From positions 76,165 through 140,164 of the IMG/VR virus record IMGVR_UViG_3300010165_000001: a stretch of 64,000 nucleotides of DNA. One strand, 5' to 3'. This DNA comes from a virus. Positions 1 to 64,000 of the stretch are shown here, in pieces. Numbering within the stretch: the first letter of the stretch is position 1; each line of letters begins with the position of its first letter. The position numbers were made by a program, and so were the translations under genes. The notes beneath the pieces were generated by a model. That model was not told the origin of the DNA, did not search any database, and worked only from the letters and a program-made list of their open reading frames with translations.

Positions 1-194
1 GTATCTACTGAATTACGTTTGTGGAACAAATCTCCTCCAAATATAACTTTAGCTTTTTCTTCTCTAGCAATATTAAACACTTTCTGTAATGCCTCTATTT
101 GCTCTTTAAATCTATCATTTACATAATATTCATCAGGTTTTGCATAGTTTGTAAATAAATGAAAATGACTATCAGTAAAAAATATAAATTTCAT
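1..194 (-). CDS. Mre11/SbcD-like metallophosphoesterase (recombination exonuclease), N-terminal part; gene runs off the window
   Basis: Minus-strand ATG at 192-194 overlaps the upstream stop (TAATG). Translation MKFIFFTDSHFH...VIFGGDLFHKRN carries phosphoesterase motifs I (DxH) and II (GD). Confidence 0.7.
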   Translation of the reverse strand, partial: MKFIFFTDSHFHLFTNYAKPDEYYVNDRFKEQIEALQKVFNIAREEKAKVIFGGDLFHKRNSVD

Positions 195-508
195 TATTTA
201 TCCTCCAAATCCTCTTCAACAAGTTTGTGTATATGTTTTTCTAGTTCGTCAGATGAAGTATCTACATCATTTACATAAGTAGTTATTTTATTATTGTTAT
301 CTGTTAAAATAATTGTATTTGGTTTATATTCAAGCTCAAACACTCTATCTTCTGGACTTGCTACTTCAATTGTCATCCCTTTAGTTTCTGACTCACTTGT
401 TAGAAATACTACATATCCTTCTGGTTTACTTCTATTAAAAAATCTAAAGTTAATTATTGGGTCAAAATTTCTCATTATAAATCTCTCCTTTTTTTGTTTG
501 TAAACCAA
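194..508 (-). CDS. hypothetical protein (104 aa)
   Basis: ORF track; tightly packed and co-directional with neighbours; no recognisable motif. Confidence 0.55.
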   Translation of the reverse strand: MVYKQKKERFIMRNFDPIINFRFFNRSKPEGYVVFLTSESETKGMTIEVASPEDRVFELEYKPNTIILTDNNNKITTYVNDVDTSSDELEKHIHKLVEEDLEDK

Positions 509-513
509 GTATA

Positions 514-882
514 CTATAATACTTGGTCATTGTCAATATTTAAATACATTGTGCATACAATTGTTTCTGAACTGTTATTTAGTTTTTCTTCCAAATGGAA
601 TATCCCCATTTCATCTAGTACTCTAGGTACAAAGTGTGCATATTCCCATCCTTCTGTATACCATGTATCAACAAAGTCTTCTCCTTTTTTAATACCTTCT
701 AATACTTTAATTGTCATTTCTAGTTTTATTAGATTATATTCATCCTCGTCACCTTTTTGTTCATCTAAAACAATATCAATTGCACCTTCTAATGTTTCTA
801 TTAGACTTTCAATACTTTCCTCTGATAATTCTTTTATGTAATTAATATTCATATAAAACCTCTCCTTTATTTGTAATCTCAT
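514..882 (-). CDS. hypothetical acidic protein (122 aa)
   Basis: ORF track; co-directional packing; no motif recognised. Confidence 0.55.
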   Translation of the reverse strand: MRLQIKERFYMNINYIKELSEESIESLIETLEGAIDIVLDEQKGDEDEYNLIKLEMTIKVLEGIKKGEDFVDTWYTEGWEYAHFVPRVLDEMGIFHLEEKLNNSSETIVCTMYLNIDNDQVL

Positions 883-922
883 TATACAATAAAAAACTAC
901 CTAAGTCAATAGGTAGTTTAAA

Positions 923-1195
923 TTATTTTTCCTTTAATTTTATTTCTATAGCTTCTATTACCTCATCTAAAGAATTACAAGGTATTGCAGGTTTTTTATC
1001 AGACATAACATTGTATTTATATCCTGAGGGGTTCCCTTCTTTACCTTGTAGTTTAGCCGACTCATCTAAGTCAATTACTCCTATACTTGTTCCTTTTAAA
1101 TAAAAAGCTTTAATATTTCCTTTATCTTCCCATGTTGCTTTATGTCTTGTGAATATACGTCTTGCTTTTTTATAAATCTTTTTAAAATCATCCAA
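923..1195 (-). CDS. hypothetical protein (90 aa)
   Basis: ORF track; start overlaps the end of the upstream helicase gene. Confidence 0.55.
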   Translation of the reverse strand: MDDFKKIYKKARRIFTRHKATWEDKGNIKAFYLKGTSIGVIDLDESAKLQGKEGNPSGYKYNVMSDKKPAIPCNSLDEVIEAIEIKLKEK

Positions 1196-2633
1196 TGGAC
1201 ATACCTCCGAATTTATTATTTAAAGCTTCTCTTTTATTTTCAGTCTTCTCAAATTTACTGTTATTCGGTTTGCTGTCTGAATCATTAATTAAGGATTTAT
1301 GTTCAATTAATTCATCTTCAGTCTCATCTCTAATTCTCATTTTCTCTGGTTCTACTTTCAGATGTACGAATGGGTCTCCTGTTCTTGTACCGTTACGAAC
1401 TTTATCTAGATAAAGTCTCATAAATCCAGATTTAAATTCCTCACTTGTTTGGTTAAGAACTAAAGCTACTTCTACAGTGTTAAGTATTTTCCTAGAACCT
1501 TCTACATGTTCACTTGTAATTACTTCTGCACTATATGCAGTTCTATTTGTTTGAGCTAGTGTCCAACATACAAAATCATATTTCTGTGCTAGACTTCGTA
1601 TTTCTTCAAACATCTTACCACCTGACTCACTTATATCATAGTATCTATCAAATTGGTTTCTCATAAGTTTAGGATAGTCAATTACAACTACATCTATATT
1701 TTTACCTTTTTTAATTGTTGTATCTATAATCAATTGTTCCAAGTTACCAATTGAAAGTTCATTAGGTTGGTATTTAGCAATATAATAATCACCAAACATA
1801 TGTCCATCTCTTTTATAAATACTTTGGATACCTTCAAATAAGTCTTCGTTTAGTTGCATCTCAGAGTTCATTAAAGTCTTCTTATCTATACCAGCAAATT
1901 GTTGCTCTGCTCTTAGTACTAATCTGTTTTCTAATTCCTCTAATGCTACATACAAAACATTAAGTCCTTGCTTAACATAATTTCTTGCTAAGTTAGAAGC
2001 AAAGAAAGATTTACCTTTACCTGTAGGTGCAATGAATACTCCAACTTCCCCTCTTGCAATCCCACCTTCAATTTCTCTATCTAAAGCATGATATCCTGTA
2101 GAGAATTTATTTTGATTGATTGTATTTAAGAGTTCACGTTTTTTATCTACATCATTAAAGAAGTCAATAAAAGAACCATTTGTTCCTGCTATATCTTTAA
2201 TGTCTATTTGTTTTAACTCATCTATAAGTTCATTCAAGTTCTCTGAATCTTCTTGTTTGTTTTCAGATAAGAATTTAGCTAGAGCATTTTTAGATAATTC
2301 TGTTTTAACATATCTCTCTATCTCTTTATTTAATCCTTTATCTTGACTATCTACCTCAACATTATATAATTCATCTAAATATTGAATTGTTTGTGTTACT
2401 TCTTCAGGGTCTTTTTTACTTCTATCTAATAGTTCTTCAATCTTAGCTGATAATGCTTGCTGAGATAATGGTTCAGAGTTAGTCACAGCATTTCTTTTAA
2501 GAACTGTAAATATTGTACTCATATTATCATTATCTGTAAATAACTTACCAGGTAAAGTTGTAAGAACATCCTTCGCAAACCCAATATCTTTAATAGATTT
2601 ACTTAAGATAGAATCTTTAATCGTTTTACTCAT
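1188..2633 (-). CDS. DnaB-like replicative helicase (RecA-fold ATPase)
   Basis: Walker A GVFIAPTGKGKSFFA and Walker B-like VVVIDYPKLM in the C-terminal half. Size and position match the roughly 480-aa helicase of phage K-type replication modules. Confidence 0.7.
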   Translation of the reverse strand: MSKTIKDSILSKSIKDIGFAKDVLTTLPGKLFTDNDNMSTIFTVLKRNAVTNSEPLSQQALSAKIEELLDRSKKDPEEVTQTIQYLDELYNVEVDSQDKGLNKEIERYVKTELSKNALAKFLSENKQEDSENLNELIDELKQIDIKDIAGTNGSFIDFFNDVDKKRELLNTINQNKFSTGYHALDREIEGGIARGEVGVFIAPTGKGKSFFASNLARNYVKQGLNVLYVALEELENRLVLRAEQQFAGIDKKTLMNSEMQLNEDLFEGIQSIYKRDGHMFGDYYIAKYQPNELSIGNLEQLIIDTTIKKGKNIDVVVIDYPKLMRNQFDRYYDISESGGKMFEEIRSLAQKYDFVCWTLAQTNRTAYSAEVITSEHVEGSRKILNTVEVALVLNQTSEEFKSGFMRLYLDKVRNGTRTGDPFVHLKVEPEKMRIRDETEDELIEHKSLINDSDSKPNNSKFEKTENKREALNNKFGGMSIG

Positions 2634-2648
2634 CTTAGTACTCCTTTC

Positions 2649-4193
2649 CTATATATTTAACATACCATATTTTGTGAATGGAATCAAATGTTTTTTATTA
2701 TATTTTTCTAGTATGTGTTTTATATCTCTCATATCTATGTCTAACCCTGTGTAGTAACCAAACATTCTTAAAGTATTATAGTCTATAATATCATTATAAG
2801 CATTTACAAAGTCTGCTCCTAATCGTATATCTGCTTCAGTATCAGTCAAACCTTCAATCTCTAAGACGTTGTTATTAAGAGGTCGGATTAACCCTATCCT
2901 TCTTAGATGTGCTACAGATAAAACTCTAGTTTGTTCTGAAAGAATTAAATCAATTAAATACATTCTTTGTAGAGGGAACATAGATAATCTATAAGTATTA
3001 GTAATTGTTTTAGGTGCATAACTATCTATAATTAGTAGCTTAACAAACCTATCTATCTTTTCTTTGTCCTCTTGTTCAAATTGTTTTATTTCTTCTTTGA
3101 ACGTTTGGTAATAATTAAGTAAGTGTTGTTGTTTCTGCTCGATTAATCCTATTTGATAATCTTCTAAATCCATAGCTACATTAAATACTGTATTAATATC
3201 ATAAGTTAAATGATGATAGTCTTTAATTAATAATAGCTTTAATTGTTGTAAGATTGTATCTTCATTATATTCAACTTCACTATTCATTCGTTGTGTGTAG
3301 TTAGTGAGTTGTCTATTATCACTATTCATACGATTTCTAATTGCATCCAGATATTTATAATAATTATCTATCTTTCTTTGTTCTGTAAACTCTACAGGTT
3401 GAGGTACAGGTTTATCTTCTTTACCTTGCTCAAACATAAAACTATGTGTACTAAATACATTTATCATAAATTTAATTATATCTATTTCATAAGATAGATG
3501 ATACAGGTATAGGAAATAACCATAAGTTGTGTTACCAAAGAAATCATCATTAAGAGTTTGTTGTCTTTCGTACTTAACAACTTGTTCTGCATAATAATTA
3601 GATTTAGCTTCTAAAGAAGAAATGTATTCTGGATATTCATTATTCTTAATTGCTTTCTCTGTTTGTTCTTTAAACTTTCTTTTTCTAACCTTTAAATGTA
3701 TTGTACAAAGCTTATCATATATTTTTGAAAGTATATAAGTCTTAAAATGTTTCTCTGGGTCTGAGGATACTTCAAAGACTTCTTTGGTTGGAAATCTACT
3801 ATATCTCATTCTAAAGTTCATTTCTTGAATTATTTTTCTTTCCTCATCTTTAATCGAATCAAAGACAACTTGTTCTTTAGGTGTTCTCTTATTCTCTTTT
3901 CTGTAAAATACCCTAGACCTCAAGTCTTTTGCATAATCACTATCAGATTCTATAATATTTTCGTTAGTATTGAGAAAATCTTGAAGGTCTACTTCTGTAT
4001 TAATAATAATATCTAAACCTTGTTTCTTCTTTTCTACTTTAATTTTATTCTCTTCTTCTAGTTGTTTTAGTCTACTATTTAATATAGGTATAGAGATACT
4101 TAATTTTTCAGCTAGTAATTTCTTAGTTCTTATATTAAATAATCTTTGCTTACTGTTTTCTTTTAAATATTTAAGTACTTCTTGCTTATCCAC
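2649..4193 (-). CDS. replication-associated (Rep-like) protein with N-terminal HTH
   Basis: 514-aa ORF between two helicase genes, as in K-like phages. N-terminal LLAEKLSISIPILNSRLKQLEE looks like a winged HTH. Confidence 0.45.
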   Translation of the reverse strand: MDKQEVLKYLKENSKQRLFNIRTKKLLAEKLSISIPILNSRLKQLEEENKIKVEKKKQGLDIIINTEVDLQDFLNTNENIIESDSDYAKDLRSRVFYRKENKRTPKEQVVFDSIKDEERKIIQEMNFRMRYSRFPTKEVFEVSSDPEKHFKTYILSKIYDKLCTIHLKVRKRKFKEQTEKAIKNNEYPEYISSLEAKSNYYAEQVVKYERQQTLNDDFFGNTTYGYFLYLYHLSYEIDIIKFMINVFSTHSFMFEQGKEDKPVPQPVEFTEQRKIDNYYKYLDAIRNRMNSDNRQLTNYTQRMNSEVEYNEDTILQQLKLLLIKDYHHLTYDINTVFNVAMDLEDYQIGLIEQKQQHLLNYYQTFKEEIKQFEQEDKEKIDRFVKLLIIDSYAPKTITNTYRLSMFPLQRMYLIDLILSEQTRVLSVAHLRRIGLIRPLNNNVLEIEGLTDTEADIRLGADFVNAYNDIIDYNTLRMFGYYTGLDIDMRDIKHILEKYNKKHLIPFTKYGMLNI

Positions 4194-4209
4194 ATTAACC
4201 CACCACTTT

Positions 4210-5955
4210 CTATTTTATTTCTCTTACTTCAAAGTTTTCGTTATCATAAATACTTCTTCTCTCTAAATAATGTTTATAGAGGAATTTGTTTGTCATGTCT
4301 ATAAAATCGTATATCTGTGTTGTATTATCTTCTTCTTTACGTCTTAAAGCACGACCTATTCTTTGTAATACTTGCCTTAAGGACTTTCCTCCTGCTGCAA
4401 TAATTAAAGTATTAATTCCAGAAATATCCACACCTTCATCTATAAGTGAAGTAGCAATAAGAACTTTAAGTTTACCTGACTTCATATCAGATAAATACTG
4501 TTTACGTTTATCTGTTTCTAAATCACCGTAAATAAATTCATGAGGAATATCATAACTTTCTAGTAATTCCGATATATTATTACCATGTTGTAAGAAATTA
4601 ACAATAATTAAAATACCTTTATTATCATAATAACACTTTTCTGTTATTTTTGCAACTAATGTATTTCTAAATTCATTATTCACAATACCTTTATCATATG
4701 CTACTTGGTATTGATTTTCTTCCTCTAAGTCAGTTGGGTTAGCTATAGGTATTGAATTGATTGTTGGTCTAGCTGATATTCCTCTTTCTATTAGATAATC
4801 ATTAGATACTTTAATAAGTATTTCTCCACATAATGCTTTTAGTCTCTGTACTGTTAGAGGGTCACTGTGGTCAATAGAACCTGTCAGTCCTATTTTGTAT
4901 AGAGCATTTTCACATTGTAATAAACTTGTATACCAAGTATCAGATTTAGCATGATGGAACTCATCACCAATGAAACATACAATACTCTGTAAGAAGTCTT
5001 TCATCTTGTAGTACTTATCATACTTCTTTTCATTTTTCTTTCTAAGGATTTCTTGGTACTTAACATTATACGTATTTAATTTCATCATTAATTCTGAATC
5101 TGATTTGTGGTCTTGATATATTTTAGTTAGTTCTTCTTTAAATGCTTGGTCTGCTTTTGTTTTAACTTTCATTTGTTCTAATATTAAGAATAACATTGTT
5201 CTCTTGTTAGGTGTTGTAGATAGTTTAGGTAATACCTGTAAAGCAACCTTCTTATAAATCATTTGTTTCTGGGTTAAAGTTACACCCTCACTTGGGTCTT
5301 TAAGATTTGCATTAACTGTAGGTATCATTACCACATTTACTTGTTTTATATCAAATGAACCTGCACCTATTTTACCTATAGGAATATTTAGCCTTTCTTT
5401 CATTCTGTCTGCTGTTTGATGGAATATTTCTTTACTGTGTGTGAAGAAAGCAATCGTTTCTCCTTTTTCTAAGTAAGGTAGAAGTTCTTGTATAATTCCT
5501 GCTGCTATCTCACTTTTCCCTGCATTAGTGGCTGCATTTAATATGCCATTATACTTAACTAGGGATTCTTCTACACCTTCTTGTTGATAGTCTCTTAGTG
5601 TAATTGTTCCTATCTTGTTATCTAATAACTTTATTTCTTTAGTTATATCTTCTGGTTCTAAGAAAGCTTCACTTCTTTCATCCACAACATCAAATTGGAA
5701 TGTATATCTATTCTGTAAATCGTATAATAATTCCTTTACTTGTTCTAAGAGACCACTAGGAAATCTATCTTTATCGAATTCATAGAAGTCTGTATATCCA
5801 TCCCATTTCTTAAGTTTAAATGCTTTAACAAACTGATAACCTTGTGCTCTTACGCCTATATGTGTATGAACCCTTTTTCTAAAAACCTCCCTTAACGTTT
5901 CTTCATTACCACCAAACTCCACGTAAGTATAAATATTTTGTAAATATAATTTCAT
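4210..5955 (-). CDS. superfamily 2 DNA helicase (DExH box)
   Basis: Motif I ATNAGKSEIAAG, motif II GDEFHH, motif VI QRIGRALRR. Start placed at the ATG at 5955 because AAAGGAG lies 5 nt upstream; the track TTG at 5970 overlaps that RBS. Confidence 0.8.
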   Translation of the reverse strand: MKLYLQNIYTYVEFGGNEETLREVFRKRVHTHIGVRAQGYQFVKAFKLKKWDGYTDFYEFDKDRFPSGLLEQVKELLYDLQNRYTFQFDVVDERSEAFLEPEDITKEIKLLDNKIGTITLRDYQQEGVEESLVKYNGILNAATNAGKSEIAAGIIQELLPYLEKGETIAFFTHSKEIFHQTADRMKERLNIPIGKIGAGSFDIKQVNVVMIPTVNANLKDPSEGVTLTQKQMIYKKVALQVLPKLSTTPNKRTMLFLILEQMKVKTKADQAFKEELTKIYQDHKSDSELMMKLNTYNVKYQEILRKKNEKKYDKYYKMKDFLQSIVCFIGDEFHHAKSDTWYTSLLQCENALYKIGLTGSIDHSDPLTVQRLKALCGEILIKVSNDYLIERGISARPTINSIPIANPTDLEEENQYQVAYDKGIVNNEFRNTLVAKITEKCYYDNKGILIIVNFLQHGNNISELLESYDIPHEFIYGDLETDKRKQYLSDMKSGKLKVLIATSLIDEGVDISGINTLIIAAGGKSLRQVLQRIGRALRRKEEDNTTQIYDFIDMTNKFLYKHYLERRSIYDNENFEVREIK

Positions 5956-6020
5956 TTGTTCTCCTTTCAATATTCATACCCACCATGTATTTATTATACC
6001 ATATAAGTTAAATTAAGTCA

Positions 6021-6050
6021 AAAAAAAAGATGCCTTTATTAAAAGGCATC
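6021..6050 (-). terminator. rho-independent terminator after the tail fibre genes
   Basis: GATGCCTTT/AAAGGCATC 9-bp stem (6029-6037/6042-6050) followed on the minus strand by T8 (6021-6028); overlaps the stop codon at 6039. Confidence 0.8.
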
Positions 6051-7424
6051 TATCATATTATAACCAATGATTCTGGTTACATATTGAGGTTTAGGGTTGT
6101 TTATAGCACTATCTTTAAGTTGGAAAGTATCATTTTTAAATTCCACACCAACTCTGTAGATGTTTTGTTCTGGTGGGCTTTCTCCTCCTACCATAGTTCC
6201 AGTTACTGCGTAATAACTTTCCCCGTCTCTGTAGAATTTGTGTGCTTTATTTTGAATATAGTCTTTACCTTTAGTAGCTTTATCTGTTCTCATTTTAGTA
6301 TATATTTCAACATAATCATAATTATTGATTGTATCTCTCATTGTTTGAGTTTTACCAACTGTAGTGAAACTCAAAGCCCCTTGCCATAAGACGTTTCCAC
6401 TTGGTGTAGTATTTGGAGTGGTGAAAGTGGAACTACTTATAGCTCCTGTAAATAATCGCCCACCATTGGTAATTGCGTAATAAATACCGTAACCACCTTC
6501 TGGTGTATCAGAAATTACCATTCCTCGGCTACTATACTTACCGGCAGGTGACTTATCTACGCCACCTTGACAATAGAAGGTAAACATTGTTTTACCTGTT
6601 TTTAACTTATTTAATACCGCTGTTTCCCAATCAATATCATCTGATTTATAAACAAATAAACCAAAGTTTGAATACTCTTTACCTGTCTCTGTAACACCTA
6701 CATCCCCTAATAAGAGGTTCTGTATTTCACTTGCATCTGTTTTATTTGTCTTCCAACCTATTGATGATTGAGATGAAGTTTTATACCCTGTATAGAACAT
6801 TCCTAATTCATTATTATAATATTCATAGTATTTATTATTATTGTTATCTACAAATATTTTAACAACACCTTCAGGATTTTTAATTTCTTCAGGTAAACCA
6901 GTACTATTATTTGTTAAGAAATAAGTACCAGGTTCAGCTGTATTTGATAAGTCTAAAGACTTACTAAAATATCTATTATTAGATAACGCATTAAAGTATA
7001 CCCACTCTGAGTTACCTTCTTGTGTAATAAACCTATAAACAACTTTACCATCTTCTAAGTTTTTACCTAATGTTGTGATTTGCTGAATAACTTCAGCTTC
7101 TCTTCTTGTAGGTTTTATTTCTATAATAGAATCACTTGTAATTAGAGATTTAGGTTTATCTGGTAATGTTGCTAATACAGATGCTGTCACATAATAAGTA
7201 CCTGCTTGAGTTAAGTCTGACAAGTATCTTATTGTCTTGCTTAAAGCTAATCCTGTATCTGTTGTTAGTTTGTATCTTTGTGAGTTTCCTAAAGAAGATT
7301 TTAAGTCATTAACTTGGGTGAAGATATTGCCTGATTTAGACAACTCCCCACCTATTTTATTAAGTTCTTCTGTGTATTTAAGGAAGGTATCAGTTTCTGT
7401 TATTCTGTTAAATTCTACAGCCAT
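6039..7424 (-). CDS. receptor-binding/tail fibre protein (461 aa), paralogue of 7852-9834
   Basis: Last structural gene before the replication module, as for the roughly 458-aa RBP of K-like phages. Shares N-terminal MA(V/F)EFN and C-terminal TFY(C/A)QGG blocks with the 660-aa ORF. Confidence 0.6.
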   Translation of the reverse strand: MAVEFNRITETDTFLKYTEELNKIGGELSKSGNIFTQVNDLKSSLGNSQRYKLTTDTGLALSKTIRYLSDLTQAGTYYVTASVLATLPDKPKSLITSDSIIEIKPTRREAEVIQQITTLGKNLEDGKVVYRFITQEGNSEWVYFNALSNNRYFSKSLDLSNTAEPGTYFLTNNSTGLPEEIKNPEGVVKIFVDNNNNKYYEYYNNELGMFYTGYKTSSQSSIGWKTNKTDASEIQNLLLGDVGVTETGKEYSNFGLFVYKSDDIDWETAVLNKLKTGKTMFTFYCQGGVDKSPAGKYSSRGMVISDTPEGGYGIYYAITNGGRLFTGAISSSTFTTPNTTPSGNVLWQGALSFTTVGKTQTMRDTINNYDYVEIYTKMRTDKATKGKDYIQNKAHKFYRDGESYYAVTGTMVGGESPPEQNIYRVGVEFKNDTFQLKDSAINNPKPQYVTRIIGYNMIDAF

Positions 7425-7837
7425 TATTTAGATTCTCCCTTACCTAATATTAATTTTTTAAGTTCTTCTAATTCTTTAGCTAGTTTATCATATTCTTCTC
7501 TAGATACTGTTTCAACTTGTTGTTGTTGTTCTTCTCTTTTACGTTGTTCTTCTTCTCTACGTTTTACAATTTCCCCATATTCGGTATTTTCTCTAACCTC
7601 GTAAGGTTCTGTAAGTAAAACAAACCTATCTGTATCATAGTCTTTAAAGAAATTATCGGGTAAAAGTAGGCTTGCATTTTCAAAGTAAAAACTTCTAGGG
7701 TCATCTTCTCCTGTTATACCTCCGAATGTTGTATACCCTGTAATAATCCCTGTTTCAGTATCAACGTTTAAGGTTATATTATCATTATTTCTATAGTCTA
7801 CATTTCTAAAACTAGGTTCAATTGTTTTAGTCATCAT
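7424..7837 (-). CDS. hypothetical protein with Glu/Gln/Lys-rich coiled-coil tail (possible fibre chaperone)
   Basis: ORF track; ATGA-type overlap with the downstream gene; REEEQRKREEQQQQ coiled-coil segment. Confidence 0.5.
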   Translation of the reverse strand: MMTKTIEPSFRNVDYRNNDNITLNVDTETGIITGYTTFGGITGEDDPRSFYFENASLLLPDNFFKDYDTDRFVLLTEPYEVRENTEYGEIVKRREEEQRKREEQQQQVETVSREEYDKLAKELEELKKLILGKGESK

Positions 7838-7851
7838 AAATCTCTCCTTTT

Positions 7852-9834
7852 CTACAATGTATTAATTCCTGTTATACGTTTTATTGATATATCACCTTTT
7901 TCATTAAATCTATTTACTTTTTTATCTGTAACACTTAAATTTTTAGACATTCCAGATACAGCCTCTATAGGATTATCATTAGATACAATAAAATAGCCCT
8001 CGAAAGCATCGAATCCTGTTCTTGTAGAACTATTACTTAAGTTAAAGTCTCTTATATAATAGTATTCAGAGAAATCAGGAGAAACTCTAACTCTTCTAGT
8101 AGCAAGATGTCCTGCTGCATTTGTATAATAAGTTACATCTAAAAACTCATAATTGTGTATACTATCAGATAATTTAACTTTAGCTCCTATTTCTCCTAAG
8201 TCTAGGGTACCATCCCACAAGTATGTTGCTTGTTCTGTCTTTCTTAAAGGAGACCACCCTTCTTGACTGTCTGCTTCACTGAATCTATTATCATCGTAAT
8301 ACAAATTATAGTTTAACCCATCGTAATCTGTAAATTGTGCATTAATAAACTTACGACCTGATTTTGTATCTCCATTATCATTATCTACTTGAACTGTTCC
8401 TCTTACAGAATTACCTTTTGGAGTCCCTTCTATACCACCTTGAGCGTAAAAAGTATGGAAACCTTGAGGTAGTGTTTGTATTAAATCTTGTAAAGTCATA
8501 TTTCCTACTTCGTTCTTCCAAAACGTATATTTGAAATAGTTATCATTGTTAATATCTGTTGGGTAGTTATTTAATATAGATTGTTCATCAGGGTTTTCTA
8601 ACCAATTTGTATAGATTTCATCAAATTGTTTCTTATCATCTACATGTGTAATAAATGGGGTAACTTTATCTCCCTTTTCCAATTTAGGTAGTGCGAAATA
8701 AGCTGTCCAACTGTTTGATGGGGCTGTTCTAGTTAAATTCCCTCTTAAGTTACCTGTAATGTACTTAACTCCTGAAGGAACTGTTTGTGTATTGGTTATT
8801 CTTACCCACTCACCTGGTTTAATTATTTCTATAGCATTAGTTCCATTAACCGTTGTAGCACTACCTATTTGATTATTTATGTCTGAATTTATACTATCAT
8901 ATTTAGCAATTTGTATATAAACCCAGTTATCTTTCATAGCATCTACATTATCAACCATAACGTAAGAAGAGAACGTAATTTCGTCTCCCACTTTAACATC
9001 TTTACCTACTTCTAAATAATTACTTCTTATTAATGGATGATTATATGAAGTAGTATCCGAAATACCTACTGTTTTTTGACCTTGAAATTTAACTCCTGTA
9101 TCAAAATCTATACCTCTTGATACACCAATTATTTGAGAGCTCCAAGCTTTATCTACTGTTTCTTCTGTGTACCTCTGAGGTATTTTTGTAAATAAAGCAT
9201 CTTTAATTAAGTTAGGGTTTTGTACTTCCCTAGCTCTTTTTTGCATTTTTGTATATGTTGTAGTAGAATTAACAGGATTGAATGTTGTGATACTTGTATT
9301 ACCATTCTCATGAACTTTTGTCTCTAACCATCCTTCATTCATTTCAGGTTTTGGAGGGTCTACTAAGTTCTTAACATATATTGTTTTACTATTATTTAAT
9401 TCTCTAATATCTATATCTTCTTGTGTAGTATATTGACCTTGTTCATTGGTAAATTTATATTTTTGCCAATTATTTGTTTCTTCGTCCAATACAAACTTTT
9501 TCCAATCAGATAGTACTCCATTACGGTAGGTTCTTAAATATAAGTTTTCATTATTATAAGGATTAAAATATATTTTGTAGGAGTTATTATTTCTCTTTTC
9601 AAAGAAAACAAAACCATTCCAATTTGAATCTTTAGGTTGGTTTTTAGAGGTTGTTACATAATAATTTCCTGTTACATTTATATATTTTAAAATATCTTCA
9701 AAGTCAGGAGAATCTACGGTCTCTACATCTTCTTTAGTTAGTTCATTCTTTAGGTATTCTCCTACCTTATTTACTTCCTTAGTCATATCAGATAAATATT
9801 GCTTTTCAGTTAAGCTATTAAATTCAAATGCCAT
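7852..9834 (-). CDS. receptor-binding/tail fibre protein (660 aa)
   Basis: Position and size as the roughly 640-aa RBP of K-like phages; paralogous ends with 6039-7424. Confidence 0.6.
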   Translation of the reverse strand: MAFEFNSLTEKQYLSDMTKEVNKVGEYLKNELTKEDVETVDSPDFEDILKYINVTGNYYVTTSKNQPKDSNWNGFVFFEKRNNNSYKIYFNPYNNENLYLRTYRNGVLSDWKKFVLDEETNNWQKYKFTNEQGQYTTQEDIDIRELNNSKTIYVKNLVDPPKPEMNEGWLETKVHENGNTSITTFNPVNSTTTYTKMQKRAREVQNPNLIKDALFTKIPQRYTEETVDKAWSSQIIGVSRGIDFDTGVKFQGQKTVGISDTTSYNHPLIRSNYLEVGKDVKVGDEITFSSYVMVDNVDAMKDNWVYIQIAKYDSINSDINNQIGSATTVNGTNAIEIIKPGEWVRITNTQTVPSGVKYITGNLRGNLTRTAPSNSWTAYFALPKLEKGDKVTPFITHVDDKKQFDEIYTNWLENPDEQSILNNYPTDINNDNYFKYTFWKNEVGNMTLQDLIQTLPQGFHTFYAQGGIEGTPKGNSVRGTVQVDNDNGDTKSGRKFINAQFTDYDGLNYNLYYDDNRFSEADSQEGWSPLRKTEQATYLWDGTLDLGEIGAKVKLSDSIHNYEFLDVTYYTNAAGHLATRRVRVSPDFSEYYYIRDFNLSNSSTRTGFDAFEGYFIVSNDNPIEAVSGMSKNLSVTDKKVNRFNEKGDISIKRITGINTL

Positions 9835-9837
9835 ATT

Positions 9838-10008
9838 CTATTTACCTTCTCTCAATTTGTTTAATTCTTTCATATATTCTTCTTTTATTTTTTTAACTTC
9901 GTCTAGTTCACTTCTCAAATCTTCTTTAAGCTTTTTTGTTGTTCTTTCTTCTCGTGTAGGTACAAATAATAATGCACCTGAATAATAATCTCTTTTTTCT
10001 GTAGGCAT
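9838..10008 (-). CDS. small hypothetical protein (56 aa), below the ORF-track cutoff
   Basis: ATG at 10006-10008 preceded by GAGGTGA. Reads MPTEKRDYYSGALLFVPTREERTTKK...LREGK with TAG at 9838-9840, 3 nt before the next start. Confidence 0.5.
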   Translation of the reverse strand: MPTEKRDYYSGALLFVPTREERTTKKLKEDLRSELDEVKKIKEEYMKELNKLREGK

Positions 10009-10039
10009 TTCTTTCACCTCTTAAGTATTTTTTGTATGT

Positions 10040-10065
10040 AAGAAAAAGGGCTTGATAGCCCTTTT
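10040..10065 (-). terminator. rho-independent terminator-like hairpin
   Basis: AAAAGGGCT/AGCCCTTTT stem directly after the stop at 10067, followed by a T-rich run on the minus strand. Confidence 0.55.
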
Positions 10066-10066
10066 A

Positions 10067-13000
10067 TTATTCTTCTCTCATCGTACACATAAGTCTTCTA
10101 ATTCTTGGTCTTAAGAAGCTATTTTGTGTTTCTAAATCTAAACGAACTTTAAAGTTATCATATGTTCCACTAGATTTAACTTTTTCTTCTATAACATATC
10201 TATAGAATTCTGTGTTTGCTCTTCTAACATCTGGTGTCTCAGTGAACGTTTTCCATGTAGAACCATTATCTGTAGAATATTTAGGTGTTACTTTTGTTCC
10301 TTGTGGTAAGAAAGCTTCATAACTTATTCTAATAGTGTTGTATGGTGCTTCTGACATGTCGATTGCTCTACCTACATAACTACCTGTTAATTCAGTTAAG
10401 AATGTAGTAAATGTTAAGTCACTTGAGCTTAGTAATGGGGAAATATATCTATTAGATTTAAATGTAGCTCTAAGTTTAATCTGTCTAGCTTTTGCCCCTA
10501 AGTCAATATCTTGATAGTTACCAATTGGTTGCCAAGTAAGCATATCGAACGTTACACCTTCATCCATGTCTTCAAAAATAATCTTAGCTTCCCAGAAACA
10601 ACCTGTATTTTCTGGAGTTAGATAAGAAGACATAAGCACTACTCTATCTGCTTCTACATTCTCAATAGGGTCAAATTCTATAGTACCGTTTTCTTCATAT
10701 CTAGAAGTATATACGCCAAATTTCATATCAGAGTTTTGGTGAACAGACCATGTACTTGCGTTGGATGAACTGAATAGTACACCTTCTAAATAAGGGTTAC
10801 CAGATATTGTTTCTTTAGGTTTATCTATTTTCGGTTGTGTTCTTGTCCCTATCCACATAGTATAATCATCATTCTCTGTAATAACTACAATTGCATACTC
10901 TTTACCTGCTTGAGCCATCATTGGGTCATCAAAGTAAACTCTTGTTTCTGCACTTGCATCATTAGAGATTTTAATGTCGTCAGCATTTAATACTGTTTCA
11001 GCACAAATTACTTTTGTTGGGAAACCTTGGTCTCCCATTTCACGAATTTGAATTGTTACGTTAGAATTCTTATCCCCTTTACTAGCAAAGTATAATCCTA
11101 GAGAACTTATCGTTCTATTATCTAAGAATTGGAATGATTGTGCTAGTGGGTCTACTAAGTTAATCGTAACTCGTGTACGAATAATAACATCTTGTACTGT
11201 TTTCTTACGTCCATGTGCTGAGTATGAAGTAGAAGCTACAGATTCATCGTTTCTTATTGTAACCTCTCTTGTACCACAACGTACACCTGCTGGAATTGTA
11301 AAGTGACCTTCAGCTCTTCCTTTAGCATTTGTTCTAATTGTACCAGATTCAGAACCTTTTGTGAACCCTCTATCTGTATGTGGAACAATAGGACAACGAA
11401 TTCCATCGAACAGTACGTATAAGTTATCAGCATTAGGATGTAATCCTGTAACTGTAAAATTAATATCTCTTACACGAATAAATTCAATAGCTTCTTCTAG
11501 TGTTCTAGTTCCACCTGCTTCAAGCATTGTACCAGTACGACCATATTTAGTATCATATCTGTAAGCAGCACCTGCTGTTCGTCCTTGATTACCCCATGAT
11601 TGCCCTGCATCTAATTTAATATTATTAAATGCTGCTTGTTCATTAGAACCGAACCTGTTAGGGTCATCTAAGTGTCTCCACCAACGATTAACGGTCATTG
11701 TTTTTGTTTTTTGGTCTGTAACTGTAATACGTTCCTCATCAATCCAGTTATCCTCACTTGGTGTAATTCGTAATACGCCTTGTTTATTTGGAATGTTATA
11801 AGGGTTAACGTTCATTGTTTCACTTGCTTGTGATTGGAAAAGTGCCCTCTCTTCTGTAAATGGAGCAGAAACTAATCTTCCCCATATATGAGCATTTGTT
11901 TTGTTCTTGTCAATACTAGGTTCATTAACTGCTGTAGTAAACTGTAATGTAGCCTCAGCATCTTCAAAACTAAAGGATACACCAAAATTAGAGTTAGTGA
12001 TGTCTGCTTTATCAAGACTAATAAAACCTTCTGAAAAAACAGAACGTAGTGTAAGAGGGTCTTGCCCTTCCATTGCATCTTGGTCTAAAGCATTAACAGC
12101 TTGGTTATATTCTACGTTTTCTAGTCTTGTTTTAAGTTTCTGTAATTCAGACATTGATAAACGTTTAACAGAATCTTCTTCACAATAAGCTTCATCTGAA
12201 TTAGGTAATACAGTTACGATACCTAATTTTAAGTTTAATGGGTCTGTTTGTTGTGGTGCAACTGCCATTCTTAGAATATCAGGTTCACCTTCAAGTCTAG
12301 TAATATCCCCATATTTATTTAACATAAGAACATCTTTACGTGCTAAGTAGTAAGTATAGTCTACTAAAATAACGGATTGGTCAATTGGTTTAACACCATT
12401 TAGATTGAAGTCTAAGTATGTTCTTTCTAATACACCTTCACCTTCATTTACATTGACTACTTTGTAATCTGTTCCTTCACGCATAGTTCTTGTGTATTTA
12501 TATGATACATAGTAACTTGTACCACCTTGAGGTTCTTGACCTTGAGGAGACCAATTAATTTCTTGTCCATTGGTTAACACATAATCTTGACCTTGTTTAT
12601 ATTCTTTAAGTGTATTACCTGGGCTTGATTCTGTCCATACTTTTACAACTTCAAAAGCTGTGTTGTTTTTTAGGTAGTCTGCACTATCTCCTGCACTTGC
12701 TCTACCTACTTCTTCTTTAGTAACTAACACTTGACCAGATACTCTATCTACTGATTTAACAGGTGCATTTGCTAGAGTGATTTTATTGTCAGATTTATTA
12801 AATACTGTAGATTCATTTGTACCTTTTTTCGTTGCTGTAGACTTTGGTACAGATATTCGAGTTGAGGTTGGTTTATCTACTTTAAAACCTTCTACATAAG
12901 CTTTACCTGCATCAATAACTACAGGTACAGTATCTTTACCTTTATCTTCTGGTCTTTCCTCAGAGAAGATATTAAATCCTTCTACTTTATACGAACCTGA

Positions 13001-13564
13001 TTCGTCATATGTTCTTTCAGCTAGTATAGTATGGAACTTCTCGGCTTCAGGGTTAAGTGAACGAATATATAATTTTCCATCTTGGAAAACATGTATTGGT
13101 GCTGAAGTAGGGTCATTTAGTGCTATTGATAATTTTTCTTCGAGCCTATCAGCACCTCTAGAGAAGTAACTAGGTACACCATTTGTTTGGTCTAATAAAC
13201 TAGAATCTTCATCAGGTGTTATAATTGTTTGTGTTAATTTCAATCCTATTGTCTCTTTACCTACACCTGATAATTGAATAGAATCATCACCATCATAGTA
13301 ACGAATTCTTCCTCCTATATATACATAACCTGGGTTTAAGGTTAGGACATTATCTTGTGTTAATGTAAAGTTTAATCCTGATTGAATATCTCCGTCTTTG
13401 AAGATTGAATCTCCAAAATTCTTTTGGTAATATTCTATGATAGATTGCATTTCATTTAATTCAGCTTGTTGTAATGGTCTATCAGGATTAAACAATAACT
13501 TGACCCTATCTTTTCTAGGGTCAAATCTATCATTATAAGGAGAAGTCCTTAAATTAATTGCCAT
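10067..13564 (-). CDS. large baseplate/adsorption-associated tail protein (1165 aa)
   Basis: Size and position correspond to the roughly 1150-aa tail protein downstream of the baseplate genes in K-like phages; no enzymatic motif seen. Confidence 0.55.
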   Translation of the reverse strand: MAINLRTSPYNDRFDPRKDRVKLLFNPDRPLQQAELNEMQSIIEYYQKNFGDSIFKDGDIQSGLNFTLTQDNVLTLNPGYVYIGGRIRYYDGDDSIQLSGVGKETIGLKLTQTIITPDEDSSLLDQTNGVPSYFSRGADRLEEKLSIALNDPTSAPIHVFQDGKLYIRSLNPEAEKFHTILAERTYDESGSYKVEGFNIFSEERPEDKGKDTVPVVIDAGKAYVEGFKVDKPTSTRISVPKSTATKKGTNESTVFNKSDNKITLANAPVKSVDRVSGQVLVTKEEVGRASAGDSADYLKNNTAFEVVKVWTESSPGNTLKEYKQGQDYVLTNGQEINWSPQGQEPQGGTSYYVSYKYTRTMREGTDYKVVNVNEGEGVLERTYLDFNLNGVKPIDQSVILVDYTYYLARKDVLMLNKYGDITRLEGEPDILRMAVAPQQTDPLNLKLGIVTVLPNSDEAYCEEDSVKRLSMSELQKLKTRLENVEYNQAVNALDQDAMEGQDPLTLRSVFSEGFISLDKADITNSNFGVSFSFEDAEATLQFTTAVNEPSIDKNKTNAHIWGRLVSAPFTEERALFQSQASETMNVNPYNIPNKQGVLRITPSEDNWIDEERITVTDQKTKTMTVNRWWRHLDDPNRFGSNEQAAFNNIKLDAGQSWGNQGRTAGAAYRYDTKYGRTGTMLEAGGTRTLEEAIEFIRVRDINFTVTGLHPNADNLYVLFDGIRCPIVPHTDRGFTKGSESGTIRTNAKGRAEGHFTIPAGVRCGTREVTIRNDESVASTSYSAHGRKKTVQDVIIRTRVTINLVDPLAQSFQFLDNRTISSLGLYFASKGDKNSNVTIQIREMGDQGFPTKVICAETVLNADDIKISNDASAETRVYFDDPMMAQAGKEYAIVVITENDDYTMWIGTRTQPKIDKPKETISGNPYLEGVLFSSSNASTWSVHQNSDMKFGVYTSRYEENGTIEFDPIENVEADRVVLMSSYLTPENTGCFWEAKIIFEDMDEGVTFDMLTWQPIGNYQDIDLGAKARQIKLRATFKSNRYISPLLSSSDLTFTTFLTELTGSYVGRAIDMSEAPYNTIRISYEAFLPQGTKVTPKYSTDNGSTWKTFTETPDVRRANTEFYRYVIEEKVKSSGTYDNFKVRLDLETQNSFLRPRIRRLMCTMREE

Positions 13565-13582
13565 TCATTTTCTCTCCTTTTA

Positions 13583-14101
13583 TTAAAATTCTACAACCAT
13601 TCGCTCTGTTGTAGTTACTTGTTCAGTTCTGTTTTGGAATTGTTTGTTATCATAGAACATTAAAGTACCTTGTGAATTTAACTCACTAGGCAATAATGCC
13701 TGTTTACCGATACCTGTTTTAGGTTCTACATCGATTGCGATTCCTGCTTGTCTATGTGTACCTGTAGGTAGTTCATCTCCAACTACTTTACTTTCAAAGT
13801 ACACCCATTTAGCTCCTTCTGCTATAGCTTCTCCCTCACCAATCACTGTCCATGATTTGTTTCCGTAAGATATAATTTCTCTGTTTGAATCACTGTCTTT
13901 AGTTGGTCTAACTAATACAGCTTTTGTTACTTTCTTATATCCGATTATATCATCTAATTTTGTTGTTCTTTCAGTAGGCTCAGGTGGTGCTTGTTCATTT
14001 GACCAAGGTGTTGGTCTACCGATTACTAAGTAAGTTGTATTAATCTTACTTATGATAAACTTAGCTAGTTCTACCCTAGCATTATAGGTTGTAATTGCCA
14101 T
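13583..14101 (-). CDS. baseplate/tail structural protein (172 aa)
   Basis: Synteny with the 173-aa structural ORF of K-like phages. Confidence 0.5.
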   Translation of the reverse strand: MAITTYNARVELAKFIISKINTTYLVIGRPTPWSNEQAPPEPTERTTKLDDIIGYKKVTKAVLVRPTKDSDSNREIISYGNKSWTVIGEGEAIAEGAKWVYFESKVVGDELPTGTHRQAGIAIDVEPKTGIGKQALLPSELNSQGTLMFYDNKQFQNRTEQVTTTERMVVEF

Positions 14102-14175
14102 TTTGTTATTTCCCTTCTTTATAAGTTTTCTATCTGTTCTAATATAATATTATTATATCATATTATTGTGTTTTT

Positions 14176-17100
14176 TTAAAGTTCAATTATATCTAAACTA
14201 TAAATTGTGCTTTCATTACCATCATAAGGTCTGACATTTAATATTATAGTTTCATTTAGTCTAGGTTTATCACTTGTTTCATCTCTTGCTATAATTTCTC
14301 TTGTACCTACACCATTAATAACCTGTTCTGGATAAATAAATGTTTCATTAAAGTTAGTATTCGAATTATATACAGAGATAAATACATTATCTTTGAAATC
14401 ACCTTCAACAATAACTCTATATCTCTTACCTGTTTCTATAGGTTTAATTAAAGGATATTCAGCAAATTGTGATTGTGTTACTTTCTTCTCTTTATAACTA
14501 TCTCTAATAATTAAGTCTCTTGTAGTTGTTTCTGTAGTAACTTGAGGTACATGAGTAATATTTATCTCTTTTGTACTTAGTTTTGTATCTGCTAATTCAC
14601 CTAATGTTAAGTTAGAGTCTAATGTAAGTGATTGTTTATATACTGAAGGTACTAATGTTTTTATATCTACATCTGTATAGGTATTAATACTTTGTTTAGG
14701 TATCTTTATAACATCTCCTGTAGAGTTATCTATAGTTCCGTTTGCTACATCTTTTAATACTTTAGGTGTTGGGTTTTTATGCTCAGAGTAAATATCTACT
14801 TCTTGCCATAACGCATTAAAGAACCCATTAGGTAAGTCTACAATATTACCTATATCTTCCATCAATTTAGTTATTGTGAAATCTAAGAATGGTCTTATGA
14901 TTACTTGACTAAATGGATTTAATGTTTGGTATGTTAAGTTCTTAATACCATACAAGTCAATTGTATCATTTTCTACGTGTGTTTCTCCTACTGGTAATGT
15001 AGTAAACTTCTTCATATTAAGGAAATCATTTCCATATACTCCGTATTGTAAATTAACATTATTTAAGTCTGTTGTAGTTCTTAAACCTATAGATTGTATA
15101 TCATTGTAGACCCCTGTGAACCTGATTGTCTTATCTAGAAATGACACCATATCTTCTGGGGAAGTGTTATAAGGTGTTGCTTTAGTTTCGTATTGTAATA
15201 CAGTTTTACTAGGTTTTATATTACCTTCTATATCTTTAGCTATAATGTCTACATATTTATTGGGGTCATTAGCTCCATATATATCTTCAGGGTTAGGTTG
15301 GTAGGGTGTTGCCTTATTACCTAACTCCATTTTAACATCTTTCATTTCAAAGTCAAGGTCTTCGCTACCATTTGGTCTAAACTGTATGTGGGGCGAGCCT
15401 CCTGTATAAGAATATCCCTCTGCTTTAAAATAAACAGTTTCGTTTTCGTTATAATAAAAGTTATTACCGTCTTGTGAATAAAATCCATTCAGTGTTATCT
15501 TTAAAGGTTTTTTTGTCTTTAACTTAAATGATATAGATATTTCTTCTAACATATAGCTAAATATTTCATTTAATTCATAAAAGGCTTTAACATCCCAGTC
15601 ACCACCAGTAAGTTTTACTCGTGTATACCCATTAGAACTCTTCTCTATCGTTTTTGTAGCTCCTCGAAAAGTGTTTATATGGTTATCTATATCTTGTGAG
15701 TTAAAAACTAAGTTTCTGTTAATACTATTATCATACCCATCTGTTAACCTTAAATATTGCGTAGGTTGATAACCAGATTTAGTAATAATATCTCCATTAT
15801 CTAATTCTATATCTTTTATAGCATCTAACTCTGCTAAGTAATCTGTTTCTTGATGGTTTTCTATTAATCCTTTAAATGGTTTTATTGTATAAACATCTTT
15901 TTCATATCTTCTAAATGTTAAATCAAAGTAACCTATCCTTAATTCTGTATCTTCTTTAACAGGCTCAACTTCTAACTTAATAAATATAGTTAAGTTATCA
16001 TTTAAATAATCTACTAAGTTACCTATTTTATTACCTATATTTTTTTCTGTTAAAGTTAAAGTTTCCCTAGATACTATAACCCAAGAGTAAGACTCAAAAT
16101 CGTAGATACAAAGTTTTACAGATACAGGATTTGAAGGTGAAACCATGGCTTGTATATCTAAGTCTAAACTAACTTCCCCAAAATAATTACTAACATAGTT
16201 AGTTAGTTCTCGTTCACTCATCCCTAAATTAGAAACAACAATACCTTTTCTTCTTAAATATTCTATTGTATCTAAGTTAAAATGTATATTTGTTCGTTTA
16301 TTATTTCCTTTAAGTACCAACTCTGGTTTTATATTATCCCTAACTGATGTTTCTGTATAAAAGTCTTTAGCTAATTCTTCTCCTATGGCTTGGTTAAACA
16401 TAGTAGATATTGTTGTGACGTAATCTTCCTTTGTTGGCTCATATTTACGTTGTGTTTGATAAGCGTAGTTATAAAATTCCCTACCAACCGTAGCAGAACC
16501 TGACAAAACGTCTAAACTATTAATTAAACTATTATTTGTTTTAAAAACATCTGTAATATCTTTAACTTTAGCTATACCTAAATTTAAATGCCCGTATAAA
16601 ATTCTCCCATATCCTCTAAATATATCTACATCTTGGTATGTTGTTACTTTAGGATAACCTTTATAAAACACAGGTGTAATTATTTTATCTTCACCTAAGT
16701 CATAACTGCCATCATACGTAAAGTAAACTTTAACTCCAGCAGGTTTAAACTTGTTAATTTCATCAATAATTTCTAAAGGGAATGATTTACCGATTGTAAT
16801 ATCTATAACCGCAAACCTATAATAGTTACCCATTAAGTGGTCTTCACCATTTAAATGAGATTTATTTGTATAGAATATATTTTTAAAAGGCTCATATATA
16901 TCTACATAAACATCTTCATCCTCTAAAAACCTTTTAATAGCTCCTATAATAGAATTGTTTGTTCCTCTTTTTAAAAGTACATACTCAATAATTCTATCTC
17001 TATAAGTATCATCAAGTTCATTTTTCTTTCTAACTAATCCGTACCAATCTCCATAAATATCTAAGTACTTTCCTGTAGCAGTACCTAAACTAGATTGTAT

Positions 17101-17241
17101 TTTACTATCAATCGTTTCTTGTTCTAAATTATCTAACTCTTCACTAAACATATTAATAATTGCATAGTGAGGGTCTTTATTGTCTTTTGGGTTTTTCTTA
17201 CGTTTTAATAAAGGATGTAAGTTTTTTAAAAAGTTACTCAA
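14176..17241 (-). CDS. large baseplate protein (1021 aa)
   Basis: Follows the baseplate J-like gene; size matches the roughly 1019-aa baseplate component of K-like phages. Confidence 0.55.
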   Translation of the reverse strand: MSNFLKNLHPLLKRKKNPKDNKDPHYAIINMFSEELDNLEQETIDSKIQSSLGTATGKYLDIYGDWYGLVRKKNELDDTYRDRIIEYVLLKRGTNNSIIGAIKRFLEDEDVYVDIYEPFKNIFYTNKSHLNGEDHLMGNYYRFAVIDITIGKSFPLEIIDEINKFKPAGVKVYFTYDGSYDLGEDKIITPVFYKGYPKVTTYQDVDIFRGYGRILYGHLNLGIAKVKDITDVFKTNNSLINSLDVLSGSATVGREFYNYAYQTQRKYEPTKEDYVTTISTMFNQAIGEELAKDFYTETSVRDNIKPELVLKGNNKRTNIHFNLDTIEYLRRKGIVVSNLGMSERELTNYVSNYFGEVSLDLDIQAMVSPSNPVSVKLCIYDFESYSWVIVSRETLTLTEKNIGNKIGNLVDYLNDNLTIFIKLEVEPVKEDTELRIGYFDLTFRRYEKDVYTIKPFKGLIENHQETDYLAELDAIKDIELDNGDIITKSGYQPTQYLRLTDGYDNSINRNLVFNSQDIDNHINTFRGATKTIEKSSNGYTRVKLTGGDWDVKAFYELNEIFSYMLEEISISFKLKTKKPLKITLNGFYSQDGNNFYYNENETVYFKAEGYSYTGGSPHIQFRPNGSEDLDFEMKDVKMELGNKATPYQPNPEDIYGANDPNKYVDIIAKDIEGNIKPSKTVLQYETKATPYNTSPEDMVSFLDKTIRFTGVYNDIQSIGLRTTTDLNNVNLQYGVYGNDFLNMKKFTTLPVGETHVENDTIDLYGIKNLTYQTLNPFSQVIIRPFLDFTITKLMEDIGNIVDLPNGFFNALWQEVDIYSEHKNPTPKVLKDVANGTIDNSTGDVIKIPKQSINTYTDVDIKTLVPSVYKQSLTLDSNLTLGELADTKLSTKEINITHVPQVTTETTTRDLIIRDSYKEKKVTQSQFAEYPLIKPIETGKRYRVIVEGDFKDNVFISVYNSNTNFNETFIYPEQVINGVGTREIIARDETSDKPRLNETIILNVRPYDGNESTIYSLDIIEL

Positions 17242-17255
17242 GGTTAACCTCCTTT

Positions 17256-18302
17256 CTATTTAAGAGTTACATTTATTTCACCTGAACGAATAATTTCGTG
17301 AGGCTCTGTTATAATATTCTCATGATTTATATTATATGTCAAGTCATAAATGAGTGAATCATCTATATTCATAATGACTTGTGTTAAGTCTGCAAGTATT
17401 AAATCTTTATTTACTGTAAAATCGTTTAAATAGTTTCTAATGACATTCTCAATATGTTCTTTAAGTGTATCATTAATTCTTTGTTTGTTTGTGATTTCTA
17501 CATCAACATTCACATCTACACTTATTTTGTCTACAGGTTGAACATCTAATTTAATACCACTTGGTCTATAGTCTTCTATATTTTCATATATTTCTTTAAC
17601 CATGATATTGGATAGGTTACCATTACGGTCATGGGCGTAAACTAAAACTCTTCCTACTTGTTCATATACATATACGCCCTCAACATCTAGAACACTCAAT
17701 ACTCCATATTGAATAGCTTTGTTAGTAGCTCTTCCTCTAGATTCAATAAATAAATGGAATCTTTCTTTTAAATCTTCTAAACTTTCTAAATCTTGTCCTG
17801 TATTAAATGATGTTTCATTATCTACTTCTTTAATCACTGAGCTTGCACTTGACATACTATCAATAGTATGTTCAGGTATATTTCCATAAGTTCCTGCTTC
17901 TAAACAATACACTTCAATTTCAGCTTCAGTTGAACCTTGCTCTATATAATAGTCTACAAGAGTTTCGTATTGCTGACTGAATTGATTATTGCTAGAGGTA
18001 AATATTGTTCCTCTTGGTATATAATATCTTTGTTCTAAAGGGTTATACATTCTTAAGGTAACATCACCATATGCTTTACGATTCTTTTTCCTTTCAAAAT
18101 CAAAAGCTTCCGTTGTCCCTTCTGCAATACCCCACTCAATATTCTCTTTTGTTAAAATATAAAATTGCTCTATCTCTAAAGATACAGCTTCTAGTAATGA
18201 ACGGATTGCTGAACCTGGTGAAAAATCTGTTACTCGGTCAGTTCCTATCATTACTTTATCTATCATACGTGTTAGTATTTCAGATAGCTTTCTCGTCTTC
18301 AT
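17256..18302 (-). CDS. baseplate J-like (gp6-like) wedge protein
   Basis: 348 aa directly after the gp25-like gene; typical order and size for Baseplate_J family proteins. Confidence 0.6.
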   Translation of the reverse strand: MKTRKLSEILTRMIDKVMIGTDRVTDFSPGSAIRSLLEAVSLEIEQFYILTKENIEWGIAEGTTEAFDFERKKNRKAYGDVTLRMYNPLEQRYYIPRGTIFTSSNNQFSQQYETLVDYYIEQGSTEAEIEVYCLEAGTYGNIPEHTIDSMSSASSVIKEVDNETSFNTGQDLESLEDLKERFHLFIESRGRATNKAIQYGVLSVLDVEGVYVYEQVGRVLVYAHDRNGNLSNIMVKEIYENIEDYRPSGIKLDVQPVDKISVDVNVDVEITNKQRINDTLKEHIENVIRNYLNDFTVNKDLILADLTQVIMNIDDSLIYDLTYNINHENIITEPHEIIRSGEINVTLK

Positions 18303-18311
18303 ATTATCCCC

Positions 18312-19010
18312 CTACTCAAAAATAGCGAATACACCGCTATCGTCTGCTCCAAGAACGAAATTTAAGGATTGGTCTACCGATATGATACTAACAGAAAATT
18401 CTCCTCTAAATAAGTTACCATCAATAACCCAATTATTCAAATTCACTTCAGTAACTCTTGAATCTTCTAGTAATGTTCTGTTAATTTCATTTTGTATTTT
18501 CATTCCTTGTTCAGGTGTATTCAATTCAAATAATTTGTGTAAATCAGAACCGTAGTTAGGATGTAGTAATAAAGAACCTCTCCTAGTTAACATTCTGGTT
18601 TGTAATTGTTGTTTTAAATTCTCTATACCTCTTACTGTATCTAAATCTCTATGTCCATTATCTTTAAGAGAAAGTATTTCATCACTTGTACCACTTATTT
18701 TCATATCATCATTCGTAATATTTAAGTCTCTTCCCAAAGATAATTCAACAATTTTATCTCTATCTCTTTTATTAATTTCTTGTGCCTGAAGGTTTTTTAA
18801 GTCGTCTTGTATAGGTATGATTATGTAATCACCATAAGTAACTAACTCTTCAGGTCTCTTTTGTTTCTCTTCATCAGTATCTACAATGTACGGATATTTT
18901 AAATTATTATGTTCAATTAAATCTAACCAATGTTCTGGTGTGTCAAAATAAGATTGCGAAATGCTTTGTAACGTCTCTCCATATTGTATATAATGTTTTC
19001 TTAATCTCAT
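18312..19010 (-). CDS. baseplate wedge protein with N-terminal LysM and gp25/GPW-like C-terminal half
   Basis: YIQYGETLQSISQSYFDTPEHWLDLIEHNNL is LysM-like. RMLTRRGSLLLHPNYGSDL resembles the gp25/GPW lysozyme-like fold signature. Confidence 0.6.
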   Translation of the reverse strand: MRLRKHYIQYGETLQSISQSYFDTPEHWLDLIEHNNLKYPYIVDTDEEKQKRPEELVTYGDYIIIPIQDDLKNLQAQEINKRDRDKIVELSLGRDLNITNDDMKISGTSDEILSLKDNGHRDLDTVRGIENLKQQLQTRMLTRRGSLLLHPNYGSDLHKLFELNTPEQGMKIQNEINRTLLEDSRVTEVNLNNWVIDGNLFRGEFSVSIISVDQSLNFVLGADDSGVFAIFE

Positions 19011-19534
19011 GTCTCACCATATTCTTTCTTAATTAATGGTAATTGTAATTTTATAAAATCTATATCTAAACTTATATTTCTTAAATCTTGTATAATACTA
19101 TTATAGTCATCTATTTCACCTAAATAATCACATACATAATTAATATTATCACTTAAAATATTTAAATCTTTCTCAGTTAAATGTTTTACATTTTCTGGGT
19201 TTTCAGTTAAAGCATTTATTGTAGAATACACCTCTAAAACAATCAGTTGCATTAAACGATAAACTTTAGAATTTTGCCTTTTTAATCCTGATTTTATAAC
19301 TCTTCTTACAAAACTATTTTCCCCTAAATCTTGGGAAGTAAGTTGTACATTACCATTTTTTAAATATTTTAAATTTTCTTCTGCTAATAAACTAATTTGT
19401 AAATTAGGTGTATAATAGAAAGAAATAAAATCTAATTCATCATCTAACATATTCGTGCTTAAGAAACTATTCTTAACTTCTATACTTGTTAAAAATTTAA
19501 CCAATTCAGGTGGTTGTGGTATAATTTGATTCAT
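19007..19534 (-). CDS. hypothetical baseplate-module protein (175 aa)
   Basis: ORF track; 4-nt overlaps on both sides suggest translational coupling. Confidence 0.5.
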   Translation of the reverse strand: MNQIIPQPPELVKFLTSIEVKNSFLSTNMLDDELDFISFYYTPNLQISLLAEENLKYLKNGNVQLTSQDLGENSFVRRVIKSGLKRQNSKVYRLMQLIVLEVYSTINALTENPENVKHLTEKDLNILSDNINYVCDYLGEIDDYNSIIQDLRNISLDIDFIKLQLPLIKKEYGET

Positions 19535-20343
19535 TAAAATCCTCCTAATCCATAACCAATAGCTAAGGACATATTGCTTAAAGAACCCTCTAAACCATTT
19601 GTATTTACTCTTGGATTATATATTGTTCTTCCTTTACTATCTACGCCTAATGAGCCTACACCTTCTGGTGACGTTGAACCTTTTCCTCTAGCTCTATCTA
19701 TCGTATCCATAGCTTGTTTATTTCTAGCATTTTGTTCTTCCTCTGCTCTTGTTTGGTCTTGTATATACCTATCACTTGTATATCCAGAACTCTTATTGTT
19801 ATTTCCAATATTAGAAGAATCTATTGTATCAAACTCAGGTTCTCCTGCATCTCCTAAGATAACTAAAGAAATTTGGTATTTGTATAATAGAGATTGTTCA
19901 CTTGAACGTTCTATCTTAAATCCTTGTGGAGATAAATGTACTTTGTAAGATTCATCATCTGTTAAGTTATAAAACACCATGTCATAAGAACTCTTATTAC
20001 CACTACCTGCAGTATTACCATATTTATTAATTATATCTTCTAGCTCATCTAATTTATCTTTACCATTTTTCATTTTCCCATCAAAATCTTTACGTCTTTT
20101 TAATCCTGTTTGACCAGAGAATTGAATTGTTTTTACATCTTGTCCGTAATCTTCATAAAGAATACTTGATTGTGTTTTTAGTACTGAAGTTCTATGTGGT
20201 ATTTCTTTACTATAATCTTCAGGGTTTACTCTGAACCTATATATTTTTGTTGTACCATCACTCTTATGTTTTAATTCTAATACAAAACGTTTTAAAGTAT
20301 TTCTATCTTTTGTCGTATAATCTGCTTGTGGCACAATTTTCAC
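19534..20343 (-). CDS. baseplate-module protein (269 aa)
   Basis: GTG start at 20343 lies inside a GAGAGGTG Shine-Dalgarno-like string, so the GTG 9 nt downstream is an alternative start. First gene after the internal terminator at 20422-20448. Confidence 0.55.
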   Translation of the reverse strand: MKIVPQADYTTKDRNTLKRFVLELKHKSDGTTKIYRFRVNPEDYSKEIPHRTSVLKTQSSILYEDYGQDVKTIQFSGQTGLKRRKDFDGKMKNGKDKLDELEDIINKYGNTAGSGNKSSYDMVFYNLTDDESYKVHLSPQGFKIERSSEQSLLYKYQISLVILGDAGEPEFDTIDSSNIGNNNKSSGYTSDRYIQDQTRAEEEQNARNKQAMDTIDRARGKGSTSPEGVGSLGVDSKGRTIYNPRVNTNGLEGSLSNMSLAIGYGLGGF

Positions 20344-20421
20344 CTCTCTATATTATAACATATTTTTTATGTATCTCCAATCTATACACAACTAATATAG
20401 CACGACCTAGTTATTTTTATT

Positions 20422-20448
20422 AAAAAAAGACCTATATAAATAGGTCTT
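20422..20448 (-). terminator. rho-independent terminator inside the tail/baseplate cluster
   Basis: AAGACCTA/TAGGTCTT stem followed by T7 on the minus strand, immediately after the stop at 20454. Confidence 0.75.
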
Positions 20449-20453
20449 AATAA

Positions 20454-20924
20454 CTAATAGGCTATTATTCTAATTAATTCTTGATTTTCATTTCCTCCAG
20501 AAGAATTAGTGCGAAATCCTTCTATATAATTATCTTGAATGTATATATATTTTTGTACAAAAGCTCCTCCTTGAGCCCCTAATATAAATTTAGTAGCTTT
20601 TTCTGATTCTGTTACGTAAGGGTGAACTTTAGGAACGTACTGATAGTTGTAATTATGTGAACTACCTGTTTGTTTAAATAGAAATATCCATCCATTTTTA
20701 CACTCAGTCAGTTTTTTATCTATATCTATTCTTTCTCCATCACCTAAAATAGACTTACCTTCCCACAATATAGTATATAGTGGTTCTCTTGTATCATTCA
20801 TTATATCCTCAACATCATATTTCCACTGTTCTAAAGTCTGACCATTATTAAATGTAACGTTACCTGATAATGTTTTAGGGTACAGTTGTTGGTATTTACC
20901 ATTATTATTTCCATTCATTTGCAT
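20454..20924 (-). CDS. hypothetical protein (156 aa), last gene of the accessory trio
   Basis: ORF abuts the subtilase gene with no spacer (20924/20925); no motif recognised. Confidence 0.55.
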   Translation of the reverse strand: MQMNGNNNGKYQQLYPKTLSGNVTFNNGQTLEQWKYDVEDIMNDTREPLYTILWEGKSILGDGERIDIDKKLTECKNGWIFLFKQTGSSHNYNYQYVPKVHPYVTESEKATKFILGAQGGAFVQKYIYIQDNYIEGFRTNSSGGNENQELIRIIAY

Positions 20925-22019
20925 TTAGTTATTACCCCTTATTTGTATATTGTCATATTCATTTGTCGGGTACTTAGGTAAACCTGCTCCATATTTCTCA
21001 ACTTCTCCAAGATTTTCAGCATTAACAGACATTCTCTGCAATATTTTTTCCCTATCTTCACCATATTTTTGTTTATATAGTATATATATTCCTAATGTAG
21101 CTGGTGCAGCATAAGAAGTTCCTGTTCCTGAATTATATGATTGACTTACTTCTTTTGTCTTATCTATAGTTGTAGATAATATACTCGTTCCTCCGTTTGA
21201 AAAATCTATATTTCTTCCTACAGAACTATTTAGATTCTTCTCTTTATTATCTTTAATATTAGCACAAGTTACTACAAAAGGATATTTAGACGGGTATACT
21301 ACATTATGAGATTCTTGGTCATCTGAAGGTTGGGTATTACCTGCACTACAAAAAATAGCTACCCCTGCTTCATAAGCAGCTCGAAAAGCTTCTTTTCTTG
21401 CATAGGATTCTGTGGTACTAGAGAAAGAACAATTTACAGCATCCATACCATTTTCTATAGCCCAATTTATTCCTTTTATTTGGGAACTCCATATTGTCCT
21501 ATTTATACCACCTTTACCATCATCTATTCTTATAGCGTATAAATCTACATCAGGAGCTATACCTAAAACTTTATTATCTAAACCTTTAGATGCTATAATA
21601 CCTCCAACTCTTGTTCCATGACTACTCACTAAGTCTTTATCGTAAGGTACACTTGAATCATAAGCATTATATCCACCCGCTAAAACTATATTTTCATGTT
21701 TTTGTATACCTGTATCCATAACCCCTACCTTAAACCCTTTACCTGTAATTCCTTCTTTATGAAATTCCTTAATATTCATCATATCAAAAGCATAGGTTGT
21801 TTCTGTAGATTCTAAATTAGTTTCATCTGTAGTATCATTACTATCTTTTTCTATGCTTAATATACTAGGTTCTTTATATAATTCCTTAACATCTTCCTCT
21901 TCCATATAACAAATACAAATTCTTTTTATGTGTTTTAATTTTTCTATTTTTATTGCTCCATGATTTGAAAGTAACTCTTCGTTACCTTCTCTATTAAAAG
22001 TTATTAAATATTTATTCAT
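20925..22019 (-). CDS. subtilisin-like serine protease (peptidase S8) with N-terminal I9-like propeptide
   Basis: Catalytic triad contexts VGVMDTGI (Asp), HGTRVGGIIAS (His) and GTSYAAPA (Ser), in canonical order. Confidence 0.8.
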   Translation of the reverse strand: MNKYLITFNREGNEELLSNHGAIKIEKLKHIKRICICYMEEEDVKELYKEPSILSIEKDSNDTTDETNLESTETTYAFDMMNIKEFHKEGITGKGFKVGVMDTGIQKHENIVLAGGYNAYDSSVPYDKDLVSSHGTRVGGIIASKGLDNKVLGIAPDVDLYAIRIDDGKGGINRTIWSSQIKGINWAIENGMDAVNCSFSSTTESYARKEAFRAAYEAGVAIFCSAGNTQPSDDQESHNVVYPSKYPFVVTCANIKDNKEKNLNSSVGRNIDFSNGGTSILSTTIDKTKEVSQSYNSGTGTSYAAPATLGIYILYKQKYGEDREKILQRMSVNAENLGEVEKYGAGLPKYPTNEYDNIQIRGNN

Positions 22020-22801
22020 TAGTCAGTCACCTCAAACCAAATCATTGCTTCTTGTGGTTCTTCTTTAGATACTACGATAGGATTCCTAGTTATTAGTTTA
22101 TCTTTGACCTTATCATTAACTTTTAGACTTTCTAAGAATGGGTAGTACATTAAGTTTTCTTTTTCAACTGTTTCTCTCTTTTGATATTCTTCTACAGCCT
22201 TAACTACAGCATCTGCATAATCATATAACTTCTGAGTCCAGTTGTTTTTATTTTCTCTATTCGACCTTGACCAATTTCCACCTAAAAAGAAATCTTTTCG
22301 TTGTTGTGTAGAAAGTTCTAATTGTACACCCATGCCTAAAGTTGTTCTATTAGCAATATTCATTGGTTCTACACCTGCTAGATTTCCTGGTGATTCTCTA
22401 CAGTCAAAACCTTTTTCTGCTAAATTTTTCCAAATCAGGTTTTTAAGGGCAGTATTTCCACCACCCATATATGTGTAACTTCCATCTCCTGCTGCTCCAT
22501 GTACAGATATAGAATGTTTTGAATCTTGTATCTTAGATATAATTCTAGGTGCATCATACCTTGTACTCGTTACATGTAGTTGTGTATTGTTACTAGATAA
22601 TTTAGCTACAAAAGAGAAATAATTATATCCACCTTTTTCGGCTATCACTCTCGCTAATTCAGTACTACCTATCTCAATACCGCCACCATGTACAGCCATA
22701 GATATAATATCACTAGGTGCATCAATTGTTTCTATATCCCAATCTGTTCCTTCTGTTGTTTTACTCATAAGGTCAGTCATAGAATTATATAAGTCTGCCA
22801 A
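22019..22801 (-). CDS. PghP-like poly-gamma-glutamate hydrolase family protein
   Basis: AVHGGGIEIGSTELA, LHVTSTRYD, SVHG and GVQLELSTQQRKDFF match the signature blocks I remember from phage PghP/DUF867 zinc hydrolases. TTG start at 22801 sits 5 nt after AAAGGAGGG. Confidence 0.7.
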   Translation of the reverse strand: MADLYNSMTDLMSKTTEGTDWDIETIDAPSDIISMAVHGGGIEIGSTELARVIAEKGGYNYFSFVAKLSSNNTQLHVTSTRYDAPRIISKIQDSKHSISVHGAAGDGSYTYMGGGNTALKNLIWKNLAEKGFDCRESPGNLAGVEPMNIANRTTLGMGVQLELSTQQRKDFFLGGNWSRSNRENKNNWTQKLYDYADAVVKAVEEYQKRETVEKENLMYYPFLESLKVNDKVKDKLITRNPIVVSKEEPQEAMIWFEVTD

Positions 22802-25800
22802 CTATAGACCCTCCTTTATTTTATACGTAGGTAATGGTTTATCTACAAAATATAAATCTTTAATAACTGAGTCTACCGTTGTTGATAATTTAATTGTATC
22901 TGAAATAGTTCCTGTATAGGATATATAATTAGTTACATTATCTACTTCATTATCTATCATAATACATAACACTTTAGTATTTGTAGACCATTTAACTGTT
23001 ACTTTATTAAATGTATTTTCTTTAATTTTTTTAGAACTTTGTATTGTTACCCCACCTACCGTAGCCTTAACTTGACCACTATTAACCGTTTGTACTAAAA
23101 TACCTCCACCATCAATAATTGTATTATTAGATAAAGTTGTAGGTTCTATTTGAATACTTAATGTTCCTTCATTTAAGTTTAACACACTATTAGGAACTTG
23201 TAAAGTCTCACTTAAAGACTTAAATACTTCTATACCTCCATCTTTATAAATAGGTTCATTATTATTAAATGTTACTCCTCTATCAGTAATACTACTATTC
23301 CTTGTGAATATCGCTGTGTAATCTTTTGGTTTTTCTGTATCAGATATCGGGCTACTTAAATCTTTAATGTCATCTTTCGTAGCATATTCATATTTAGGAG
23401 TATATTTAGTTAATTCACCTGTACTTCTCTTATAACTTACTTGATAGAAGTAATCATAATTTAATCCTTTTATTTTAACATAATAAGTTAAATTATTCAT
23501 ATTCTCTACCTCTACTCTACAACCTGTTGGTATAGAACCTCCACCAAAATCTTTAATTGTTATTTTACTTGAGTAAAAAACAATATTATCTTGGAATGTA
23601 TCTTTCATATAAATGATAAGCTCTTCTATTGTATTTATGAATTCTCCTGTATATTCATTCACTAATTTGTTATCAATATTTGTCTTATAAGGATTATAAT
23701 TAGCTGTAGGTGCTAAGAATGGTTCACCTATTGCATTAAACGTATAGTCTTTTTCTTTAGGTTTATATTCTACAAGTAATACACCTTGTTTATTAGCATT
23801 AGCATTTGTTCTACCTTTATATACAATAATACTGAATAGTCTATTGTTGTACGAGAAAGCACCTTCATGTTCAATAATATCTGCTGTTTTCCCTTGTGCA
23901 CTTAAATAATCTTTCAGTTCTTGTGGGTGATAAGTGTAATCATTCATAATATCCCCACTAGGGCTTATCTCTTGTACACCTTGTAAATGGTATGTGTGTA
24001 TTTCTGTATCTCTAGAAGGATTGTAGTTACCTCCTAATGTTTGTACTATTGTGTTATTAACTAAAGTCATACCTTGTTTCTTAGCTGAATTATTCGTAAC
24101 CCCAGTTAATAAATCATCAGACCATAAAGTTGAGTTAGAAGGGTTTATCCATAAGTAACCTGTTCGTTTACTAAAGTCTTTATTGAAGAATACAATTGTA
24201 TCTCTTTGTAAATATACTCCTTTGGTTTGATTATAATATTCTACTCCCCAACCATCTTTAGTTCTAAAGAAGTTCATGTAAGCATTTAAATTAAACTCTT
24301 TAATTGGTGTTAAAGTAGATTTCTCTTGTATATTTCTTAGGCTTGTAACATCAAACTTACCAATATTAAAACTATCTGTTCTAGCATAAAGATATGTTTT
24401 ATTACCTTCTGTTTCTACATGTAATCCTTCTCCACCTGTAGTTCCTGCGAAGAACATGTTTACATATTTAAAGAATTCATCGTATACAACAATCAGTCTT
24501 TTACTCCCTGATTCTGGTGCTGAGTGTATAATATACGTATAACCGTTATGAATTGCTAATCCTTGTGGGAATAAATAAGATAAATTTTCAGATGTTATAA
24601 TACTATCATAATCTTTAAATTTAAAAGGTAAATCTGCATGTATCTTTATATCTCTAAATGTTGTTTGTCTATATTTCTCTTCTGTTTGTTTAATCTCTGG
24701 AATACTATCTACATTCAAATCATCTTTAAATGTTACTAACTCTCGAATAATCTCATCATTTGTTTTTACGTATTTATTAATGTTACTCATAAAATTATTT
24801 AAGTTAGTAATATTACCCTCTACTCTTGAAGATACTTGTTGAACTTGAGTATTAAGTCCTGTAACTTGTTCTAAAGCACTTTTAGAACGTTGTTCAGACC
24901 TTTCAGAAGCATCTATAACTTCTAATAGGTTTTGTTTACCTGCACCATCTAAAAGGTTATTCACACCTTCTAAAGATTCTTGGATTGCTTTTAATTTAGA
25001 TAACTGTTCATCTATCTGATTATCTATATCATCTATCATAGGTTTACCATCTAAAAGTAATCCTTGGTCAGTAAATCTTAAATCATGATTACCGTTTTTT
25101 ATATAGAAATCGTTATGTTCTTTATCTATACCGTATTCTACATAATCTTGTCCGTTATCAAGTATTAAATCATCTTTCTGGGATAATGTACGTTGGTTTC
25201 CTTGGTCGTCAATCTCCCAAGAAGTTCTACTATTCGTTTCAGTATTAAGTACAGAGAACCTAAGCGTACCTTGTTCTGTTAGCTGTAACATTGTAATATG
25301 GTTATTTGTATTTAAATCTCCTTGGTGTTTAAATAACATATCAGGTGCTCTTTGGTTTCTAGATTCAATGATTTCACCATTACCATATTTAGAAGACATT
25401 AAGTCTTCATATTCTGTACCTATACCAAAATCAGTTGCCATTGGTTTTTCATCGTCTTCAGATGTTATTGATAGGAAAGAGTTACCATTTAAACTTCTAA
25501 CAATTGTACCATTACCATTTTGGAATGAGTAATTTAAAGAAGGGAAGATAGAAAACATCATACTACCGTAAGTATAAATATCATCGTTTCTAATGTCTCC
25601 ACTCTCTAATGGATTAGGTGTTAGCATCTTACTATCCTCTGGATTAGAATAAATAGATAAGACAATAGGGTTTCCACTTTCACCTTCTATAAATCCTAAT
25701 AAAACTAGCATACCTGGAATAATTAATGGTGTAGAACCAAAAGGTCTTCCTTCTGGTGTTCTACCTGTAAATCCTCTTGGAAATGGTATAGAATATTGTC

Positions 25801-25972
25801 CATCTGTACCATTTACTCTTCCTGCATATGTTCTACTTGTTCTTACTTCTACAGTACTGTATTGATAATTGACTTTCGTTATTGTACCATAAGTTAAACT
25901 ATTAATTTTAAAATCATCTGAATCTGTTTTCTTTAAGTTACTACCTAAAGAAGATTGCATTTGTATTGCCAT
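22802..25972 (-). CDS. baseplate hub/tail tip protein (1056 aa)
   Basis: Follows the two tail-associated hydrolases, where K-like phages carry the hub protein. Central coiled-coil region; no GDPD motif seen. Confidence 0.5.
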   Translation of the reverse strand: MAIQMQSSLGSNLKKTDSDDFKINSLTYGTITKVNYQYSTVEVRTSRTYAGRVNGTDGQYSIPFPRGFTGRTPEGRPFGSTPLIIPGMLVLLGFIEGESGNPIVLSIYSNPEDSKMLTPNPLESGDIRNDDIYTYGSMMFSIFPSLNYSFQNGNGTIVRSLNGNSFLSITSEDDEKPMATDFGIGTEYEDLMSSKYGNGEIIESRNQRAPDMLFKHQGDLNTNNHITMLQLTEQGTLRFSVLNTETNSRTSWEIDDQGNQRTLSQKDDLILDNGQDYVEYGIDKEHNDFYIKNGNHDLRFTDQGLLLDGKPMIDDIDNQIDEQLSKLKAIQESLEGVNNLLDGAGKQNLLEVIDASERSEQRSKSALEQVTGLNTQVQQVSSRVEGNITNLNNFMSNINKYVKTNDEIIRELVTFKDDLNVDSIPEIKQTEEKYRQTTFRDIKIHADLPFKFKDYDSIITSENLSYLFPQGLAIHNGYTYIIHSAPESGSKRLIVVYDEFFKYVNMFFAGTTGGEGLHVETEGNKTYLYARTDSFNIGKFDVTSLRNIQEKSTLTPIKEFNLNAYMNFFRTKDGWGVEYYNQTKGVYLQRDTIVFFNKDFSKRTGYLWINPSNSTLWSDDLLTGVTNNSAKKQGMTLVNNTIVQTLGGNYNPSRDTEIHTYHLQGVQEISPSGDIMNDYTYHPQELKDYLSAQGKTADIIEHEGAFSYNNRLFSIIVYKGRTNANANKQGVLLVEYKPKEKDYTFNAIGEPFLAPTANYNPYKTNIDNKLVNEYTGEFINTIEELIIYMKDTFQDNIVFYSSKITIKDFGGGSIPTGCRVEVENMNNLTYYVKIKGLNYDYFYQVSYKRSTGELTKYTPKYEYATKDDIKDLSSPISDTEKPKDYTAIFTRNSSITDRGVTFNNNEPIYKDGGIEVFKSLSETLQVPNSVLNLNEGTLSIQIEPTTLSNNTIIDGGGILVQTVNSGQVKATVGGVTIQSSKKIKENTFNKVTVKWSTNTKVLCIMIDNEVDNVTNYISYTGTISDTIKLSTTVDSVIKDLYFVDKPLPTYKIKEGL

Positions 25973-26875
25973 TTATTTACCCTCCACGTAAAAATCAAAT
26001 ATAGGGTCTTTATATCTCATAACTCTTCCGTTAAAAGCTTCCCAAAGTTCTTCTAACTTATAAGTTTTCACTTTTCCAGATTCGTCTATAGGGAAGTGAC
26101 CTATAATAGTTGCTACTTCTCCATCTCCCATATAAATACCTACATTATCGTCATTAATACCAAAGAATATTAAATCTCCTTCATTAATTTTTGAAATGTC
26201 ATCTTTATATTTATGACCCTTTTCTAGTATAGTATTAAAATTCTCTCCTGTCAAGACATTAACACTTCTTAATGGATATTCTAATTCTACATCTACATTA
26301 TAGTATAGCCAATAGATAAAGTTATATGAATCACAAGGAAGTTGTTTATCATCATTCACTAATGGATTCTGAAAGGGATAACCTTTATACATATAATAAA
26401 TATTATCTAAATTAACGTTACCTATCATATATTCATAGTAAGCTTGTTCTGACTTTCTAAGTTCAGGTTGTAGGTCTTCATAATCCATATAGGTAGCATA
26501 TATTTGCTGTATGTCTGAAGATAAGGAACTTATAAAATAACTTGATTTAAGTGTTCTTTCTACTTTTATTTGTTCAGTATGTTCTGATTCAGCCTTCTTA
26601 CCATCATAAGTATGTGTTAAGGTTCTTACCTTAATATTTACTTCATATAATCCTGTTTGTATTTCTTTTATATCATAGTTAGAGTTTGTTATTATCATTT
26701 GTTGAATTACATTAGAGTAAGGTCTTAAATGTGAAGCTGAATCTACTGTATCTGTTTCTGCTATTTGTTCTAATTCTTTTTGTTTATCAAATATTGTATC
26801 TTCATCAAAATCTTTTTCATATTCATATATATTTTTAATATACATCTCTACTATTTTATTAATATCTGTATCCAA
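25973..26875 (-). CDS. NlpC/P60-like tail-associated peptidase (300 aa)
   Basis: C-terminal half has the Cys...His arrangement (PCDSYNFIYWLYY ... GDLIFFG ... VGIYMGDGEVATIIGH). TTG start after TAAGGAGG. Confidence 0.6.
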   Translation of the reverse strand: MDTDINKIVEMYIKNIYEYEKDFDEDTIFDKQKELEQIAETDTVDSASHLRPYSNVIQQMIITNSNYDIKEIQTGLYEVNIKVRTLTHTYDGKKAESEHTEQIKVERTLKSSYFISSLSSDIQQIYATYMDYEDLQPELRKSEQAYYEYMIGNVNLDNIYYMYKGYPFQNPLVNDDKQLPCDSYNFIYWLYYNVDVELEYPLRSVNVLTGENFNTILEKGHKYKDDISKINEGDLIFFGINDDNVGIYMGDGEVATIIGHFPIDESGKVKTYKLEELWEAFNGRVMRYKDPIFDFYVEGK

Positions 26876-26887
26876 AATAGAACCTCC

Positions 26888-29332
26888 TTAATCGTAAATA
26901 AACTTAGCATTTTTCCCTTCAGGTGAACTCATTTGTATTGTTCTTTCACCATAACCTTTTGGTGTATCATAGTTGTATTCAGAAACATGGAAAGATTTAC
27001 CATCACTTGATACAGATTCAACAAAAGCTACGTGACCATATTGACCTGAACCACCTGCTACCCCTCTTTGCCAAACACCAACTGCACCTTGTTTAGGTGT
27101 ACTTCCTGTTTTAACTCCTGCTGCTTTAGCTGTTCCTATCCATTCGGCAGCATCTCCTGCAAATGGTGTGCTTAATCCTAGTTCATATCGTCTATTGTAA
27201 CAATACCAAGTACATTGTCTAGCCCATTGACCTGTGTTAGGGTTTCCTGGTGCTATCCATGAAGTATTTGATTTATTTTTAGGTGTCGGTAGTTTACCTT
27301 TATATTTTTTAAGACCTGATAGTGTTCCCCCACCATGTTCACTTCCACCATCACCATCTCCATCACCAGATTTCTTCTTCTTAGAAGCTACACCTTCTTC
27401 TTTAAGTTGTGTTAAAGTTTTCTCTCCTAAATATCCACCTAAGAAATCTACACTTTGACCCCATAAGAAAGCAAATCTATTAGATGAACCTGATTCATTT
27501 TTATCATTAGGTTCCATTCTTAAACCTCTTGTTACTCCTAGAGTTGTTGTGTACCCTTGTTGCATATCAAAGTTATGTTCAACAGATTCTATATAATATT
27601 CCCAACGTTCATTATTCTGTCTATTGTGCATGATTAATCTTTTACCTAAATCATAATCTCCACTACCTAATACTGTTAGTGTACCGTTAGAGAAGTTTTG
27701 GTTTGCATGATACCAATTAAATAATTTTTTAGAGAATATAGAAAAAGCATTATCACCTGCAGCTGCTCCTGTTTCTTGAGCATTTTGAACTCTTTGTTTA
27801 GCTCTATCTGTAAACTTCTTATAGTCTTCTGAAGTTAAAGCACCTTTTTTCTTCTTAAAATCTGCTGTTAATTGTGCTATATGTGTTTCTTTAATCATAG
27901 GGTATTTTTCTTTAATTGCTTTAGTTAATTTCTTATAATCACTATCTTCTTTAAAAGTTTCTTTGAATTTACTTTGAGGATATTTACCTTCTACAAAACT
28001 TTGTACGTCTTTTGCTGAAGGGAATTTACTAATTGCATCTTCAGTTACTTTTCTATTAGGGTCTATTCCTGTTACTTCTTGGAAGTATTCAGGAGGTAAA
28101 CTGTTTGTTTTAATATATTTCTCTACAAGTTTCTTAGCTTTAGGTTTATCTAATCCTCTATATTTAGAAGACATTCTCTTGACAATTCCATCTTTATCTC
28201 TAGAAACACGTTTTTGTCCTAAGTCTTCAAGTTCGTTAAATATTTGGTCGTATGTTATTTCAACATTACCTTTATCGTCATTTTCTTGACTATCTCCTTC
28301 TTCAGAGTTACTATCTGAATCAGTCATAGGTAAGAACATGTATTCTGCTTCTAGTTTCTTATACCCATACCTATTTCTTAAAGCTCTATGAGTTTGTGGT
28401 TTAGAAGATACTGTAGAAGATAATTCTTTAGTTTGTTGTGGTGTTACAACATTAAATACTGCGTATGATTCAACATCAGATTTACCTAAGTCTTCATTAA
28501 TTAATCTTCCAGTGTCTTCATGAACAATTTCTAAAGCTCTCCAGTCACTTGGGTCAAATGGGGTTCTCCTTAATACTAATTCTGACTTGCCTTCTTCTCC
28601 ATTTCTAAAGAATAATTCATTAAATGGTTTACAAGTAATTAAATCTAACATCTGTTTGAAATTACCGTCAAAATTAATTAAGTTTGAATGGTCTTGTAAG
28701 TTTTCATATTCTTCCCAACTAGCTAAGTTTCTAGTAAAGTTACTCTTAAGTGTTTTATCTACATTACCATTCTCACCTGAGTAATCATATTTCATATATT
28801 CTAAAAATCTATCTAAAGCTGAATTCATAACTTCTTTTGCTGTTTTACCAGTAAATTCAATACCATGTTCTTTATCATCTGGTAACCATCCTACACTAGA
28901 AGAAAGAACTGCACTTACTTCTTGTATAATACCTAAACCAAAGTTTAAAAATGGTTTAGAGAATGATTGTCCTGTTACTCTGTATACTGCTTTATCATTA
29001 GAGTGTTCTCCAACTGTAGATACTTGACTTACCATTCCGTTTAGTATTAAGTGCTCTTTTCCATCTATAATTGTTTCATCTTCTATTACGTATATTTTAA
29101 TAATATCATTTGCTTGTAGCACTCTATCCCATTGAACATCTCCGTAGAGGATAATTTGGAATACTGCACTATCATCAGACATTGAGTTTTTTGTTTGAAA
29201 TTGTATAGCACGACTTGTTTTTTCTTTATCAGTAGCTGAAGCTCTTGCTTCATATTCAAAAGATACAGCATTAGTATCGTTAATAGCCTCTACTCTGAAT
29301 CTTGGTCGTCTTACGTGATAGCTTTTAGTCAA
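26888..29332 (-). CDS. tail-associated murein hydrolase with C-terminal CHAP domain (814 aa)
   Basis: C-terminal WARQCTWYCYNRRYELG ... GHVAFVESV ... SEYNY is a CHAP Cys/His signature. Size and position match the roughly 808-aa tail lysin of phage K. TTG start after AAGGAGTGA. Confidence 0.75.
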   Translation of the reverse strand: MTKSYHVRRPRFRVEAINDTNAVSFEYEARASATDKEKTSRAIQFQTKNSMSDDSAVFQIILYGDVQWDRVLQANDIIKIYVIEDETIIDGKEHLILNGMVSQVSTVGEHSNDKAVYRVTGQSFSKPFLNFGLGIIQEVSAVLSSSVGWLPDDKEHGIEFTGKTAKEVMNSALDRFLEYMKYDYSGENGNVDKTLKSNFTRNLASWEEYENLQDHSNLINFDGNFKQMLDLITCKPFNELFFRNGEEGKSELVLRRTPFDPSDWRALEIVHEDTGRLINEDLGKSDVESYAVFNVVTPQQTKELSSTVSSKPQTHRALRNRYGYKKLEAEYMFLPMTDSDSNSEEGDSQENDDKGNVEITYDQIFNELEDLGQKRVSRDKDGIVKRMSSKYRGLDKPKAKKLVEKYIKTNSLPPEYFQEVTGIDPNRKVTEDAISKFPSAKDVQSFVEGKYPQSKFKETFKEDSDYKKLTKAIKEKYPMIKETHIAQLTADFKKKKGALTSEDYKKFTDRAKQRVQNAQETGAAAGDNAFSIFSKKLFNWYHANQNFSNGTLTVLGSGDYDLGKRLIMHNRQNNERWEYYIESVEHNFDMQQGYTTTLGVTRGLRMEPNDKNESGSSNRFAFLWGQSVDFLGGYLGEKTLTQLKEEGVASKKKKSGDGDGDGGSEHGGGTLSGLKKYKGKLPTPKNKSNTSWIAPGNPNTGQWARQCTWYCYNRRYELGLSTPFAGDAAEWIGTAKAAGVKTGSTPKQGAVGVWQRGVAGGSGQYGHVAFVESVSSDGKSFHVSEYNYDTPKGYGERTIQMSSPEGKNAKFIYD

Positions 29333-29380
29333 TCAGTGTCACTCCTTTTTTTATATGTATACATAGTAGGTTTTACCCTA

Positions 29381-32300
29381 CTATGTTCTTCGATAGTTAT
29401 TTTGGAAAATATCAAAATCACTTGAATCAAAGTAACTATCTAATCTCTCTCTAACAGCTTGTGCTGTTTCTGCTGGACTATCCCCGCCATTAATATTTAT
29501 ACTTACTGATACGTTAGCAGTATTACCTGAGGTTGGTTGAGTCATTGTTGCTTGCTGACTTTGTAAAGTAGCCATGGAGCGGTTTGTGTATGTTGGTTCA
29601 GATGACCAATCTTTACCGCCTCCACCACCTCCATATTTTTTCTTAAAGGATTTAGCATTGTTAACTCTAGTACCCATCATAGCTTCATGTGCACCCATAC
29701 GTTCAAATCCTGTAGCAAATGCTTGAGTATTTTTCTCAAGACTAGCATTTTTACTCCATCCTGCATTTTTAAGACTGTTACTCTCATAATCTGATTGCAT
29801 TTCTTTCCATAGATAATCTAATTGAACATCTAAATCACTTGATTTTTTTCCTTTAGATTTAGCAAAATTATCTAGTCCCGTTTTTCTAGAACCTAGCCAT
29901 TGAGCTATACCAAAAGCTCCGCTAGAAGGGTTTTTAGCATTAGGGTCAAGATTAGATTCTTGTTTTAGGTTACCCATAATAGCTCCTACCTGATTATCAG
30001 ATAGTCCTTTAGATTTTAAGAAATTATATATTTTCTTAGAACCACTACCTCCAACGTCTGATGCACTGCCTCCTGAGTCCTCTGAATCACTATCTCCTCC
30101 AGCATCTAAACCTTTAGCTTCTTGGATAGATTGTTCCCAACGTGTTAGTAGGTTTTTGAACATGTTTAAATTCTCAGATTCAGATTTATTGTTTTTCTGT
30201 CTTAGTTCTTCAGCAGTCATTTTTTTCTTCTTATTTTCTGAGCCTTTGATACTATTTTCTTGTCCTCCTGAATTTTCAGTATTATCATAAGCTCCTGCAA
30301 TTCCAGTGGAATCTTGTCCTCCACCGCCACCACCTTTAGCTTCATTTCCTCCACCAAAGAGTGACTTGATTCCATTAATAGCTCCCATAACAGGTTTACC
30401 TACAACAGAATCTCCGAAACCACCTTTACCATCTTTATCTCCGTTACCCCAACTAAAGTCTACAAGTCCACCTTTTCCAACGATATTTCCTTTTTTAATA
30501 GCTTCATTGTTTTTCTTAGTAGTATCATAAGCGTATTCTCCTACAGAGCCACCTAAAAGTCCTCCTGCAGTCGCTCCAATAGCTGTACCTATTCCAGGTA
30601 CTACAGAACCTAGAGTTCCTCCTATAGTAGCTCCTGCTGTTGCTCCTACACCACCACTAGCACCTTTCATATCTCCTTGCATTAAGGAACTTCCAATTCC
30701 TAAAGCACTTAAGGCTCCTCCTACAAGAGGTATTCCTTTACCGAATTTACCAACCTTACCTAGCTTACCTAGCATACCTGAACCTTTACCTAAAGTTTTA
30801 CTCATATTACCTGTAGGTGATTGTCCACCAAAGCTAGATAGTTTTCCAAATCCTTTTTGGGAAAATCCTTTAGATTTATCAAAACCCTTACCTAATATAG
30901 ATTCAGTTTTAGATACTTTTTCGGACTTAGCTAAATCACTTAGTTTACCTTTAGCCATATTAGGGAATCCTCTTAAAGCTTTATCCCCTTTAAGGAATTT
31001 AATTCCAGCTCTTTTACCTAGTCGTTTAGTTCCACCTTTTTTATAACTGTCTTTACCTTTACCGTAGATACCTTTACCTTTTTCAAATCCTTTTTTACCT
31101 AGGTCTCCTAATTTACCTATTCCACCATTCATAAGAGCTTCCATAGCCATCATTTGCATCATCATAGAACCCATAGAACCCATAGATGAACCGCCTGTAG
31201 GATTTCCTTCTTCATCGGTTTGTCCACCACTCATCATGGAACCCATCATCATAGGCATCATACCAAATCTAGCCATTCGTCCTCCTGCTTGACCGATTTT
31301 ACCTAACATACCTTTACGTTTTCCACCTTCTTGAGTGTCCCCACCTCCAAATGGGCTTCCCATCATTCCGCCCATCATCATTCCAGACATCATTCCGTTA
31401 TCTACAATACCACTAGAACCTGAGCTTTTTTCATTAGATTTTCCACTTGCTCGTTTTCTTCCTCTAGGAGTACCTCCTAAGTTTGTACCTTTTCCTGATT
31501 TGTTATCTTTATCTGCTCTTTGACGAGTCATAGAGGAACCTCTTCTATTCATTGCTCCTCCTGCACGTTTCATTCCATAAGCTCCACCCATCATTGCAGC
31601 AGATGAAGCCATACTTGCTGCTAGTGCTTCTCCAGCAACCATTATTTGATAAAAAACTGGATTTAATCCAGCTAACATTCCTTGGAAGTTTCTTAAAGCT
31701 CCTAATGATTCATATAAAGCTTGTGATTGAGCTTCTTGTCTAGATTGTGTTGTGTTATCTTTACCTTGTTGTTGTTCTGATTGGTCTTTGTTGTTTTTGT
31801 CTATCTCACTAGAGTCTTGGTATTCTTTTACTTTCTTACCTAATTCTTCCTCAGATAATTCACCTTTGTCATACAACTTCATGATTTCTTCAGCTTGTTG
31901 TCCACTAAGTCCAAAATTATCCATGAGACCCATACCAGTAGCAGCTTCTTGTTCAGATGTTGCTGTACCATAGAATCCCATGAATTGACTTAAGTTCTCC
32001 CCTAGTTTACTAGGGTCTCCTAAATCTTTTCTTTGTTGCCATGCTCCTGTAACACCTGTGTATTCAGAACCGAACCCCATTATATTTCTCATTGAAGGGT
32101 CTTGGTATGCTCCCGCAATACCTTGTTGGATTTGGTTTAAAGCATTTGCACCTTTTTCACCTTGTAATGCTTTATTACCTGATTCTGCAAAAGTACCCTG
32201 TAAACTAGCAATAGAATTTAAATCAGCAGTTGAAAGTTCACGTTGAGCTCCCATTGTATTAGACATAGAAGATAAAGCTTTTAGTTGTTCATCTGCTTGG

Positions 32301-33721
32301 GCTTTCATACCTGATTCTTTAATACCGCCAGATACTGTTTTTTGGAATTGTTTTAAATCTACATCATCACCAATTCCACCACTGTGCATAATATCTGTCA
32401 TAGATTTTAAGTAAGATTCTGTATCAGCTACACCCATACCTCTAGCTCCTGTAGCTAGTTCTGTTGTGATTTCTTCTTGGTTTGGTAATCCTTTATCTCC
32501 AATTGCTTGCATAGCTTGCGAAGACATTTTAACAAGTTCAGAAGGTTTAAATCCTAACCCTCTATCATCGGATGCTCGGAATAAGTTTTTTCTTAGAGAA
32601 GAATAATCACTTGCACCTGTTTGTTGTCCTAGTGCTATTTCTTCCCCTCTAATACCTTCTAGAGAGCTTTTACCTTGAGCGTATTGTAAACCTAGTGCTC
32701 CACCTACTCCCATAGTAGCATGAGATGCGATGGATGGTGCACGTTCTAAAGCAGTACCTAGTAACGTATCTCGACTTCTAGCTACTCTTCCTTGTTCAAA
32801 TTGTTGTCTTGTTGCTCCAGTTTTACCTAAGTCGTTAGTCATACTTTTTAAGTTAGAGACATATTTTTCTCTCTCTTTAATTTCTTTATCGTATTGACTT
32901 GATAAGGTAGAATTATAAGCTGTTTGCTCTCTATGTTCTTCTTTTCCAATTTTATTACTTGAGTAGTCTGTATTTGTTTTCTCTTGATTTTTAGCAATAT
33001 CTTCTTGTTTTTTTCTTAACTCTTTTAAAGAGGCTTTAGCTTTCTTAAGCTCATTTCTATATTGGTCATAATCTTGGTTTAAAGCTTTAGCTACTTCTGC
33101 ACCATCTCTAGCAGAGTATTTACCATCTCTACGTTCTCTTTCATTTGCAGATGTAATTCTGTTTCTTTGTTTATTTAAAGTCTTGTTAGCTTCTTTTGTT
33201 TGGTTTATATTTTTCACAGACTTTTCATATTCTTTAGGCATTTTACCTAAACGTTCCCAATCTTTAATCATTGCTTGAACGTTAGGGTCTCTTGTTGTTT
33301 TTAAACCATTAAACTCTTTTTGTTGTTTAATTGTCTGACTCATTGTTCCATTCAAACCATTTAATGTTTGATGTAACATATCATAATCAGCTTTAATACC
33401 TTTAGATAATCCAGTCTTCTGAACATCTTGTAATACACCTTGTAAGTCTTTCATATGTTTAGTCATTTCTTGTGTTATCTTTAATGAACTATTCATATCT
33501 TTAGAAGATACAATTGTATTACCTTCGTTTTTACTCATTATCTTTTGTAATTGTTTGTTTAAATCTACAGCTTTTCTAATCTTTTGTTCATAGTCTTTTA
33601 AAGGCTTAGACATATTTTGATTTTCAATAGCTTTTAGATTTGTAAGTATTGTCTCCAGTTCCTTGTTTAGTTTGGAACCATCACCATTTATGGTTAAATT
33701 ATAAGTCTCATTCATTGCCAT
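29381..33721 (-). CDS. tape measure protein (1446 aa) with Gly/Met-rich low-complexity core and C-terminal lysozyme-like domain
   Basis: Longest ORF of the tail module, downstream of the chaperone pair. The C-terminal GAIMGNLKQESNLDPNAKNPSSGAFGIAQW block resembles phage tail lysozyme domains. Confidence 0.8.
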   Translation of the reverse strand: MAMNETYNLTINGDGSKLNKELETILTNLKAIENQNMSKPLKDYEQKIRKAVDLNKQLQKIMSKNEGNTIVSSKDMNSSLKITQEMTKHMKDLQGVLQDVQKTGLSKGIKADYDMLHQTLNGLNGTMSQTIKQQKEFNGLKTTRDPNVQAMIKDWERLGKMPKEYEKSVKNINQTKEANKTLNKQRNRITSANERERRDGKYSARDGAEVAKALNQDYDQYRNELKKAKASLKELRKKQEDIAKNQEKTNTDYSSNKIGKEEHREQTAYNSTLSSQYDKEIKEREKYVSNLKSMTNDLGKTGATRQQFEQGRVARSRDTLLGTALERAPSIASHATMGVGGALGLQYAQGKSSLEGIRGEEIALGQQTGASDYSSLRKNLFRASDDRGLGFKPSELVKMSSQAMQAIGDKGLPNQEEITTELATGARGMGVADTESYLKSMTDIMHSGGIGDDVDLKQFQKTVSGGIKESGMKAQADEQLKALSSMSNTMGAQRELSTADLNSIASLQGTFAESGNKALQGEKGANALNQIQQGIAGAYQDPSMRNIMGFGSEYTGVTGAWQQRKDLGDPSKLGENLSQFMGFYGTATSEQEAATGMGLMDNFGLSGQQAEEIMKLYDKGELSEEELGKKVKEYQDSSEIDKNNKDQSEQQQGKDNTTQSRQEAQSQALYESLGALRNFQGMLAGLNPVFYQIMVAGEALAASMASSAAMMGGAYGMKRAGGAMNRRGSSMTRQRADKDNKSGKGTNLGGTPRGRKRASGKSNEKSSGSSGIVDNGMMSGMMMGGMMGSPFGGGDTQEGGKRKGMLGKIGQAGGRMARFGMMPMMMGSMMSGGQTDEEGNPTGGSSMGSMGSMMMQMMAMEALMNGGIGKLGDLGKKGFEKGKGIYGKGKDSYKKGGTKRLGKRAGIKFLKGDKALRGFPNMAKGKLSDLAKSEKVSKTESILGKGFDKSKGFSQKGFGKLSSFGGQSPTGNMSKTLGKGSGMLGKLGKVGKFGKGIPLVGGALSALGIGSSLMQGDMKGASGGVGATAGATIGGTLGSVVPGIGTAIGATAGGLLGGSVGEYAYDTTKKNNEAIKKGNIVGKGGLVDFSWGNGDKDGKGGFGDSVVGKPVMGAINGIKSLFGGGNEAKGGGGGGQDSTGIAGAYDNTENSGGQENSIKGSENKKKKMTAEELRQKNNKSESENLNMFKNLLTRWEQSIQEAKGLDAGGDSDSEDSGGSASDVGGSGSKKIYNFLKSKGLSDNQVGAIMGNLKQESNLDPNAKNPSSGAFGIAQWLGSRKTGLDNFAKSKGKKSSDLDVQLDYLWKEMQSDYESNSLKNAGWSKNASLEKNTQAFATGFERMGAHEAMMGTRVNNAKSFKKKYGGGGGGKDWSSEPTYTNRSMATLQSQQATMTQPTSGNTANVSVSININGGDSPAETAQAVRERLDSYFDSSDFDIFQNNYRRT

Positions 33722-33741
33722 TTGTATACCACCACTTTTCT

Positions 33742-33776
33742 AAAAAAATAAGGTAGTGGATTTTAACCACCACCTT
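33742..33776 (-). terminator. terminator-like hairpin/attenuator between chaperone and tape measure genes
   Basis: AAGGTAGTGG/CCACCACCTT stem with one mismatch, then T7 on the minus strand. Confidence 0.4.
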
Positions 33777-34405
33777 TAAATATCGAAGAAATCATCTGTC
33801 TCTTCTTCTGTACCATTAAATAAGCTTATTGCACTTTCTAAATCATCTTTAGTCATATCTTCTGGAACTGTTGTAGAAGGTTTTTCTTCTTTAATTTTTC
33901 CATTGTTTACTTCATCATCAAGTTCTTCTAATTGTTTATTAATATGTTCTCTAATTTCATCTTGATGGTTTTGTTTAATCATTTCTTGTTCTTCTTCTGA
34001 ATAATCATCAGCCTTAATACGTTCTGCTTTCTTACGTCTTTCTGTTTCAGAAAGTAAAGCATCTACTTGTTTAGCTAAATCATCTTCATCATGGTCTTCA
34101 CGTAATGGGTCAAACGTTTCAGAATCTTCGTTCCACCATGAATCATCATCATCTTCAACTGTATTTTTAAGTCCTTTAGCCATTCTTTGTTGTTCTTTCA
34201 TATCCATTTCCATATTAGCAAATATGTACTCTATTTGGTCAGGGGATAGATTTTGGAATCTTTCATCTGTAGGTAGTACTTGGAACTTTTCCATAATTCT
34301 CCACATATTACGACCATAGTTATTCTTCGCAACATGCTTCATACCTCCTAATTCTTGTATATCTCTTCTAGTAACGAAAGGTTGATTGAAATTCCATCCA
34401 ATCAT
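33776..34405 (-). CDS. acidic tail assembly chaperone-like protein (209 aa)
   Basis: Between tail tube and tape measure; overlaps the upstream ORF by 38 nt in another frame; no Shine-Dalgarno before its ATG. Confidence 0.55.
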   Translation of the reverse strand: MIGWNFNQPFVTRRDIQELGGMKHVAKNNYGRNMWRIMEKFQVLPTDERFQNLSPDQIEYIFANMEMDMKEQQRMAKGLKNTVEDDDDSWWNEDSETFDPLREDHDEDDLAKQVDALLSETERRKKAERIKADDYSEEEQEMIKQNHQDEIREHINKQLEELDDEVNNGKIKEEKPSTTVPEDMTKDDLESAISLFNGTEEETDDFFDI

Positions 34406-34913
34406 TATACATTTGAATTAATGGGGCAGGGTTATACACATCTTCCTCATTCTTGAAATACTTAGGAACTTCATCACCTACAACTTGTATTGTAGCTAAC
34501 ATTTCAAAAGCATAATAAATATATGCTGGTTGGTCTACATCCGTACCTCCAAGGTATTTGGAGCGTAGAGCATTAATTTGACCTTGTTCAATCATGTTAG
34601 GTAAGTGTAATTTAATTGTGAATGTTAAACCTAACTCTCTAAAGTCATAGTGTTTAATGAATGAATCATTATACCCTCTTATAACCTTATCCAATACTTT
34701 TTGTTTCTCTTGTTCTTGTTTGTATTTGATTTCTTCTATTTCTTCTTTAGTCATTTCAGAAACAGGTTTTTGTTTTTCTTCTTTTTCTTTAGAATCCTCT
34801 TCTTTAGATTCTTCTTTTTTATCTTCTGTTTCTTTAGTATCTTTTTTATATTTTAATTCATCTATCTCTTCTTCGGTCATTTCAGATAAATCTTTTTTAG
34901 TTTCTTCAGCCAT
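34368..34913 (-). CDS. tail assembly chaperone-like protein (181 aa)
   Basis: First gene after the tail tube; Glu/Lys-rich N-terminus with duplicated EMT(E/K)EEI(D/E)E(L/I)KYK segments. Confidence 0.55.
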   Translation of the reverse strand: MAEETKKDLSEMTEEEIDELKYKKDTKETEDKKEESKEEDSKEKEEKQKPVSEMTKEEIEEIKYKQEQEKQKVLDKVIRGYNDSFIKHYDFRELGLTFTIKLHLPNMIEQGQINALRSKYLGGTDVDQPAYIYYAFEMLATIQVVGDEVPKYFKNEEDVYNPAPLIQMYNDWMEFQSTFRY

Positions 34914-35045
34914 AATATAAACACTTTCTCCTCTTCTTAGTAATTAATTTTTTCCTTTTACATATCTAATATAGCACGCAATAATATTATTCTATCCTAT
35001 TTATATTAATTATATCATATTATTTATGTATAACAAAATAGGAAT

Positions 35046-35076
35046 AAAAAAAAGACCTAGAAATTAATCTAGGTCT
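35046..35076 (-). terminator. rho-independent terminator after the tail tube gene
   Basis: AGACCTAGA/TCTAGGTCT stem plus T8 on the minus strand, 17 nt after the reconstructed stop at 35093. Confidence 0.8.
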
Positions 35077-35092
35077 AAAATATTCTAAAATA

Positions 35093-36098
35093 TTATGAGG
35101 CTTTATCTGATGCTGTAAGATAAGAAACAATTTTGTTACGAATAGAATCGTTATTTCTATCCTTCTATATGTTTCCATATAGTTCAGACTATATCATCAC
35201 CTTAAAATTGAAGGTGTCTCCCATTTCCAATCACTTGATTGTACGTCCGCAGACTAGTCGTTGCACGTTCTCTTGTTTTAAGAGCTTCGCTCATGATTGC
35301 CCTCAACATTACTTGTTAGGGGTTTCCATGAATTAGAGAGATTTGCTATAACCATTTCTGATTATAGGAGCTTTTTACCTACTCAATACTTTCTGTAATC
35401 ATTTCATTGGTATTAATTTCTTCGTCCAATATCTTCATACAAGGTCGTTAATCTTGTACAGTTCTCTAATGAACTTCTCTATGTTTCCATAGATGATGAG
35501 ACTATATCACAATCCTATAAGGATTCTTTTCTTTTCCATTTAACAAGGGTTTATTTGGTAATTACCCAACACCTTGACCACTTGGTTGTACACTTACTCC
35601 CTTTGAATAATCAATTAGGTTTCTGTTAGTCGTTTGGCATTTATGATTCTAGGAATCAATTTAGCACAGGATTGCCATATACTTAATGTACTTAGGTTTC
35701 CCTGTTTAGAAAAGTTTTTCGATAAGGATTACTCCTTAAAGCTACAACTTATTATAGTTATTTGCGCTGCAACCATGATAAGCTATGATTACACTCTTAG
35801 TTAAGTTATCTACAACTAAAATGTCGATAACATCTTTTTTAAGGATTTCTTCACCTAAAGAAGCATATCCTAATTTTGCGAAGTTTTCTTTTTTCATTCG
35901 TAATCTTTCTATCGTCACTGTACCTTCATATCTAAGGTAAACGTGTTCTTGTGGCATGATAGAACCAATTTCATATACGCCCTCAGTACCGTATTCACGT
36001 GTACCTGAAGCTGATTGAGCTCTGCCTACAATTTTACCCTTAATCATTAGATAGACGGTATTACCAGTGTGAATACTTTGTTTAGCTTCACTTGCCAT
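35093..36098 (-). CDS. tail tube protein (Twort orf142 homologue), three exons: 36098-35751, 35426-35381, 35127-35093
   Basis: The exons join in frame to exactly 142 aa (...SANNYN/DEEINTNEMITESIE/FSYLTASDKAS). Both 5' exons end in U and both introns end in G. The gene is immediately downstream of the sheath gene. Confidence 0.8.
35128..35380 (-). ncRNA. group I intron 2 of the tail tube gene (253 nt, no ORF)
   Basis: Segment by segment it resembles the crystallised Twort orf142-I2 ribozyme as I recall it: GGAAACCCCUAAC, GGGCAAUCAUGAGCGAAGCUCUUA, GUGCAACGACUAGUC, GAUAUAGUCUGAAC, CGUAACAAAAUUG with terminal G. Confidence 0.8.
35427..35750 (-). ncRNA. group I intron 1 of the tail tube gene (324 nt, no ORF)
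   Basis: P1 pairing: exon CUAUAAU with intron GUUGUAG. Core strings GGAAACCUAAG, GGCAAUCCUGUGCUAAAUU, AAAUGCCAAACGACUAA and GUGAUAUAGUCU match the Twort orf142 intron family. Confidence 0.75.
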
Positions 36099-36138
36099 CT
36101 ATATTCACTCTCCTATTTTGTTTAACTTTTTCATAATA

Positions 36139-36161
36139 GGAGTACCTAATCTAGGTACTCC
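36139..36161 (-). other. 10-bp perfect hairpin between sheath and tube genes (no U-tract)
   Basis: GGAGTACCTA atc TAGGTACTCC. Possible processing or stability element, or a weak attenuator. Confidence 0.5.
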
Positions 36162-36167
36162 ACTAGA

Positions 36168-37937
36168 TTAGGCTTGTAATTGTTGTTCTTTATAAACCAA
36201 TGATACAGTAATTTTTTTCAATGTTCTGATTGGGAATACTGTCATTGAGATACGTGCTTCTTTACCTTCAATAATAACTTGTACGTCTTCTGGTGTGAAA
36301 TCTTGGATTTCATGGTCACGTTTTTTACGTTCAAGATAAGACTGAATAAAGTCTTTGATAATTGAAGGACTTGTTTCTGTTGTTCTAGTACCGATGAAGT
36401 TATCATCAAGTAAGATTTTAAGTTCAGAACTTAAGAAGTCGTTTTCTTCACCAATTGCCATTTCAGATTTAACAGGGTCTCTTGTATCATTGTATGTTGT
36501 AACGTCATCTACAATACGGAAACGAGTGTTTAATCTGTCACGAACGAATTCGATAGATACAACACCGTTTTCGTTTAATTGGTCTAAGTCTGAGGATTCA
36601 TAAACTTGGTCTAATGAATTAATACGGAAGTTCTTGAATGTGATTGACTCACCAATATCTAGTCCACTTACTAAACCACCAATAGCTGCTGCTACCATAT
36701 ATGCAGGTACATGGTTTCTACGTCCATCTCCCATCATAAATGTACCAGAGTTAGCTATAAGCGTAACACGTGGATTTACTAGAGCTGAAGCACGACCAAT
36801 TAATTGTTCTTTTGCTTCATTAAACCCTGCACCAACAATAGCTCTCATTGGTTCTCCTGCATCTGAACGTGAAGTTACAAAATGTGCAACCTCTGCGTGT
36901 ACAGATTGTCTAGAACTTAGTGGTACAATGTAGTATCCACCTTCATGAGCAAATTTATCTAATTTTTCTGACCAAGTGCTTGGAGGTGTTCCATTTGTTC
37001 CGCCTTGTAAGTTAGATAATTCAAATGGTTCAATGTCTTGTACAGATACAGTACTTCCTGCTGATACTTCAGCACTACTTTCACCTGCTTCTACACTTAC
37101 ATCGCTTGGAGAATCTTGTTGTCCTTCTGTACGTTCAATTGATATTGCTTGGTCATATTTTGTTTGATTTAAAATATCACCGAAGATTGCTGTTACATAA
37201 ACCCCATCTTCAACTTTAATATCTACATCTTTAGCTTCATCTAAATACTTAGTTTCTAAGTCTTTATTTCCGAATGGTGATAATGTAGCTTTAAAGCTTG
37301 GTAAGTTGTTTACGTCTTTAATGATGTCATTCGTATATTCATATACACCTTCACCTAGTGCATAGTTTCTTACTTCTGAACCATCTTCACTTAAGATTAG
37401 GTTTGTAGCTTCACCAGTTTCTTTATTATGTTTAACTGTATAAGTACCTTGACCTTCTCCTGTATATTCTAATTTGAAGATATTACCAATATTATCGTAA
37501 GTGTTACGAATACGGTCTTTATCAAAGATAACTTTCAAACGGTAAGAATCTGTGATAGTGTTTTCTTCTAAAGCAACTTGAATGTCATTAGAGTCTACAC
37601 CATAGATTTTAGATTTAAAAGTTAATCCACCTTTAGTTAGTGTTGCAGGTTCTGCATCTTCAATACGCATTGCTAAAATAGTTCCTGCTGTAAATTGTGG
37701 GTTTGTAGTCCATGCTAAGTGAATAGCATCTACTAATTCTCCTGAACGGAAAATTTGTTCAGCTTGTGAATAATTTCGTAATTCATATACTGTGTTAGGT
37801 TCCCCACCTTCAGCTTGTCCAATTAAGCAAAGAATCTTCTCACTTGAACTTGCTGAACCACCAATACCTGACGTATCTACATTTATTTCTGTATGTGGAC
37901 GGGTGATAGGGATTCTTGGAAATACACTTTCAGCCAT
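36168..37937 (-). CDS. tail sheath protein (589 aa)
   Basis: PITRPH..I.VDTSGIGGSA.SSEK..CLIGQAEGGEPNTVYELRNYSQA and the C-terminal ISMTV(F/Y)PIR...SLVYK.Q.LQA closely match the phage K sheath sequence as I remember it. Confidence 0.9.
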   Translation of the reverse strand: MAESVFPRIPITRPHTEINVDTSGIGGSASSSEKILCLIGQAEGGEPNTVYELRNYSQAEQIFRSGELVDAIHLAWTTNPQFTAGTILAMRIEDAEPATLTKGGLTFKSKIYGVDSNDIQVALEENTITDSYRLKVIFDKDRIRNTYDNIGNIFKLEYTGEGQGTYTVKHNKETGEATNLILSEDGSEVRNYALGEGVYEYTNDIIKDVNNLPSFKATLSPFGNKDLETKYLDEAKDVDIKVEDGVYVTAIFGDILNQTKYDQAISIERTEGQQDSPSDVSVEAGESSAEVSAGSTVSVQDIEPFELSNLQGGTNGTPPSTWSEKLDKFAHEGGYYIVPLSSRQSVHAEVAHFVTSRSDAGEPMRAIVGAGFNEAKEQLIGRASALVNPRVTLIANSGTFMMGDGRRNHVPAYMVAAAIGGLVSGLDIGESITFKNFRINSLDQVYESSDLDQLNENGVVSIEFVRDRLNTRFRIVDDVTTYNDTRDPVKSEMAIGEENDFLSSELKILLDDNFIGTRTTETSPSIIKDFIQSYLERKKRDHEIQDFTPEDVQVIIEGKEARISMTVFPIRTLKKITVSLVYKEQQLQA

Positions 37938-37958
37938 ATTATTTATGTCTCCTATCTA

Positions 37959-38186
37959 TTATTTTAATTTTTTACCTAAATAACTTTCTAAGTAAGGTAT
38001 AAAATCACGTTCTGAACGTTGATAATATTTACCTTCCATAAAAGCTTTAAATCCTTTAGCTTCTCCATCAGAGAATTTAAAGACTGTTTGTGCTGAGTTA
38101 ATAAAAGTATCTATATCAGCATATCCTGTGAATTTAGGTTTTGTTTGTTTTGTTGTTGGTTTTTTACTAGCCATTGTTATAGTCAT
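37959..38186 (-). CDS. hypothetical head-tail joining module protein (75 aa)
   Basis: ORF track; co-directional; 20-nt overlap with the upstream ORF. Confidence 0.5.
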   Translation of the reverse strand: MTITMASKKPTTKQTKPKFTGYADIDTFINSAQTVFKFSDGEAKGFKAFMEGKYYQRSERDFIPYLESYLGKKLK

Positions 38187-39009
38187 ACCTTCCTTTAAAT
38201 GTTAATTTGTTGATGTCTTGAGTGATTGTATAGTCCATATCTATAGATGTTTCATATGAAATGATTGTTGGTCTACCCCAAATATAAAAATCAGTATCTG
38301 TAATTATAGGGGATAAATCTCCGAACTCTAATCTTTGTAATTGTAAAGATTGTTGTTCTTGTAAGCTATCTCTCATTGATATTAAAATCATTTTTAAAAT
38401 AGCATCTAAACACCTTGCTGTATCTACGTTATCAGATAATCCAACAATCGTTACTTGTTCACTAACAGTAAAACCTTTTACAAGACCTTTAGTATCACCT
38501 GTTTTTTCAACATATTTAACAATAGCCTGATAATTTTCTAAAGATTCATTTCCATCATATCTAAAAGAAATAACATTATCTTCCCACTTCAAATCATCAA
38601 ACTCAGCAAAGGAAATATGTTCTACAACTAATACATCATGAATAGGTTTAGAAACTTTAAGTTTCAATCTATCCCCATCTCTATACACTGTACTATATTC
38701 AGATTGTGTATTACCACTTGCTTCTAAGTAATCAGCTTGTATATTAGAGAAGGATGTATTTGATTCCCTGCCTTGTCCTTGTTGAATGAGATAATGTGCT
38801 TTAGTACCATTTTTAAATTCAGGTGTTTTGAAACTTATAGTGACTTCATAAGGTGCATTTTCTCCACAAAAACCTTCTTTAAAGTTCTCTCTTGTGGATT
38901 CGTTGTAGTCCTTCAAAACCTCGTCTATAATATAACAATTTTTAAGCACTGTCTGTAATCTAGGCTCTATTTCTTCTAGTAAATATGAGTCAGTTGAAGT
39001 GATAGCCAT
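38167..39009 (-). CDS. hypothetical structural protein (280 aa), head-tail module
   Basis: ORF track; synteny between capsid and sheath genes. Confidence 0.5.
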   Translation of the reverse strand: MAITSTDSYLLEEIEPRLQTVLKNCYIIDEVLKDYNESTRENFKEGFCGENAPYEVTISFKTPEFKNGTKAHYLIQQGQGRESNTSFSNIQADYLEASGNTQSEYSTVYRDGDRLKLKVSKPIHDVLVVEHISFAEFDDLKWEDNVISFRYDGNESLENYQAIVKYVEKTGDTKGLVKGFTVSEQVTIVGLSDNVDTARCLDAILKMILISMRDSLQEQQSLQLQRLEFGDLSPIITDTDFYIWGRPTIISYETSIDMDYTITQDINKLTFKGRYDYNNG

Positions 39010-39025
39010 AATAGTCTTTTCTCCT

Positions 39026-39634
39026 TTATAGGTTGTTCATCTTCCATCTCATTAATGATTCAATATCTCTTCTATCTCTTGAAGACATCCCTTCAGTATT
39101 TCCTCTGTTTATTATCCAAGAGTTTGGAGGTGATGTATCAGAAACTGTTCTGAAGAATACATAATGAGATTTGTTTTTAGGTTTATCTACTTTAGTTATA
39201 TTTTTACTAGCTTGTTTTGGTGCTAAGCTAGGGACTGTTGTTTTCTGTCTAGTACCTTCTATATAATCTATTAAAGTATTTGTATACTTACCTTGTTTTT
39301 GAACCTTGTTTAATTTTGTATACATTCTACTACTCATTTGACTTGTTTTTACACGAATAGGTACTATTAAGTACCATCCCCCATCTTTCTTGTCTTTCTT
39401 CTTAGAAGACCTAGCAAAGTATGGTTTTAAGTCAATGATATTGTTTTCTTCCATTTTCTTTTCTATTTGAATTCTGTTATTAACTCTAGTTACCTTTACA
39501 TCGTCCATATCCATTTGGATTTGTTGAGCTTGTAAATGTAATTCATTTGTAGCATCATTCTCTAAACCTTTAGCAATCTTCCTAGATGATTCACTAGGAT
39601 TTGCTAAAAACTTAGGTATTTTATTCTTTGCCAT
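39026..39634 (-). CDS. hypothetical structural protein (202 aa), head-tail module
   Basis: ORF track; synteny. Confidence 0.5.
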   Translation of the reverse strand: MAKNKIPKFLANPSESSRKIAKGLENDATNELHLQAQQIQMDMDDVKVTRVNNRIQIEKKMEENNIIDLKPYFARSSKKKDKKDGGWYLIVPIRVKTSQMSSRMYTKLNKVQKQGKYTNTLIDYIEGTRQKTTVPSLAPKQASKNITKVDKPKNKSHYVFFRTVSDTSPPNSWIINRGNTEGMSSRDRRDIESLMRWKMNNL

Positions 39635-40515
39635 TAGAAAACACCACCAAAGAATCCACCTTTATTTTCTTGACTTGTAGGTTTAGCCTTAGGGTCATCT
39701 ATAACATCATCTATTTGTATATCCTCATTAATACCATCTTTAGGTTTATATGCTTCTGGTTTAACAAAAACGTCTTCTCTTTTTAAGAGTAACTTTTGTG
39801 GTAAATTTTCAAATTTAGTTTGAGGTTCATTGAATTGTGTATATTGATAACGACTTTCTTTAAGTATATCTGAAACAGTATATCTTAAAGTCATATATAT
39901 TTTTAAAGATACATTTTGTCCTATAAATGATTTATCTAAATATAGTCTATTATCTTTTACTGTATAATCTTCTTCATACAAGACACGTTCATCTGTTGTT
40001 ATATATATAATTTCTTTTGTATCATAGACTAATGATATTCCTTTTTTAACTCTATCTTCTGTTATTAAGAAAATCATATGTTGAGGCATTACTACATCTG
40101 GAACTGTAAATCTATCCCTGTAGGATACTCTATGTTCTAATTGTGTTGTTCCTATAGCAGTTCCTGTTTCCATAATACCTAAGTCGAATACACTCACACC
40201 TTTACCTTGTGATTGAATAGCCATTACTGTCTCTTTAGGTGGTAAATAGGCTATACCTGAACCATGGCATCTTGGACAATCTATTCTAGGTGCTCCTGTT
40301 TTTGTATTTAAACAAGGACAGAGGTATGCTTGTTCCCAAAGAACTTTTATACCTCTATGATACATAAACCTACGCATTTCTTTTGTGTCAAATTCTAATC
40401 TTGTTGTTGATGTTTGAGGTTCTTCTTTTTCTAAAGGAGAGTAGGAAGTATCATTGCTTATAGAAGGATTAACTTTATCTACTCTACTACTTGTTAATTT
40501 ATAACTCTTTTCCAA
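39634..40515 (-). CDS. hypothetical structural protein (293 aa) with CxC...CxxC cluster
   Basis: ORF track; CPCLNTKTGAPRIDCPRCHG looks like a zinc-ribbon-like insert. Confidence 0.5.
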   Translation of the reverse strand: MEKSYKLTSSRVDKVNPSISNDTSYSPLEKEEPQTSTTRLEFDTKEMRRFMYHRGIKVLWEQAYLCPCLNTKTGAPRIDCPRCHGSGIAYLPPKETVMAIQSQGKGVSVFDLGIMETGTAIGTTQLEHRVSYRDRFTVPDVVMPQHMIFLITEDRVKKGISLVYDTKEIIYITTDERVLYEEDYTVKDNRLYLDKSFIGQNVSLKIYMTLRYTVSDILKESRYQYTQFNEPQTKFENLPQKLLLKREDVFVKPEAYKPKDGINEDIQIDDVIDDPKAKPTSQENKGGFFGGVF

Positions 40516-40528
40516 ATATATTCCTCCT

Positions 40529-41440
40529 TTAGATAGCTACCATGTTAGTACCAAAGTATGATTGTAGACCTTTTAATAGCTCATCAATATCATCATTTAT
40601 TTGAAGGATTTGAGCACTAGCCCCACCATACATAGCTGTTTGAGTAGTACCAATTGTTTCACTAATACCATCAACATCTAGTGTTTTGTTTGCGATACCT
40701 GCACCAATAATCAAGTTACCCCATACTTGATATATCTCTTTAAGTGCATATTTAATTACTAATTGTTGCAAACTTGTAGGACATTCCCATGGTTTAGTTA
40801 CACCTGCTCTTTTCTGTGGTAACATACCTGAAATATATTCTAAGTGTATCATTTGTGGAGCATAAGTATTACCTTGTGGTGGCATCATACCTGCTAGATA
40901 AGGATAACCACTTACCATACTAGAATAACTAGCTCCTTGCCCTACTTGCATTAAAGCTGTTGGGTATAGTTGTACTTGTCCATCTACATGGTGTACTTTC
41001 CACCAGTTAGCTGGGTATTTATATATTGGTCTACCATTGAAGTGTAATTGTAATCCTTCAACTTGTAAGATTGGTTTCTTATAAGCATGAACAAACATAT
41101 AACTATTGAAATCTTGTTCATAGTAGTCTCTTTGCTCATCTTGGAAATCGGGTAGTATAGATATATCTAATGCTTTTTCTGCTTTATCTATAGCCACTTC
41201 AAATACATGATTGTAGAAGGCATCATCCATTTCTTTACCTGTTTCAGGGTTTTGTACCCTTATACCATACATGTAATGTTCTTTGATAGCTTCAGGTGTC
41301 CATCCATAATCAGCTAGAGTATATGATTCTACTTCTGATTTATCTATCTTCTTAGGATTACCTGCTGGGTGATAAGGATACTCATAATTATCTGTTGTTT
41401 CATACGGGTCTAGATGTCCGCCAAACATAGGGTTAGACAT
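40529..41440 (-). CDS. head-tail connector/head completion-like protein (303 aa)
   Basis: Size and position match the roughly 302-aa ORF after the capsid gene in K-like phages. Confidence 0.5.
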   Translation of the reverse strand: MSNPMFGGHLDPYETTDNYEYPYHPAGNPKKIDKSEVESYTLADYGWTPEAIKEHYMYGIRVQNPETGKEMDDAFYNHVFEVAIDKAEKALDISILPDFQDEQRDYYEQDFNSYMFVHAYKKPILQVEGLQLHFNGRPIYKYPANWWKVHHVDGQVQLYPTALMQVGQGASYSSMVSGYPYLAGMMPPQGNTYAPQMIHLEYISGMLPQKRAGVTKPWECPTSLQQLVIKYALKEIYQVWGNLIIGAGIANKTLDVDGISETIGTTQTAMYGGASAQILQINDDIDELLKGLQSYFGTNMVAI

Positions 41441-41452
41441 TCTTTATCACCT

Positions 41453-41746
41453 TTATTTCTCTTCAGTTTTTTTAGTTGTTTTACGTGCAGTTGTTTTTCT
41501 AGTAGTTCCTGTTGTCTTTTTAGTTGTTGAAGTTTTTCCCTCTTCTTTAGAATCTTCTTTATTCTCTGACTTAGATTGTGATTTATTAGTAGATTTTGAC
41601 TCTTCTGCTTGTTCAAAATTAAATCCATTTAAAAGAATATCTTCATCTGCTTTCTTTAATCCTTTAACTAATCCAAATTCATCAACTGTAACTTCTCCTA
41701 CTACAGTTTGAACTTTTTTATTAAATGAGCCTTTATATTTTAGCAT
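41453..41746 (-). CDS. hypothetical protein (97 aa) with Lys/Thr-rich basic tail
   Basis: ORF track; first gene after the capsid terminator. Confidence 0.5.
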   Translation of the reverse strand: MLKYKGSFNKKVQTVVGEVTVDEFGLVKGLKKADEDILLNGFNFEQAEESKSTNKSQSKSENKEDSKEEGKTSTTKKTTGTTRKTTARKTTKKTEEK

Positions 41747-41773
41747 ATATTAGTATCCTTTCTTTTATTATAA

Positions 41774-41804
41774 TAAAAAAAGCTAAGGTTATATGACCTT
41801 AGCT
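41774..41804 (-). terminator. rho-independent terminator after the major capsid gene
   Basis: AGCTAAGGT/ACCTTAGCT stem plus T7 on the minus strand. Confidence 0.8.
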
Positions 41805-41845
41805 TATTGAGTTGTATTAAATTGTTATTTAAAGTGTTTATTAAA

Positions 41846-43270
41846 TTAGTGTGCGTATGGGTTAACTGCTGTGTAACGAACGTTTTTAATACGAGCCCAT
41901 TTTTTAGGTGCACGTAATGCTAAAGCACCATACCATAATACTGCAAATGTAATTGAAGCATTAATTTGAGCTAATGGTAATCTCATCATTGGAAGTAACT
42001 CGAATAAGTGAATTACTGTTGGAGTTAATTCACCAACGAATACATCTGCTGTTTCTGGTAAGTTTTCGTTACGGTCTAAGTACACAATGTTTCCTTCTTC
42101 GTTTTGTTGAGAAACTGCTACTCTATCGATTAGGTAGAATAAACCAGTGTTTTTACCTTGACGGTAAATAGAAACGAATTGAGGTTGAGATTGATACATA
42201 GATTGTAATTGAATAGTTAATTCAACTGCATCTGTAGCATTTGAAACTTGTGCTTGTACTTCTTCACTAGCATAAGATTTAGCTTCATCTGAGTTTACTA
42301 CTACTTTGTAGTTAACTTCAGTTTCTTGTGGGTCGTCAAATTTACCTTTTTGGTCTGTTTGAACAGTAGCACTTACTTTAGCTGGTTGAGGTGCATTTGG
42401 TTTTGGTTGAACTGATTCGTCTAAAATTAAGTCATTTTCCATTACAGTAGAACCATGTAAAGCAATGTGTCCACGTACTGAGTTAAATCCTTGTACGTTG
42501 TAACCTGCTGTTAAGTTACCACTGTTGTCTGACATTAATTGACGTTGGTTAGAAAGCATATCGTTTACGAATTCTGCATGTACACCTAAAGGCATGAAAG
42601 CATCTGTAGGTTGTCCGAAACCTTTAGAAATGTGAACTGCTGCATCATTTAATAATAATTGGTCTAATGCTTTACCTTTTGCATCAATTACGTTTTCTTT
42701 AGAAATTAATTTAACTAAACCATCAAATTCAAGTCCGCCTTCGTTAGTTGGTTCACTTGATAATGAAGCATCACCATAGAATGAAGCCCACTCAATGTTT
42801 TTAGCAACTGTTACAATTGCATCTTCTGTCAAGATTTGAGCAGGGTCTTCAACGTTGTTTACTAACGTTGTAGCGATTGACATGTTACGAGTAGAACTTA
42901 CGTATTTCATGTTAACGGTCTTTTGACGGATGTTAGGGTCTGATACAGGTGCTACGCCGATTTCACGAACGAAACCTGAGTGACCTACTTCACCATGGTT
43001 TAAGTAAACGTCATATTTCATAACTGTTGATTGAGCTGGACGTTTAGTAATTTGTCTGAAGAAAATCAAGTCTTCATTAGTATAAGTAAGCATTGTAATT
43101 TGGTCATCTAAAATTTCTCTACGTAAAGCTCCTGCATCAATTTGTGTATCAGGAGTAATTCCGTATCCTGTTTGGAATGATTTTGACAATTGTTCTTGCA
43201 AGTTTTCAGCGAATTCACGTTGACTTGGTTTTAACTTTTGTTCAAAACCGTTTTTATTTTCTTCGGTCAT
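41846..43270 (-). CDS. major capsid protein (474 aa)
   Basis: Protease, acidic scaffold-like protein, then this ORF is the canonical order. Size is close to the roughly 463-aa K-type capsid protein, and it has its own strong terminator. Confidence 0.75.
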   Translation of the reverse strand: MTEENKNGFEQKLKPSQREFAENLQEQLSKSFQTGYGITPDTQIDAGALRREILDDQITMLTYTNEDLIFFRQITKRPAQSTVMKYDVYLNHGEVGHSGFVREIGVAPVSDPNIRQKTVNMKYVSSTRNMSIATTLVNNVEDPAQILTEDAIVTVAKNIEWASFYGDASLSSEPTNEGGLEFDGLVKLISKENVIDAKGKALDQLLLNDAAVHISKGFGQPTDAFMPLGVHAEFVNDMLSNQRQLMSDNSGNLTAGYNVQGFNSVRGHIALHGSTVMENDLILDESVQPKPNAPQPAKVSATVQTDQKGKFDDPQETEVNYKVVVNSDEAKSYASEEVQAQVSNATDAVELTIQLQSMYQSQPQFVSIYRQGKNTGLFYLIDRVAVSQQNEEGNIVYLDRNENLPETADVFVGELTPTVIHLFELLPMMRLPLAQINASITFAVLWYGALALRAPKKWARIKNVRYTAVNPYAH

Positions 43271-43355
43271 TTATTATTCACCTTTCATTTATATGTTTTT
43301 TAAAAGTTTAAATTTTATTTCACTTCGTACTATAATATAACATAAGTTTTACTGT

Positions 43356-44375
43356 TTACTCTAAACCTGCAAAACGTTTGATATTTTGTACTTGGTCTTC
43401 AGTTGCTACACCATTTTGCCAATTGATATAGTCTTGACGAGCAATTTCAATTTCGTTGTTACGTGGTGATTTTGAAGCACGTTCAGTAAATTGTTTCATG
43501 AAAGCACTTCTAAGTTTAGCATTTTCTTCATCTTTGTTATCTTGTGCTTGTTCTTCAGTAACTTGTTCTTGTGGAGCATCTTCTACAGAGCTATCTCCTT
43601 CTACTGATTTAGAAACAATACCTTCAGCTTTTTCACCTTTAGCAACTGTTTCAGCAGTAGCTGATTTTTGAACTACATCTTCTTCATTAGATTCTTCATT
43701 CATGTAGTCAGTTGATTTAGAAATTGGAGCTTCTTCTTTAGCTTCAATTTTTTCATTTAACTCTTGAATAGAATCTTGAATTTTTTCTAAGTCTGATTTA
43801 GTAACAAATTCTTTTCTGTCTTCATTTAATGATTCTAAGTTTTTAAGAATAGAATTAAATCCTTTTAATACTTGTTCATCAGAGATTGATTTTTTAGCTT
43901 CTTCTTTTTTGTTCTTACGTTTCTCGTTGTCTTTATCTTCTGTGTTAGTATCTGTATGGTCTACAGGGTCTTTAGATTCTTTTTTAGATTTCTCTTTATC
44001 TTCTGAATCTTCATCTTCTGAATCATCAGAGTCTTCATCATCTTTTTCGTTCTTACGTTTCTTGTTGTCTTTATCTTCAGTGTTAGTGTCTTTTTGGTCT
44101 ACTGGGTCGTTAGATTCTTTTTTAGATTTCTCTACTTCTTCTGAATCTTCACCTTCAACATGTTGTTCTTCTAAGTTCTTTTGGTCTTCTTTATTTTTCT
44201 CATCTTGCTCTTCAGTACCTTCTACTTTAGTAGGTTCTTTAGGTTCTTCTTGTGCATCAGCAGGTACTTGTTCATCTTCACCTTGTGCTTTGGTTACGTC
44301 TTCCGACTTAGTAACCTCTTCTTTATTTAGATTTTCGTACTTATCTAAAATATTATCAAATTCTGTACTAGCCAT
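43356..44375 (-). CDS. highly acidic scaffold-like protein (339 aa)
   Basis: Asp/Glu/Lys-rich and located between protease and capsid genes; ATGA overlap with the protease stop. Confidence 0.6.
   Translation of the reverse strand: MASTEFDNILDKYENLNKEEVTKSEDVTKAQGEDEQVPADAQEEPKEPTKVEGTEEQDEKNKEDQKNLEEQHVEGEDSEEVEKSKKESNDPVDQKDTNTEDKDNKKRKNEKDDEDSDDSEDEDSEDKEKSKKESKDPVDHTDTNTEDKDNEKRKNKKEEAKKSISDEQVLKGFNSILKNLESLNEDRKEFVTKSDLEKIQDSIQELNEKIEAKEEAPISKSTDYMNEESNEEDVVQKSATAETVAKGEKAEGIVSKSVEGDSSVEDAPQEQVTEEQAQDNKDEENAKLRSAFMKQFTERASKSPRNNEIEIARQDYINWQNGVATEDQVQNIKRFAGLE
43911..44133 (-). repeat. in-frame duplication (two roughly 85-nt units, period 138 nt) inside the scaffold-like gene
   Basis: gttcttacgtttct.gttgtctttatcttc.gtgttagt.tct...ggtctac.gggtc.ttagattcttttttagatttctc occurs at 43911 and 44049. 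It encodes KSKKES(N/K)DPVD..DTNTEDKDN.KRKN twice. Confidence 0.7.
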
Positions 44376-45163
44376 TATTTTTCTCCTTCCGAATCTAATT
44401 CGTTTCGTCTTATATCTAAAACTGCTTTTTCAGCATCTTTTCTTGATAATCCTTTTGCTAACTGTAATGTAACAATAGATTCCTCATAACCTAGTTTATT
44501 ATTTTTAGACATGTAATTAACTACATCTTTCCATAATTTATCTAAGTCTTTAGGATTTTGAAGGCTTGTAGAATATGTTAGGTTAGAAATACTACTTGAA
44601 ATTTGTTCTCTTCTTAATGCTCCTGCATCTTGTTGTGTTTCTGGTGTTGTACCATAACCTGTAACAAATGATTTAACAAATTTCTCCCATGTAGCTTCAG
44701 GATTTGCAGGATGTGCAGTTAAAGCTACACCACTAATCATAACAGAATCTATAATTCTATTATCATTAACATTTCTACTCTTCACTGCTCCTTCTATAGA
44801 GAATCCTAATCTACGTCCTGAGCCTGTCTTTTGTAATTTCTCTGCTAAATCTAACATCTTAATAACTTTATCATTATCCTTAAACAATTTAGCTTCAATG
44901 TATAATCCTTTATTCATATCTACATAACAATTTTCTGAAGGAATACCTACGATTTGGTCAGGTTGATGTTCATAGTTAACATATCCATGCTTTTTGAAGT
45001 ATTCTATATCTATCCCTTTAGGGTTTACAATATCATTTTGTAAATCTAAGTTAGGTGTTGAAGCCCAACCAGATACTGTAGAGAATTCTCTAGTGTCATT
45101 TTCTACCTCTGTAGACTTCTCTAAATCTAAAGGAACAAAAGTATTAAATTTTGTCTCTTCCAA
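44375..45163 (-). CDS. prohead maturation protease (HK97/U35-like)
   Basis: The pattern VSGWASTPNLDLQNDIV ... YEHQPDQIVG ... GFSIEG fits prohead serine proteases. TTG start at 45163. Confidence 0.75.
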   Translation of the reverse strand: MEETKFNTFVPLDLEKSTEVENDTREFSTVSGWASTPNLDLQNDIVNPKGIDIEYFKKHGYVNYEHQPDQIVGIPSENCYVDMNKGLYIEAKLFKDNDKVIKMLDLAEKLQKTGSGRRLGFSIEGAVKSRNVNDNRIIDSVMISGVALTAHPANPEATWEKFVKSFVTGYGTTPETQQDAGALRREQISSSISNLTYSTSLQNPKDLDKLWKDVVNYMSKNNKLGYEESIVTLQLAKGLSRKDAEKAVLDIRRNELDSEGEK

Positions 45164-45321
45164 AAGGTTTTACACCTCTCTTATGCTATATTTTTCAAAT
45201 ACATATGTGTACTCTCTACATAATATAACATTATTAACTTTCTTGTTGATTTTATTATGTATATTTATCTTATACATTTGCTATACATTTATTATAGCAT
45301 ATAATCCTTTTTTTACAAAAT

Positions 45322-45348
45322 AAAAAAAAGACTACTTTAATAGTAGTC
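45322..45348 (-). terminator. rho-independent terminator upstream of the protease gene
   Basis: GACTACT/AGTAGTC stem plus T8 on the minus strand, directly after the stop at 45352. Confidence 0.75.
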
Positions 45349-45351
45349 AAT

Positions 45352-45786
45352 TTATTCTAAATTAATATCTTTTTCATTTTGTTTACTCATATGTTTTTCA
45401 TAATCATTAATATATGTTATTTGGTATCCTGTGTAATTTTTAATACATGTTGTTTTATACTCACTTTCTACGTATACATTTTTACCTTCTTCTAACTGAT
45501 TAAATACAGTATTAAGTTGTTCATTTGTATAATGTTCATTATTTAAATTAACTACACATGCTTGTATATATATTTCTATATACTTTATAGGGTTAGGTTC
45601 TTCTTTACCCAAAAGTTTGTCAATCCTTTCTAAGATACTTTTATTAAACTTTTCTCGTTCTTTCATTATCTTTTGTACCTCACTAGGTATTAATACAGTA
45701 TTTGCATATTGCATATGCCATAAATATCCATTATCTAATAAATAATAGACAAGATTGTAAATTTCTCGTTTGTTGTAGTCACTCAC
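45352..45786 (-). CDS. hypothetical protein (144 aa)
   Basis: GTG start 9 nt after AAAGGAG; flanked by terminators on both sides. Confidence 0.55.
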   Translation of the reverse strand: MSDYNKREIYNLVYYLLDNGYLWHMQYANTVLIPSEVQKIMKEREKFNKSILERIDKLLGKEEPNPIKYIEIYIQACVVNLNNEHYTNEQLNTVFNQLEEGKNVYVESEYKTTCIKNYTGYQITYINDYEKHMSKQNEKDINLE

Positions 45787-45830
45787 ATAGCAATACTCCT
45801 TTCACGTATTATATTTCTAATATAATAAAG

Positions 45831-45858
45831 AAAAAAGACTAGGATATTATCCTAGTCT
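45831..45858 (-). terminator. rho-independent terminator after the IsaA-like gene
   Basis: AGACTAGGAT/ATCCTAGTCT 10-bp stem plus a T-run on the minus strand. Confidence 0.8.
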
Positions 45859-45864
45859 TAGATA

Positions 45865-46599
45865 TTAATAATAGTTATGAGCATCATGGTAAGAAAGGGC
45901 TGCACTTGTTGAACCATAACGGTCAATCATATATTGTTTAGCTCCTTTAGTTTGTTCAGCTACTGAACCATTAGCCCAATTTTTGCCAAGACCTTGGAAA
46001 AGTCCAGTCGCACCAGATGAAGCATTAACAGCATTTGGATTTAATGTAGATTCTCTTTTAGCAATTTCTACCATTGCTTGGTCTCCACCTGCTGCTAAGA
46101 TTTGAGCTTCAATTGAACCGTTACTTGCAGTTGATTTAGATGAAGTTTCTTGTTTAACTTCTTGCTTAGGTGCTTCTACCTTTTTAGGTGCTTCTACCTT
46201 TTTAGGTTGTTCATTTGAACTTGTTGCTTTATTAGTATTGATTTCATTTTGAGTATCAAATTGTGATTGTTGTTGGTCTACTTTTTGTTTAGGTGCATTA
46301 TAAGCTTGTTCTTGTGCTGCTAATTGTGAACTTGTATTATTTACCTGTGTTCCTACATGATACTCATAACCAAAGTAACCATTATAACTGTAGAAATGAT
46401 AAGTAAATTCCCCATCGCTGAATGAGAAATCATAGTTTCCTTCTTGGATAGGTTCGTTGTTAATTTCTGGTGCATTTGTTTTAGCTTGTTCTGCTAATTT
46501 ATTATAATCAATTTCGTCTGCACTAGCTTCGTTTGAAGCAAAACCTCCAAAAGTAATAGCTGTACCTAATGCTAATGTTGCAAAAATTGTTTTCTTCAT
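45865..46599 (-). CDS. secreted IsaA/SceD-like lytic transglycosylase (244 aa)
   Basis: Signal peptide MKKTIFATLALGTAITFGGFASNEASA. The N-terminal PIQEGNYDFSFSDGEFTYHF block and C-terminal IAKRESTLNPNAVNASSGATGLFQ (ES...GLFQ transglycosylase motif) parallel S. aureus IsaA as I recall it. Confidence 0.75.
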   Translation of the reverse strand: MKKTIFATLALGTAITFGGFASNEASADEIDYNKLAEQAKTNAPEINNEPIQEGNYDFSFSDGEFTYHFYSYNGYFGYEYHVGTQVNNTSSQLAAQEQAYNAPKQKVDQQQSQFDTQNEINTNKATSSNEQPKKVEAPKKVEAPKQEVKQETSSKSTASNGSIEAQILAAGGDQAMVEIAKRESTLNPNAVNASSGATGLFQGLGKNWANGSVAEQTKGAKQYMIDRYGSTSAALSYHDAHNYY

Positions 46600-46763
46600 A
46601 ATTCTTAAAACTCCTTAATTAATTTTTTTTATTACATAAGTAATCATAACATACTTATGATTTTCTCACAAGCTATAATATACCACTAAATAGTGTAATA
46701 ATATTAAGGTTTAGTTACAAAAGTTACAGTATGTAATTATTCAGAATATTATAACAGACAAAT

Positions 46764-46791
46764 AAAAAAAAGAGACCTGTAAATAGGTCTC
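46764..46791 (-). terminator. rho-independent terminator after the endolysin gene
   Basis: GAGACCT/AGGTCTC stem plus T8 on the minus strand. Confidence 0.8.
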
Positions 46792-46803
46792 TCTTAATTT
46801 CTA

Positions 46804-49569
46804 TTATTTAATTGAACCCCAAAGCTTTCCTAAGCCTTGATTTGGAGGAGCTACGCCATTCCATGTACGTATAGGAAGATAATATCTTTTCCCTTTCCAA
46901 GTATAACCTACCCACACTAAAAAATCTTGCAACATAACTTCATCATAATCACAGTAACCTCCTGGTTGGAAGTTATAAGCTACTGGACAACTTCTAAATG
47001 GACCAGTTGTTCTAACTACAATAGGTTGATTACCATTAGTAAATCTAGCTTTCTCACTCATATACCACGTACCATAACTATTACGTTTCCATTTTCCTGC
47101 TACAGTTGATTTAGTATTACTTGCAGAACCTGTTTTATTAGATACAGTAGCTGTTGGTACTTTACCTGCTTGATAAGCTCTGATTTGCTTGATGAAATAA
47201 TCTTTAAGTTTAAGTTGTATTGCTTTTGAAGGTACGCCTTGTGTCACAGGGTCGAAACCAGTGTGTAGTTTCATACTTCTGTGAGGGCAGCTAGTCTGTG
47301 AAAATTCCATATGGAGTCTCACTGTATTACGGTTGGCTTTTAACCCCCACTTATTTAATAAACGTGCAGTTTCTTGAAATGCTGCTTGTTCATTTGCTAG
47401 GAATACTTTATCACTTGCACCAATAGATTGACATATCTCTATACCATAATAATTTTTATTACCATTTTGGTTAGCTGTATGCCATGCTATACGACTTTCT
47501 GGTAGTGCTTGATATACTGTATTACCACTGATATATGAATGAGCTACACCTGCTTCTAATCGAGATAAAGGTGCATTTACTAATCCATTATGATACGCTT
47601 CTGCTGTTGCACCTACACTACCCGCATCATTGTGTAGAACAATGCCTTTAGGTGTATATCCACGATTAGGTAAACGATAACCTTTTACTTCATCACGAAT
47701 ATAAGTTAGTTTTTTAGCTTTTTTCTTAGCTGTTGATTTTTTAGTTGTTGTTTTTTTAGTTGTTGTTTTTTTAGTTGTTGTTTTTTTACTTGGAGTTTTC
47801 GTTTTTGCCTCTTCTTTGTAATATGGTCTAATGAACCATTGAGGAAAATCGTATGTGTGTGTTACTCTTGTTGCTGCTTCCCAACCTGTTCCTCCTTTAG
47901 CTGAACCGCTTGTCCAACCTCCGCCTTGCCAATTCTGGTCAAGACTTACAAACTTCATTAAGTTTCCGTCAGCATTTCCATTTAAAACTATAGATACGTG
48001 ACCATACCCGCCACCGTAGGATGAGTTAAAAATTGCCAAGTCACCTGGTTTAGCTTTAAATGAAGATGTATTATTATATACCTTAGCTATACCTTTAAAA
48101 TTATTTGAGTTAGGTATGTCTTTTGCTCCTACACCTTTAAGACTTAAACCAAATAATTTATTCCAATATTCGTTAGCTAGGTCAAAACACTGGTACCCGT
48201 ACCCGATATGTTTACTAAGAACCCTTTCCATTTATATATTTCTATATAAACTTGTATAAATTCATAGTGATTATTAATTAATCCTTATAGGTTTCCTATA
48301 AGACCAGACTATATCATTATATAGGTTAAATAAATTTAAAAGTATACTTTTTTCCCTCTATGTTTTTACAGAATTCCCTTTTTCCTTCTGCTACTTCTTT
48401 AATATGACTTAGTGTAGCTATATTTAAAGACCTTTTTACCTCAGCCATAGATTTATATTCTTTATTTGTCTCAAAACAATAAAATTTAAGTGTTCCTCTA
48501 CCATCTTTATAATACTTATCATATATATTATACCTTTTTGCTAAAGTTATTACATAACCTAGGTCTACATTATATTTTTTAGATATTTGAAAAGCATTTA
48601 TACCTTTTTTGTAATCTTCTAGTATTTTCAATATATTCATATCTTTACCTTCTATTATAAGTTCTAGTATACTTTCTTTTCTTTTTCATCTATCGAAGGT
48701 AAAATACTCTCTTTTATTGAATCCTCTATATATTTAAAATAACTTTTAGAACAATCGAGTTCAACTAATTTTATATTATTTTCTTCACAATACTGTCTTT
48801 TTTCTTCATCAGATTGTTTAGTATTTTTATAAGAATCTACCCAATTAGAACTAATATTATTTGTATAATGTTGTTCACCATGTGTTTCGATTGCTATGTT
48901 TAGTTTTGGTAAATAAAAATCTATAAATCTATTTTTATTGTGAAGTTTATATTGATGTTCAAATTCTATATCTTTAGTCTTTAAATAAGAATATATAAAT
49001 CTTTCAGGGTAGCTCATGTAGTCTTTACAGTAAGGACAAGAAAAACCATTATTATATAAGTTATGTGCCCGAACCTTCTTTTCATATTTACAAATAGGAC
49101 ATACACAATCTATATACCTATCACTACCTCTACTGTAGTATTTTGCATCATTTTTATTTTTAAAATATTTTAATAAATGTGTTTCATTATAGAGGGAATT
49201 TTCTTTTTTTTACTCTTATGTTTTCACCTTTAAATTTCATTTTACATTTCTCCTATATACTCATCACTGTCCGTCAATTGACGATACTTAGTCGTTGAAC
49301 CTTATTCTTCTTTCACTATATCATGAGAATAAATTAATGTCAATAGTTAATCCAAAGAATCTTGGCTGCTGATTGCCTAATCCTTAGTATTTTTGAACTA
49401 TCACGCTTACCGTTACCAGTTACGTTGTAGTTACTAAGGCTCTAAAGGGTTCCCAGCAATTCAATGAGTTTTACATGGACTCGTAAGTTAATCCATCAAA
49501 ATCTATTTTCTTACCTTCTAAACTTTTGACAAATGCTACTGCTTCTTTTTCTGTGAGTTTTGCAACCAT
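46804..49569 (-). CDS. endolysin (CHAP, amidase_2, SH3b), two exons: 49569-49491 and 48203-46804
   Basis: Exon 1 ([26 protein letters not shown]) starts 1 nt after the holin stop. Splicing gives [23 protein letters not shown], parallel to the phi11-type lysin N-terminus as I recall it. Amidase (HNDAGS...) and SH3_5-like C-terminus follow; predicted length 492 aa. Confidence 0.8.
48326..49240 (-). pseudogene. zinc-finger plus Vsr/PD-(D/E)XK-like homing endonuclease gene broken into three reading frames
   Basis: ATG at 49240 after GGAGA. The frame is lost in an A8 run (49204-49211) and resumes through CPICK...CPYCK into ORF 48664-49017 (DFYLP...IETHGEQH). A stop follows, then ORF 48326-48640 (HTH plus C-terminal DNA-binding module) in a third frame. 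Confidence 0.65.
49315..49343 (-). promoter_or_regulatory. SigA-type promoter inside the lysin intron, upstream of the endonuclease gene
   Basis: On the minus strand: TTGACA (49343-49338), 17 nt, TATAGT (49320-49315), in the shared context ctATTGACATTa. Confidence 0.65.
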
Positions 49570-49570
49570 C

Positions 49571-50128
49571 TTATTTATCATCCCTTTCTAAATTGTCAGG
49601 GTCAATTGTAGTATCTAATGGTGTATCATCATGAAGTTTACTTCCACCTAAAGGTGTACTATCGTCATCTTCATACTCAGAAACATCATATTCTACCTCG
49701 TCTGAATCATCTGTAAAAGGTTCAGAAGTATCGAATTCTTCTGGTTCTTTTTCTTTACGCTCTGGAGCTACATCTGCAAGTGAACTATCATTTTGCCATT
49801 GAACAAATTCGTTAGGGTCTTTATCATTTCTAGGTTTTGTGTAATCAGTTCTTACAATCTCACTATCTTTTGCACCCTTACTGTTAGGGTCTACTGAAAC
49901 ACCTAACAATCCAAGGATTAAGAAAATAAACTCAATAATTTTACTTGAGTTAGCTGTGATATCGTCTACTTGAGCTGATAAGTCTACACCTATTAATCCA
50001 CCGAATGATACAGCAGCACTACCTAAAATACCTACAACACCTGTCCAAAAATAAGGACTACGTACACGTGTAGATAAGTTTTGACCTAAAAATACTTTAG
50101 GCTTTTTCTGTTTAGTATCTTTTGACAC
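49571..50128 (-). CDS. large holin (185 aa), HolTW-like
   Basis: Two hydrophobic segments (WTGVVGILGSAAVSFGGLIGV; IIEFIFLILGLLGVSV) and an acidic C-terminal tail. Immediately precedes the lysin. GTG start after AGGAGTGA. Same length as the published Twort holin. Confidence 0.75.
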   Translation of the reverse strand: MSKDTKQKKPKVFLGQNLSTRVRSPYFWTGVVGILGSAAVSFGGLIGVDLSAQVDDITANSSKIIEFIFLILGLLGVSVDPNSKGAKDSEIVRTDYTKPRNDKDPNEFVQWQNDSSLADVAPERKEKEPEEFDTSEPFTDDSDEVEYDVSEYEDDDSTPLGGSKLHDDTPLDTTIDPDNLERDDK

Positions 50129-50154
50129 TATCTATCACTCCTATAATATTATAT

Positions 50155-50191
50155 AAAAAAATCCATTAAAGACTTTTAATCTTCAATGGAT
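50155..50191 (-). terminator. rho-independent terminator upstream of the lysis cassette
   Basis: ATCCATT/AATGGAT stem plus T7 on the minus strand, after the stop at 50204. Confidence 0.6.
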
Positions 50192-50203
50192 AATATAGCA
50201 ATT

Positions 50204-50389
50204 TTATTCTACTATTGTATTTAATTTTTTAATAATATCGGAAGTCTCTTTTGTATCAAAATCTGATAGACTAACTCCATCAAGGATTTCTAACTTATCT
50301 AATAAGTCTTGTTTGTCTTTAATTTTATCTTCCATTAAACCTTTTACAATTAAACTATTTACATAGTTAGTTTGTTTATAACTAGCCAT
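50204..50389 (-). CDS. hypothetical protein (61 aa)
   Basis: ORF track; overlaps the upstream ORF by 8 nt. Confidence 0.45.
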   Translation of the reverse strand: MASYKQTNYVNSLIVKGLMEDKIKDKQDLLDKLEILDGVSLSDFDTKETSDIIKKLNTIVE

Positions 50390-50618
50390 TTAAAATAACT
50401 TCCTCATTCACTTTTATTTCTTTTAATTTACAATCAATATTAATTACATATTTATATTGACTAATATATTTCTGTGCTAATTCTTTAGTGCTAAAGTAAT
50501 ATTCTTCTTTTGATATAGAAACATTTCCTTCTTCTTTCGAGTTATCTACTTGAATATCAGAAACTTTTTTATACTTAGTTACTTTAAATATACTAAACTT
50601 AGGTAATTTTTTATCCAT
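50382..50618 (-). CDS. hypothetical protein (78 aa)
   Basis: ORF track; AGAGGGGA Shine-Dalgarno-like string upstream of the ATG. Confidence 0.5.
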   Translation of the reverse strand: MDKKLPKFSIFKVTKYKKVSDIQVDNSKEEGNVSISKEEYYFSTKELAQKYISQYKYVINIDCKLKEIKVNEEVILNG

Positions 50619-50639
50619 ATTAAATCCCCTCTCATCAGA

Positions 50640-51860
50640 TAAGTTATATGTAATTTCCTATACATTCGTATAGTTTTCTCCTTTTAATATATGTAAAAGA
50701 GAATTGATAAAGCTTGAAACAGGGGCAATTCAAGACTCGGTATCTCAAGCCATCACTTTATATTCTATGACACTTCTTCTGAATATAAAGCTGTCCGATA
50801 GCTTGTATGTAAGAGAGTTATTGTTAGCCAAGGGGAACTCTCAAAACCCTCAATCACTTTTCACGAACGGAAAGACTTAATGAAAAGTCTAAATTTCAAA
50901 TATACCCTTACCTTTAGTTATTGTTTTATACTGGAAAACAGGGTAAGGACTAAAAAACAGTCATATGTTAAAATGTTTATGTATGGTATGGAGCCCACTA
51001 TTCATCCATACTAATTATTTAAAGTGGGTTTATAGGTATATTACTTCGATTTGTCTGTAGAATGAATCTATACAAAAAACAAAGGGAAAGGAGGATTTAT
51101 ATGATTTAAATTTTGATAACTACAATATCTTTTCATATACCTAGGACTTAATATAACAATAAAAAATGTAAGGAATAAAACGAAGGAATTATTGTTATTA
51201 GATTACTAATGTAATCAAAGCACCTGTTATAACTCATCTCACCGAGAACCTGATTATAAGACCTATTATTAAGTGAATCACTACGCTTGACTCTATTAAG
51301 GAGCTACCTTAAGTCCATCTAACGCAATCCAAAAGGATAATGTGATACTAACATAATAGTTAGTAACGTTCACATGGTTGAAGAAATAATTTATTTGGTT
51401 TCACTTTTATATTTACCAAATATAGTTTTTGAAATGTAGATTTATGCTACTTGTACTGATAACCTCTATTATCAAACACATTTCTGTGCTCCAACTACAA
51501 TAAGTCGTTATAGCGTATCTTCATAGGATTCCGCTAAGACCCTAAGAAGAAGTTAAACTCTAGCTGTTATCATACTCTACAGTCCTTATAATCAAGTACC
51601 AAGTATACCAATCGTATTAAACAATACTCATGACGACCTACCCTACCGATTGACTAATCCGATAGGTTTTAGTTCGTTTGATTATCTTGTACCTTATGGG
51701 TACCAATCCATTATTCAGTCATTATAACAAGTGCTTTCAATACACTAATATTTATGTATGAACAGAGAGAACTTAATCCCTCTGAACATATAGGGTGGGT
51801 ATGTGGTTTAAGTAGTGTATCTCAACTACTTAAGTACATTATAACACATAAGTCCATTTC
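50640..51860. ncRNA. candidate large structured RNA region (1.2 kb, ORF-free); strand and identity unknown
   Basis: No ORF of 60 aa or more in any frame. Visibly less AT-rich than true spacers. Many perfect local stems (for example 50756-50765/50781-50790, 10 bp; 50906-50912/50942-50948) and an interleaved pseudoknot-like pair (50981-50986/51006-51011 with 50994-50999/51023-51028). Confidence 0.35.
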
Positions 51861-51867
51861 TACAAAA

Positions 51868-52170
51868 TCAAATTGACTTCTTCTTTAAACATTGTTGATA
51901 AATCTTATTTAAGTGTCCAGGAAGAGCGTACATTGTAATTAACCTATCTGTATTAAAGTCAAATATATAAATGTTAGATTTATATACTCTGAAGTAACCA
52001 CTCTTATGAATAAACCATAATCTGTCTAAGTATTTCTTAAGTTTTCCTTTACAGTCTCCATGACTTAACCCTTCATCTAACACTTTATCTATTTCATCTT
52101 CTAAATTACTTTTTTTAACACCTTGTCTTTTACGTATTCTTTTCTGTCCATGTTTTGTATAGTTACTCAT
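51868..52170 (-). CDS. hypothetical basic protein (100 aa)
   Basis: ORF track; N-terminal TKHGQKRIRKRQGV and later LITMYALP are faintly reminiscent of DUF4258-type small toxin-like proteins (weak). Confidence 0.5.
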   Translation of the reverse strand: MSNYTKHGQKRIRKRQGVKKSNLEDEIDKVLDEGLSHGDCKGKLKKYLDRLWFIHKSGYFRVYKSNIYIFDFNTDRLITMYALPGHLNKIYQQCLKKKSI

Positions 52171-52184
52171 AATACACCATCTCC

Positions 52185-52394
52185 TTAGTTAAATTGTGCT
52201 TGCCATTGTTCCCAAAAATCATATGACTTATCTTTATTTGTTTCTACAAATCCTGTTGTTGATTGGCATGTAGGACAATACATATGTTTAATGTGTCCTT
52301 CACTTCTTTTCTTAGCTCTTTTTCTAGGAATACTTAAATCAGTTCCGCATTCTTGACATTCTAATTTACTATAAACCATTACTTGTTTTTTCAT
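52185..52394 (-). CDS. zinc-ribbon protein (69 aa)
   Basis: CQEC...CPTC four-cysteine arrangement; first gene downstream of two consensus promoters. Confidence 0.55.
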   Translation of the reverse strand: MKKQVMVYSKLECQECGTDLSIPRKRAKKRSEGHIKHMYCPTCQSTTGFVETNKDKSYDFWEQWQAQFN

Positions 52395-52433
52395 ATTATC
52401 ATTTCCTTTTCTTTAATTTATTTTATATATCTA

Positions 52434-52462
52434 ATTATAATATATTGATTAATGTTTGTCAA
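52434..52462 (-). promoter_or_regulatory. consensus SigA-type promoter P1 for the leftward operon
   Basis: On the minus strand: TTGACA (52462-52457), 17 nt, TATAAT (52439-52434), about 40 nt upstream of the ATG at 52394. Confidence 0.75.
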
Positions 52463-52504
52463 TAACTTTTTTTAATTAATACCTTGAATAATTAGTATAG
52501 TTTA

Positions 52505-52533
52505 ACTATATCTTATAAATCATAATATGTCAA
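52505..52533 (-). promoter_or_regulatory. second SigA-type promoter P2, in tandem with P1
   Basis: On the minus strand: TTGACA (52533-52528), 17 nt, TATAGT (52510-52505). Confidence 0.65.
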
Positions 52534-52693
52534 CACTTATTTAAAAAATATAATAAGTTATTTTATCTAGTATATCTTAATATTTATGTATGTATATGTA
52601 TATAATTAAGTTGTAAAGATTCGCTCTAATTCTTCACTACAATTACTTACTTAAATTAATATATGTTTATTAAGTTTATTTTTATATTGTATA

Positions 52694-52852
52694 TTTATTT
52701 AGTTTTCTGTATATATTATTTAGTTACTTTCTATGTACTCTCTAATTTATTATATATCTTATTCTCTTTTTTAAGTCTATATATTTATTATTTAATTTAT
52801 TTAGTTATTAGATAAGTCTACAGTAAATAATAAGTTATTAATTATTTAGGTT
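52694..52852. repeat. four copies of a TTATTTAG(T/G)T motif in an extremely AT-rich spacer (iteron-like)
   Basis: Copies at 52694-52704, 52715-52725, 52796-52806 and 52841-52852; the first two are 21 nt apart. Confidence 0.45.
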
Positions 52853-52859
52853 ATTTGTT

Positions 52860-53340
52860 TTGTGTTTTATTGGTTTAGGTTTGCGTAGCATTACGGGTAG
52901 ACTTATCCCCTAGGTACAACAGAATTGTAACTAGAAAGATATAATCATAGTGTATAAAATATGTATAGATTACGGTCTAGTGCTAACCTTGTTTTACGTT
53001 AATTCTTGTCCTAACAACCTATACTGCTTCGTTTAGCCTTTAGTTATAATGTTTAAAGAGGGGATAGCTACCGCCCCTCGTGAAGTCTGTATATGGGAAC
53101 AAGGCTCCCCTGTGCAAAGCACAACAAGAAACCTCCCTGACCTTTTTAGTACATTGGTAGTCATCACCAAATCTGGAAATATATGCACCATTGTACTATT
53201 TATTTACATATATACCCATCGAATTTTCATGGTGATGCTCGAAGCTCCGATTTAACTTCATCATTGTCGCTATCCCTACACATCTCACCGTTATGTGTAC
53301 TCATCAGCTCTTTATTTAATTGTTATGTATTTCTAACTAA
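52860..53340. ncRNA. second ORF-free, hairpin-rich block; candidate structured RNA or degenerate intron-like relic
   Basis: GC-rich stems GAGGGG/CCCCTC (53058-53063/53074-53079) and a long-range CATCACCA/TGGTGATG pair (53162-53169/53230-53237). The two track ORFs here lack an RBS. A leftward promoter sits at 53345-53373. Confidence 0.3.
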
Positions 53341-53344
53341 ATAT

Positions 53345-53373
53345 AGTATATCATACTTTTACTAATTTGTAAA
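53345..53373 (-). promoter_or_regulatory. candidate leftward promoter reading into the 52860-53340 block
   Basis: On the minus strand: TTTACA (53373-53368), 17 nt, TATACT (53350-53345). Confidence 0.45.
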
Positions 53374-53467
53374 ATAAAATTAACTATATTTTTTCTAGAT
53401 ATTCACACTATAACATACTTTTTTATCTCTATCAAGTAAAAAAATATATAAAAAATAAAAAATAACC

Positions 53468-53496
53468 TTGACATTAAAAATGATTAATAGTATAAT
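53468..53496 (+). promoter_or_regulatory. consensus SigA-type promoter of the free-standing endonuclease gene
   Basis: TTGACA (53468-53473), 17 nt, TATAAT (53491-53496), then GAGGTGA and the ATG at 53516. Confidence 0.75.
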
Positions 53497-53515
53497 TTAC
53501 TTAGAGGTGATATAA

Positions 53516-54763
53516 ATGAAAAAAATTAATTTTTTATATAAAGAGAATGAAATTGTAAACGAAAGTTTAAAAATAGTAAAACAAACAACAAAGTATTATG
53601 GAAAATATAAAACTAAAGCTTATGAAGTTCAATCTTTAACTTACCCTAAGGCACCTACATATATAATTGCAGAAACATCTTTAAGGAAAGGTGTAAGGGA
53701 TTCGTACGTTTATGGAAACAGGGTTTGTGAGTATAATTCTTTATGGTCGATAAAAAGATTGAGAAAATATATTGTGGATAAGGATAAAGCAAAAACTGTA
53801 CTACCGAGAAGTCACAAAAAAATAAAAGTCAAATGTCTTGAGTGTTCTAATGAAAAATATATAAGAATATCTACATTAACAGATAGAGGGGTAGGTTGTC
53901 ATTTTTGTTCAACTAATATATCCTATCCTGAAATATTTATGATAGCTTATCTACAAGTGAAAGGGATTGAATTTGAATACCAAAAAACATTTAAAGATTT
54001 GACAAATAGAAAATTTGATTTTTATATAAAGAATTTAGGTGTTATAGAAACACATGGAGAACAACATTATAAAAATAATAAAACTTCAACAAAAGAATGG
54101 GAAAATGCTTTTAAAAAAGCAAAAATTTCAGATGAAGAAAAAGAAGAATTTTGTAAAAGTAATAATATTCCTTATATTGTAATAAATTGTGAGAAAAGTG
54201 AATTCGATTATATAAAGAAAGAAATATCTAAATGTCATTATTTAGAAAATATAACAAAAAAAGAAGAAGAAGTAATGTTAAAAACAATAGAAGATAATAA
54301 AAAATATCCTGTTAAAGAGATAATAAAACTATACGAAGAACTAGGAAGCTGTAAAAAAGTAGGTGAAAGATTTAACTTAAGTTCTGATATAATAAGAAAT
54401 GTGTTAAAAAGGAATAATATTATTATTAGTAAAGAAATAAAAAAAGAATACCCTGTTAAAGAAATAATAAAACTATATGAAAAACTGGGAAGTTGTAAAA
54501 AAGTAGGCGAAAGACTTAATTTGAATGAAAATACTATAAGAAATGTATTAAAAAGAAACAAAGTAAAAATAAAAAAGTATAATAATAGTAAAGTTAGGTG
54601 TATAACAACAAACAAGGAATTTAATTCTATTAAAGAAGCTTCAGAATATTATAAAATAAATCATGCTACAAGTATATCTTCGTGTTGTAGAAAAAAAAGA
54701 AAAACAGCAGGAAAACATCCTGAAAGTTTAGAACCTTTAGAATGGGAATATGTAAATGAATAA
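53516..54763 (+). CDS. free-standing homing endonuclease-like protein: zinc finger, Vsr/PD-(D/E)XK-like nuclease, duplicated HTH, C-terminal DNA-binding module (415 aa)
   Basis: CLECS...CHFCS zinc finger. [18 protein letters not shown] core (D...E-x-x-G-x-x-H, DUF559/Vsr-like). Tandem YPVKEIIKLYE(E/K)LGSCKKVGER.NL....IRNVLKRN repeats. C-terminal V.CITTNKEFNSIKEASEYY...ISSCCR.KRKTAG resembles NUMOD-type modules. Confidence 0.65.
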   Translation: MKKINFLYKENEIVNESLKIVKQTTKYYGKYKTKAYEVQSLTYPKAPTYIIAETSLRKGVRDSYVYGNRVCEYNSLWSIKRLRKYIVDKDKAKTVLPRSHKKIKVKCLECSNEKYIRISTLTDRGVGCHFCSTNISYPEIFMIAYLQVKGIEFEYQKTFKDLTNRKFDFYIKNLGVIETHGEQHYKNNKTSTKEWENAFKKAKISDEEKEEFCKSNNIPYIVINCEKSEFDYIKKEISKCHYLENITKKEEEVMLKTIEDNKKYPVKEIIKLYEELGSCKKVGERFNLSSDIIRNVLKRNNIIISKEIKKEYPVKEIIKLYEKLGSCKKVGERLNLNENTIRNVLKRNKVKIKKYNNSKVRCITTNKEFNSIKEASEYYKINHATSISSCCRKKRKTAGKHPESLEPLEWEYVNE

Positions 54764-54777
54764 GTAAAAAAATATAT

Positions 54778-54806
54778 AAAAAATAAGGGTAAACTTAATT
54801 ACCCTT
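54778..54806 (-). terminator. hairpin terminator (T-run on the minus strand) shared by convergent genes
   Basis: AAGGGTAA/TTACCCTT stem (54785-54792/54799-54806), followed on the minus strand by a T-rich run. Confidence 0.6.
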
Positions 54807-54824
54807 ACTTACTTACTTAACATA

Positions 54825-55028
54825 TTACAAGATAATACGGAATGATTCAATATTAAAAGGACTTAGAAATACTTTATCTTCTTGGTTAAAACTTTCAGTG
54901 CTGTATGCTTCTACAGCATTACCCTTACCTGACATTAGTTTTTGCATATCTCCTACATTACTTCTCTCTGTACTTTGTTCCATTTTTTTATAATATATCT
55001 TTCCGCTAATCATAGTTATCTCTATCAT
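54825..55028 (-). CDS. hypothetical protein (67 aa)
   Basis: ORF track; last gene of a four-gene minus-strand island. Confidence 0.45.
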   Translation of the reverse strand: MIEITMISGKIYYKKMEQSTERSNVGDMQKLMSGKGNAVEAYSTESFNQEDKVFLSPFNIESFRIIL

Positions 55029-55047
55029 TTCATTTTCTCCTTATCAA

Positions 55048-55374
55048 TTATAATTTATTAAACACGAAAGAAATTATTCCACCTATAATTAAAAGTAAAA
55101 CTTTTTCGATAGTGTCTTTCTTTTTATCTTCTTTGGTTGATGTTGAGGTTTTCATTTCTTTAATCAATTCATCTAACCTATCAATTTGAATATATATCTG
55201 TGCTTGCTTTTCTTGTTTAATAGCAATATCTTTATCCAAATCTTTTACAGCATCACTCAATAAATTAACCCTATTTTCCAACTCCTTAAAAGTAGCACTA
55301 TCTATATAACCTTTATCTTGTATATTTTCTTTCAGTGTTTCTACTTTTTGTGACAAGTCTTCATAATTTTCCAC
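55048..55374 (-). CDS. coiled-coil protein with C-terminal transmembrane anchor (108 aa), XhlA-like architecture
   Basis: GTG start. N-terminal heptad-like region and C-terminal VLLLIIGGIISFVF hydrophobic helix. Confidence 0.5.
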   Translation of the reverse strand: MENYEDLSQKVETLKENIQDKGYIDSATFKELENRVNLLSDAVKDLDKDIAIKQEKQAQIYIQIDRLDELIKEMKTSTSTKEDKKKDTIEKVLLLIIGGIISFVFNKL

Positions 55375-55386
55375 TATATAACACCT

Positions 55387-55710
55387 CTAATTCTTTCCAA
55401 GGTGTTTTGATTCTACGTCATAATTTTCTATAAATTTATTTATGACATCATTGTAATCATCACTAATTATTTTTCCATAGGAATTAGTAACATCTATTTC
55501 AAAAGTTAATTTACCATAATCTTTTAAATCTATTTCTTGTATTACTCTCTCAGGGTCTTGAGAAGGTAAAAAATAAAAATCGAAGTTGATAAGTGTACCA
55601 TTAGACATAAGACGGTTTATTCTGTATATGTGATACACATTACGATTTCTGAGAAAGTGCCTAATAGCATCTTTAAATTCTACTTTCAACACATCTCTGT
55701 ATTTAGTCAT
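55387..55710 (-). CDS. hypothetical protein (107 aa)
   Basis: ORF track; co-directional packing. Confidence 0.5.
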   Translation of the reverse strand: MTKYRDVLKVEFKDAIRHFLRNRNVYHIYRINRLMSNGTLINFDFYFLPSQDPERVIQEIDLKDYGKLTFEIDVTNSYGKIISDDYNDVINKFIENYDVESKHLGKN

Positions 55711-55741
55711 TAGTTCTAACCCCCTATTAATTGAATTTGTA

Positions 55742-56008
55742 TTACCTCGTAAAGTATGTTATAATAGTAATAGTAAGAGATATAAGTAAGATTGTTAGGA
55801 TAGATAGTAAAGCTATAGTATTATTTTGCAAAGTTAATATTATAGTGGACACATAGAACAGAAATATTATTATAATAATTAGCCCATATTTTAAAATATT
55901 ATCTGTTCTTTTGAAATATATAGAAGATGATAAATTCCTTGTAACAATGATAAGGCAATAAAGATAAAAGAGAATGATAACTATAGAGATAGAGGTTGTT
56001 AATATCAT
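55742..56008 (-). CDS. small integral membrane protein (88 aa, about 3 TM)
   Basis: Three long Ile/Leu-rich hydrophobic stretches. Confidence 0.5.
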   Translation of the reverse strand: MILTTSISIVIILFYLYCLIIVTRNLSSSIYFKRTDNILKYGLIIIIIFLFYVSTIILTLQNNTIALLSILTILLISLTITIITYFTR

Positions 56009-56205
56009 TCATAACACACCATTCTTAGTCTAGTATAAATACCTAGTAATAATATAACATAGTAGTTAATTACAGTAACGATATAATAGTGCACAACTAA
56101 ATTGTATGTGTTATTTCTATTGTGTTATTATATTAGTAATAGTATCACTAAAAGTTTTTACGTGTGACACACATAAATTAAAATGAATTTAGGTGAAAAA
56201 GAAAT

Positions 56206-56595
56206 ATGAAAGTGAATGAATTCTTTCTTAAACTAATATTAGGAATGGTAGTGTTATTATGCTTTTTATCCTTTGCTGACATTATGGCTCTTACTTTCAG
56301 TATCCGACCATTATCTGTATTAGTTTACGTGAGCGTAGGTGTGTTTGCTTACTATACAGGTAATAAGATACACGAAAAAGTTATACAGAGAAGAGAAGAC
56401 CCTCTACCAGAATATATACTAAGAAAAACAAGAGAAACATCTGAAGAAGTAGAAGTCATGAAAGAATTAATAGAAGAATATGGTATATCAAAAGAGGAGA
56501 TTCGAATGCGAGCTAAAGTTCGTGAGGAGAGTGGAAGAAAACTTGAAAGAAAAGATAAAACTGACGAGGAACAAGTTAAAGAGAAGAGCATCTAA
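56206..56595 (+). CDS. membrane protein (129 aa, 2 TM, charged C-terminus)
   Basis: AGGTGAAAAAG RBS-like string before the ATG; two hydrophobic helices, then a Glu/Lys/Arg-rich tail. Confidence 0.55.
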   Translation: MKVNEFFLKLILGMVVLLCFLSFADIMALTFSIRPLSVLVYVSVGVFAYYTGNKIHEKVIQRREDPLPEYILRKTRETSEEVEVMKELIEEYGISKEEIRMRAKVREESGRKLERKDKTDEEQVKEKSI

Positions 56596-56803
56596 AGTTA
56601 CACACATAAAAAGAGGCGATAAAAGAATATCGAGTTCTTCAAGGGTATGCTCTATTTGTGGGAGAAGCTTATCAACATATGATAAACTAACAGGTAAAGC
56701 CTTTGCTTCACATGACCACCTACACTTAGTTTTCAGTGAAGTATTACAACTAGATATATGTCACAAACTAAGTGATTGTTATAAATACAAGAAAGAGGAG
56801 TGA
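56480..56803 (+). CDS. possible Cys/His-containing small protein; true start uncertain
   Basis: The track ORF overlaps the previous gene by 116 nt. The non-overlapping part (from about 56600) has CSICG...H.H..H...C but no canonical start after the AAGAGG at 56610. Confidence 0.3.
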   Translation: MVYQKRRFECELKFVRRVEENLKEKIKLTRNKLKRRASKVTHIKRGDKRISSSSRVCSICGRSLSTYDKLTGKAFASHDHLHLVFSEVLQLDICHKLSDCYKYKKEE

Positions 56804-56810
56804 TTTACTT

Positions 56811-57242
56811 TTGAAGTCAAGAGTAGATACGATGAGAAACCAACTCAAGCAAAAAAAGCGAGAGAATGAAGATGCTAATGAAGCTATATCCAATGGTTTT
56901 TTAAGTGTCATACAAAAACTTATGATTAAACTAGAAGATAAAGTCGAGCGTGGAGAAATCAATGTAAACGACACAAACGACATCTATAAATTATTAGTCA
57001 TGTACGGACAAATTAGTGAAATGAATGGTAACTCTTCAGGTGGTATGGGTACGCTACCTGCATTAGGAGAAAAAGAACGTGCTGTACTAAGTAACTTCGT
57101 TGAAACTACAGGTGAAGTAGATGAAGACGGAAATGAATATGTGGACTTAGATAAGTTATCTGAAATGACTGCCGATGAGGTAGCAGAAATGGTTACAGAA
57201 AAAGAGAAGCTTATGAATAAACAAAATGCGGAGACATTTTAA
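56811..57242 (+). CDS. hypothetical protein immediately upstream of terL (small terminase candidate by position only)
   Basis: TTG at 56811 lies 10 nt after GAAAGAGGAG. The track GTG at 56772 and the ATG at 56832 are alternative starts. The stop is 2 nt before the terL ATG. Confidence 0.45.
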   Translation: MKSRVDTMRNQLKQKKRENEDANEAISNGFLSVIQKLMIKLEDKVERGEINVNDTNDIYKLLVMYGQISEMNGNSSGGMGTLPALGEKERAVLSNFVETTGEVDEDGNEYVDLDKLSEMTADEVAEMVTEKEKLMNKQNAETF

Positions 57243-57244
57243 TT

Positions 57245-60200
57245 ATGAAAATGGATGGAAAACAATTAAAAGACTTACTCATATCCACATATGGAACTAC
57301 AAATGTTACCCAAGAACAATTAGATTATGTATTAACAATGTCTAGTACTACTGCTTATATGTTGAAACACAATTTAATACGTGGTCATAATATTACTTTT
57401 TCTATACCAAATAGAGATAAAAGTAAAGCTCAAGCTCATAGACCATAAATTTGCTGTGGTCTTTAAACTCTTCTTAAAATTGGAAACTCCTAACGTAAAG
57501 ACGAGGACAATCAATTGCTAAATTGACTTAATAAGTCATAAATGCCTAGAGACTAAAATTACTGGTAAGCTCATAAATGGTTGAGTGTAGAACAGTATAA
57601 GAAAGCTCTTTTTAAGAGAAGTAACAGAAGAGGGTTACTTACCTAAGAAAGTAACTATGAGATAGTCCAAACCCTTTAAATACTAGGAAACTAGGGGTAT
57701 AAAACGGGCAGATTGCCATAATAAATGATAAACACCCTAACATAGCAGTACTTAAATCGAGACAACTTGGATAAAAATTTGTTCAAGTAAAACCTTGTTA
57801 AACAGGGAAACTCCTAACAAGTAAAGTTGAGGACAATCCTGTGCTAAATTCAGTTACTAACTGATAAATGCCGAACGACTAAAATTACTGGTAAGCTCAT
57901 AAATGGTTGAGTGTAGAACAGTATAAAAGATTAATTTCGTAAAGCAAGGGGTTGTATAAACCGTAATTAAAATTATCTTTATACAATCAAGATATAGTCT
58001 AGTCCGTATATAAATATCACGAAAGTGACGGTATAAACGTAAGTGAAGTTGGATACAATAAGATGTTGCATTTTGCAGATACGCATAGTAAAGATTCGGT
58101 CAAGTGTATGTTCACCTTCAAGTAATTAGGGGAGGCTTTATACAGTAATGTATATCGAATAACTCTACTAAAATTGGAAACTCCTAACATGTAATGATGA
58201 GGACAATCAATTGCTAAATTCAGTTTAAACTGATAAATGCCTAACGACTAATCTTCTAGGTAAATATTCAAAAGGGAATATTGAGAACTAGATAAAAGGA
58301 TATTTAATCCGTAACGTAGAGAGTCCTTAACCAAAAATAAGGATTATGATATAGTCTACTCCGACTTTTAATTAAGTGTTAAAATACTAGGAAACTAGCG
58401 GTATACCCTAGACCCGACCAGTGACCAAATGCAGAAATTCGTACAAAGTAGGATAAATCCTACATTGCAACAACCTTATTTTGCAAGCATCATTAACCAA
58501 GATAATGACTCATTAAAATATAAACAAATAAGAAATTCAAGTATGTTCTTTAGAACAAGTTCTACACCTAAAGCTTTAGAGGGTGTTGATATTGATTACC
58601 TTTCCCTAATGTCTGGGGCTTTATACAGTAATGTATATCGAACAACCTTACTAAAATTGGAAACTCTAAACAGGTAAAGCTGTAGACAATCAATTGCTAA
58701 ATTGACTTAATAAGTCATAAATGCCTAACGACTAAGTTTACTAATAGTTATCTAAATGGAGATAATGAGAATAGTATAAGAAAACCTTTAATAGGAAGTA
58801 ACGTAAGGAATCCTTAACCAAAACTAAGGATTATAAGATAGTCTAATCCCTTTAAATACTAGGAAACTAGGGGTAAAAAACTTTAGAGACGAGTATGATA
58901 GAGTACCTTCATCATCAGAATCATCAGCAATGGAATCAATGTCAAGTTCACCTTTCAAGGTTATAAGACGGTGGTCAACACCAACCACACCAAATATGGG
59001 AATTCATAAACTCTATATGCAATCTGACCAATGGTATTATGGTCATAGATGTACACATTGTGATTACTTAAATGAAATGAGTTATGAAGACTATGACCCA
59101 GATAACTTAGAGAAGAGTGGAAATATCCTATTAGTCAATCCTGAAGGTGTTGACGAAATGGCTAAAACAGTGCAAGAAGGAAGTTACCAATTTGTTTGTC
59201 AAAAATGTGGTAAACTTCTAGATAGATGGTATAACGGAGAATGGCATAGTAAGTTTAGTGAAAGAACTAAAGGTGGAAAAGGAACAAGAGGTTATTTTAT
59301 TTCGCAGCTTAATGCTGTGTGGATAAGTGCTTCAGAACTCAAAGAAAAAGAAATGAACACTGAATCAACGCAATTATTTTATAACTATACATTGGGTTAG
59401 AGGAATAGCCCCTTTATACAGTAATGTATATCGAATAACTCTACTAAAATTGGGAACCCCTAACAGATAATGCTGAGGGCAATCAATTGCTAAATATTTA
59501 TTTTAACTATTGACATTACCTAAATAATGATATATAATTAAGATAGATTAAATGCCTAACGACTAAGTTTATAGGTAACTTACTAAATGAAGTAAGGTAG
59601 AACTATAAGAGAAGGTTAACGACCTGTAAAGTAGAGATTCCTTAGTCAAAATTAAGGAATATGATATAGTCTAGTCCGTATATAAATATCACGAAAGTGA
59701 CGGTAGTAACGTTTCCATACGAAGACCAGAAAATGAAAGTATTACAAGAAGATATTTACAACAATCAATCTCCTATTGCTAAGAAACAAATGTTTGATAG
59801 GGGAGATTATAAATTTATCGCAGCATCAGTGGATTGGGGTAATACTCACTGGTGTACTGTACATGGAATGACTGAAGATGGTAAGATAGACCTCATTAGA
59901 TTATTTAATGTTAAACGAAATAAAAACCCTAACATGGTTGAATCGGATATAGAAAAAATACGTGTAGAATTTTCTAAATATAACCCAGATATTATTGTAG
60001 CAGATACAGGAGACTCAGGAAACAACTTACTAAGACTCCAACAATACTTCGGTGAAGATATTGTGTTTGGTTGTACTTACAAATCATCTCCTAAATCTAC
60101 TGGACAAATTAAACCTGTGTTTAACGAGAATTCAAATATTGTTACTGTAGATAAATTGATGCAGAACAAAATTTATATCCAAGATTTAAAAACAGGTAGA

Positions 60201-61806
60201 ATAAGAATTTACCAAGAAAATGATAATGATAAAGCTATACTTCTTAAACATTGGCAAAATGTGGTCATCAGAGATGAAGAAGATAGCAAGACAGAAGAAA
60301 TGTATCAAGTAATCAAGAGAAAAGGTGACGATTTTTTAACACAATGGTCGTCAATAAACAGTGTTAAACGGGCGTAGTAAAATAATGTATAGATAAACAA
60401 TATACTGGTAAGAAACCCTAAACCTGACTATACACAGACAGTGGGAACCTACCGTGCTAAATTTTTAATTTAATTATTGACATTATATTTTTTTAATGTT
60501 ATTATTAAATTAGGATAAAAGCCTAACGACTAAATTTCTAGGTAGGTGTCTAAATGGAGACACTGAGAACTAGATAAAAGACTAAAACAATACAACCCAA
60601 AACAGGAGGTGAACAATAACAAATGACAGCTTTTAATACGGAATGGTTTTTAAATAGAATAAAAGAGGTAAGACCTAACGATTATCATGAATATGAGTTT
60701 TTAACTCCATACACTAAGTCAAGGGAGCCTATGAAAGCTAAACATATACCTTGTGGAAATATTGTAGATATGATACCTAACTCTTTTATAAGTAGAAACT
60801 CATCGTGCCCTATATGCAGTAGAAAATCTTCAACTGAAAAACAAAGAAAGACTCAAAAAGATTTTGAAGCATGGCTTCCTGAAGGTGTTATAAATATGGA
60901 AAAATATAAAGGTATGAATAAAGAAATAACATTTCATTGTTTCTTTTGTGATAGCACCTATAAAGTAAAACCAAGTAACTTAAGGGGTAGCGGTGGAGAA
61001 GGTACTAGATGTTCTAGATGTTCCAATAGATATAATAGAACTATAAAAGAGGTTGAAGATGAAATAAGAATAGAAACTAATGGTAAATACTCTCTAGTAT
61101 CTAAAAAGTATAAAAATGCTAACACTCCTATAGAAGTAAAACACCACGAATGTGGTAAAACTTATATGGTTTCTATGCACAACTTTAGAAAAGGTAGAAG
61201 ATGCCCTCATTGTAATTTGTCTATAGGTGAACAACTTGTAATAAATATATTACAAAAGAACGAAATACCTTATGAAGGTCAGAAAACATTTAAAGACTTA
61301 AGAAAAATAAATAACCTATCTTATGATTTCTATTTACCTGAATATAATGTTCTTATTGAGTATCAAGGAGAACAACACTTTAAACCCATTAAACATTTCG
61401 GAGGTCAAAAATCTTTTGAAGTACAAAAGGAAATAGATAATATAAAAAGGAATTATGCTTATGATAATGGATATAATCTTATAGAAATTCCATACACTTT
61501 AAGAGACCAAGAAGATATTTCCAAATTTTTATTTAAGGAATTAAAAGAAGTGTTTTAGTCGTAACACACTGAATTACTAACCAAAAATAGTAATTATGAT
61601 ATAGTCTAAACCCACTACTCTAAAAGTAGTGTTAAAGTATTACGAAAGTAAGGGTAATATTGCATTATAGTCAAGCAAGTATATATGCGAGAATTGGTCT
61701 ATCACGTCTAGAAGACTTGTACATTAAAAATAATGAAAATGAATTTGATTCTGTATTTATTAATACAAGTTATGAAGACAATAACGAATTCTTTTTAGAT
61801 GATTAA
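57245..61806 (+). CDS. terL: terminase large subunit, seven exons: 57245-57446, 57707-57772, 58040-58117, 58412-58607, 58887-59397, 59712-60332, 61663-61806
   Basis: The exons sum to 1818 nt, giving 605 aa in one frame. Splicing restores LKSRQLG/LSEVG (Walker A-like), IDYLSL/DEYD (Walker B) and RKGDD/HYSQASIYA (nuclease motif). Every 5' exon ends in U and every intron ends in G. Confidence 0.85.
57447..57706 (+). ncRNA. terL group I intron 1 (260 nt, no ORF)
   Basis: P1 pairing: exon AGACCAU with intron GUGGUCU (7 bp, U.G at the splice site). Core GGAAACUCCUAAC, GAGGACAAUCAAUUGCUAAAUU, AAAUGCCUAGAGACUAA. 3' hairpin CUAGGAAACUAG, then GGGUAUAAAACG. Confidence 0.8.
57773..58039 (+). ncRNA. terL group I intron 2 (267 nt, no ORF), splits the Walker A codons
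   Basis: P1 pairing: exon CUUGGAU with intron GUUCAAG (7 bp). Core GGGAAACUCCUAAC, AAAUGCCGAACGACUAA, GAUAUAGUCUAGUCC. Ends ...GACGGUAUAAACG. Confidence 0.8.
58118..58411 (+). ncRNA. terL group I intron 3 (294 nt, no ORF)
   Basis: P1 pairing: exon CCU with intron GGG. P2 module CUUUAUACAGUAAUGUAUAUCGAA is identical to the start of the Twort orf142-I2 ribozyme as I recall it. Core AAAUGCCUAACGACUAA, AUGAUAUAGUCUAC. Ends ...CCCUAG. Confidence 0.75.
58608..58886 (+). ncRNA. terL group I intron 4 (279 nt, no ORF), splits the Walker B codons
   Basis: P1 pairing: exon CCCU with intron GGGG. Same P2 module and the same core strings. Ends ...AACUUUAG. Confidence 0.75.
59398..59711 (+). ncRNA. terL group I intron 5 (314 nt, no ORF but with an internal consensus promoter)
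   Basis: P1 pairing: exon GGGU with intron (A)GCCC. Same P2 module. Its 3' 43 nt are identical to intron 2. Ends ...GACGGUAGUAACG. Confidence 0.75.
59510..59538 (+). promoter_or_regulatory. orphan consensus promoter inside ORF-less intron 5
   Basis: TTGACA (59510-59515), 17 nt, TATAAT (59533-59538), in the same ctATTGACATTa context as the endonuclease gene promoters. The intron core (AAAUGCCUAACGACUA) resumes a few nucleotides downstream. Confidence 0.6.
60477..60505 (+). promoter_or_regulatory. promoter of the intron 6 endonuclease gene
   Basis: TTGACA (60477-60482), 17 nt, TATTAT (60500-60505). AGGAGGTGA precedes the ATG at 60623. Confidence 0.65.
60623..61558 (+). CDS. intron-encoded homing endonuclease-like protein: three zinc-finger modules plus a Vsr/PD-(D/E)XK-like nuclease domain (311 aa)
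   Basis: C..(x)..CPIC, CFFC...CSRC and ECG...CPHC fingers, followed by YDFYLPEYNVLIEYQGEQH, paralogous to 53516-54763 and 48664-49017. Confidence 0.7.
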   Translation: MTAFNTEWFLNRIKEVRPNDYHEYEFLTPYTKSREPMKAKHIPCGNIVDMIPNSFISRNSSCPICSRKSSTEKQRKTQKDFEAWLPEGVINMEKYKGMNKEITFHCFFCDSTYKVKPSNLRGSGGEGTRCSRCSNRYNRTIKEVEDEIRIETNGKYSLVSKKYKNANTPIEVKHHECGKTYMVSMHNFRKGRRCPHCNLSIGEQLVINILQKNEIPYEGQKTFKDLRKINNLSYDFYLPEYNVLIEYQGEQHFKPIKHFGGQKSFEVQKEIDNIKRNYAYDNGYNLIEIPYTLRDQEDISKFLFKELKEVF

Positions 61807-61810
61807 AACT

Positions 61811-61840
61811 AAACCGTAAGTTTAAGGCTTACGGTTTTTA
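61811..61840 (+). terminator. rho-independent terminator after terL
   Basis: AAACCGTAAG/CTTACGGTTT 10-bp stem running into a T-run, 5 nt after the reconstructed TAA at 61804-61806. Confidence 0.8.
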
Positions 61841-62015
61841 TAAAGGAAAAATTTAGGTGGCGGTTGACATTGATATTATTTGGGTGTATAATAGGTTTTG
61901 TACTAATATTTTTAGTTACTCTATTTAAAAACCTATTACAATTAAAAAGAAAAGGGAAAATAGAATATAAACTAAGAGATATACAAAGAAAACTAAAATA
62001 AGGAGATTTATTATT

Positions 62016-62513
62016 ATGGAGAAAGTTTTAAACAATAACACATTAGAATCATTAATTAAGGGCTCAGACAATAAGGAAAAGGCTGTTGAAGAGTTTGTAA
62101 CAAACTTATCTGAGGTAGCTTATAATCTTTATTCTGAATATAAAGTATTATGGCAAGCACCTCAATCAGAAGAGCAAAAATACTATAGTCATCAATTACT
62201 TTTCCAAAGTCATCAAAATGACCCTCTAACTACAAAAGAACACAATAAAATGTTTAAGTTAGCTTTTGATAATAACTTAAATATTTATGAGATTAACGTT
62301 AAGTTCCGAGAAGAGGTTGAAAAAGGAAATGTACTACCTTTAGGTTCAAATATTAAAATCACAGATACAGCAGTAGGTAATATTTTATCTGGTAATGAAT
62401 ATAATTTTACAATTTCATTTATGGACAAAACATTATTTGAAGAAAAAGAACAAAAAGAAAAAGAGGCAGAAGAGAAAATAAAACAAAAATTAGAGGAGAG
62501 AAATAATGGGTAA
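62016..62513 (+). CDS. hypothetical protein (165 aa)
   Basis: AAGGAG RBS 8 nt upstream of the ATG; ORF track. Confidence 0.6.
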   Translation: MEKVLNNNTLESLIKGSDNKEKAVEEFVTNLSEVAYNLYSEYKVLWQAPQSEEQKYYSHQLLFQSHQNDPLTTKEHNKMFKLAFDNNLNIYEINVKFREEVEKGNVLPLGSNIKITDTAVGNILSGNEYNFTISFMDKTLFEEKEQKEKEAEEKIKQKLEERNNG

Positions 62514-62856
62514 TCGTTTTTATGATTCATTGAAAAAGAAACTTGAGAAGATTAACTTTGAAGATACACACTATGAATTTAACGAAATCGCTATCCCTAT
62601 CCCTAATATGTTAATTGATGACTCAGACCCTCTTGTAGACATTGTGGAAGATGAAAAATCAAGAAAAGAAGCTAAAAGTTTTATTAAATTAGCAGGTGTA
62701 ATCAATAGAAAAGAAGAAACAGGTATAAATGTAAGCCTAGAGCATACAACAGAAAAAACTTCAAAAGGAAATATAACGATTATAAATGTTATATTTAAAG
62801 TGAGTAAAAGTTTTGATTTTAAGGAGTTTAAAGATATTATGGGGAATACTAAATAA
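62506..62856 (+). CDS. hypothetical protein (116 aa)
   Basis: Start overlaps the previous stop region (AATAATGGGTAA); ORF track. Confidence 0.55.
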   Translation: MGNRFYDSLKKKLEKINFEDTHYEFNEIAIPIPNMLIDDSDPLVDIVEDEKSRKEAKSFIKLAGVINRKEETGINVSLEHTTEKTSKGNITIINVIFKVSKSFDFKEFKDIMGNTK

Positions 62857-62871
62857 AGAAAGGGTTTCCCA

Positions 62872-64000
62872 ATGAAAAATAAAGAGAGTGGTAAAAGTTT
62901 AATCTTAAATATTTTTATATTCTTTATCATCTTAATTATGATTGGTTTCATTATCTTCTATCAACAAGTTAGAGAGTATCAAAAAGAGATACAAGAAAAA
63001 GAAAGAACAATAGAAATTTATAAAGAAGAAGATAAGAAAGATGATAAAATTTCTGAGAATTATGCTAAGAAATTAAGTCAAGCGAAAGAAGAAATCAAAA
63101 AGGTTAAGAAGGAAACAAATTATAAAGGTTTTAATGAATTAAGTACCAAAGAACAGAATAAGCAATTAGATAAATATAATGAAGGTTCCTCTAAGTATGA
63201 TGACTTAGTTCTAATTAGTAAAGATATTAAAGAGAATAGTAAGATTGATAAACCTAGAATTGTGCAAGGGGATGACGGAATAGGGAAAGTAGAAGTTCCT
63301 AAAGGTATGTTAGATAAGATAGATAAGGAAAAAGTTATAGAAGGAATACAAGGAGATAGTAAAGATTTAAATAGTTCTGAACAGGATATTGTAGAAAGTG
63401 TTAATAATACACCTACAACACCTACAGAACCAACTCAAAGTAACCCTGTAGGAAATCAAGTACAAAATGAACCAATTGTTCCACCACAAGGTAATAATCA
63501 AGGAGAAGCACCTCCTGTTACATCTGTAGAGCAACCACAAGTTCCTCAAGCACAACCAGAAGTACAACAACCTATAACACCCGAAGTTCCACAAATACAA
63601 CCAGAAGTACAACCAGAAGTACAACCAGAAGTACAACCAGAAGTACAACCAACTATTCCTAACACACCAATAGAACCTCAAGACCCTATAGAAGAACCTA
63701 CGATACCTCAAGATAATACAGATAATCAAACAGTTCCAGAGTCTTTTGTTCCTATAGAACCTCAACAACCTATTGAAGATGACAATAATGTACCATATAG
63801 AAAACCTGATGTAACTTTAGAATCTTCTAATAAAGGACAAGAACAACCAATGGTACCTTTAGAACCTGCAATACCTAATGAAGTTATTCCAATGGTACCT
63901 TTAGAACCTGCAATTAAAGAACAACCTCAAGAACAACCTCAAGAACAATATCAAGAGCAACAAACAGAACAATATCAAGAGCAACCTCAAGAACAACAAA
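62872..64000 (+). CDS. membrane-anchored Pro/Gln/Glu-rich repeat protein, partial (open to the end of the window)
   Basis: Hand translation from the ATG at 62872 stays open to 64000. N-terminal TM SLILNIFIFFIILIMIGFIIFY, then a Lys/Glu-rich segment, then P-E-V-Q and QEQP-type repeats. It is absent from the ORF track because no stop lies in the window. Confidence 0.7.
   Translation, partial: MKNKESGKSLILNIFIFFIILIMIGFIIFYQQVREYQKEIQEKERTIEIYKEEDKKDDKISENYAKKLSQAKEEIKKVKKETNYKGFNELSTKEQNKQLDKYNEGSSKYDDLVLISKDIKENSKIDKPRIVQGDDGIGKVEVPKGMLDKIDKEKVIEGIQGDSKDLNSSEQDIVESVNNTPTTPTEPTQSNPVGNQVQNEPIVPPQGNNQGEAPPVTSVEQPQVPQAQPEVQQPITPEVPQIQPEVQPEVQPEVQPEVQPTIPNTPIEPQDPIEEPTIPQDNTDNQTVPESFVPIEPQQPIEDDNNVPYRKPDVTLESSNKGQEQPMVPLEPAIPNEVIPMVPLEPAIKEQPQEQPQEQYQEQQTEQYQEQPQEQQ
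63601..63648 (+). repeat. four perfect tandem copies of ccagaagtacaa (PEVQ) inside the partial CDS
   Basis: 12-nt unit repeated four times with degenerate copies upstream (63555, 63581). The antisense track ORF 63367-63768 is an artefact of this repeat. Confidence 0.85.

Follow-up and report, generated by a model that had tools for sequence, protein, structure and literature searches.

Two stacked accessory cassettes carrying a PghP-type hydrolase, a subtilisin-type protease and a fibre tip at the end of a phage hub operon

The end of the hub operon

The 64-kb window, by which we mean the whole stretch of viral DNA that was analysed, carries three closely packed genes behind its baseplate-hub gene (22802-25972, minus strand; an ORF of 1056 aa). 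These genes, also on the minus strand, encode a PghP-like zinc gamma-glutamyl hydrolase (22019-22801; 260 aa, TTG start), a pro-subtilisin of peptidase family S8 (20925-22019; 364 aa), and a small receptor-binding fibre, or tip (20454-20924; 156 aa). Direct reading of the sequence places the stop codon of the hub gene (TAG, 22804-22802) immediately against the TTG at 22801, which is the start annotated in PSU4 as well, and finds a ribosome-binding site, AAGGAGG (22810-22816, minus strand), 8 nt upstream of this codon. The PghP-like and protease genes meet in TAATG with a 1-nt overlap at 22019, while the TAA of the protease gene and the ATG of the tip gene abut at 20925/20924. CHAP/amidase-type tail lysins are encoded upstream in the same operon, which ends in an intrinsic terminator (about 20420-20448, minus strand) with a 9-bp stem followed by T7 (20427-20448). 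The RNA folds at -15.2 kcal/mol (z = -3.7), and none of 200 shuffled sequences folds equally well. The gene structure is directly supported by these readings, and the ORFs, tight spacers and internal terminator described in the earlier note all agree with them.

Beyond the terminator, a promoter-like site with a TG-extended TATAAT (20352-20379, minus strand) precedes the next operon, which starts with the tube initiator gene (19534-20343; PF23980, E = 1.6e-87). The Kayvirus fRuSau02 has an annotated terminator in the same place after its hub gene and an analogous promoter before its next operon. There, hub, terminator, promoter and tube initiator follow one another directly, Twort has the same arrangement, and the Kayvirus operon, although it too ends in a terminator, contains no PghP, S8 or tip gene. 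The synteny comparison thus bears out the suspicion that the three genes are absent from the K-type baseplate cluster; they are an addition to the hub operon at its 3' end. Recent foreign acquisition was considered and rejected, since the three genes do not differ from their neighbours in GC or GC3. Paralogs of the three genes were not found elsewhere in the 64-kb window.

The hub C-terminal domain and the PghP-type hydrolase

The hub of the window shares its N-terminal ~400 aa with the hubs of the Kayviruses K, phi812 and fRuSau02 (47% identity) but differs from them at the other end: the Kayvirus hub has a C-terminal GDPD domain, an enzyme domain that is part of a protein labelled as structural in its record, whereas a Pfam search finds no GDPD domain in the hub of the window. 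Database entries nonetheless name this hub 'glycerophosphoryl diester phosphodiesterase'. Its own C-terminal domain (aa 868-1056; 22805-23371, minus strand) co-occurs with the downstream PghP gene. Homologous domains end the hubs of PSU5, Alsa_1, 80B and SEP1, in all of which a PghP gene follows; the domain is missing from the hubs of K, Twort, BS1, Golestan, EW42 and PG-2021_19, none of which has PghP. In the BLAST comparison with Golestan101, a segment is missing there (22079-23362) that comprises the hub C-terminal domain and most of PghP. A homolog search with the domain as query returned nothing, and a single-sequence AF2 prediction (pLDDT 37) gave no usable model.

By its profile match and its residues, the first of the three genes encodes a PF05908 PghP-type hydrolase (E = 6.9e-54; profile positions 1-190 of 191; 182.7 bits against a cut-off of 22), as the earlier note had proposed, and not a member of an unrelated family. 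The protein also matches phrog_4175 and the structures 3a9l (E = 1.3e-36) and 5onj/6hri of PghL (E = 3e-24). Its catalytic domain (aa 5-197, the Pfam envelope; 22211-22789, minus strand) is 96.9% identical to that of PSU4, 69% to the PSU5 fusion protein and 45% to SEP1 gp034. All residues that bind zinc, contact gamma-PGA or take part in catalysis are kept: the His-Glu-His zinc ligands H38, E43 and H101 within HGGGIE and SVHG (PghL H41, E46, H102), the gamma-PGA contacts H76, T78 and S79 of the phosphate/substrate site (PghP H78, T80, S81), the catalytic E162 (PghP E165), and R168, the equivalent of PghL R171, whose mutation abolishes activity according to the PghL paper. Compared with PghP of PhiNIT1, another member of the Herelleviridae, and with the B. 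subtilis prophage-derived PghL/PghZ, the enzyme is of the same family and fold class, with ~37% identity over the catalytic domain and identical zinc ligands, LHVTST substrate site, catalytic Glu and anchoring Arg.

Given that the gamma-PGA-binding residues of PghL and PghP are all kept and that the PF05908 members tested so far all degrade gamma-PGA, poly-gamma-glutamate is the most likely, and the best-supported, substrate of this enzyme, in agreement with the original suggestion. S. epidermidis produces gamma-DL-PGA, and the hosts of PghP-bearing records include S. epidermidis, S. capitis, S. xylosus and S. hominis. That staphylococcal phages can carry PghP genes is already known; a PghP gene beside the hub is common in phages of coagulase-negative staphylococci and has been annotated there, so this part of the locus is not new. 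It follows the hub directly in SEP1, 80B, PSU4, PSU5 and Alsa (45-97% identity), always with the same hub C-terminal domain.

What differs is the end of the protein. The PghP proteins of these relatives end after the catalytic domain or run into GDPD: that of PSU4 is truncated within the linker region, while those of PSU5 and Alsa are fusions of PghP with a genuine GDPD domain. The protein of the window aligns with the 630-aa PghP-GDPD protein of PSU5 through aa 247 and shares with such fusions a linker (aa 198-241; 22079-22210, minus strand), after which it ends in a conserved tail. The Bacillus enzymes lack this 60-residue C-terminal extension of linker and tail; the window gene, by contrast with theirs, adjoins the hub gene and is translationally coupled to it. 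A recognisable baseplate-anchor domain was not found in PghP.

The tail peptide, the protease and the tip

The last 19 residues of the PghP-like protein, IVVSKEEPQEAMIWFEVTD (aa 242-260; 22022-22078, minus strand), form the left edge of a second cassette, and the BLAST breakpoint relative to Golestan/BS1 falls at 22078. All 19 are identical to the C-terminus of the BS1/JDF86 hubs, although identity is only 78% between the hubs and 54% between the proteases. A peptide of the form ...VVSxxEPxxAxIWFEV forms the C-terminus of the ORF that precedes the S8 gene in 33 of 33 family loci and in none of 138 control loci. The protease ribosome-binding site, GAGGTG (22028-22033, minus strand), lies inside the tail codons for Glu-Val and is nearly invariant across loci, which accounts for part of the conservation of the tail, but not for all of it: distant loci differ by 5-6 synonymous codon changes in the tail, and such divergence shows selection at the protein level. 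The most conserved nucleotide island of the cassette (21973-22084, minus strand) spans the tail codons and the first ~15 codons of the protease gene, and it is the sole stretch that megablast detects in the distant phages PG-2021_19 and BSwM-KMM1 (85% identity).

The second gene encodes, as had been recognised before, a complete subtilisin with propeptide (PF00082, E = 4.8e-32; 111.9 bits against a cut-off of 21.8). The protein aligns with pro-subtilisin E (3whi) over aa 14-347, propeptide included, and its catalytic residues D102, H134 and S302 as well as the oxyanion residue N228 are invariant in 32 family members. Enzyme class and intact active sites are thus directly supported for both hydrolase and protease, which, on these residues, look catalytically competent. 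The I9-type propeptide region (about aa 1-72; 21804-22019, minus strand) was delimited by alignment with the subtilisin E propeptide; a separate Pfam I9 match was not reported for the protein. On reading of the sequence, the N-terminus MNKYLITFNREG leads directly into the propeptide, and neither a hydrophobic leader nor a signal peptide is apparent in MxKYLIVFK, the consensus of the family. Members are uniformly ~360 aa long, and the propeptide junction is not conserved in their consensus. In database records the protease is misnamed 'extracellular serine protease'.

In an NCBIfam search, every S8 match stayed far below its cut-off. A profile search of genome contigs with the S8 alignment found only generic subtilisins (at most 35% identity), which served as negative controls only, and a search of viral contigs with the S8 family found four loci. 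An anti-phage defence function was rejected: PADLOC gave only generic subtilase and IetS matches (64 and 21 bits), the partner genes have no PADLOC match, and the context is a tail operon.

The third gene had been left as unknown. Homology and a predicted fold now identify its product as a small receptor-binding fibre tip composed of a neck (aa 1-49; 20778-20924, minus strand) and a head (aa 50-156; 20457-20777, minus strand). In tblastn searches it matches the neck and head of Skunavirus receptor-binding proteins (RBPs; GP13 aa 132-280) at 28% identity to the lactococcal RBPs (E = 1e-9), as well as Enterococcus tail proteins, and it belongs with phrog_7389 (E = 6e-18). The head forms the extreme C-terminus of fibre proteins of 100-1855 aa (159 representatives). 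The 156-aa protein has no sequence match in the PDB, and a fold search was therefore needed. The AF2 model of the monomer (mean pLDDT 82; head above 90, neck of low confidence) matches, in Foldseek, the monocin side fibre 9j1l_2 (E = 1.1e-7, TMq 0.61) and, at about 1e-3, gp144 of phage K (5m9f) and the phi812 baseplate chains (9euf); tail-tip domains in BFVD align at E = 1e-9 with an rmsd of 1.8-2.6 A. These matches support the fold of the tip directly. Databases label the tip 'hypothetical protein'.

Tail, protease and tip are strictly associated. The 12 phage records with the protease are also the 12 with the tip, the neck motif is present in 17 of 17 and in 20 of 22 loci, and stop/start overlaps are found at every triad junction; in P0254, S8 and neck are naturally fused. 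What these loci conserve is precisely tail, enzyme and neck; anchors and heads differ between them. The upstream partners comprise hubs, collagen fibres, BppU-type anchors, BppU_N+collagen anchors, small proteins between Dit and Tal, and PghP. In two homologous modules (L023 and L105), a BppU_N anchor precedes the small RBP, a place that PghP takes in the window. A PghP ending in the IWFEV tail and followed by protease and tip was seen only in the window, in RSM-J51Sa and in one IMG/VR contig (L107). The triad lies outside the baseplate cluster in OPT-SC01 and in an M. sciuri prophage, and StB12 and some prophages carry PghP or the triad beside lysis genes. That the triad is a split fibre was rejected, as long fibres with the same head have neither an S8 domain nor an IWF motif before it, and the tail is hence not a general pre-head motif.

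Judged by these distributions and by the breakpoints, which are directly supported, the block is two independently mobile cassettes stacked by recombination rather than the single unit, or simple 'depolymerase pair', that had been envisaged. Likewise, the protease is a complete enzyme but does not stand alone: in many Bacillota phages and prophages it occupies the centre of a conserved triad, which makes a fibre-mounted or fibre-maturing role likelier than that of a generic secreted protease. The tail-S8-tip module appears to be undescribed and widespread in Bacillota phages and prophages. Our literature search found no description of the triad, no precedent for a virion-borne subtilisin and no virion proteome of a phage with these genes (the JS1 proteome is that of a Kayvirus-like phage without them), and the Golestan101 and OPT-SC01 papers do not mention them.

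Possible assembly and function of the three products

The nearest architectural parallels are the BppU-(BppA)-BppL tripod of the lactococcal phages TP901-1/Tuc2009 and FtbN-FtbP of monocin, whose side fibre is the best fold match of the tip. In these systems the C-terminal part of an anchor carries trimers of small (~160-180 aa) RBPs, which in monocin dock on the C-terminal hook of FtbN. There are differences too. The middle gene of the window encodes an active-looking subtilisin in place of a carbohydrate-binding accessory protein; the candidate docking element is a short conserved peptide in place of a 'treble hook' domain; and the anchor would be an enzyme, PghP, in a myovirus. The gene order in Tuc2009 is anchor, accessory protein, RBP.

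On balance, and with somewhat more confidence than doubt, we favour the view that the two accessory cassettes provide a late, probably baseplate-mounted kit for clearing the cell envelope, in which PghP is tethered to a protease-bearing fibre. The phage is a Baoshanvirus-type staphylococcal myovirus with a 2.35-kb block at the 3' end of its late tail-lysin/hub operon. Cassette 1 comprises the hub C-terminal domain and the PghP-type Zn hydrolase, which might remove poly-gamma-glutamate, an exopolymer of coagulase-negative staphylococci, and thereby expose wall receptors. Cassette 2 is a translationally coupled triad of a C-terminal peptide of ~17-19 residues on the upstream protein, a leaderless pro-subtilisin, and a tip of putatively trimeric type with a conserved neck and an exchangeable head. 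The peptide may act as a docking or recognition element joining the upstream anchor to the protease-tip unit, much as BppU and FtbN anchors hold RBP trimers. An active protease could then ride on an accessory fibre that binds wall glycopolymer, and clear surface or matrix protein. Since the tail is borne by PghP instead of the hub, the prediction is a single composite, envelope-clearing complex of PghP, protease and tip that is made with the baseplate. We infer the physical docking, the attachment to the virion and the substrates (gamma-PGA; host surface proteins). Several findings weigh against this view: the burst release reported for PhiNIT1 PghP, the failure to recognise an anchor domain in PghP, the ribosome-binding site that accounts for some of the tail's conservation, the low confidence of the neck model, the lack of a precedent for a virion-borne subtilisin in our literature search, and the triads of OPT-SC01 and the M. 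sciuri prophage away from the baseplate genes. The principle shared with Kayvirus would be a hub-attached enzyme that degrades a wall polymer.

A possible, though doubtful, alternative is that the S8 enzyme matures the phage's own fibres, recognising the tail and/or the neck and clipping or processing them during cytoplasmic assembly, with no role directed at the host. Fibres are well known to mature by proteolysis, as with the C-terminal S74 intramolecular chaperones of tail fibres and tailspikes. Conservation of tail, enzyme and neck against varying anchors and heads is the pattern expected of an enzyme and its recognition sequences, the catalytic residues are invariant, and an S8 protein without signal peptide would fold where tails assemble. 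S74 and S8 proteins are both serine proteases tied genetically to a fibre and to conserved flanks; S74, however, belongs to another clan, is fused in cis and removes itself, while the S8 protein of the window has a gene and an I9 propeptide of its own. Its architecture is that of a degradative subtilisin with no extra recognition domain, a cleavage-site signature could not be defined (nor is the propeptide junction conserved), and a maturase would have no need of the link to a receptor-binding tip that the P0254 fusion shows.

It is less probable still, and in our view unlikely, that the three gene products are made late, stay soluble and leave the cell at lysis to condition nearby cells or biofilm for the progeny, with the tail serving as a recombination joint and as the translation-initiation region of the protease gene. 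The model for this is PhiNIT1 PghP, the sole one studied, which was reported as soluble, non-structural, not virion-bound and released with the burst. The genes that lie beside lysis functions in StB12 and some prophages, the ribosome-binding site within the tail and the position of the best-conserved nucleotide island at this junction would all fit. Against it, upstream proteins of very different kinds all carry the tail in frame at their very C-terminus, and its amino-acid sequence is kept although the codons have diverged synonymously; the genes upstream code for baseplate anchors and fibres; PghP can be fused to GDPD, which is hub-borne in K; and it is hard to see what a free receptor-binding tip would achieve with no anchor to hold it.

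We retain only as a low-probability case, decidedly unlikely, the idea that the S8 protein is no depolymerase but the enzyme of a plug-and-play fibre assembly, which would recognise ...EPxxAxIWFEV on any anchor and process or transpeptidate it, as some S8-family macrocyclases do, coupling interchangeable anchors to interchangeable tips through the conserved neck. Against it, strict conservation is not seen at the tip N-terminus (L126 and L127 begin with MMADW/MAKFS), and a comparison with subtilisin shows no large insertion in the S8 domain. If true, this reading would provide an enzyme-mediated mechanism for the exchange of host-range modules in Bacillota phages.

Very improbable is a role of the PghP-like enzyme as a third tail lysin that cuts the gamma-D-glutamyl (isoglutaminyl)-L-lysine bond in the stem peptides of staphylococcal peptidoglycan and not PGA, even though cleavage of gamma-D-Glu bonds in muropeptides is known from related M14 enzymes and the gene sits in a tail-lysin operon. 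The fold is carboxypeptidase-like (the PghL paper compares it with carboxypeptidase A), but H76, T78, S79 and R168, which distinguish PGA hydrolases from carboxypeptidases, are all present, every tested member of the family degrades gamma-PGA, and the spacing of the substrate-binding site, according to the same paper, suits extended gamma-PGA chains.

Besides correcting the database names of hub, protease and tip, the reading of a baseplate-mounted, envelope-clearing kit bears on the phage therapy of coagulase-negative staphylococci, where it is important to know which of the phages have enzymes to remove the PGA layer and the protein matrix. The locus suggests a kit of three activities, in which PGA hydrolysis and proteolysis are combined with a lectin-like tip. 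As a compact and portable module, the tail-S8-tip triad is found on very different anchors in myoviruses, siphoviruses and prophages. Should its short peptide serve universally as a tag for docking or recognition, this would explain how tips are swapped between unrelated tails, and the tail peptide could then provide a handle for host-range engineering or for the display of enzymes on virions.

Three accessory genes in the baseplate operon

The window comes from a Baoshanvirus-type staphylococcal phage (Herelleviridae). RSM-J51Sa matches positions 19500-26000 over their full length at 94% identity, whereas PSU4, Golestan101, BS1/BS2 and JDF86 match only partially. On the minus strand, two tail lysin genes are followed by the hub gene (22802-25972), ORFs of 260 (22019-22801), 364 (20925-22019) and 156 aa (20454-20924), and then a terminator, a promoter-like site and the tube-initiator gene (PF23980). 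The tight junctions described in the earlier note are present in the sequence (TAG/TTG with a good AAGGAGG ribosome-binding site, TAATG, and TAA/ATG), and two measures support the terminator it had placed after the three genes. Its suspicion that these genes are absent from K-type baseplate clusters also holds: Kayvirus fRuSau02 and Twort carry the terminator and tube-initiator gene directly after the hub, and the three genes therefore constitute extra cargo. Their composition is fully ameliorated. The terminator and then a TG-extended -10 promoter-like site (together 20352-20448) precede the tube-initiator gene. Given that fRuSau02 has an annotated terminator/promoter pair at the equivalent position and in the same order, insertion of the accessory genes took place upstream of a conserved operon boundary.

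The 260-aa product matches the whole PF05908 profile (E = 6.9e-54), PhiNIT1 PghP (3a9l; E = 1.3e-36) and Bacillus subtilis PghL (E = 3e-24). The study of the PghL substrate defined the functional residues as the zinc ligands, the catalytic Glu, a His/Thr/Ser site standing where carboxypeptidase A has Arg/Asn/Arg, and Arg171, mutation of which abolishes activity. All of these are kept (H38, E43, H101, H76, T78, S79, E162 and R168), which together with the whole-profile match confirms the proposed PghP-like identity; every tested PF05908 member degrades gamma-PGA. A second solved 'poly-gamma-glutamate hydrolase' (PDB 21dc/21dg; 244 aa) matches at E = 4e-34, almost as well as PhiNIT1 PghP. It begins with MADKY, the window protein with MADLY, and it could be a staphylococcal-phage enzyme.

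PghP-like genes were already noted in three Staphylococcus phages in 2015, and by tblastn 75 Staphylococcus phage records contain the domain, most of them from large myoviruses of coagulase-negative hosts. SEP1, 80B and PSU4 carry a stand-alone gene directly after the hub; in PSU5 and Alsa_1, the domain forms the N-terminus of a 620-630-aa protein ending in a true GDPD (PF03009, E = 3e-50); and a temperate siphovirus has the gene between its fibre and holin genes.

The 364-aa product had been read as a complete subtilisin, and indeed its alignment to pro-subtilisin E begins at residue 14 and spans the catalytic domain; D102, H134 and S302 are retained, and there is no signal peptide. Across 32 aligned relatives (43-90% identity), these three residues and N228 are invariant. 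Metagenomes contain a large number of family members, all of very similar length (~360 aa), and species-representative bacterial genomes essentially none. Elsewhere in the PSU4 genome (OL436245.1 14985-15866) lies a gene for a distant S8 peptidase (29% identity); the 64-kb window contains no such paralog.

The 156-aa product has no match in Pfam or among PDB sequences. In tblastn and exhaustive HMMER searches, its residues ~50-156 correspond to the most C-terminal domain of fibre proteins of 100-1855 aa, including Skunavirus receptor-binding proteins. Its AF2 model, with head pLDDT >90, matches the monocin side fibre (E = 1e-7), the C-terminal domains of the phage K receptor-binding protein gp144, and phi812 baseplate chains, and superimposes on viral tail-tip domains at ~2 A rmsd. 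Domain placement and model matches thus predict a small receptor-binding protein of neck and head that lacks its own anchor.

A mosaic of two cassettes

Sequence comparison shows that the three-gene block is a mosaic of two cassettes. In place of the 1284 window bases at 22079-23362, which encode the last ~187 hub residues and PghP residues 1-240, Golestan101 has 18; PSU4 lacks the 1662 bases at 20454-22115, which encode the tail of PghP together with protease and tip. A C-terminal domain of the hub (aa 868-1056) is restricted to hubs with PghP downstream (PSU5, Alsa, 80B, SEP1); where PghP is missing (K, Twort, BS1, Golestan, EW42, PG-2021_19), the hub lacks this domain. The middle region (aa 401-867), which has no family assignment, is common only to Golestan, EW42, PG-2021_19 and BS1. 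PHROGs and several GenBank records name the hub 'glycerophosphoryl diester phosphodiesterase'. The K hub has a real GDPD domain, like the PSU5/Alsa PghP fusions, whereas the window hub has no PF03009 match; its name is a carry-over from the shared N-terminal ~400 aa.

In PSU4 (locus L002, 3957-4042), the stop of the truncated PghP is directly followed by TGATTTGGTTT. This 11-nt remnant is identical to the window tail codons (A)TG ATT TGG TTT, which makes PSU4 look derived from the window arrangement by deletion; the scar suggests loss of tail, protease and tip.

A conserved tail, protease and neck

Over its final 19 residues (aa 242-260), the window PghP is identical to the BS1 hub C-terminus (19/19), compared with 78% identity between the hubs and 54% between the proteases. 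In all protease-bearing staphylococcal myoviruses, this tail, ...VVS(K/S)xEPxxAxIWFEVxD, ends the ORF overlapping the protease start codon, be it the hub, PghP or, at the non-baseplate site of OPT-SC01, a collagen-repeat protein. It also ends a 761-aa collagen fibre in a Mammaliicoccus sciuri prophage and a BppU_N plus collagen anchor in a Staphylococcus sp. prophage, and siphophage contigs have the triad of tail, protease and tip between Dit and Tal. When loci from a metagenome scan were combined with the earlier ones, the motif was present at 33/33 family loci and at none of 138 generic-subtilisin control loci covering 889 kb. Downstream, the neck motif (L/I)YPxT(L/K)xxNV starts the ORF at 17/17 and 20/22 loci, the two exceptions being incomplete contigs. 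Three loci (L024, L126 and L127) and the metagenomic protein P0254 keep only the neck, with variable heads. P0254 (509 aa), a natural S8 protease-neck fusion, links the two parts physically; its different distal domain has a weak, sub-threshold H-type lectin match (E = 0.02). Protease and tip occur in exactly the same 12 phage database records.

Of the ~12 tail codons conserved at the amino-acid level, 5-6 carry synonymous differences in distant loci, so selection acts on the peptide. The Glu-Val codons (GAGGTG) double as the protease ribosome-binding site, a role that explains conservation of this part only.

The OPT-SC01 triad (L012 3374-6082), comprising a 375-aa collagen-repeat protein with the tail, S8 and tip, is surrounded by small hypothetical genes and lies a long way from the baseplate operon, indicating that the triad is mobile as a whole and independent of the hub. 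In the M. sciuri prophage (CP080323; L017 4262-8474), it occupies the prophage end, downstream of holin and endolysin; the 112-aa ORF immediately before it (4262-4600) is similar to the N-terminus of the 761-aa fibre protein and may be a duplicate of this N-terminal domain or an alternative to it. Two siphophage contigs have a further conserved 189-221-aa ORF between tip gene and Tal (L020 3181-3846; L022 3130-3699), with the N-terminus ...GPGPQHK/GPAPQQK..AG..., which may be another component of the same device. In BSwM-KMM1 (L013 1393-7292), hub, protease, tube initiator and neighbours are split into many short ORFs, which look like assembly frameshift errors rather than biology.

A putative accessory fibre

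PghP-type genes in staphylococcal phages are already known and annotated. The protease is annotated in BS1, BS2 and Golestan101; the papers examined do not discuss it, and we found none linking a subtilisin to receptor-binding or baseplate modules. The triad, and its joining to PghP in the window, RSM-J51Sa and IMG/VR contig L107, therefore appear undescribed. Both are related to known kinds, namely depolymerase cargo and BppU/BppL-type adhesion devices.

The substrate of the protease could be host surface protein or fibre components of the phage itself. Likewise, PghP, protease and tip could be carried on the virion or set free at lysis, the fate reported for PhiNIT1 PghP. Tail, enzyme and neck are conserved and anchor and head variable, all junctions are translationally coupled, and the genomic settings are baseplate or fibre clusters; the simplest interpretation is therefore that the tail is a docking or recognition element. 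In monocin and TP901-1-type devices, an anchor held by Dit carries small receptor-binding protein trimers docked on its C-terminal part. The tail would similarly tie the anchor protein to the protease-tip unit, yielding an accessory fibre with an active protease. In the window, where the tail sits on PghP, the hydrolase would be part of the same complex, and its attachment may depend on the co-inherited hub C-terminal domain.

Follow-up and report, generated by a model that had tools for sequence, protein, structure and literature searches.

The DNA analysed here (the window) is a 64,000-nt stretch of a complete virus genome record of 140,164 bp with direct terminal repeats. Over the tail tube gene region, the window shows 98-99% identity to Staphylococcus phages phiSA_BS1 and BS2, which are classified in the Herelleviridae, Twortvirinae, Baoshanvirus. 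The source phage is a Staphylococcus myovirus of the same subfamily. The minus strand of the region carries the genes for the tail sheath (36168-37937; PHROG 279), the tail tube (36098 to 35093, introns included; PHROG 985, PDB 8q01, and Rfam RF00028), and a tail-assembly chaperone (34368-34913; PHROG 1038). The tube gene is thus located between the sheath and chaperone genes, where a Herelleviridae tail tube protein is expected to be encoded. A Pfam search of the tube, sheath, and chaperone ORFs gave no match, and PHROGs matched all three. The tube gene starts with an ATG at 36098, about 10 nt downstream of a GGAG motif, and is followed by a hairpin resembling an intrinsic terminator (35053..35076, minus strand; 9-bp stem, 6-nt loop, then a T-run), in line with the original prediction of a terminator after the gene. 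Two terminator-like sites were found in the region compared to 0.4 expected in shuffled sequences. On the 3' side of the tube gene, two overlapping ORFs (33776-34913, minus strand) share a single 350-position chaperone profile, PHROG 4988, with the first ORF covering positions 6-138 and the second covering positions 128-314. This split is consistent with a frameshift fusion product.

The ORF at 35742-36098 (minus strand) encodes 118 aa. It matches positions 1-117 of PHROG 985, a virion structural protein profile of 141 positions (E = 8.9e-64), and, likewise over residues 1-117, the tail tube protein of phage 812 (E = 9e-67), a 142-aa protein whose structure is solved in PDB 8q01 and ten other PDB entries. 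Because the match is limited to the first 117 positions, the ORF corresponds to a tube gene that lacks about 25 C-terminal codons. These matches agree with the earlier proposal of a split tail tube gene homologous to Twort orf142. Beyond the ORF lies an ORF-poor gap of 640 nt on the same strand, with no credible ORF. A tblastn search with the intron-less S24 tube protein located two further exons. Exon 1 (35754..36098, minus strand) comprises 345 nt and codons 1-115, ends in ...SANNY, and is supported by the matches to PHROG 985 and 8q01 and by the phiSA_BS1 alignment. Exon 2 (35381..35426, minus strand) is the 46-nt micro-exon that had been predicted and encodes DEEINTNEMITESIE plus the first base of a Phe codon. 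Exon 3 (35093..35127, minus strand) comprises 35 nt including the TAA stop and encodes (F)SYLTASDKAS. In phiSA_BS1, exon 2 follows exon 1 without a gap, and in JDF86 it also runs directly into exon 3.

The spliced coding sequence of 345 + 46 + 35 = 426 nt encodes 141 aa, reading …SANNY-DEEINTNEMITESIE-FSYLTASDKAS with hyphens at the exon joints, and its C-terminus is ...SANNYDEEINTNEMITESIEFSYLTASDKAS. This protein matches the spliced phiSA_BS1 protein at every residue and that of JDF86 at all residues but 1, and its last 31 residues align without gaps to residues 111-140 of the 812 protein (8q01). After excision, the reading frame is therefore again collinear with that of intron-less homologues, as expected of group I introns. 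We consider it very likely that two ORF-less group I introns are excised by joining 35754 to 35426 and 35381 to 35127, and that the product is a 141-aa tube protein.

Both introns matched RF00028 over the full span of model positions 1-253, at 35763-35477 (minus strand; 75.2 bits, E = 2.8e-17) and 35397-35165 (minus strand; 96.4 bits, E = 1.3e-23), compared to a gathering score of 50. The gap therefore contains two minus-strand ribozyme cores, as had been noticed from the sequence. A search inside both introns found no credible ORF. The sole sense-strand ORF of at least 30 aa, a 35-aa ORF in intron 2, has no PHROG match, and the description of both introns as ORF-less was upheld.

Intron 1 (35427..35753, minus strand; 327 nt) starts with AAUAAGUUGUAG and ends with AUAUUG, the last base being the G at 35427. 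In its P1 helix, exon CUAU pairs with the guide GUAG, with a U.G pair at the splice site (CUAU-AAUAAGUU-GUAG) and an AA/UU extension around a 4-nt loop. An in-frame TAG at 35744-35742 ends unspliced translation at 118 aa. The phiSA_BS1 sequence aligns to 36300-35754 (99.1%) and then continues unbroken to 35426-34900 (97.0%). Because phiSA_BS1 runs directly from 35754 to 35426, intron 1 occupies exactly 35753..35427. JDF86, which is without introns at both sites, reads ...AACTAC GAT... across the intron 1 site. Intron 1 is 80% identical to intron 1 (I1) of Twort and 82% identical to I1 of phage 110, both located at the same site. In an RNAalifold analysis of this family (3 sequences), 26 of the 88 predicted pairs show compensatory changes. 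Copies of intron 1 that are about 71-74% identical over about 87-91% of its length are present in the nrdE (ribonucleotide reductase large subunit) genes of other Twortvirinae, including JDF86, SapYZU04, and PM56, and similar copies with 67-69% identity are present in Vibrio phages. These copies imply that this ribozyme family is common to unrelated genes and hosts.

The original prediction had placed the first junction 3 nt away, such that intron 1 was removed between 35751 and 35426 to give a 142-aa protein reading ...NNYNDEE.... The joined frame is open in this arrangement, the exon still ends in U, and 142 aa is the length of Twort orf142. However, the arrangement keeps an extra AAT codon, and both phiSA_BS1 and JDF86 pass directly from NNY to DEE with no extra Asn. 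Moreover, the 142-aa protein has a one-residue insertion compared to the solved 812 protein, to which the 141-aa protein aligns without a gap. For a 35751 site, the P1 helix (AUAAU with GUUGU) would enclose a loop of 2 nt, a sterically impossible arrangement. The orthologues of intron 1 in Twort and phage 110 retain the CUAU/GUAG pairing and continue after the splice site with G, instead of AAU. In Twort, the length of 142 aa is due to a C-terminal Arg, not to a residue at the position of the 35751 junction, and the agreement with that length does not derive from the sequence. We regard a junction at 35751 as highly improbable. The ending FSYLTASDKAS that was proposed for the protein stood, and the proposed length of 142 aa did not.

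A main 3' splice site 9 nt upstream (…UUGUAUG-AAGAUAUUG), which would add the residues KIL, had also been proposed and appears, if anything, even less probable. This position is occupied by a G, and the alignment shows a G at its equivalents in Twort and phage 110. Nevertheless, the three extra codons occur in no intron-less allele, the G in question is part of a 3'-terminal helix that is predicted at columns 301-323 and shows compensatory changes, and both the annotation and the 142-aa length of the Twort protein require the distal G. Minor cryptic use of this upstream site may occur. For the main product, we retain the joint of 35754 to 35426.

Intron 2 (35128..35380, minus strand; 253 nt) starts with AGGUAAAAAGCUC and ends with AAAAUUG, the last base being the G at 35128. 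Its P1 helix is formed by exon GAGU and the guide GCUC (GAGU-AGGUAAAAA-GCUC). A TAG directly after the splice site would terminate translation at 130 aa if intron 1 alone were removed, and this 130-aa product with intron 2 retained is exactly the ORF annotated in phiSA_BS1. JDF86 is empty at this site and reads ...ATTGAGT-TTTCTTAT, or, over a longer stretch, ...ATTGAGT-TTTCTTATC.... Because JDF86 is continuous here, intron 2 occupies exactly 35380..35128. The second junction, 35381 to 35127, had been placed exactly in the original prediction, as judged by the phiSA_BS1 and JDF86 alignments. Intron 2 is 98% identical to its counterpart in phiSA_BS1, and 86%, 83%, and 80% identical to the second introns (I2) of phage 110, 812, and Twort, respectively. 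In the RNAalifold analysis of this family (8 sequences), 29 of 58 predicted pairs show compensatory changes.

In both introns, the 5' exon ends in a U that forms a U.G pair with the guide in P1, and this pairing is kept in the orthologues. Likewise, the last intron G is invariant in the alignments of both intron families. The flanking bases differ at each boundary, which leaves no room for it to slide. Both P1 helices are short (4 bp each, plus the 2-bp extension in intron 1), and the P10 pairings are weak (about 3 bp, by eye). The compensatory changes in both families, counted over all RNAalifold-predicted helices taken together, imply that the intron structures are under selection. In subgroup IA2, the phage-type group that includes the T4 and Twort introns, a P7.1/P7.2 extension lies between P7 and P3'. 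In the Rfam alignments, the stretch from GACUA to the P3 3' strand, where P7.1/P7.2 lie, contains an insert of 29 nt in intron 2 and of 91 nt in intron 1, and a weaker match covers the T4 nrdB intron. Twort I2 has been classed as IA2 (PMC10136302). Both introns probably belong to subgroup IA2, an assignment that rests on their orthology to the Twort introns.

We propose that a late-operon sheath-tube transcript would carry the tube precursor with its two ORF-less group I introns, each of which would fold a ribozyme core and remove itself by two-step, guanosine-initiated transesterification. Intron 1 would be cut after the U of CUAU, paired with GUAG, and released after its terminal G at 35427. 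Likewise, intron 2 would be cut after the U of GAGU, paired with GCUC, and released after its terminal G at 35128. The exons would then be joined at 35754 to 35426 and 35381 to 35127 to form the 426-nt coding sequence for 141 aa. Since the unspliced RNA would give 118 aa and removal of intron 1 alone would give 130 aa, both splices would be needed for a functional tube. Moreover, the phage record is complete, which implies that the essential tube gene should be functional. From the sequence, we infer that both introns are spliced in infected cells. Exon skipping, in which exon 1 is joined to exon 3, was considered as an additional outcome and rejected, since it would shift the frame and give a 150-aa product with an unrelated tail, and nothing was found in its favour.

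RNA evidence was sought in the Logan contigs of four public runs, among 24 runs listed. In public contigs from relatives, the sequence runs uninterrupted across both junctions, in agreement with the positions given above. In X12, a tick metatranscriptome and the only clear RNA library, a 437-nt contig joins exons 1, 2, and 3. This contig comes from a relative, with 95-99% identity and synonymous differences at the joints. The form without intron 1 was also present in a 10-kb, probably DNA, contig of run X1. Because intron-less DNA alleles exist, the X12 junctions confirm the positions of the joints, not splicing itself. The parts of the region that are uncovered in X1, X3, and X12 are uninformative. 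For the 141-aa protein, the predicted junction-spanning peptides are ...NNYDEEINTNEMITESIEFSYL... and ...SANNYDEEINTNEMITESIEFSYLTASDK....

The tube genes of five relatives are annotated in GenBank/RefSeq as truncated single ORFs, under names such as 'virion structural protein' and 'truncated capsid protein'. These ORFs lie at locus nt 503-895 in phiSA_BS1, 503-922 in JDF86, 1403-1741 in Golestan101, 1501-1839 in Stau2, and 1201-1569 in Twillingate, and all five can be read as spliced genes for about 141-142 aa. Such annotations would fit introns that are decayed relics without splicing, in a broken gene from which the 118-aa fragment alone is made. We consider this explanation very remote. 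The virus record is that of a complete genome, and a contractile tail cannot do without its tube protein. The second and third exons have remained in frame and encode the same residues as their counterparts in relatives. The ribozyme cores score far above threshold and carry compensatory substitutions, which argues that they are under selection. In addition, phage 812, reported with two non-coding introns in its tube gene, is viable and propagated (PMC6445280), and the 142-aa PDB chains of the 812 tube protein show that the full-length product of this family is present in virions. A functional tube gene from which both introns are removed thus remains the strongly preferred reading.

For annotation, this reading means that the tube genes of Baoshanvirus relatives are filed in GenBank as truncated ORFs (130, 139, and 112 aa), and that the corrected product for the window phage is a 141-aa protein from three exons. 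For phage-therapy genomics, it means that the gaps in these tube genes are ribozymes, not defects.

Two further Rfam matches in the window lie outside the tube gene. A third group I intron candidate at 59388-59693 (plus strand) was detected in a local search with a sub-threshold RF00028 score (30.3 bits, E = 1.9e-5). It splits the terminase large subunit gene between the ORFs 58930-59400 and 59697-60377, which cover positions 174-325 and 322-538 of the PHROG 675 profile, respectively. About 250 nt downstream of this split gene, the ORF 60623-61558 (plus strand) encodes an HNH/homing endonuclease (PHROG 559). The other match, to the Staphylococcus sRNA S808 (46985-47239, minus strand; 80.2 bits, gathering score 76), sits entirely within the endolysin gene 46804-48231 (PHROG 635, E = 3e-190), and an sRNA gene at this position is less likely than coding-sequence similarity to a phage lysin.

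Across ten loci, the tube coding sequence is interrupted at eight sites within 82 nt. Naive spliced alignment of the DNA to the intron-less S24 coding sequence misplaced several junctions, which were corrected by hand according to three rules (U at -1, terminal G, and reading frame). In coordinates of the coding sequence, interruptions occur at nt 328 (Golestan101 and Stau2), nt 345 (window phage, Twort, and phage 110), about nt 355 (812 and PM28), nt 366 (Twillingate), nt 386 (Twort I2), nt 391 (window phage, phiSA_BS1, phage 110, and 812), nt 401 (Stau2), and nt 409 (Twort I3, JDF86, and Golestan101). The ribozymes resembling intron 2 fall into two lineages, in which the guide predicts the position. 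The GCUC lineage is found at GAGU, at nt 391 in the window phage, phiSA_BS1, phage 110, and 812, and the GUGC lineage is found at two GCAU sites, at nt 386 in Twort and at nt 409 in Twort, JDF86, and Golestan101. Twort I2 resembles the JDF86 intron at the I3 site more closely (86% identity) than Twort I3 does (76%).

These patterns tentatively suggest a hot spot for introns at the 3' end of the Twortvirinae tube gene, where related ORF-less ribozymes may move between nearby sites by change or re-use of their 4-nt guides, and RNA-guided reverse splicing would fit such movement better than endonuclease homing. We regard this idea as possible but doubtful, since guide-directed retargeting is deduced from few sequences. 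If it were true, the window phage would be one snapshot of this turnover, with sites 345 and 391 filled and site 409 empty.

Several other intervening sequences at these loci seem to be of a divergent type. An RF00028 search at E = 0.01 gave no match for either of the Stau2 interruptions, each about 300 nt long (locus nt about 1834-2135 and 2204-2501) or for the 337-nt one in Twillingate (locus nt about 1567-1903), and the Golestan101 sequence at nt 328 of the coding sequence (locus nt 1721-2015) scored only 34 bits. As in group I introns, the boundaries of all these sequences are marked by U and G.

Introns in this gene have been described previously. Two non-coding introns in the tube gene have been published for kayviruses 812, 812h1, A3R, 676Z, Fi200W, and P4W, together with the loss of tube-gene introns in host-range mutants (PMC6445280), and the distribution of introns in the Twortvirinae has been called well documented (PMC11878797). 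In GenBank, phage 110 and PM28 each carry two Intron_gpI features annotated at the tube-gene position. Homologues covering at least 80% of the query were found in 93 phage records for intron 1 and in 112 for intron 2. Four records hold most of the region, and three of them are sepunaviruses. The pair of sites in the window phage (345 and 391) was not found in any listed Baoshanvirus record, and a literature search returned no paper linking Baoshanvirus with introns. We conclude that the two-intron arrangement in the tube gene is already known and that the window phage adds another combination of sites. No new mechanism is implied by these introns. Instead, they extend a known patchwork, in which introns of a small structural gene are present in some phages and absent from others, and this patchwork could be a natural system in which to study the spread of ORF-less group I introns.

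Comparison with Twort defines what is shared and what differs at this locus. Parsing of the Twort locus (AF132670) by the same rules gave a 142-aa protein encoded by exons of 345, 41, 23, and 20 nt, which are separated by introns of 325, 252, and 286 nt. The original prediction that the Twort gene has three introns was correct, as its coding sequence is joined from 4 pieces and contains three RF00028 matches. As in the window phage, all of the Twort introns are ORF-less. Twort I1 shares with intron 1 both its site (after ...AAC UAU, codon 115) and the CUAU/GUAG P1, and the two introns are similar in length (325 compared to 327 nt) and 80% identical. Intron 2 had been described as nearly collinear with Twort I2, the crystallised Twort ribozyme. 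Collinearity was confirmed (253 compared to 252 nt); however, intron 2 is inserted 5 nt downstream, at nt 391 of the coding sequence compared to 386 in Twort, and uses a different guide (GCUC with GAGU, compared to GUGC with GCAU). The middle exon is 46 nt in the window phage and 41 nt in Twort, and the tube proteins are 141 and 142 aa long. Twort has three introns, whereas the window phage has two, and the Twort I3 site (ACAGCAU-CAG, with the hyphen at the splice site) is empty in the window phage. As presented in PMC10136302, citing Landthaler & Shub 1999, the exon between Twort I2 and I3 is 23 nt, as found here, and both exon-skipping and exon-inclusion products were reported for the I2/I3 pair. 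Since introns 1 and 2 of the window phage are only 58% alike, skipping of the Twort type, which has been proposed for the near-identical I2 and I3, is less likely in the window phage.

The 812 tube gene likewise contains two ORF-less group I introns. Its second intron has the same GAGU site and GCUC guide as intron 2 and is 83% identical to it. By contrast, its first intron is a more divergent ribozyme that is located about 10 nt further downstream and has a GAGACAU/GUGUCUC P1. For this first 812 intron (locus nt 475-790), no pair of boundaries gives U at -1 (GAGACAU before the splice site) and a terminal G while keeping the product collinear with the PDB chain of 142 aa, which reads NETWQTNE. 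The 812 tube gene is listed as 426 nt, with '1 sub, 1 ins' after intron loss (PMC6445280), and wild-type 812 may make a 141-aa form of the tube protein. In 812, the next gene after that for the tube is annotated as a 'putative group I intron-encoded nuclease', whereas in the window phage the chaperone gene comes directly after the tube gene.

Among the Baoshanvirus relatives phiSA_BS1/BS2, JDF86, and Golestan101, the exons are 97-99% identical to those of the window phage, and the introns differ. phiSA_BS1/BS2 are without intron 1, and intron 2 of phiSA_BS1 is nearly the same as that of the window phage. JDF86 is without both of the window introns and instead has an intron of the Twort I2 type at the I3 site. 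Golestan101 has an intron of this type at the I3 site and another after GGU U (codon 110). Thus, the differences between phiSA_BS1, JDF86, and Twort bear out the original prediction that the intron content of the tube gene varies between relatives.

What the first reader, a model, noticed from the sequence alone, without database searches (positions are those of the whole stretch)
48326..61558. Three paralogous zinc-finger plus Vsr-like (D...E-x-x-G-E-Q-H) endonuclease genes: not HNH, GIY-YIG or LAGLIDADG
ORFs 60623-61558 (terL intron 6), 53516-54763 (free-standing) and 48664-49017 with flanks (lysin intron) share one to three CxxC...CxxC fingers. These are followed by a block (Y/F)DFY(L/I)...(I/V)IE(T/Y)(H/Q)GEQH and then (E/D)..K...C/A..N.(I/Y). 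That block looks like the DUF559/Vsr-type PD-(D/E)XK fold rather than the HNH enzymes usually reported for staphylococcal myovirus introns (I-TwoI, I-KsaI). The C-terminal DNA-binding modules differ: none in the intron 6 copy, and a duplicated HTH plus NUMOD-like tail in the free-standing copy. So one nuclease core appears to have been retargeted by swapping DNA-binding modules. The closest described family I can name is the EDxHD/Vsr-like intron endonucleases (I-Bth0305I type), but the motif here differs.
Basis: partly seen in the sequence, partly recalled or inferred. Interest (0 to 1): 0.7.

Follow-up and report, generated by a model that had tools for sequence, protein, structure and literature searches.

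The report
Vsr-type homing endonuclease paralogs
A staphylococcal myovirus carries three related selfish "homing" nuclease genes (two inside self-splicing introns, one free-standing) built on a Vsr-type nuclease core rather than the HNH core that databases assign them, and they belong to a large family already recognised in 2009-2025 papers but never tested biochemically.

Summary
The 64-kb window has exactly three copies of one nuclease core. One is in terL intron 6 (gene 60623-61558). One is in a free-standing promoter-plus-gene cassette (gene 53516-54763). One is in the lysin intron, where two frameshifts in A-runs break it into three pieces.

AlphaFold models of two copies give Vsr (1cw0, 1vsr) and I-Bth0305I (3r3p) as the best solved-structure matches. 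Pfam hits are DUF2726, DUF559 and PvuRts1I-N, never HNH. The invariant residues E203, D235, E246, H252, D272 and K275 map onto Vsr E25, D51, F62, H69 and D97.

The DNA-binding modules do differ between the copies. The free-standing copy also carries a recent 144-nt tandem duplication of its HTH module.

The close relative phage PSU4 lacks terL intron 6 and the cassette at exact boundaries, which supports mobility.

Novelty is low. A 2025 NAR paper describes this architecture (CapR/DUF4379-like zinc modules plus an EDxHD/Vsr-like domain) as a large outgroup of homing endonucleases. Another notes the VSR signature in phrog_559 terL-intron proteins. GenBank already labels a Kayvirus homolog "VSR homing endonuclease". 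About 79,000 cluster representatives match. No member has been tested for cleavage.

The parts
60333..61662 (+). terL intron 6, a group I intron of 1330 nt. The upstream exon ends in U (60332) and the intron ends in G (61662).
   Evidence: The insertion is precise relative to the intron-less terL of phage PSU4 (window 60331/61663 correspond to L001 14790/14792). tblastn with the 184DA TerL defines 7 exons. The R element AGCCTAACGACTAA lies at 60520 and the S element GATATAGTCTA at 61598, on either side of the ORF.
60623..61558 (+). Homing endonuclease gene, 311 aa. It has three roughly 65-aa zinc-ribbon modules (residues 1-70, 71-137, 138-199) and a C-terminal Vsr-like nuclease (200-311).
   Evidence: phrog_559 E=7e-78. 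AF2 pLDDT 90.4. Foldseek PDB top matches are 1cw0, 1vsr and 3r3p, with TM 0.73 normalised to 3r3p. E203, D235, E246, G249, H252, D272 and K275 are invariant in 54 homologs. CapR and DUF4379 each match 36 of 54 homologs.
60477..60505 (+). Sigma-70-like promoter inside intron 6, upstream of the endonuclease gene.
   Evidence: TTGACA-17-TATTAT, 11 of 12 matches with TG before the second hexamer; it is the best site in the region.
53459..54761 (+). Free-standing cassette (promoter, ribosome-binding site and gene), absent from PSU4.
   Evidence: In the blastn against PSU4 the flanks meet at L001 7300-7323.
53434..53458 (.). Left copy of the 25-nt perfect direct repeat AAGTAAAAAAATATATAAAAAATAA that flanks the cassette.
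   Evidence: the repeat finder family D3, 100% identity, spacing 1328. PSU4 has a single copy.
54762..54786 (.). Right copy of the 25-nt direct repeat. It overlaps the last two bases (AA) of the gene's TAA stop codon.
53468..53496 (+). Consensus sigma-70 promoter of the free-standing gene.
   Evidence: TTGACA-17-TATAAT, 12 of 12 matches, ending 20 nt before the ATG.
53516..54763 (+). Free-standing endonuclease gene, 415 aa. Domains in order: beta-barrel (12-57), zinc ribbon (100-132), Vsr-like core (135-240), HTH (266-299), HTH (314-347) and a NUMOD-like beta-beta-alpha tail (360-391).
   Evidence: phrog_4538 E=2e-106. Pfam HTH_23, HTH_28 and DUF4379 reach their cut-offs; I-HmuI_NUMOD-like is weak. 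AF2 pLDDT 90.4. Foldseek top matches are 1vsr and 3r3p, with Tudor/chromo-barrel matches for the N-terminal domain.
54289..54561 (+). Tandem 144-nt duplication (54289-54417 and 54433-54561, 81% identical) that encodes the second HTH module.
   Evidence: the repeat finder family D1. Most homologs are 353-373 aa, which fits a single HTH.
48203..49489 (-). Lysin (CHAP domain) group I intron, 1287 nt. The splice junction restores DFDG-L-YGYQC.
   Evidence: tblastn with the intron-less phiRS7 endolysin. Junction sequences show U at -1 and a terminal G. Q (GGCAATCAGCAGCC), R (GGTTCAACGACTAAG) and S (GATATAGTCTG, 48315) elements are present.
48326..49240 (-). Endonuclease gene in the lysin intron, broken into three pieces. 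Piece 1 is 49240-49187 (17 codons). Piece 2 is 49209-48664 (zinc ribbon plus Vsr-like core). Piece 3 is 48640-48326 (HTH plus NUMOD-like tail). The frameshifts lie in an A8 run (49211-49204) and in the A-rich stretch at about 48690-48667.
   Evidence: Three-frame translation and DNA sequence. Core HMM E=4e-32. The tail matches the C-terminus of phrog_4538 (E=1.4e-10). The reconstruction is collinear with an intact DH2 ORF.
49315..49343 (-). Sigma-70-like promoter inside the lysin intron, upstream of the broken gene.
   Evidence: TTGACA-17-TATAGT, 11 of 12 matches with TG.

Best explanation
The three genes are paralogous homing endonuclease genes of the Vsr-like (EDxHD-related) branch of the PD-(D/E)XK superfamily. 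More precisely, they belong to the large 'outgroup' in which CapR/DUF4379/DUF723-like zinc-ribbon modules precede a roughly 100-aa Vsr-like nuclease.

Proposed mechanism (all steps inferred; cleavage is untested):
1. Each gene is transcribed from its own near-consensus sigma-70 promoter.
2. The protein binds the allele that lacks the element. The terL copy would use three zinc ribbons. The other two copies would use one zinc ribbon plus a C-terminal HTH/NUMOD-like tail.
3. The Vsr-like core cuts or nicks near the insertion site. By analogy with Vsr D51 and H69, D235 would be a Mg2+ ligand and H252 the general base, with E203, E246, D272 and K275 completing the site.
4. During mixed infection, recombinational repair copies the intron plus gene, or the free-standing cassette, into the cut genome.
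5. Group I self-splicing keeps terL and the lysin functional.
6. The occupied allele is immune because the element splits the recognition site.

The lysin-intron copy is a recently inactivated pseudogene, unless the two frameshifts are homopolymer sequencing errors.
For: - Fold: Foldseek top PDB matches for both AF2 models are Vsr and I-Bth0305I, probability 1.0.
- Profiles: DUF2726 matches 12 of 22 core sequences, with further hits to DUF559, DUF5889 and PvuRts1I_N, and no HNH.
- Catalytic residues are invariant and map onto the Vsr and I-Bth0305I residues.
- Introns: canonical P/Q/R/S elements, U at -1 and a terminal G, with the ORFs lying between R and S.
- Mobility: terL intron 6 and the free-standing cassette are absent from PSU4 at exact boundaries, with flanks 92-99% identical.
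- Each gene has its own promoter. This matches the RNA-seq-mapped early promoters of intron endonuclease genes in a Kayvirus (PMC7698491).
- Same-site orthologs at 54% identity occur in Romulus and 184DA.
- The same architecture has been described as a homing-endonuclease outgroup (PMC12350094).
- The VSR signature of phrog_559 terL-intron proteins has been noted (PMC11878797).
- GenBank labels a homolog 'group I intron-associated VSR homing endonuclease'.
Against: - No member of this outgroup has been shown to cleave DNA.
- Sequence-only searches do not link it to solved Vsr-type structures. hmmsearch of the core profile against PDB finds only a weak DUF559 hit (3hrl, E=0.77) and not 3r3p or 1vsr.
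- The hhalign E-values are only 0.003-0.004, and the histidine aligns one residue off.
- There is no divergent co-conversion tract next to intron 6. The flanks differ only at positions -1 and -4.
- The 25-nt direct repeat around the free-standing cassette is not what classical homing leaves behind.
- One of the three copies is frameshifted.
Confidence: 0.85

Rival explanations
1. They are HNH (His-Me finger) homing endonucleases, as PHROG 559 and many GenBank records name them and as I-TwoI and I-KsaI are described.
For: PHROG 559 is labelled 'HNH endonuclease'. Homologs in Alsa_3, SA11 and S25-3 are annotated as HNH.
Against: There is no HNH-family Pfam hit at E<=1 in any copy, nor at E<=0.001 in any of 91 homologs. 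The predicted core is an alpha/beta Vsr-like fold. The cysteine/histidine clusters are separate N-terminal zinc ribbons, not a beta-beta-alpha-Me site. The 184DA lysin-intron protein labelled 'HNH' does not match the core HMM.
Confidence: 0.02
2. They have the same fold and family, but act as monomeric site-specific nickases like Vsr itself (and like the HNH nickases I-HmuI and I-TwoI). They would not be dimeric double-strand cutters like I-Bth0305I. Homing would then start from a nick that replication converts into a break.
For: Vsr is a nickase (established knowledge; PMC3239194). The three tandem, non-identical zinc modules of the terL copy suggest an asymmetric site bound by a monomer. AF2 pTM of 0.47-0.63 with high pLDDT suggests flexibly linked modules.
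Against: The one characterised relative, I-Bth0305I, is a homodimer that cuts across a 14-bp pseudopalindrome. Nothing here tests oligomeric state.
Confidence: 0.35
3. The nucleases mainly serve competition between phages or defence, by cutting the genomes of co-infecting relatives. Alternatively, they are decaying relics with no current activity, and the presence/absence pattern reflects ordinary recombination.
For: One copy is frameshifted. The free-standing cassette is flanked by a 25-nt direct repeat, which suggests recombination or duplication rather than clean homing. There is no divergent co-conversion tract.
Against: The two intact copies keep every invariant catalytic and zinc ligand. 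Their promoters are intact. The insertions sit exactly at an intron site and at an intergenic site that 184DA has also had colonised by a 39%-identical homolog. That pattern is typical of active homing endonucleases. Competition and homing are also not mutually exclusive.
Confidence: 0.1

Closest known systems
CapR/DUF4379/DUF723-like zinc modules plus EDxHD/Vsr-like nuclease: the 'large unrecognized outgroup of EDxHD/Vsr HEGs' (NAR 2025, PMC12350094). It corresponds to PHROG 559, whose VSR signature in terL introns of Bastillevirinae was noted in PMC11878797.
   Same: The terL intron 6 protein has exactly this layout: three roughly 65-aa zinc modules and then a roughly 110-aa Vsr-like domain. 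It sits in a group I intron of terL.
   Different: The free-standing and lysin-intron copies (PHROG 4538) have only one zinc module and add C-terminal HTH and NUMOD-like modules. The free-standing copy also has an N-terminal beta-barrel. That layout is not described in the passages I read.
I-Bth0305I and the EDxHD family (Dassa 2009, PMC2677866; Taylor 2011, PMC3239194; PDB 3r3p)
   Same: Both have a Vsr-like core. The residues E...D(FYL)...IExxG..H...D..K correspond. Both are encoded in phage group I introns or as free-standing inserts. Both have a modular build with separate DNA-binding domains.
   Different: I-Bth0305I has N-terminal NUMOD/HTH repeats and no zinc ribbons. Sequence similarity is too low for HMMER to connect the two. 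There is a one-residue loop difference before the histidine.
E. coli Vsr and the DUF559/DUF2726 cellular nucleases (PDB 1cw0, 1vsr, 3hrl)
   Same: The fold and the active-site positions are the same.
   Different: Vsr recognises a T:G mismatch, has a zinc site inside the nuclease domain and intercalating Trp residues, and is a housekeeping repair nickase. The proteins here are mobile-element proteins with separate DNA-binding modules.
I-MsaI, the Kayvirus terL-intron protein, annotated 'group I intron-associated VSR homing endonuclease' in MT786458
   Same: It belongs to the same family (35% identity over 98% of the terL copy), sits in the same host gene and has the same three-module layout.
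   Different: It occupies a different intron site in terL. A 2017 paper called it 'a protein of unknown function' (PMC5618024).

Membership tests
EDxHD / Vsr-like homing endonucleases | Vsr-type restriction-endonuclease-like fold of the catalytic domain | tested here: met
   For AF2 models with pLDDT 90, the Foldseek PDB top matches are 1cw0, 1vsr and 3r3p (probability 1.0; TM 0.73 and 0.58 normalised to 3r3p).
EDxHD / Vsr-like homing endonucleases | Composite catalytic motif: a Glu in helix 1, the metal-binding Asp, the general-base His and the downstream Asp, plus an acidic residue at the Vsr Phe62 position | tested here: met
   E203, D235, E246, H252 and D272 are invariant. hhalign places them at Vsr E25, D51, F62, W68/H69 (one residue off) and D97, and at I-Bth0305I D196, the IExxG glutamate, W212/H213 (one residue off) and the D..K aspartate.
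EDxHD / Vsr-like homing endonucleases | Statistically significant sequence similarity to family members | tested here: inconclusive
   The core profile against PDB gives no hit to 3r3p or 1vsr at E<=10, and 3hrl (DUF559) only at E=0.77. Pairwise hhalign E-values are 0.003-0.004. Pfam hits go to DUF2726, DUF559 and PvuRts1I_N, mostly below their gathering scores.
EDxHD / Vsr-like homing endonucleases | N-terminal NUMOD/HTH DNA-binding region followed by a C-terminal nuclease | tested here: not met
   The N-terminal region here consists of zinc ribbons. Where HTH and NUMOD-like modules are present, they lie C-terminal to the nuclease.
EDxHD / Vsr-like homing endonucleases | Site-specific cleavage next to the insertion site of the element-free allele | not testable with these tools
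   This needs protein expression and cleavage assays.
CapR-like module plus Vsr-like outgroup (PMC12350094) / PHROG 559 | Three to five tandem modules of about 60 aa related to CapR, DUF4379 or DUF723 | tested here: met
   The terL copy has three modules with (H/C)xxC...CxxC ligands. CapR and DUF4379 each match 36 of 54 homologs. phrog_559 E=7e-78. The other two copies have only one module each.
CapR-like module plus Vsr-like outgroup (PMC12350094) / PHROG 559 | C-terminal domain of about 100 aa distantly related to EDxHD/Vsr | tested here: met
Homing endonuclease gene (functional class) | Presence/absence polymorphism at an exact site between close relatives, located in a self-splicing intron or an intergenic site | tested here: met
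   PSU4 lacks intron 6 and the cassette at exact boundaries. Group I elements and splice-site rules are satisfied.
HNH / His-Me finger endonucleases | Beta-beta-alpha-Me catalytic motif (HNH profiles) | tested here: not met
   No HNH-family Pfam hit in any copy (E<=1) or in 91 homologs (E<=0.001). The fold is Vsr-like.
GIY-YIG and LAGLIDADG endonucleases | The family's catalytic domain profile | tested here: not met
   No such Pfam hit.

The most novel reading that the evidence does not exclude
The tandem zinc-ribbon (CapR-like) modules, and the HTH modules that can be added, may act as independent readers that each contact a short stretch of DNA. Specificity in this family would then evolve by gaining, losing or duplicating modules. 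This one genome would capture that process: three architectures on one core, plus a duplicated HTH module still 81% identical at the DNA level. If so, the family would be a natural modular, re-targetable nuclease scaffold. In addition, the 25-nt perfect target duplication around the free-standing cassette could point to an insertion route other than classical double-strand-break homing.
Probability: 0.15. Interest if true: 0.65.

Novelty: new member of a known kind. Interest (0 to 1): 0.3.

Why it matters
It corrects a widespread mis-annotation. PHROG 559 and many GenBank records call these proteins HNH endonucleases. It also shows that in Twortvirinae the terL-intron endonucleases are Vsr-type. 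The family is very large (about 79,000 cluster representatives at E<=0.001), occurs in phages and giant viruses, and has no biochemically characterised member. A genome with three differently built paralogs, and with defined element-free target sites in a 96%-identical relative, is therefore a convenient system for the first cleavage and specificity studies. It does not reveal a new kind of element.

Tried and rejected
- Rfam, at gathering thresholds and in E-value mode, found no group I model hit for the lysin or terL introns. I established intron identity instead from exon collinearity, precise absence in relatives, splice-site rules and P/Q/R/S elements.
- Sequence searches of PDB with single proteins and with the full-length profile gave only zinc-finger noise. 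The core-only profile gave a weak DUF559 hit.
- NCBIfam gave nothing for the nuclease.
- I looked for a divergent co-conversion tract beside intron 6. There is none, only two synonymous differences at -1 and -4.
- I tested whether flanking direct repeats are a general feature of free-standing cassettes of this family, using 184DA and S25-3. They are not.
- I tested whether zinc modules diverge faster than the core. They do in every comparison (18-44% vs 38-62%, except module 3 at 55-61% in same-site orthologs). This does not separate same-site from different-site relatives cleanly.
- I considered HNH, GIY-YIG, LAGLIDADG and I-Ssp6803I-type assignments and rejected them on the profile and fold evidence.
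Full report
**Context**

The window comes from a Staphylococcus myovirus of the Twortvirinae. Its closest relative in the phage collection is vB_SurM-PSU4 (Baoshanvirus), at 95.8% identity over 67% of positions 46000-64000.

**Observation**

The three ORFs exist as described. Their paralogy is beyond chance:
- Lysin-intron core vs free-standing copy: 46% identity, E=3e-28.
- terL copy vs free-standing copy: 38% identity over the zinc finger plus core, E=2e-10.
- terL copy vs lysin copy: 30% identity, E=4e-10.
- The 104-aa ORF at 48326-48640 matches the HTH/NUMOD-like tail of the free-standing protein and the C-terminus of phrog_4538.

An HMM of the nuclease core, searched against every stop-to-stop frame of the 64 kb, finds these three loci only (E=1e-44, 4e-32, 1e-27). 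The next hit has E=1.6.

**Genomic setting: terL**

tblastn with the TerL of phage 184DA shows that terL here is split into seven exons. The last intervening sequence is 60333-61662. Evidence that it is a mobile group I intron:
- PSU4 lacks it exactly: window 60331/61663 correspond to PSU4 locus 14790/14792.
- The upstream exon ends in U and the intron ends in G.
- The classical group I R element (AGCCTAACGACTAA, 60520) and S element (GATATAGTCTA, 61598) flank the ORF. This places the ORF in the P8 region.

**Genomic setting: lysin**

The lysin gene is interrupted after codon 26 by a 1287-nt intron (49489-48203, minus strand). Splicing restores DFDG-L-YGYQC. The intron carries Q, R and S elements, again with the ORF between R and S.

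**Genomic setting: free-standing copy**

The third copy is a cassette at 53459-54761 that PSU4 lacks. It brings a perfect TTGACA-17-TATAAT promoter and a ribosome-binding site. It is flanked by a 25-nt perfect direct repeat, of which PSU4 has one copy.

The two intron-borne genes also have near-consensus promoters (11 of 12 matches, with TG) inside their introns. RNA-seq in a Kayvirus mapped early promoters in front of intron endonuclease genes in the same way (PMC7698491).

**State of the lysin-intron copy**

It is a single gene broken by two frameshifts, one in an A8 run and one in an A-rich stretch. A 305-aa reconstruction aligns in one tblastn piece over its whole length (55% identity) to an intact 304-aa ORF in the lysin region of phage vB_SpsM-DH2. 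It is therefore a recent pseudogene or the product of homopolymer sequencing errors. I cannot tell which.

**Fold and family**

- Pfam gives no HNH, GIY-YIG or LAGLIDADG hit for any copy or for 91 homologs.
- The core gives weak-to-moderate hits to DUF2726 (12 of 22 core sequences, best E=4e-8), DUF5889, DUF559, PvuRts1I-N and MTES_1575. By established knowledge these are all Vsr-like PD-(D/E)XK families. DUF559, DUF2726 and Vsr are grouped together in PMC3424549.
- AlphaFold2 models of the terL copy and of the free-standing copy both have mean pLDDT 90.4.
- Foldseek against PDB puts E. coli Vsr (1cw0, 1vsr) and the I-Bth0305I catalytic domain (3r3p) at the top for both models, with probability 1.0.
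- The residues E203, D235, E246, G249, H252, D272 and K275 are invariant in 54 full-length homologs, and in the three paralogs plus 19 distant cores.
- hhalign against the Vsr sequence (verified identical to 1cw0) aligns them with E25, D51, F62, G65, W68/H69 (one residue off), D97 and D100.
- hhalign against the I-Bth0305I core aligns DFYL, IExxG and D..K directly, with D235 at D196. For that comparison I restored the wild-type residues, because the crystal construct carried D196A and H213A.

Dassa et al. noted an invariant Glu at the Vsr Phe62 position as a hallmark of the homing branch. E246 is that residue.

**Architecture**

| Copy | N-terminal part | Core | C-terminal part |
|---|---|---|---|
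| terL intron 6 (311 aa) | three zinc-ribbon modules of about 65 aa; ligands HxxC...CxxC, CxxC...CxxC, HxxC...CxxC | Vsr-like | none |
| Free-standing (415 aa) | beta-barrel (Tudor/chromo-barrel-like Foldseek matches), then one zinc ribbon | Vsr-like | two HTH modules and a NUMOD-like beta-beta-alpha tail |
| Lysin intron (reconstructed, about 305 aa) | one zinc ribbon | Vsr-like | one HTH and the NUMOD-like tail |

Sources: for the terL copy; for the free-standing copy; for the lysin copy.

Homologs of the terL copy match CapR and DUF4379 (36 of 54 each). The second HTH of the free-standing copy is a 144-nt tandem duplication that is still 81% identical at the DNA level. Most homologs are about 48 aa shorter. 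In all pairwise comparisons the zinc modules are less conserved than the core. That fits a specificity role but does not prove it.

**How common and how known**

tblastn finds relatives of the terL copy in 503 phage records (Staphylococcus, Bacillus, Enterococcus, Streptococcus, Lactococcus, Escherichia and others). They are variously labelled HNH endonuclease, group I intron protein, hypothetical, homing endonuclease, or 'group I intron-associated VSR homing endonuclease'.

All terL-intron ORFs I checked are this family: two in PSU4, one in 184DA, two in Romulus and one in SAP1. Romulus and 184DA carry 54%-identical orthologs at the same terL site.

A profile search of 1.84 billion cluster representatives returns 78,789 hits at E<=0.001 and 18,933 at E<=1e-30. 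Some of these proteins have up to ten matched stretches. BFVD gives 301 structural matches at E<=0.001, including giant-virus proteins.

The literature already covers the kind:
- The Vsr-like homing family was described in 2009 (PMC2677866).
- I-Bth0305I was characterised in 2011 (PMC3239194).
- The VSR signature of phrog_559 terL-intron proteins was noted in 2025 (PMC11878797).

I found no report of cleavage by any member of that outgroup.

**Mechanism (inferred)**

The proposed sequence of events is:
1. Expression from the gene's own promoter.
2. Binding of the empty allele through the modular DNA-binding domains.
3. Mg2+-dependent cleavage or nicking by the Vsr-like site.
4. Recombinational copying of the element during co-infection.
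5. Splicing of the intron, which preserves terL and lysin function.

What is shown here is the fold, the conserved residues, the intron features, the promoters and the exact presence/absence polymorphism. What is inferred is catalysis, target specificity, and whether the enzyme nicks or makes a double-strand break.

**Points that do not fit neatly**

The free-standing cassette is bounded by a 25-nt perfect duplication. This is not seen around the homologous cassettes in 184DA or S25-3. There is also no divergent co-conversion tract next to intron 6, only synonymous changes at -1 (T here, C in PSU4) and -4.

**Verdict**

The finding is a new set of members of a known, recently described but biochemically untested kind. 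It is useful for correcting annotation and as an experimental entry point. It is not a new class.

Noticed in passing
window 57245-61803: Six group I introns cut terL into seven exons. Introns 1-5 (57447-57706, ~57773-58037, ~58118-58399, ~58609-58887, ~59398-59708) have no ORF, are 260-310 nt long and are about 65% identical to one another. They carry R and S elements and covarying GAAA-tetraloop hairpins. None of them matches Rfam RF00028 even at E=10, although two introns at 35165-35763 (minus strand) score 96 and 75 bits.
   Followed up: partly
window ~59490-59545 (within ORF-less terL intron 5): Intron 5 has an insertion of about 38 nt, relative to introns 1-4, that holds a TTGACA...TATAAT-like promoter (CTATTGACATTACCTAAATAATGATATATAAT). 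It sits at the same structural position as the promoter of the endonuclease gene in intron 6, so it may be a relic of a lost endonuclease gene.
   Followed up: no
window 53434-53458 and 54762-54786: A perfect 25-nt direct repeat flanks the free-standing endonuclease cassette, and PSU4 has one copy that differs slightly. Homologous cassettes in 184DA and S25-3 have no such repeat. Classical homing does not explain a target duplication of this length.
   Followed up: partly
L003 (phage 184DA) 9198-10268, minus strand: 184DA has a 39%-identical homolog of the free-standing gene in the same intergenic interval, between the zinc-finger protein gene and the 67-aa ORF homolog, but on the opposite strand. 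This suggests repeated independent colonisation of that spot.
   Followed up: partly
window 46804-49569 (minus): The lysin of this phage is not the LysK-type lysin of its closest relative PSU4. Its amidase-encoding part is about 82% identical in DNA to siphovirus lysins (phiRS7, IME1354_01), and its N-terminus resembles the phiRS7 CHAP domain. This looks like a module exchange across phage families.
   Followed up: partly
window 46985-47239 (minus): Rfam 'Staphylococcus sRNA 808' (RF02897) matches at 80 bits (gathering score 76) entirely inside the lysin coding sequence. The model was probably built on a prophage lysin fragment, so this is unlikely to be a separate sRNA gene here.
   Followed up: no
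window 52395-53458: This 1.1-kb stretch has no ORF longer than about 68 aa and no tRNA, and it is conserved at about 95% with PSU4. It lies next to the cassette insertion site. Kayvirus RNA-seq work reports long non-coding RNAs near the tRNA region (PMC7698491).
   Followed up: no
window 60329 and 60332: The only exon differences from the intron-less PSU4 allele within 300 nt upstream of intron 6 are two synonymous changes at -4 and -1. The -1 base is U in the intron-containing allele, as the P1 U-G pair requires, and C in the empty allele.
   Followed up: partly

Follow-up and report, generated by a model that had tools for sequence, protein, structure and literature searches.

The gene-free block and its features

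The window (the whole stretch of 64,000 nucleotides analyzed here) derives from a Baoshanvirus-like phage of the Twortvirinae, and open reading frames (ORFs) of at least 60 aa cover 87% of it. A six-frame scan placed the longest gap without such an ORF at 50619-51867 (1249 nt), the next gaps measuring 980 and 654 nt. The initial annotation had described positions 50640-51860 as free of ORFs of 60 aa or more and as less AT-rich than true spacers. Both statements were confirmed: the largest ORFs listed for this block were 58, 44 and 40 aa, and GC was 0.30-0.365 over 50600-51800 vs. 0.145-0.155 over 52400-52800. Its finding of neither a tRNA nor an intron also stood, as ARAGORN returned no tRNA or tmRNA from the whole window and Rfam no group I/II intron match from the block. 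The earlier reading of a large structured RNA was supported, by an RNA of 541 nt whose covariation support is very strong, but this RNA occupies only 51207-51747, ~44% of the block that it had been thought to span. The remaining sequences at 50640-51206 and 51748-51867 are a lineage-specific trailer and leader, outside the conserved RNA (Table 1).

Table 1. Features at the RNA locus, in window coordinates.
Feature	Coordinates	Strand	Remarks
ROOL-like structured RNA gene, lncRNA2 homologue	51207-51747	-	541 nt; covariation, homology to ROOL and lncRNA2
Closing helix P1, 5' strand	51722-51747	-	Pairs with 51207-51232
Closing helix P1, 3' strand	51207-51232	-	Pairs with 51722-51747
Central domain, helices 11-14	51456-51573	-	Most conserved part; alignment A3, model R1
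Variable A-rich linker	51385-51435	-	Lineage-specific hairpin 51394-51420
Pseudoknot PK1	51495-51499	-	UGUAG with CUACA 51435-51439; crosses helix 11
Pseudoknot PK2	51532-51535	-	Helix 13 loop AGCG with CGCU 51512-51515
Loop-loop PK3	51702-51705	-	Helix 3 loop UGGU with ACCA 51375-51378; partner is the loop of hairpin 51369-51382
Helix 17	51296-51312	-	Self-complementary apical loop GUAGCUC 51301-51307
Leader	51748-51867	-	From the upstream 100-aa ORF to the RNA; hairpins 51833-51825/51816-51808 and 51784-51778/51769-51763
100-aa ORF	51868-52170	-	phrog_16724; between zinc-ribbon gene and RNA in the window lineage
Zinc-ribbon protein, 69 aa, basic	52185-52394	-	phrog_1257, E 7.5e-25; homologue of phage K gp191
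Sigma-70 consensus promoter TTGACA-17-TATAAT	52434-52462	-	12/12 matches; upstream of zinc-ribbon gene
Lineage-specific 3' trailer	50640-51206	-	Mosaic, hairpin-containing; holds all but one of the helices listed in the initial annotation
Element X fragment, 69 nt	50730-50798		Includes the 10-bp stem of the initial annotation

Conservation, strand and fold of the RNA

The core of the RNA was found in 246-314 records of phages of Staphylococcus and Mammaliicoccus (megablast, blastn), with sharp match boundaries at 51229-51725, and is kept in at least seven genus-level clades at identities down to 67%. The RNA is conserved across the Twortvirinae of both host genera, from which 26 distinct homologues were aligned (alignment A2; family length 523-584 nt). 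No ORF was conserved at the locus among these relatives, in which intact protein-coding genes had been named as the refuting outcome; the longest ORF per homologue was 25-104 aa, and frames and strands differed among homologues. When 185,579 bacterial and archaeal genomes were searched with an exact pattern, 18 sequences matched it, none of them a true homologue; among 78 matches in the metagenome scan, 3 proved true, all Twortvirinae-like.

A consensus fold was calculated from the 26 distinct sequences using RNAalifold and contains 130 nested pairs in 19 helices. Compensatory changes among related phages, which the initial annotation had proposed as a check, were abundant, being present at 89 of the 130 pairs. 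Paired cells made up 97.5% of the alignment positions concerned, vs. 37-42% in controls with the partners slid, and the covariation score was 0.600, vs. 0.07-0.09 for slid partners; 0 of 500 shuffles reached 0.600. The window copy keeps 126 of the 130 consensus pairs canonical. Its minimum free energy was -149.9 kcal/mol on the minus strand (z -5.40 vs. shuffles) and -113.7 kcal/mol on the plus strand. As the homologue alignment held 426 G.U cells vs. 29 A.C cells, minus is the sense strand.

The 5' and 3' ends of the RNA are joined by the closing helix P1 (24 pairs, 14 compensatory, 98.4% of cells paired). A reading of this helix as the terminal inverted repeat of a mobile element was rejected, given the excess of G.U over A.C cells and the covariation inside the RNA. 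The central domain, to which model R1 scored 129 bits in the window, contains the motif GUUGGAG (51489-51495) as well as a GAAA tetraloop (51481-51484) that does not vary. The linker (columns 362-426 of A2) is unalignable between genera, yet every genus makes a hairpin there. Helix 17 ends in a loop that reads AGCU, UAGCUA, GCUAGC or UUGCAA depending on the genus; the exception is the Twort-like clade (UCGCU), in which the loop is not palindromic, as is also the case in the Rfam ROOL consensus (UcGCU).

Three further helices cross the nested fold: PK1 (5 pairs, 3 compensatory), PK2 (4 pairs, 2 compensatory) and the loop-loop contact PK3 (4 pairs, 1 compensatory, G-C to A-U in 9 sequences). Each is 100% paired; together, 338 of 338 cells are paired and 6 of 13 pairs are compensatory. 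A small GUAG/CUAC hairpin from the first alignment was displaced by PK1, which accounts for the mismatches of that hairpin in two clades.

Relation to Kayvirus lncRNA2 and to ROOL

The window RNA aligned with positions 38032-38568 of phage K at 81% identity over 539 aligned positions, and the structured domain of phage K extends over 38010-38590. lncRNA2 has been mapped to 38,024-38,566 in phage K (PMC11598898) and to 38,000-38,525 in vB_SauM-515A1, where it makes up 8.4% of CPM (PMC7698491); the 'lnc' of Finstrlova et al. spans 37679-38832. The published lncRNA2 limits lie within 14-40 nt of the closing-helix ends. A stable transcript, the lack of which would have spoken against a structured RNA here, is on record for the phage K homologue, published as discrete and extremely abundant (PMC11598898, PMC7698491, PMC9241854): lncRNA1 and lncRNA2 together account for 27% of reads in phage K (PMC11598898), and lncRNA2 is the most abundant phage transcript in infection. 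The published record of a discrete, extremely abundant RNA is confined to phage K and 515A1. The lncRNA2 literature searched treats it solely as an abundant transcript; no secondary structure or family assignment was found there. Phage K lncRNA1 (13688-14215) is dissimilar to lncRNA2, and no counterpart of it was matched in the window by either blastn or R1.

Strand and gene order also agree between the two phages (zinc-ribbon gene, RNA, tRNAs where present, small ORFs, holin, endolysin). The window phage differs from Kayvirus in having no dedicated consensus promoter and no set of three downstream tRNAs, and in the extra 100-aa ORF upstream, which is absent from the equivalent position in phage K; a 36-nt expansion hairpin is found in Kayvirus only of this pair and is missing from the window RNA. 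Judged by sequence and gene order, the window RNA is the orthologue of Kayvirus lncRNA2.

ROOL or GOLLD had been suggested as possible identities of the block. The ROOL half of this guess was borne out. The Rfam ROOL model (RF03087) matched window positions 51224-51690 with 54.3 bits (E 3.6e-10, 556-nt search space), a significant similarity that lies ~45 bits under the curated gathering score of 99.1 and thus below the threshold. Gathering-mode Rfam scans gave no ROOL match on the window RNA, and Rfam scans of the whole window, a 1.7-kb sub-window (E<=10), 13 related loci and five divergent homologues (E<=10) gave no match to the RNA; the negatives of these larger scans were filter artefacts. 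The 5' domain is mis-registered in the Rfam ROOL alignment of the window RNA, and the full-length architectural match to ROOL in this domain was read by eye from the Listeria alignment described below, not computed. The GOLLD half failed: GOLLD (RF01998) gave no match at E<=10, even in the 556-nt search. GOLLD, too, is large, ornate and phage-borne; it lies near tRNAs, reaches high levels during lytic growth and assembles into an RNA-only cage. It differs in exceeding 800 nt and in its fold. Likewise, OLE, HEARO, raiA, tmRNA, RNase P and group I/II introns, together with GOLLD, had no Rfam match at E<=10 in the block and the 556-nt core, and none on the five divergent homologues.

The link to ROOL was strengthened by RNAs of Listeria Pecentumvirus. 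Model R1, built from Staphylococcus phages only, scored 61.4 bits (E 8.6e-13) on Listeria phage LP-083-2 (L129:2237-2356) and 60.2 bits (E ~1e-12) on phage cka4. In LP-083-2 this match falls inside a match to the Rfam ROOL model (L129:2066-2617; 87.4 bits, E 3.5e-17) that covers model positions 1-574, i.e. its full length, and an nhmmer search of the same locus with the A2 profile gave E 2.4e-7. The motifs that follow the ROOL consensus in collinear order are UGA.G-stem-GAAA-stem-GUAUAA, GUAcaAGUAGC, UUCU..GUGAAAgUU, the GGU.GCUCC loop, a terminal hairpin and an AU-rich closing helix. The promoter of the Listeria RNA is of the type seen in the window family, its closing helix is likewise long and its AAGGUAGCUCCUU hairpin (helix 17 in the window family) is identical; the RNA lies in a tRNA island at most 400 nt from a homologous zinc-ribbon gene. 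It differs in being upstream of that gene, not downstream, and had no BLAST match from the Staphylococcus RNA; it too scores under the Rfam gathering score. When the Listeria RNA was added to A2 with MAFFT, which is not structure-aware, only 75 of the 130 pairs were satisfied, which makes this alignment uninformative; two hairpins are mis-registered in the MAFFT alignment of the 3' domain (A4). The Listeria RNA is the evolutionary intermediate between the Staphylococcus RNA and ROOL.

ROOL RNAs (Weinberg et al. 2017) have a mean length of 581 nt, three pseudoknots, a variable linker and high abundance, and occur in phages and prophages near tRNAs (PMC5737381; PMC12286853). ROOL env-120 is an octameric RNA-only cage by cryo-EM (Kretsch et al. 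2025), and the variable linker is disordered (PMC12286853). The window RNA is alike in its similar length, AU-rich closing helix, many multistem junctions, GAAA loop and variable internal linker, and the Twortvirinae RNAs are alike in their very high abundance (published for Kayvirus), phage location and, in most relatives, tRNA neighbors. tRNAs lie directly downstream of the RNA in Kayvirus, Silviavirus, CF7, 184DA and PG16; the window itself is without a tRNA. The three crossing helices here compare with the three published ROOL pseudoknots by number only, as the Rfam structure line omits pseudoknots. In contrast to ROOL, the Staphylococcus RNA has diverged enough to miss the threshold and fall to default filters, its 5' domain aligns poorly, and it resides in strictly virulent Herelleviridae of staphylococci; within ROOL, cage assembly is known only from env-120.

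The alternative of a separate, Herelleviridae-restricted RNA class, in which the likeness to ROOL (size, AU-rich closing helix, GAAA loop, phage context) arose by convergence and the Rfam hits reflect composition, was considered quite improbable. It would accommodate the Rfam scores under gathering in both Staphylococcus (54.3) and Listeria (87.4), the large composition-bias term in both ROOL matches (25.5 and 24.0 bits), the uncleanly aligned 5' domain and the empty standard Rfam scans. However, the E-values of 3.6e-10 and 3.5e-17 were computed after bias correction, the ROOL matches cover the full model, and the high-posterior blocks coincide with the most conserved motifs of the family itself, which are not AU-rich (GUUGGAG..GAAA..UGAUAA, AAGUAGC, GUGAA.GUU, GGUAGCUCC) and keep their order; the coincidence of the independent Staphylococcus-only model with the Listeria ROOL match likewise speaks against convergence.

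Positions 51207-51747 (minus strand) are thus very probably a stand-alone, noncoding, structured 541-nt RNA that is orthologous to lncRNA2, belongs to ROOL as a deeply divergent member and would act as a folded, oligomerizing particle. The 24-bp end-to-end helix closes a fold with multiple junctions, which comprises no fewer than 19 helices, three crossing helices, the GAAA tetraloop and the variable linker. The solved ROOL structure suggests that the RNA works in bulk as a folded particle and not as a base-pairing regulator, and homology to ROOL, as the only basis, points to probable self-assembly into an RNA-only homo-oligomer. The variable linker would sit inside this oligomer, and the self-complementary helix 17 loop is a candidate inter-chain contact, against which its non-palindromic form in the Twort-like clade and the ROOL consensus counts.

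ROOL has a solved cage structure and no known function, and its sources are mostly metagenomes and prophages. About one phage read in ten, or more, comes from lncRNA2 in the Kayvirus therapy phages, and its identity with ROOL would give the family a tractable model, namely virulent phage K and related phages in S. aureus, for which time-resolved RNA-seq is on hand and phage genome-editing methods are published. The orphan staphylococcal transcript in turn gains a structural hypothesis testable by deletion, compensatory helix mutation and oligomer assays. The Rfam ROOL model with default filters misses a whole clade, comprising >300 phage genomes and the Listeria Pecentumvirus relatives.

Transcription, neighboring genes and flanks

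In Kayvirus, Sciuriunavirus, the Twort-like and other clades, a TTGACA-17-TATAAT promoter ends ~11 nt upstream of the closing helix, and Romulus has an annotated promoter at the equivalent place. The RNA of most genera would thus start from its own consensus promoter, 2-5 nt ahead of the closing helix. The consensus promoter of the other genera was absent from the leader of the window phage by promoter scan and upstream comparison; the promoter at 52434-52462 is the nearest strong predicted one that could drive the RNA. Since the dedicated promoter is missing, the RNA of the window phage would probably be excised from a longer transcript starting at 52462-52434.

Processing was also weighed as the function itself, in that the RNA might be a cis-acting element, either an RNase III-cut stalk for maturation of the tRNA operon or a primer or activator RNA for a putative AT-rich origin at 52400-52860. 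RNase III could plausibly cut the 24-bp terminal helix, tRNAs follow downstream in Kayvirus, Silviavirus and other clades, and in phage K a putative AT-rich, untranscribed origin immediately precedes the zinc-ribbon gene (PMC9241854), a layout that the window shares. This reading was nevertheless scarcely credible: the fold is fully kept in two genera without a detected tRNA at the locus (Baoshanvirus and Sepunavirus), transcription is directed away from the AT-rich region, the phage K RNA accumulates far above the downstream tRNAs (PMC11598898), a processing stalk has no need of extensive covariation of the tertiary type (GAAA loop, three crossing helices), and the homology to ROOL stands.

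The zinc-ribbon protein belongs to a family labeled 'ribosome associated inhibitor A; zinc finger' (phrog_1257) and was found by tblastn in 496 records of phages of Staphylococcus, Listeria and Bacillus. Its gene adjoins the RNA in the Twortvirinae and is at most 400 nt from it in Listeria Pecentumvirus, so that two subfamilies of the Herelleviridae carry the pair. An R1 match occurred within 4 kb of the zinc-ribbon gene at 8 of 61 viral loci, all of Staphylococcus or Listeria types; zinc-ribbon loci of Bacillus-type and metagenomic large phages had no R1 match within 4 kb, and as R1 is a narrow model, the absence of a ROOL-like RNA near these genes is weak negative evidence. On a more speculative and rather unlikely reading, the Twortvirinae/Pecentumvirus branch would be a functionally distinct ROOL lineage, in which the RNA and the phrog_1257 protein form an RNP or cage that captures host ribosomes, tRNAs or an RNase in lytic takeover; such a capture particle would account for the dominance of this RNA among the phage transcripts.

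The hairpins on which the initial annotation had built its case belong to the flanks. Each of the seven helices that it lists is perfectly complementary at the coordinates given, and the stem near 51808-51836, put at 9-10 bp, is present with 9 bp (51833-51825 with 51816-51808). As evidence for the RNA they were off target, every one lying outside 51207-51747. The interleaved pseudoknot proposed at 50981-51028 is real as sequence complementarity but also falls outside the conserved RNA, in DNA common only to close relatives that, at 91-98% identity, are too alike for covariation. The trailer exceeds shuffled sequences in stability only moderately (z -2.56, vs. -5.40 for the core).

The trailer gives some weight to a last alternative, in which the whole 1.2-kb block is a decayed graveyard of tRNAs and small ORFs that functions only through spacing, promoter or terminator signals. 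It is a mosaic common only to Baoshanvirus-like phages, among which it shows large indels, it occupies the site of the Kayvirus tRNA-Trp, Phe and Asp cluster, and it includes a 69-nt piece of an element located elsewhere in other phages. Against this, no tRNA or tRNA remnant was detected in 50640-51206, and for 51207-51747 the explanation is refuted by conservation over at least seven genus-level clades, the 89 compensated pairs and the intact fold of the window copy; for the block as a whole, it was regarded as highly improbable.

The 69-nt piece is 94-97% identical to sequences of at least 20 phages, at another genome position. The element from which it comes (element X) is noncoding, measures ~295 nt, gave no Rfam match (L013:2055-2360) and has an ordinary folding energy (z -1.26). 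In other Twortvirinae it lies at the tRNA-Met/lncRNA1 locus, and full copies are found in Golestan101 (L013:2062-2356) and SAP23 (16678-16970).

Conservation and fold of the core RNA

The source phage is a Staphylococcus Twortvirinae whose nearest relative is vB_SurM-PSU4 (Baoshanvirus). As stated in the initial annotation, no ORF of at least 60 aa overlapped the block at 50640-51860 in the ORF list; ORFs of this size cover 87% of the window, and the longest gap between them is 50619-51867 (1249 nt). Its account of the setting also held, as the flanking genes are on the minus strand, GC content is 0.30-0.365 vs. ~0.15 in the spacer at 52400-52800, and no tRNA was found in the whole window. The block was divided into core, trailer and leader by comparison with other phages.

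Coordinates of the block and of features of the core RNA (core RNA, 51207-51747, minus strand)
Feature	Position	Strand	Remarks
Core	51229-51725		Common to phage records from Staphylococcus and Mammaliicoccus (246 by megablast to 314 by blastn); 67-93% identity
Closing helix, 24 bp	51747-51722 with 51232-51207	minus	14 pairs compensated
Loop-loop contact UGGU/ACCA	51705-51702 with 51378-51375	minus	Covariation scan
Crossing helix AGCG/CGCU	51535-51532 with 51515-51512	minus	Covariation scan
Crossing helix UGUAG/CUACA	51499-51495 with 51439-51435	minus	Covariation scan
GAAA tetraloop	51484-51481	minus	Invariant
A-rich linker	51435-51385	minus	Unalignable between genera; hairpin in every case
Trailer	50640-51206		Baoshanvirus-like phages only; mutual indels of 80-570 nt
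Leader	51748-51867		Behind an extra 100-aa ORF, 51868-52170 (phrog_16724), absent in phage K

Core boundaries were sharp and common among matching phages, and annotation was almost never present. Homologues were collected from GenBank phages, IMG/VR and metagenomes, limits were set with nhmmer, and 26 distinct sequences (Baoshanvirus, Kayvirus, Silviavirus, Sepunavirus, Sciuriunavirus, Twort-like and unclassified) were aligned (alignment A2). The relatives were checked for protein genes and covariation, as had been proposed. No conserved ORF was found across the core homologues (longest in each 25-104 aa, frames and strands variable), and the small ORFs annotated over the RNA in some records are mutually inconsistent. 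RNAalifold predicted 19 helices with 130 pairs, 89 of them showing compensatory changes. Standard pairs filled 97.5% of cells vs. 37-42% after partners were shifted by 1-3 columns; covariation scored 0.600 vs. 0.07-0.09 (shifted), and 0/500 shuffles reached the observed values. Pair columns held 426 G.U cells vs. 29 A.C cells and the core folded better on the minus strand (-149.9 kcal/mol, z -5.40; plus strand, -113.7), so the minus strand was taken as sense. The closing helix defines an RNA of 541 nt, in which the window copy satisfies 126/130 consensus pairs. Crossing helices were sought by a covariation scan, and the three found were paired in 338/338 cells, with 6 of 13 pairs compensated. 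The fold is conserved, compact and pseudoknotted, with a long helix sealing both ends, and 51207-51747 is almost certainly a structured RNA gene.

Lineage-specific expansion hairpins occur at A2 columns 99-141 (PSU4 and L001; the PSU4 insert is 43 nt at the tip of helix 6) and 477-512 (the three clades Kayvirus, Silviavirus and PG-2021_19; an extra hairpin of ~36 nt that follows hairpin d). Both sites accept extra sequence and could serve for tagging.

Relationship to Kayvirus lncRNA2 and to ROOL

The core is 81% identical to phage K 38032-38568, where the full structured domain spans 38010-38590; the limits that Kuptsov et al. give for lncRNA2 are 38,024-38,566 (PMC11598898). The core RNA is the orthologue of this known but unclassified Kayvirus transcript. 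In the same study both lncRNAs jointly accounted for 27% of reads, and the tRNAs downstream of lncRNA2 were far scarcer, though no terminator was evident. Kornienko et al. assigned 8.4% of CPM to the same region in 515A1, with an early promoter (PMC7698491), and Finstrlova et al. noted a likeness to ROOL and GOLLD in position and abundance only (PMC9241854). RNA structure is not given in these three papers, and our literature search found no paper placing lncRNA2 in an RNA family.

No match of the RNA to ROOL (RF03087) or any other family was obtained in standard Rfam scans. A covariance model, R1, was built solely from Staphylococcus sequences on the best-conserved domain (51573-51456; 117 positions, 34 pairs). 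Listeria and Bacillus Herelleviridae encode homologues of the upstream zinc-ribbon protein (52185-52394, phrog_1257), so loci of these phages were taken for the R1 search, which, with filters off, matched Listeria phages LP-083-2 (61.4 bits) and cka4 (60.2 bits) within a tRNA island (E ~1e-12). The Rfam ROOL model matched the LP-083-2 RNA (L129:2066-2617) over the full model with 87.4 bits (E 3.5e-17). The Rfam check initially recommended, negative in standard form, did give a ROOL match once only the 556-nt core was searched (51224-51690; 54.3 bits, E 3.6e-10 for that search space), with the 5' domain mis-registered. Both scores are under the curated threshold of 99.1 bits. High-confidence alignment blocks are ROOL's own conserved motifs in their order: UGGAG-stem-GAAA-stem-UGAUAA, GUACAAGUAGC, the linker, UUCUUC..GUGAA.GUU, a hairpin, the GGUAGCUCC loop, the terminal hairpin and the closing helix.

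Published ROOL RNAs are ~581 nt, with many multistem junctions, three pseudoknots and a variable linker, are located in phages near tRNAs, and reach an abundance comparable to rRNA (PMC5737381; PMC12286853). The Staphylococcus family fits this description in length, junctions, linker, phage/tRNA setting and abundance; the three crossing helices agree with the pseudoknots in number, without one-to-one mapping. The segment 51207-51747 is very probably a ROOL homologue and, as such, adds a new RNA of strongly diverged sequence to the class.

BLAST matches to the RNA were confined to Staphylococcus and Mammaliicoccus phages, and the Listeria relatives were detectable only via covariance models. 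Copies recovered from IMG/VR and metagenomes were all Twortvirinae-like, and a search with the exact conserved pattern found no true copies in bacteria or archaea (one genome each of 185,579 species).

The second abundant Kayvirus RNA, lncRNA1 (phage K NC_005880 13,688-14,215; L005:1189-1716), had no window counterpart by blastn and no match to R1, or to Rfam in gathering mode. The filter problem met with ROOL could likewise mask a family match here.

Expression and proposed mode of action

A TTGACA-17-TATAAT promoter is present in Kayvirus, Sciuriunavirus, Twort-like and several more clades, its end ~11 nt short of the closing helix, and Romulus has an annotated promoter at the same place. 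In promoter-bearing clades the primary transcript thus begins with this helix. The window, its Baoshanvirus relatives and the Sepunaviruses do not have this promoter. The nearest strong promoter in the window, a perfect consensus, precedes the zinc-ribbon gene (52462-52434); the window RNA would be co-transcribed from there and then processed. No intrinsic terminator was found after the RNA in the window.

The zinc-ribbon gene adjoins the RNA in Twortvirinae, and in Pecentumvirus the two are less than 400 nt apart. At 53 other viral loci no R1 match occurred within 4 kb of this gene, so a functional link is only a possibility. Between this gene and divergent plus-strand genes, 52395-53048 (especially 52400-52860) is ORF-free with 14.5-15.5% GC; it matches in position the gp190-gp191 interval, phage K's only untranscribed region and a proposed replication origin (Finstrlova et al., PMC9241854).

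Transcribed from a strong promoter, the RNA reaches massive levels in phage K. ROOL env-120 forms an octameric RNA-only cage with the linker inside (PMC12286853). By analogy, the RNA would act as a bulk folded particle, not via base-pairing to targets, and the particle would probably be a homo-oligomer; we give a ROOL-like oligomer about an even chance. The helix 17 apical loop (51307-51301) is self-complementary in most clades with varying palindromes (AGCU, UAGCUA, GCUAGC, UUGCAA); the Twort-like clade and the Rfam ROOL consensus have no palindrome there. One inter-chain bridge in ROOL pairs identical sequences (PMC12286853), and the loop is a hint only of an oligomer contact.

Flanking sequences and other noncoding intervals

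The initial annotation had proposed a large structured RNA, with ROOL as a named candidate. Kind and candidate were right, but the hairpins cited lie outside the RNA, all but one inside the trailer; each of the seven helices listed is perfectly complementary, and around 51808-51836 the stem measured 9 bp (9-10 bp had been given). The trailer occupies the site of phage K tRNA-Trp, Phe and Asp, and its fold is only moderately more stable than that of shuffles (z -2.56). Of a ~295-nt noncoding element the window retains only 69 nt (50730-50798), which include the trailer's best stem (50756-50765/50781-50790). The element is complete in Golestan101 (L013:2062-2356), adjoining the ROOL-like RNA; in most phages it occupies the tRNA-Met/lncRNA1 locus (SAP23, MZ427930 16678-16970; 184DA, PSU5 and others). 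Copies from several Twortvirinae genera share 90-97% identity; the element had no Rfam match and gave a folding z of only -1.26. Its likeness at differing loci suggests recent movement between them and, on this sequence comparison, a small element that is mobile or recombines.

Several genera share CU-rich motifs that resemble an anti-Shine-Dalgarno sequence (UCCUCCUUUCCC, UUUCCUCCUUUG, CUCCU), often in hairpin loops, in the ~120 nt that follow the closing helix on its 3' side. They lie at 51080-51100 (minus strand) in the window and beyond the RNA's 3' end in L003, L004, L007, L009 and L032. Read on the plus strand, the window motif is AGGAGG, with a two-codon ORF after it.

The second-longest gap without an ORF of at least 60 aa, 57449-58428 (980 nt), had no Rfam match in gathering mode; its flanks match relatives' terminase large subunit gene, which makes an intron or insert in terL the probable explanation. 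Endolysin (46804-48231) and holin (49571-50128) ORFs, which abut in PSU4, are separated by ~1.3 kb (ORFs 48326-48640 and 48664-49017, and 49018-49570), which may be an intron/homing-endonuclease insert like that of the phage K endolysin gene. An Rfam 'Staphylococcus sRNA 808' match within the endolysin ORF (46985-47239, minus; 80.2 bits, gathering 76) is probably coding sequence common to prophage lysins and not an sRNA. Two adjacent group I intron matches lie at 35165-35397 and 35477-35763 (minus; 96.4 and 75.2 bits).

In LP-083-2, a 394-nt gap (L129:3202-3595; cka4 equivalent 26,236-26,727) lies just downstream of the zinc-ribbon gene, followed by a gene annotated 'RNA-binding protein'. If cka4 and CKA15 coordinates are equivalent, as assumed, it appears to be the region with the highest transcription reported in the related phage CKA15 (PMC12282133), and on the same assumption appears to be a second abundant noncoding RNA, apart from the ROOL-like one. 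In Romulus, the ROOL-like RNA is followed by a tRNA-Ser and, further downstream, by a RAGATH-18 RNA match (L006:18-107; 63.8 bits) that adjoins a transposase gene.
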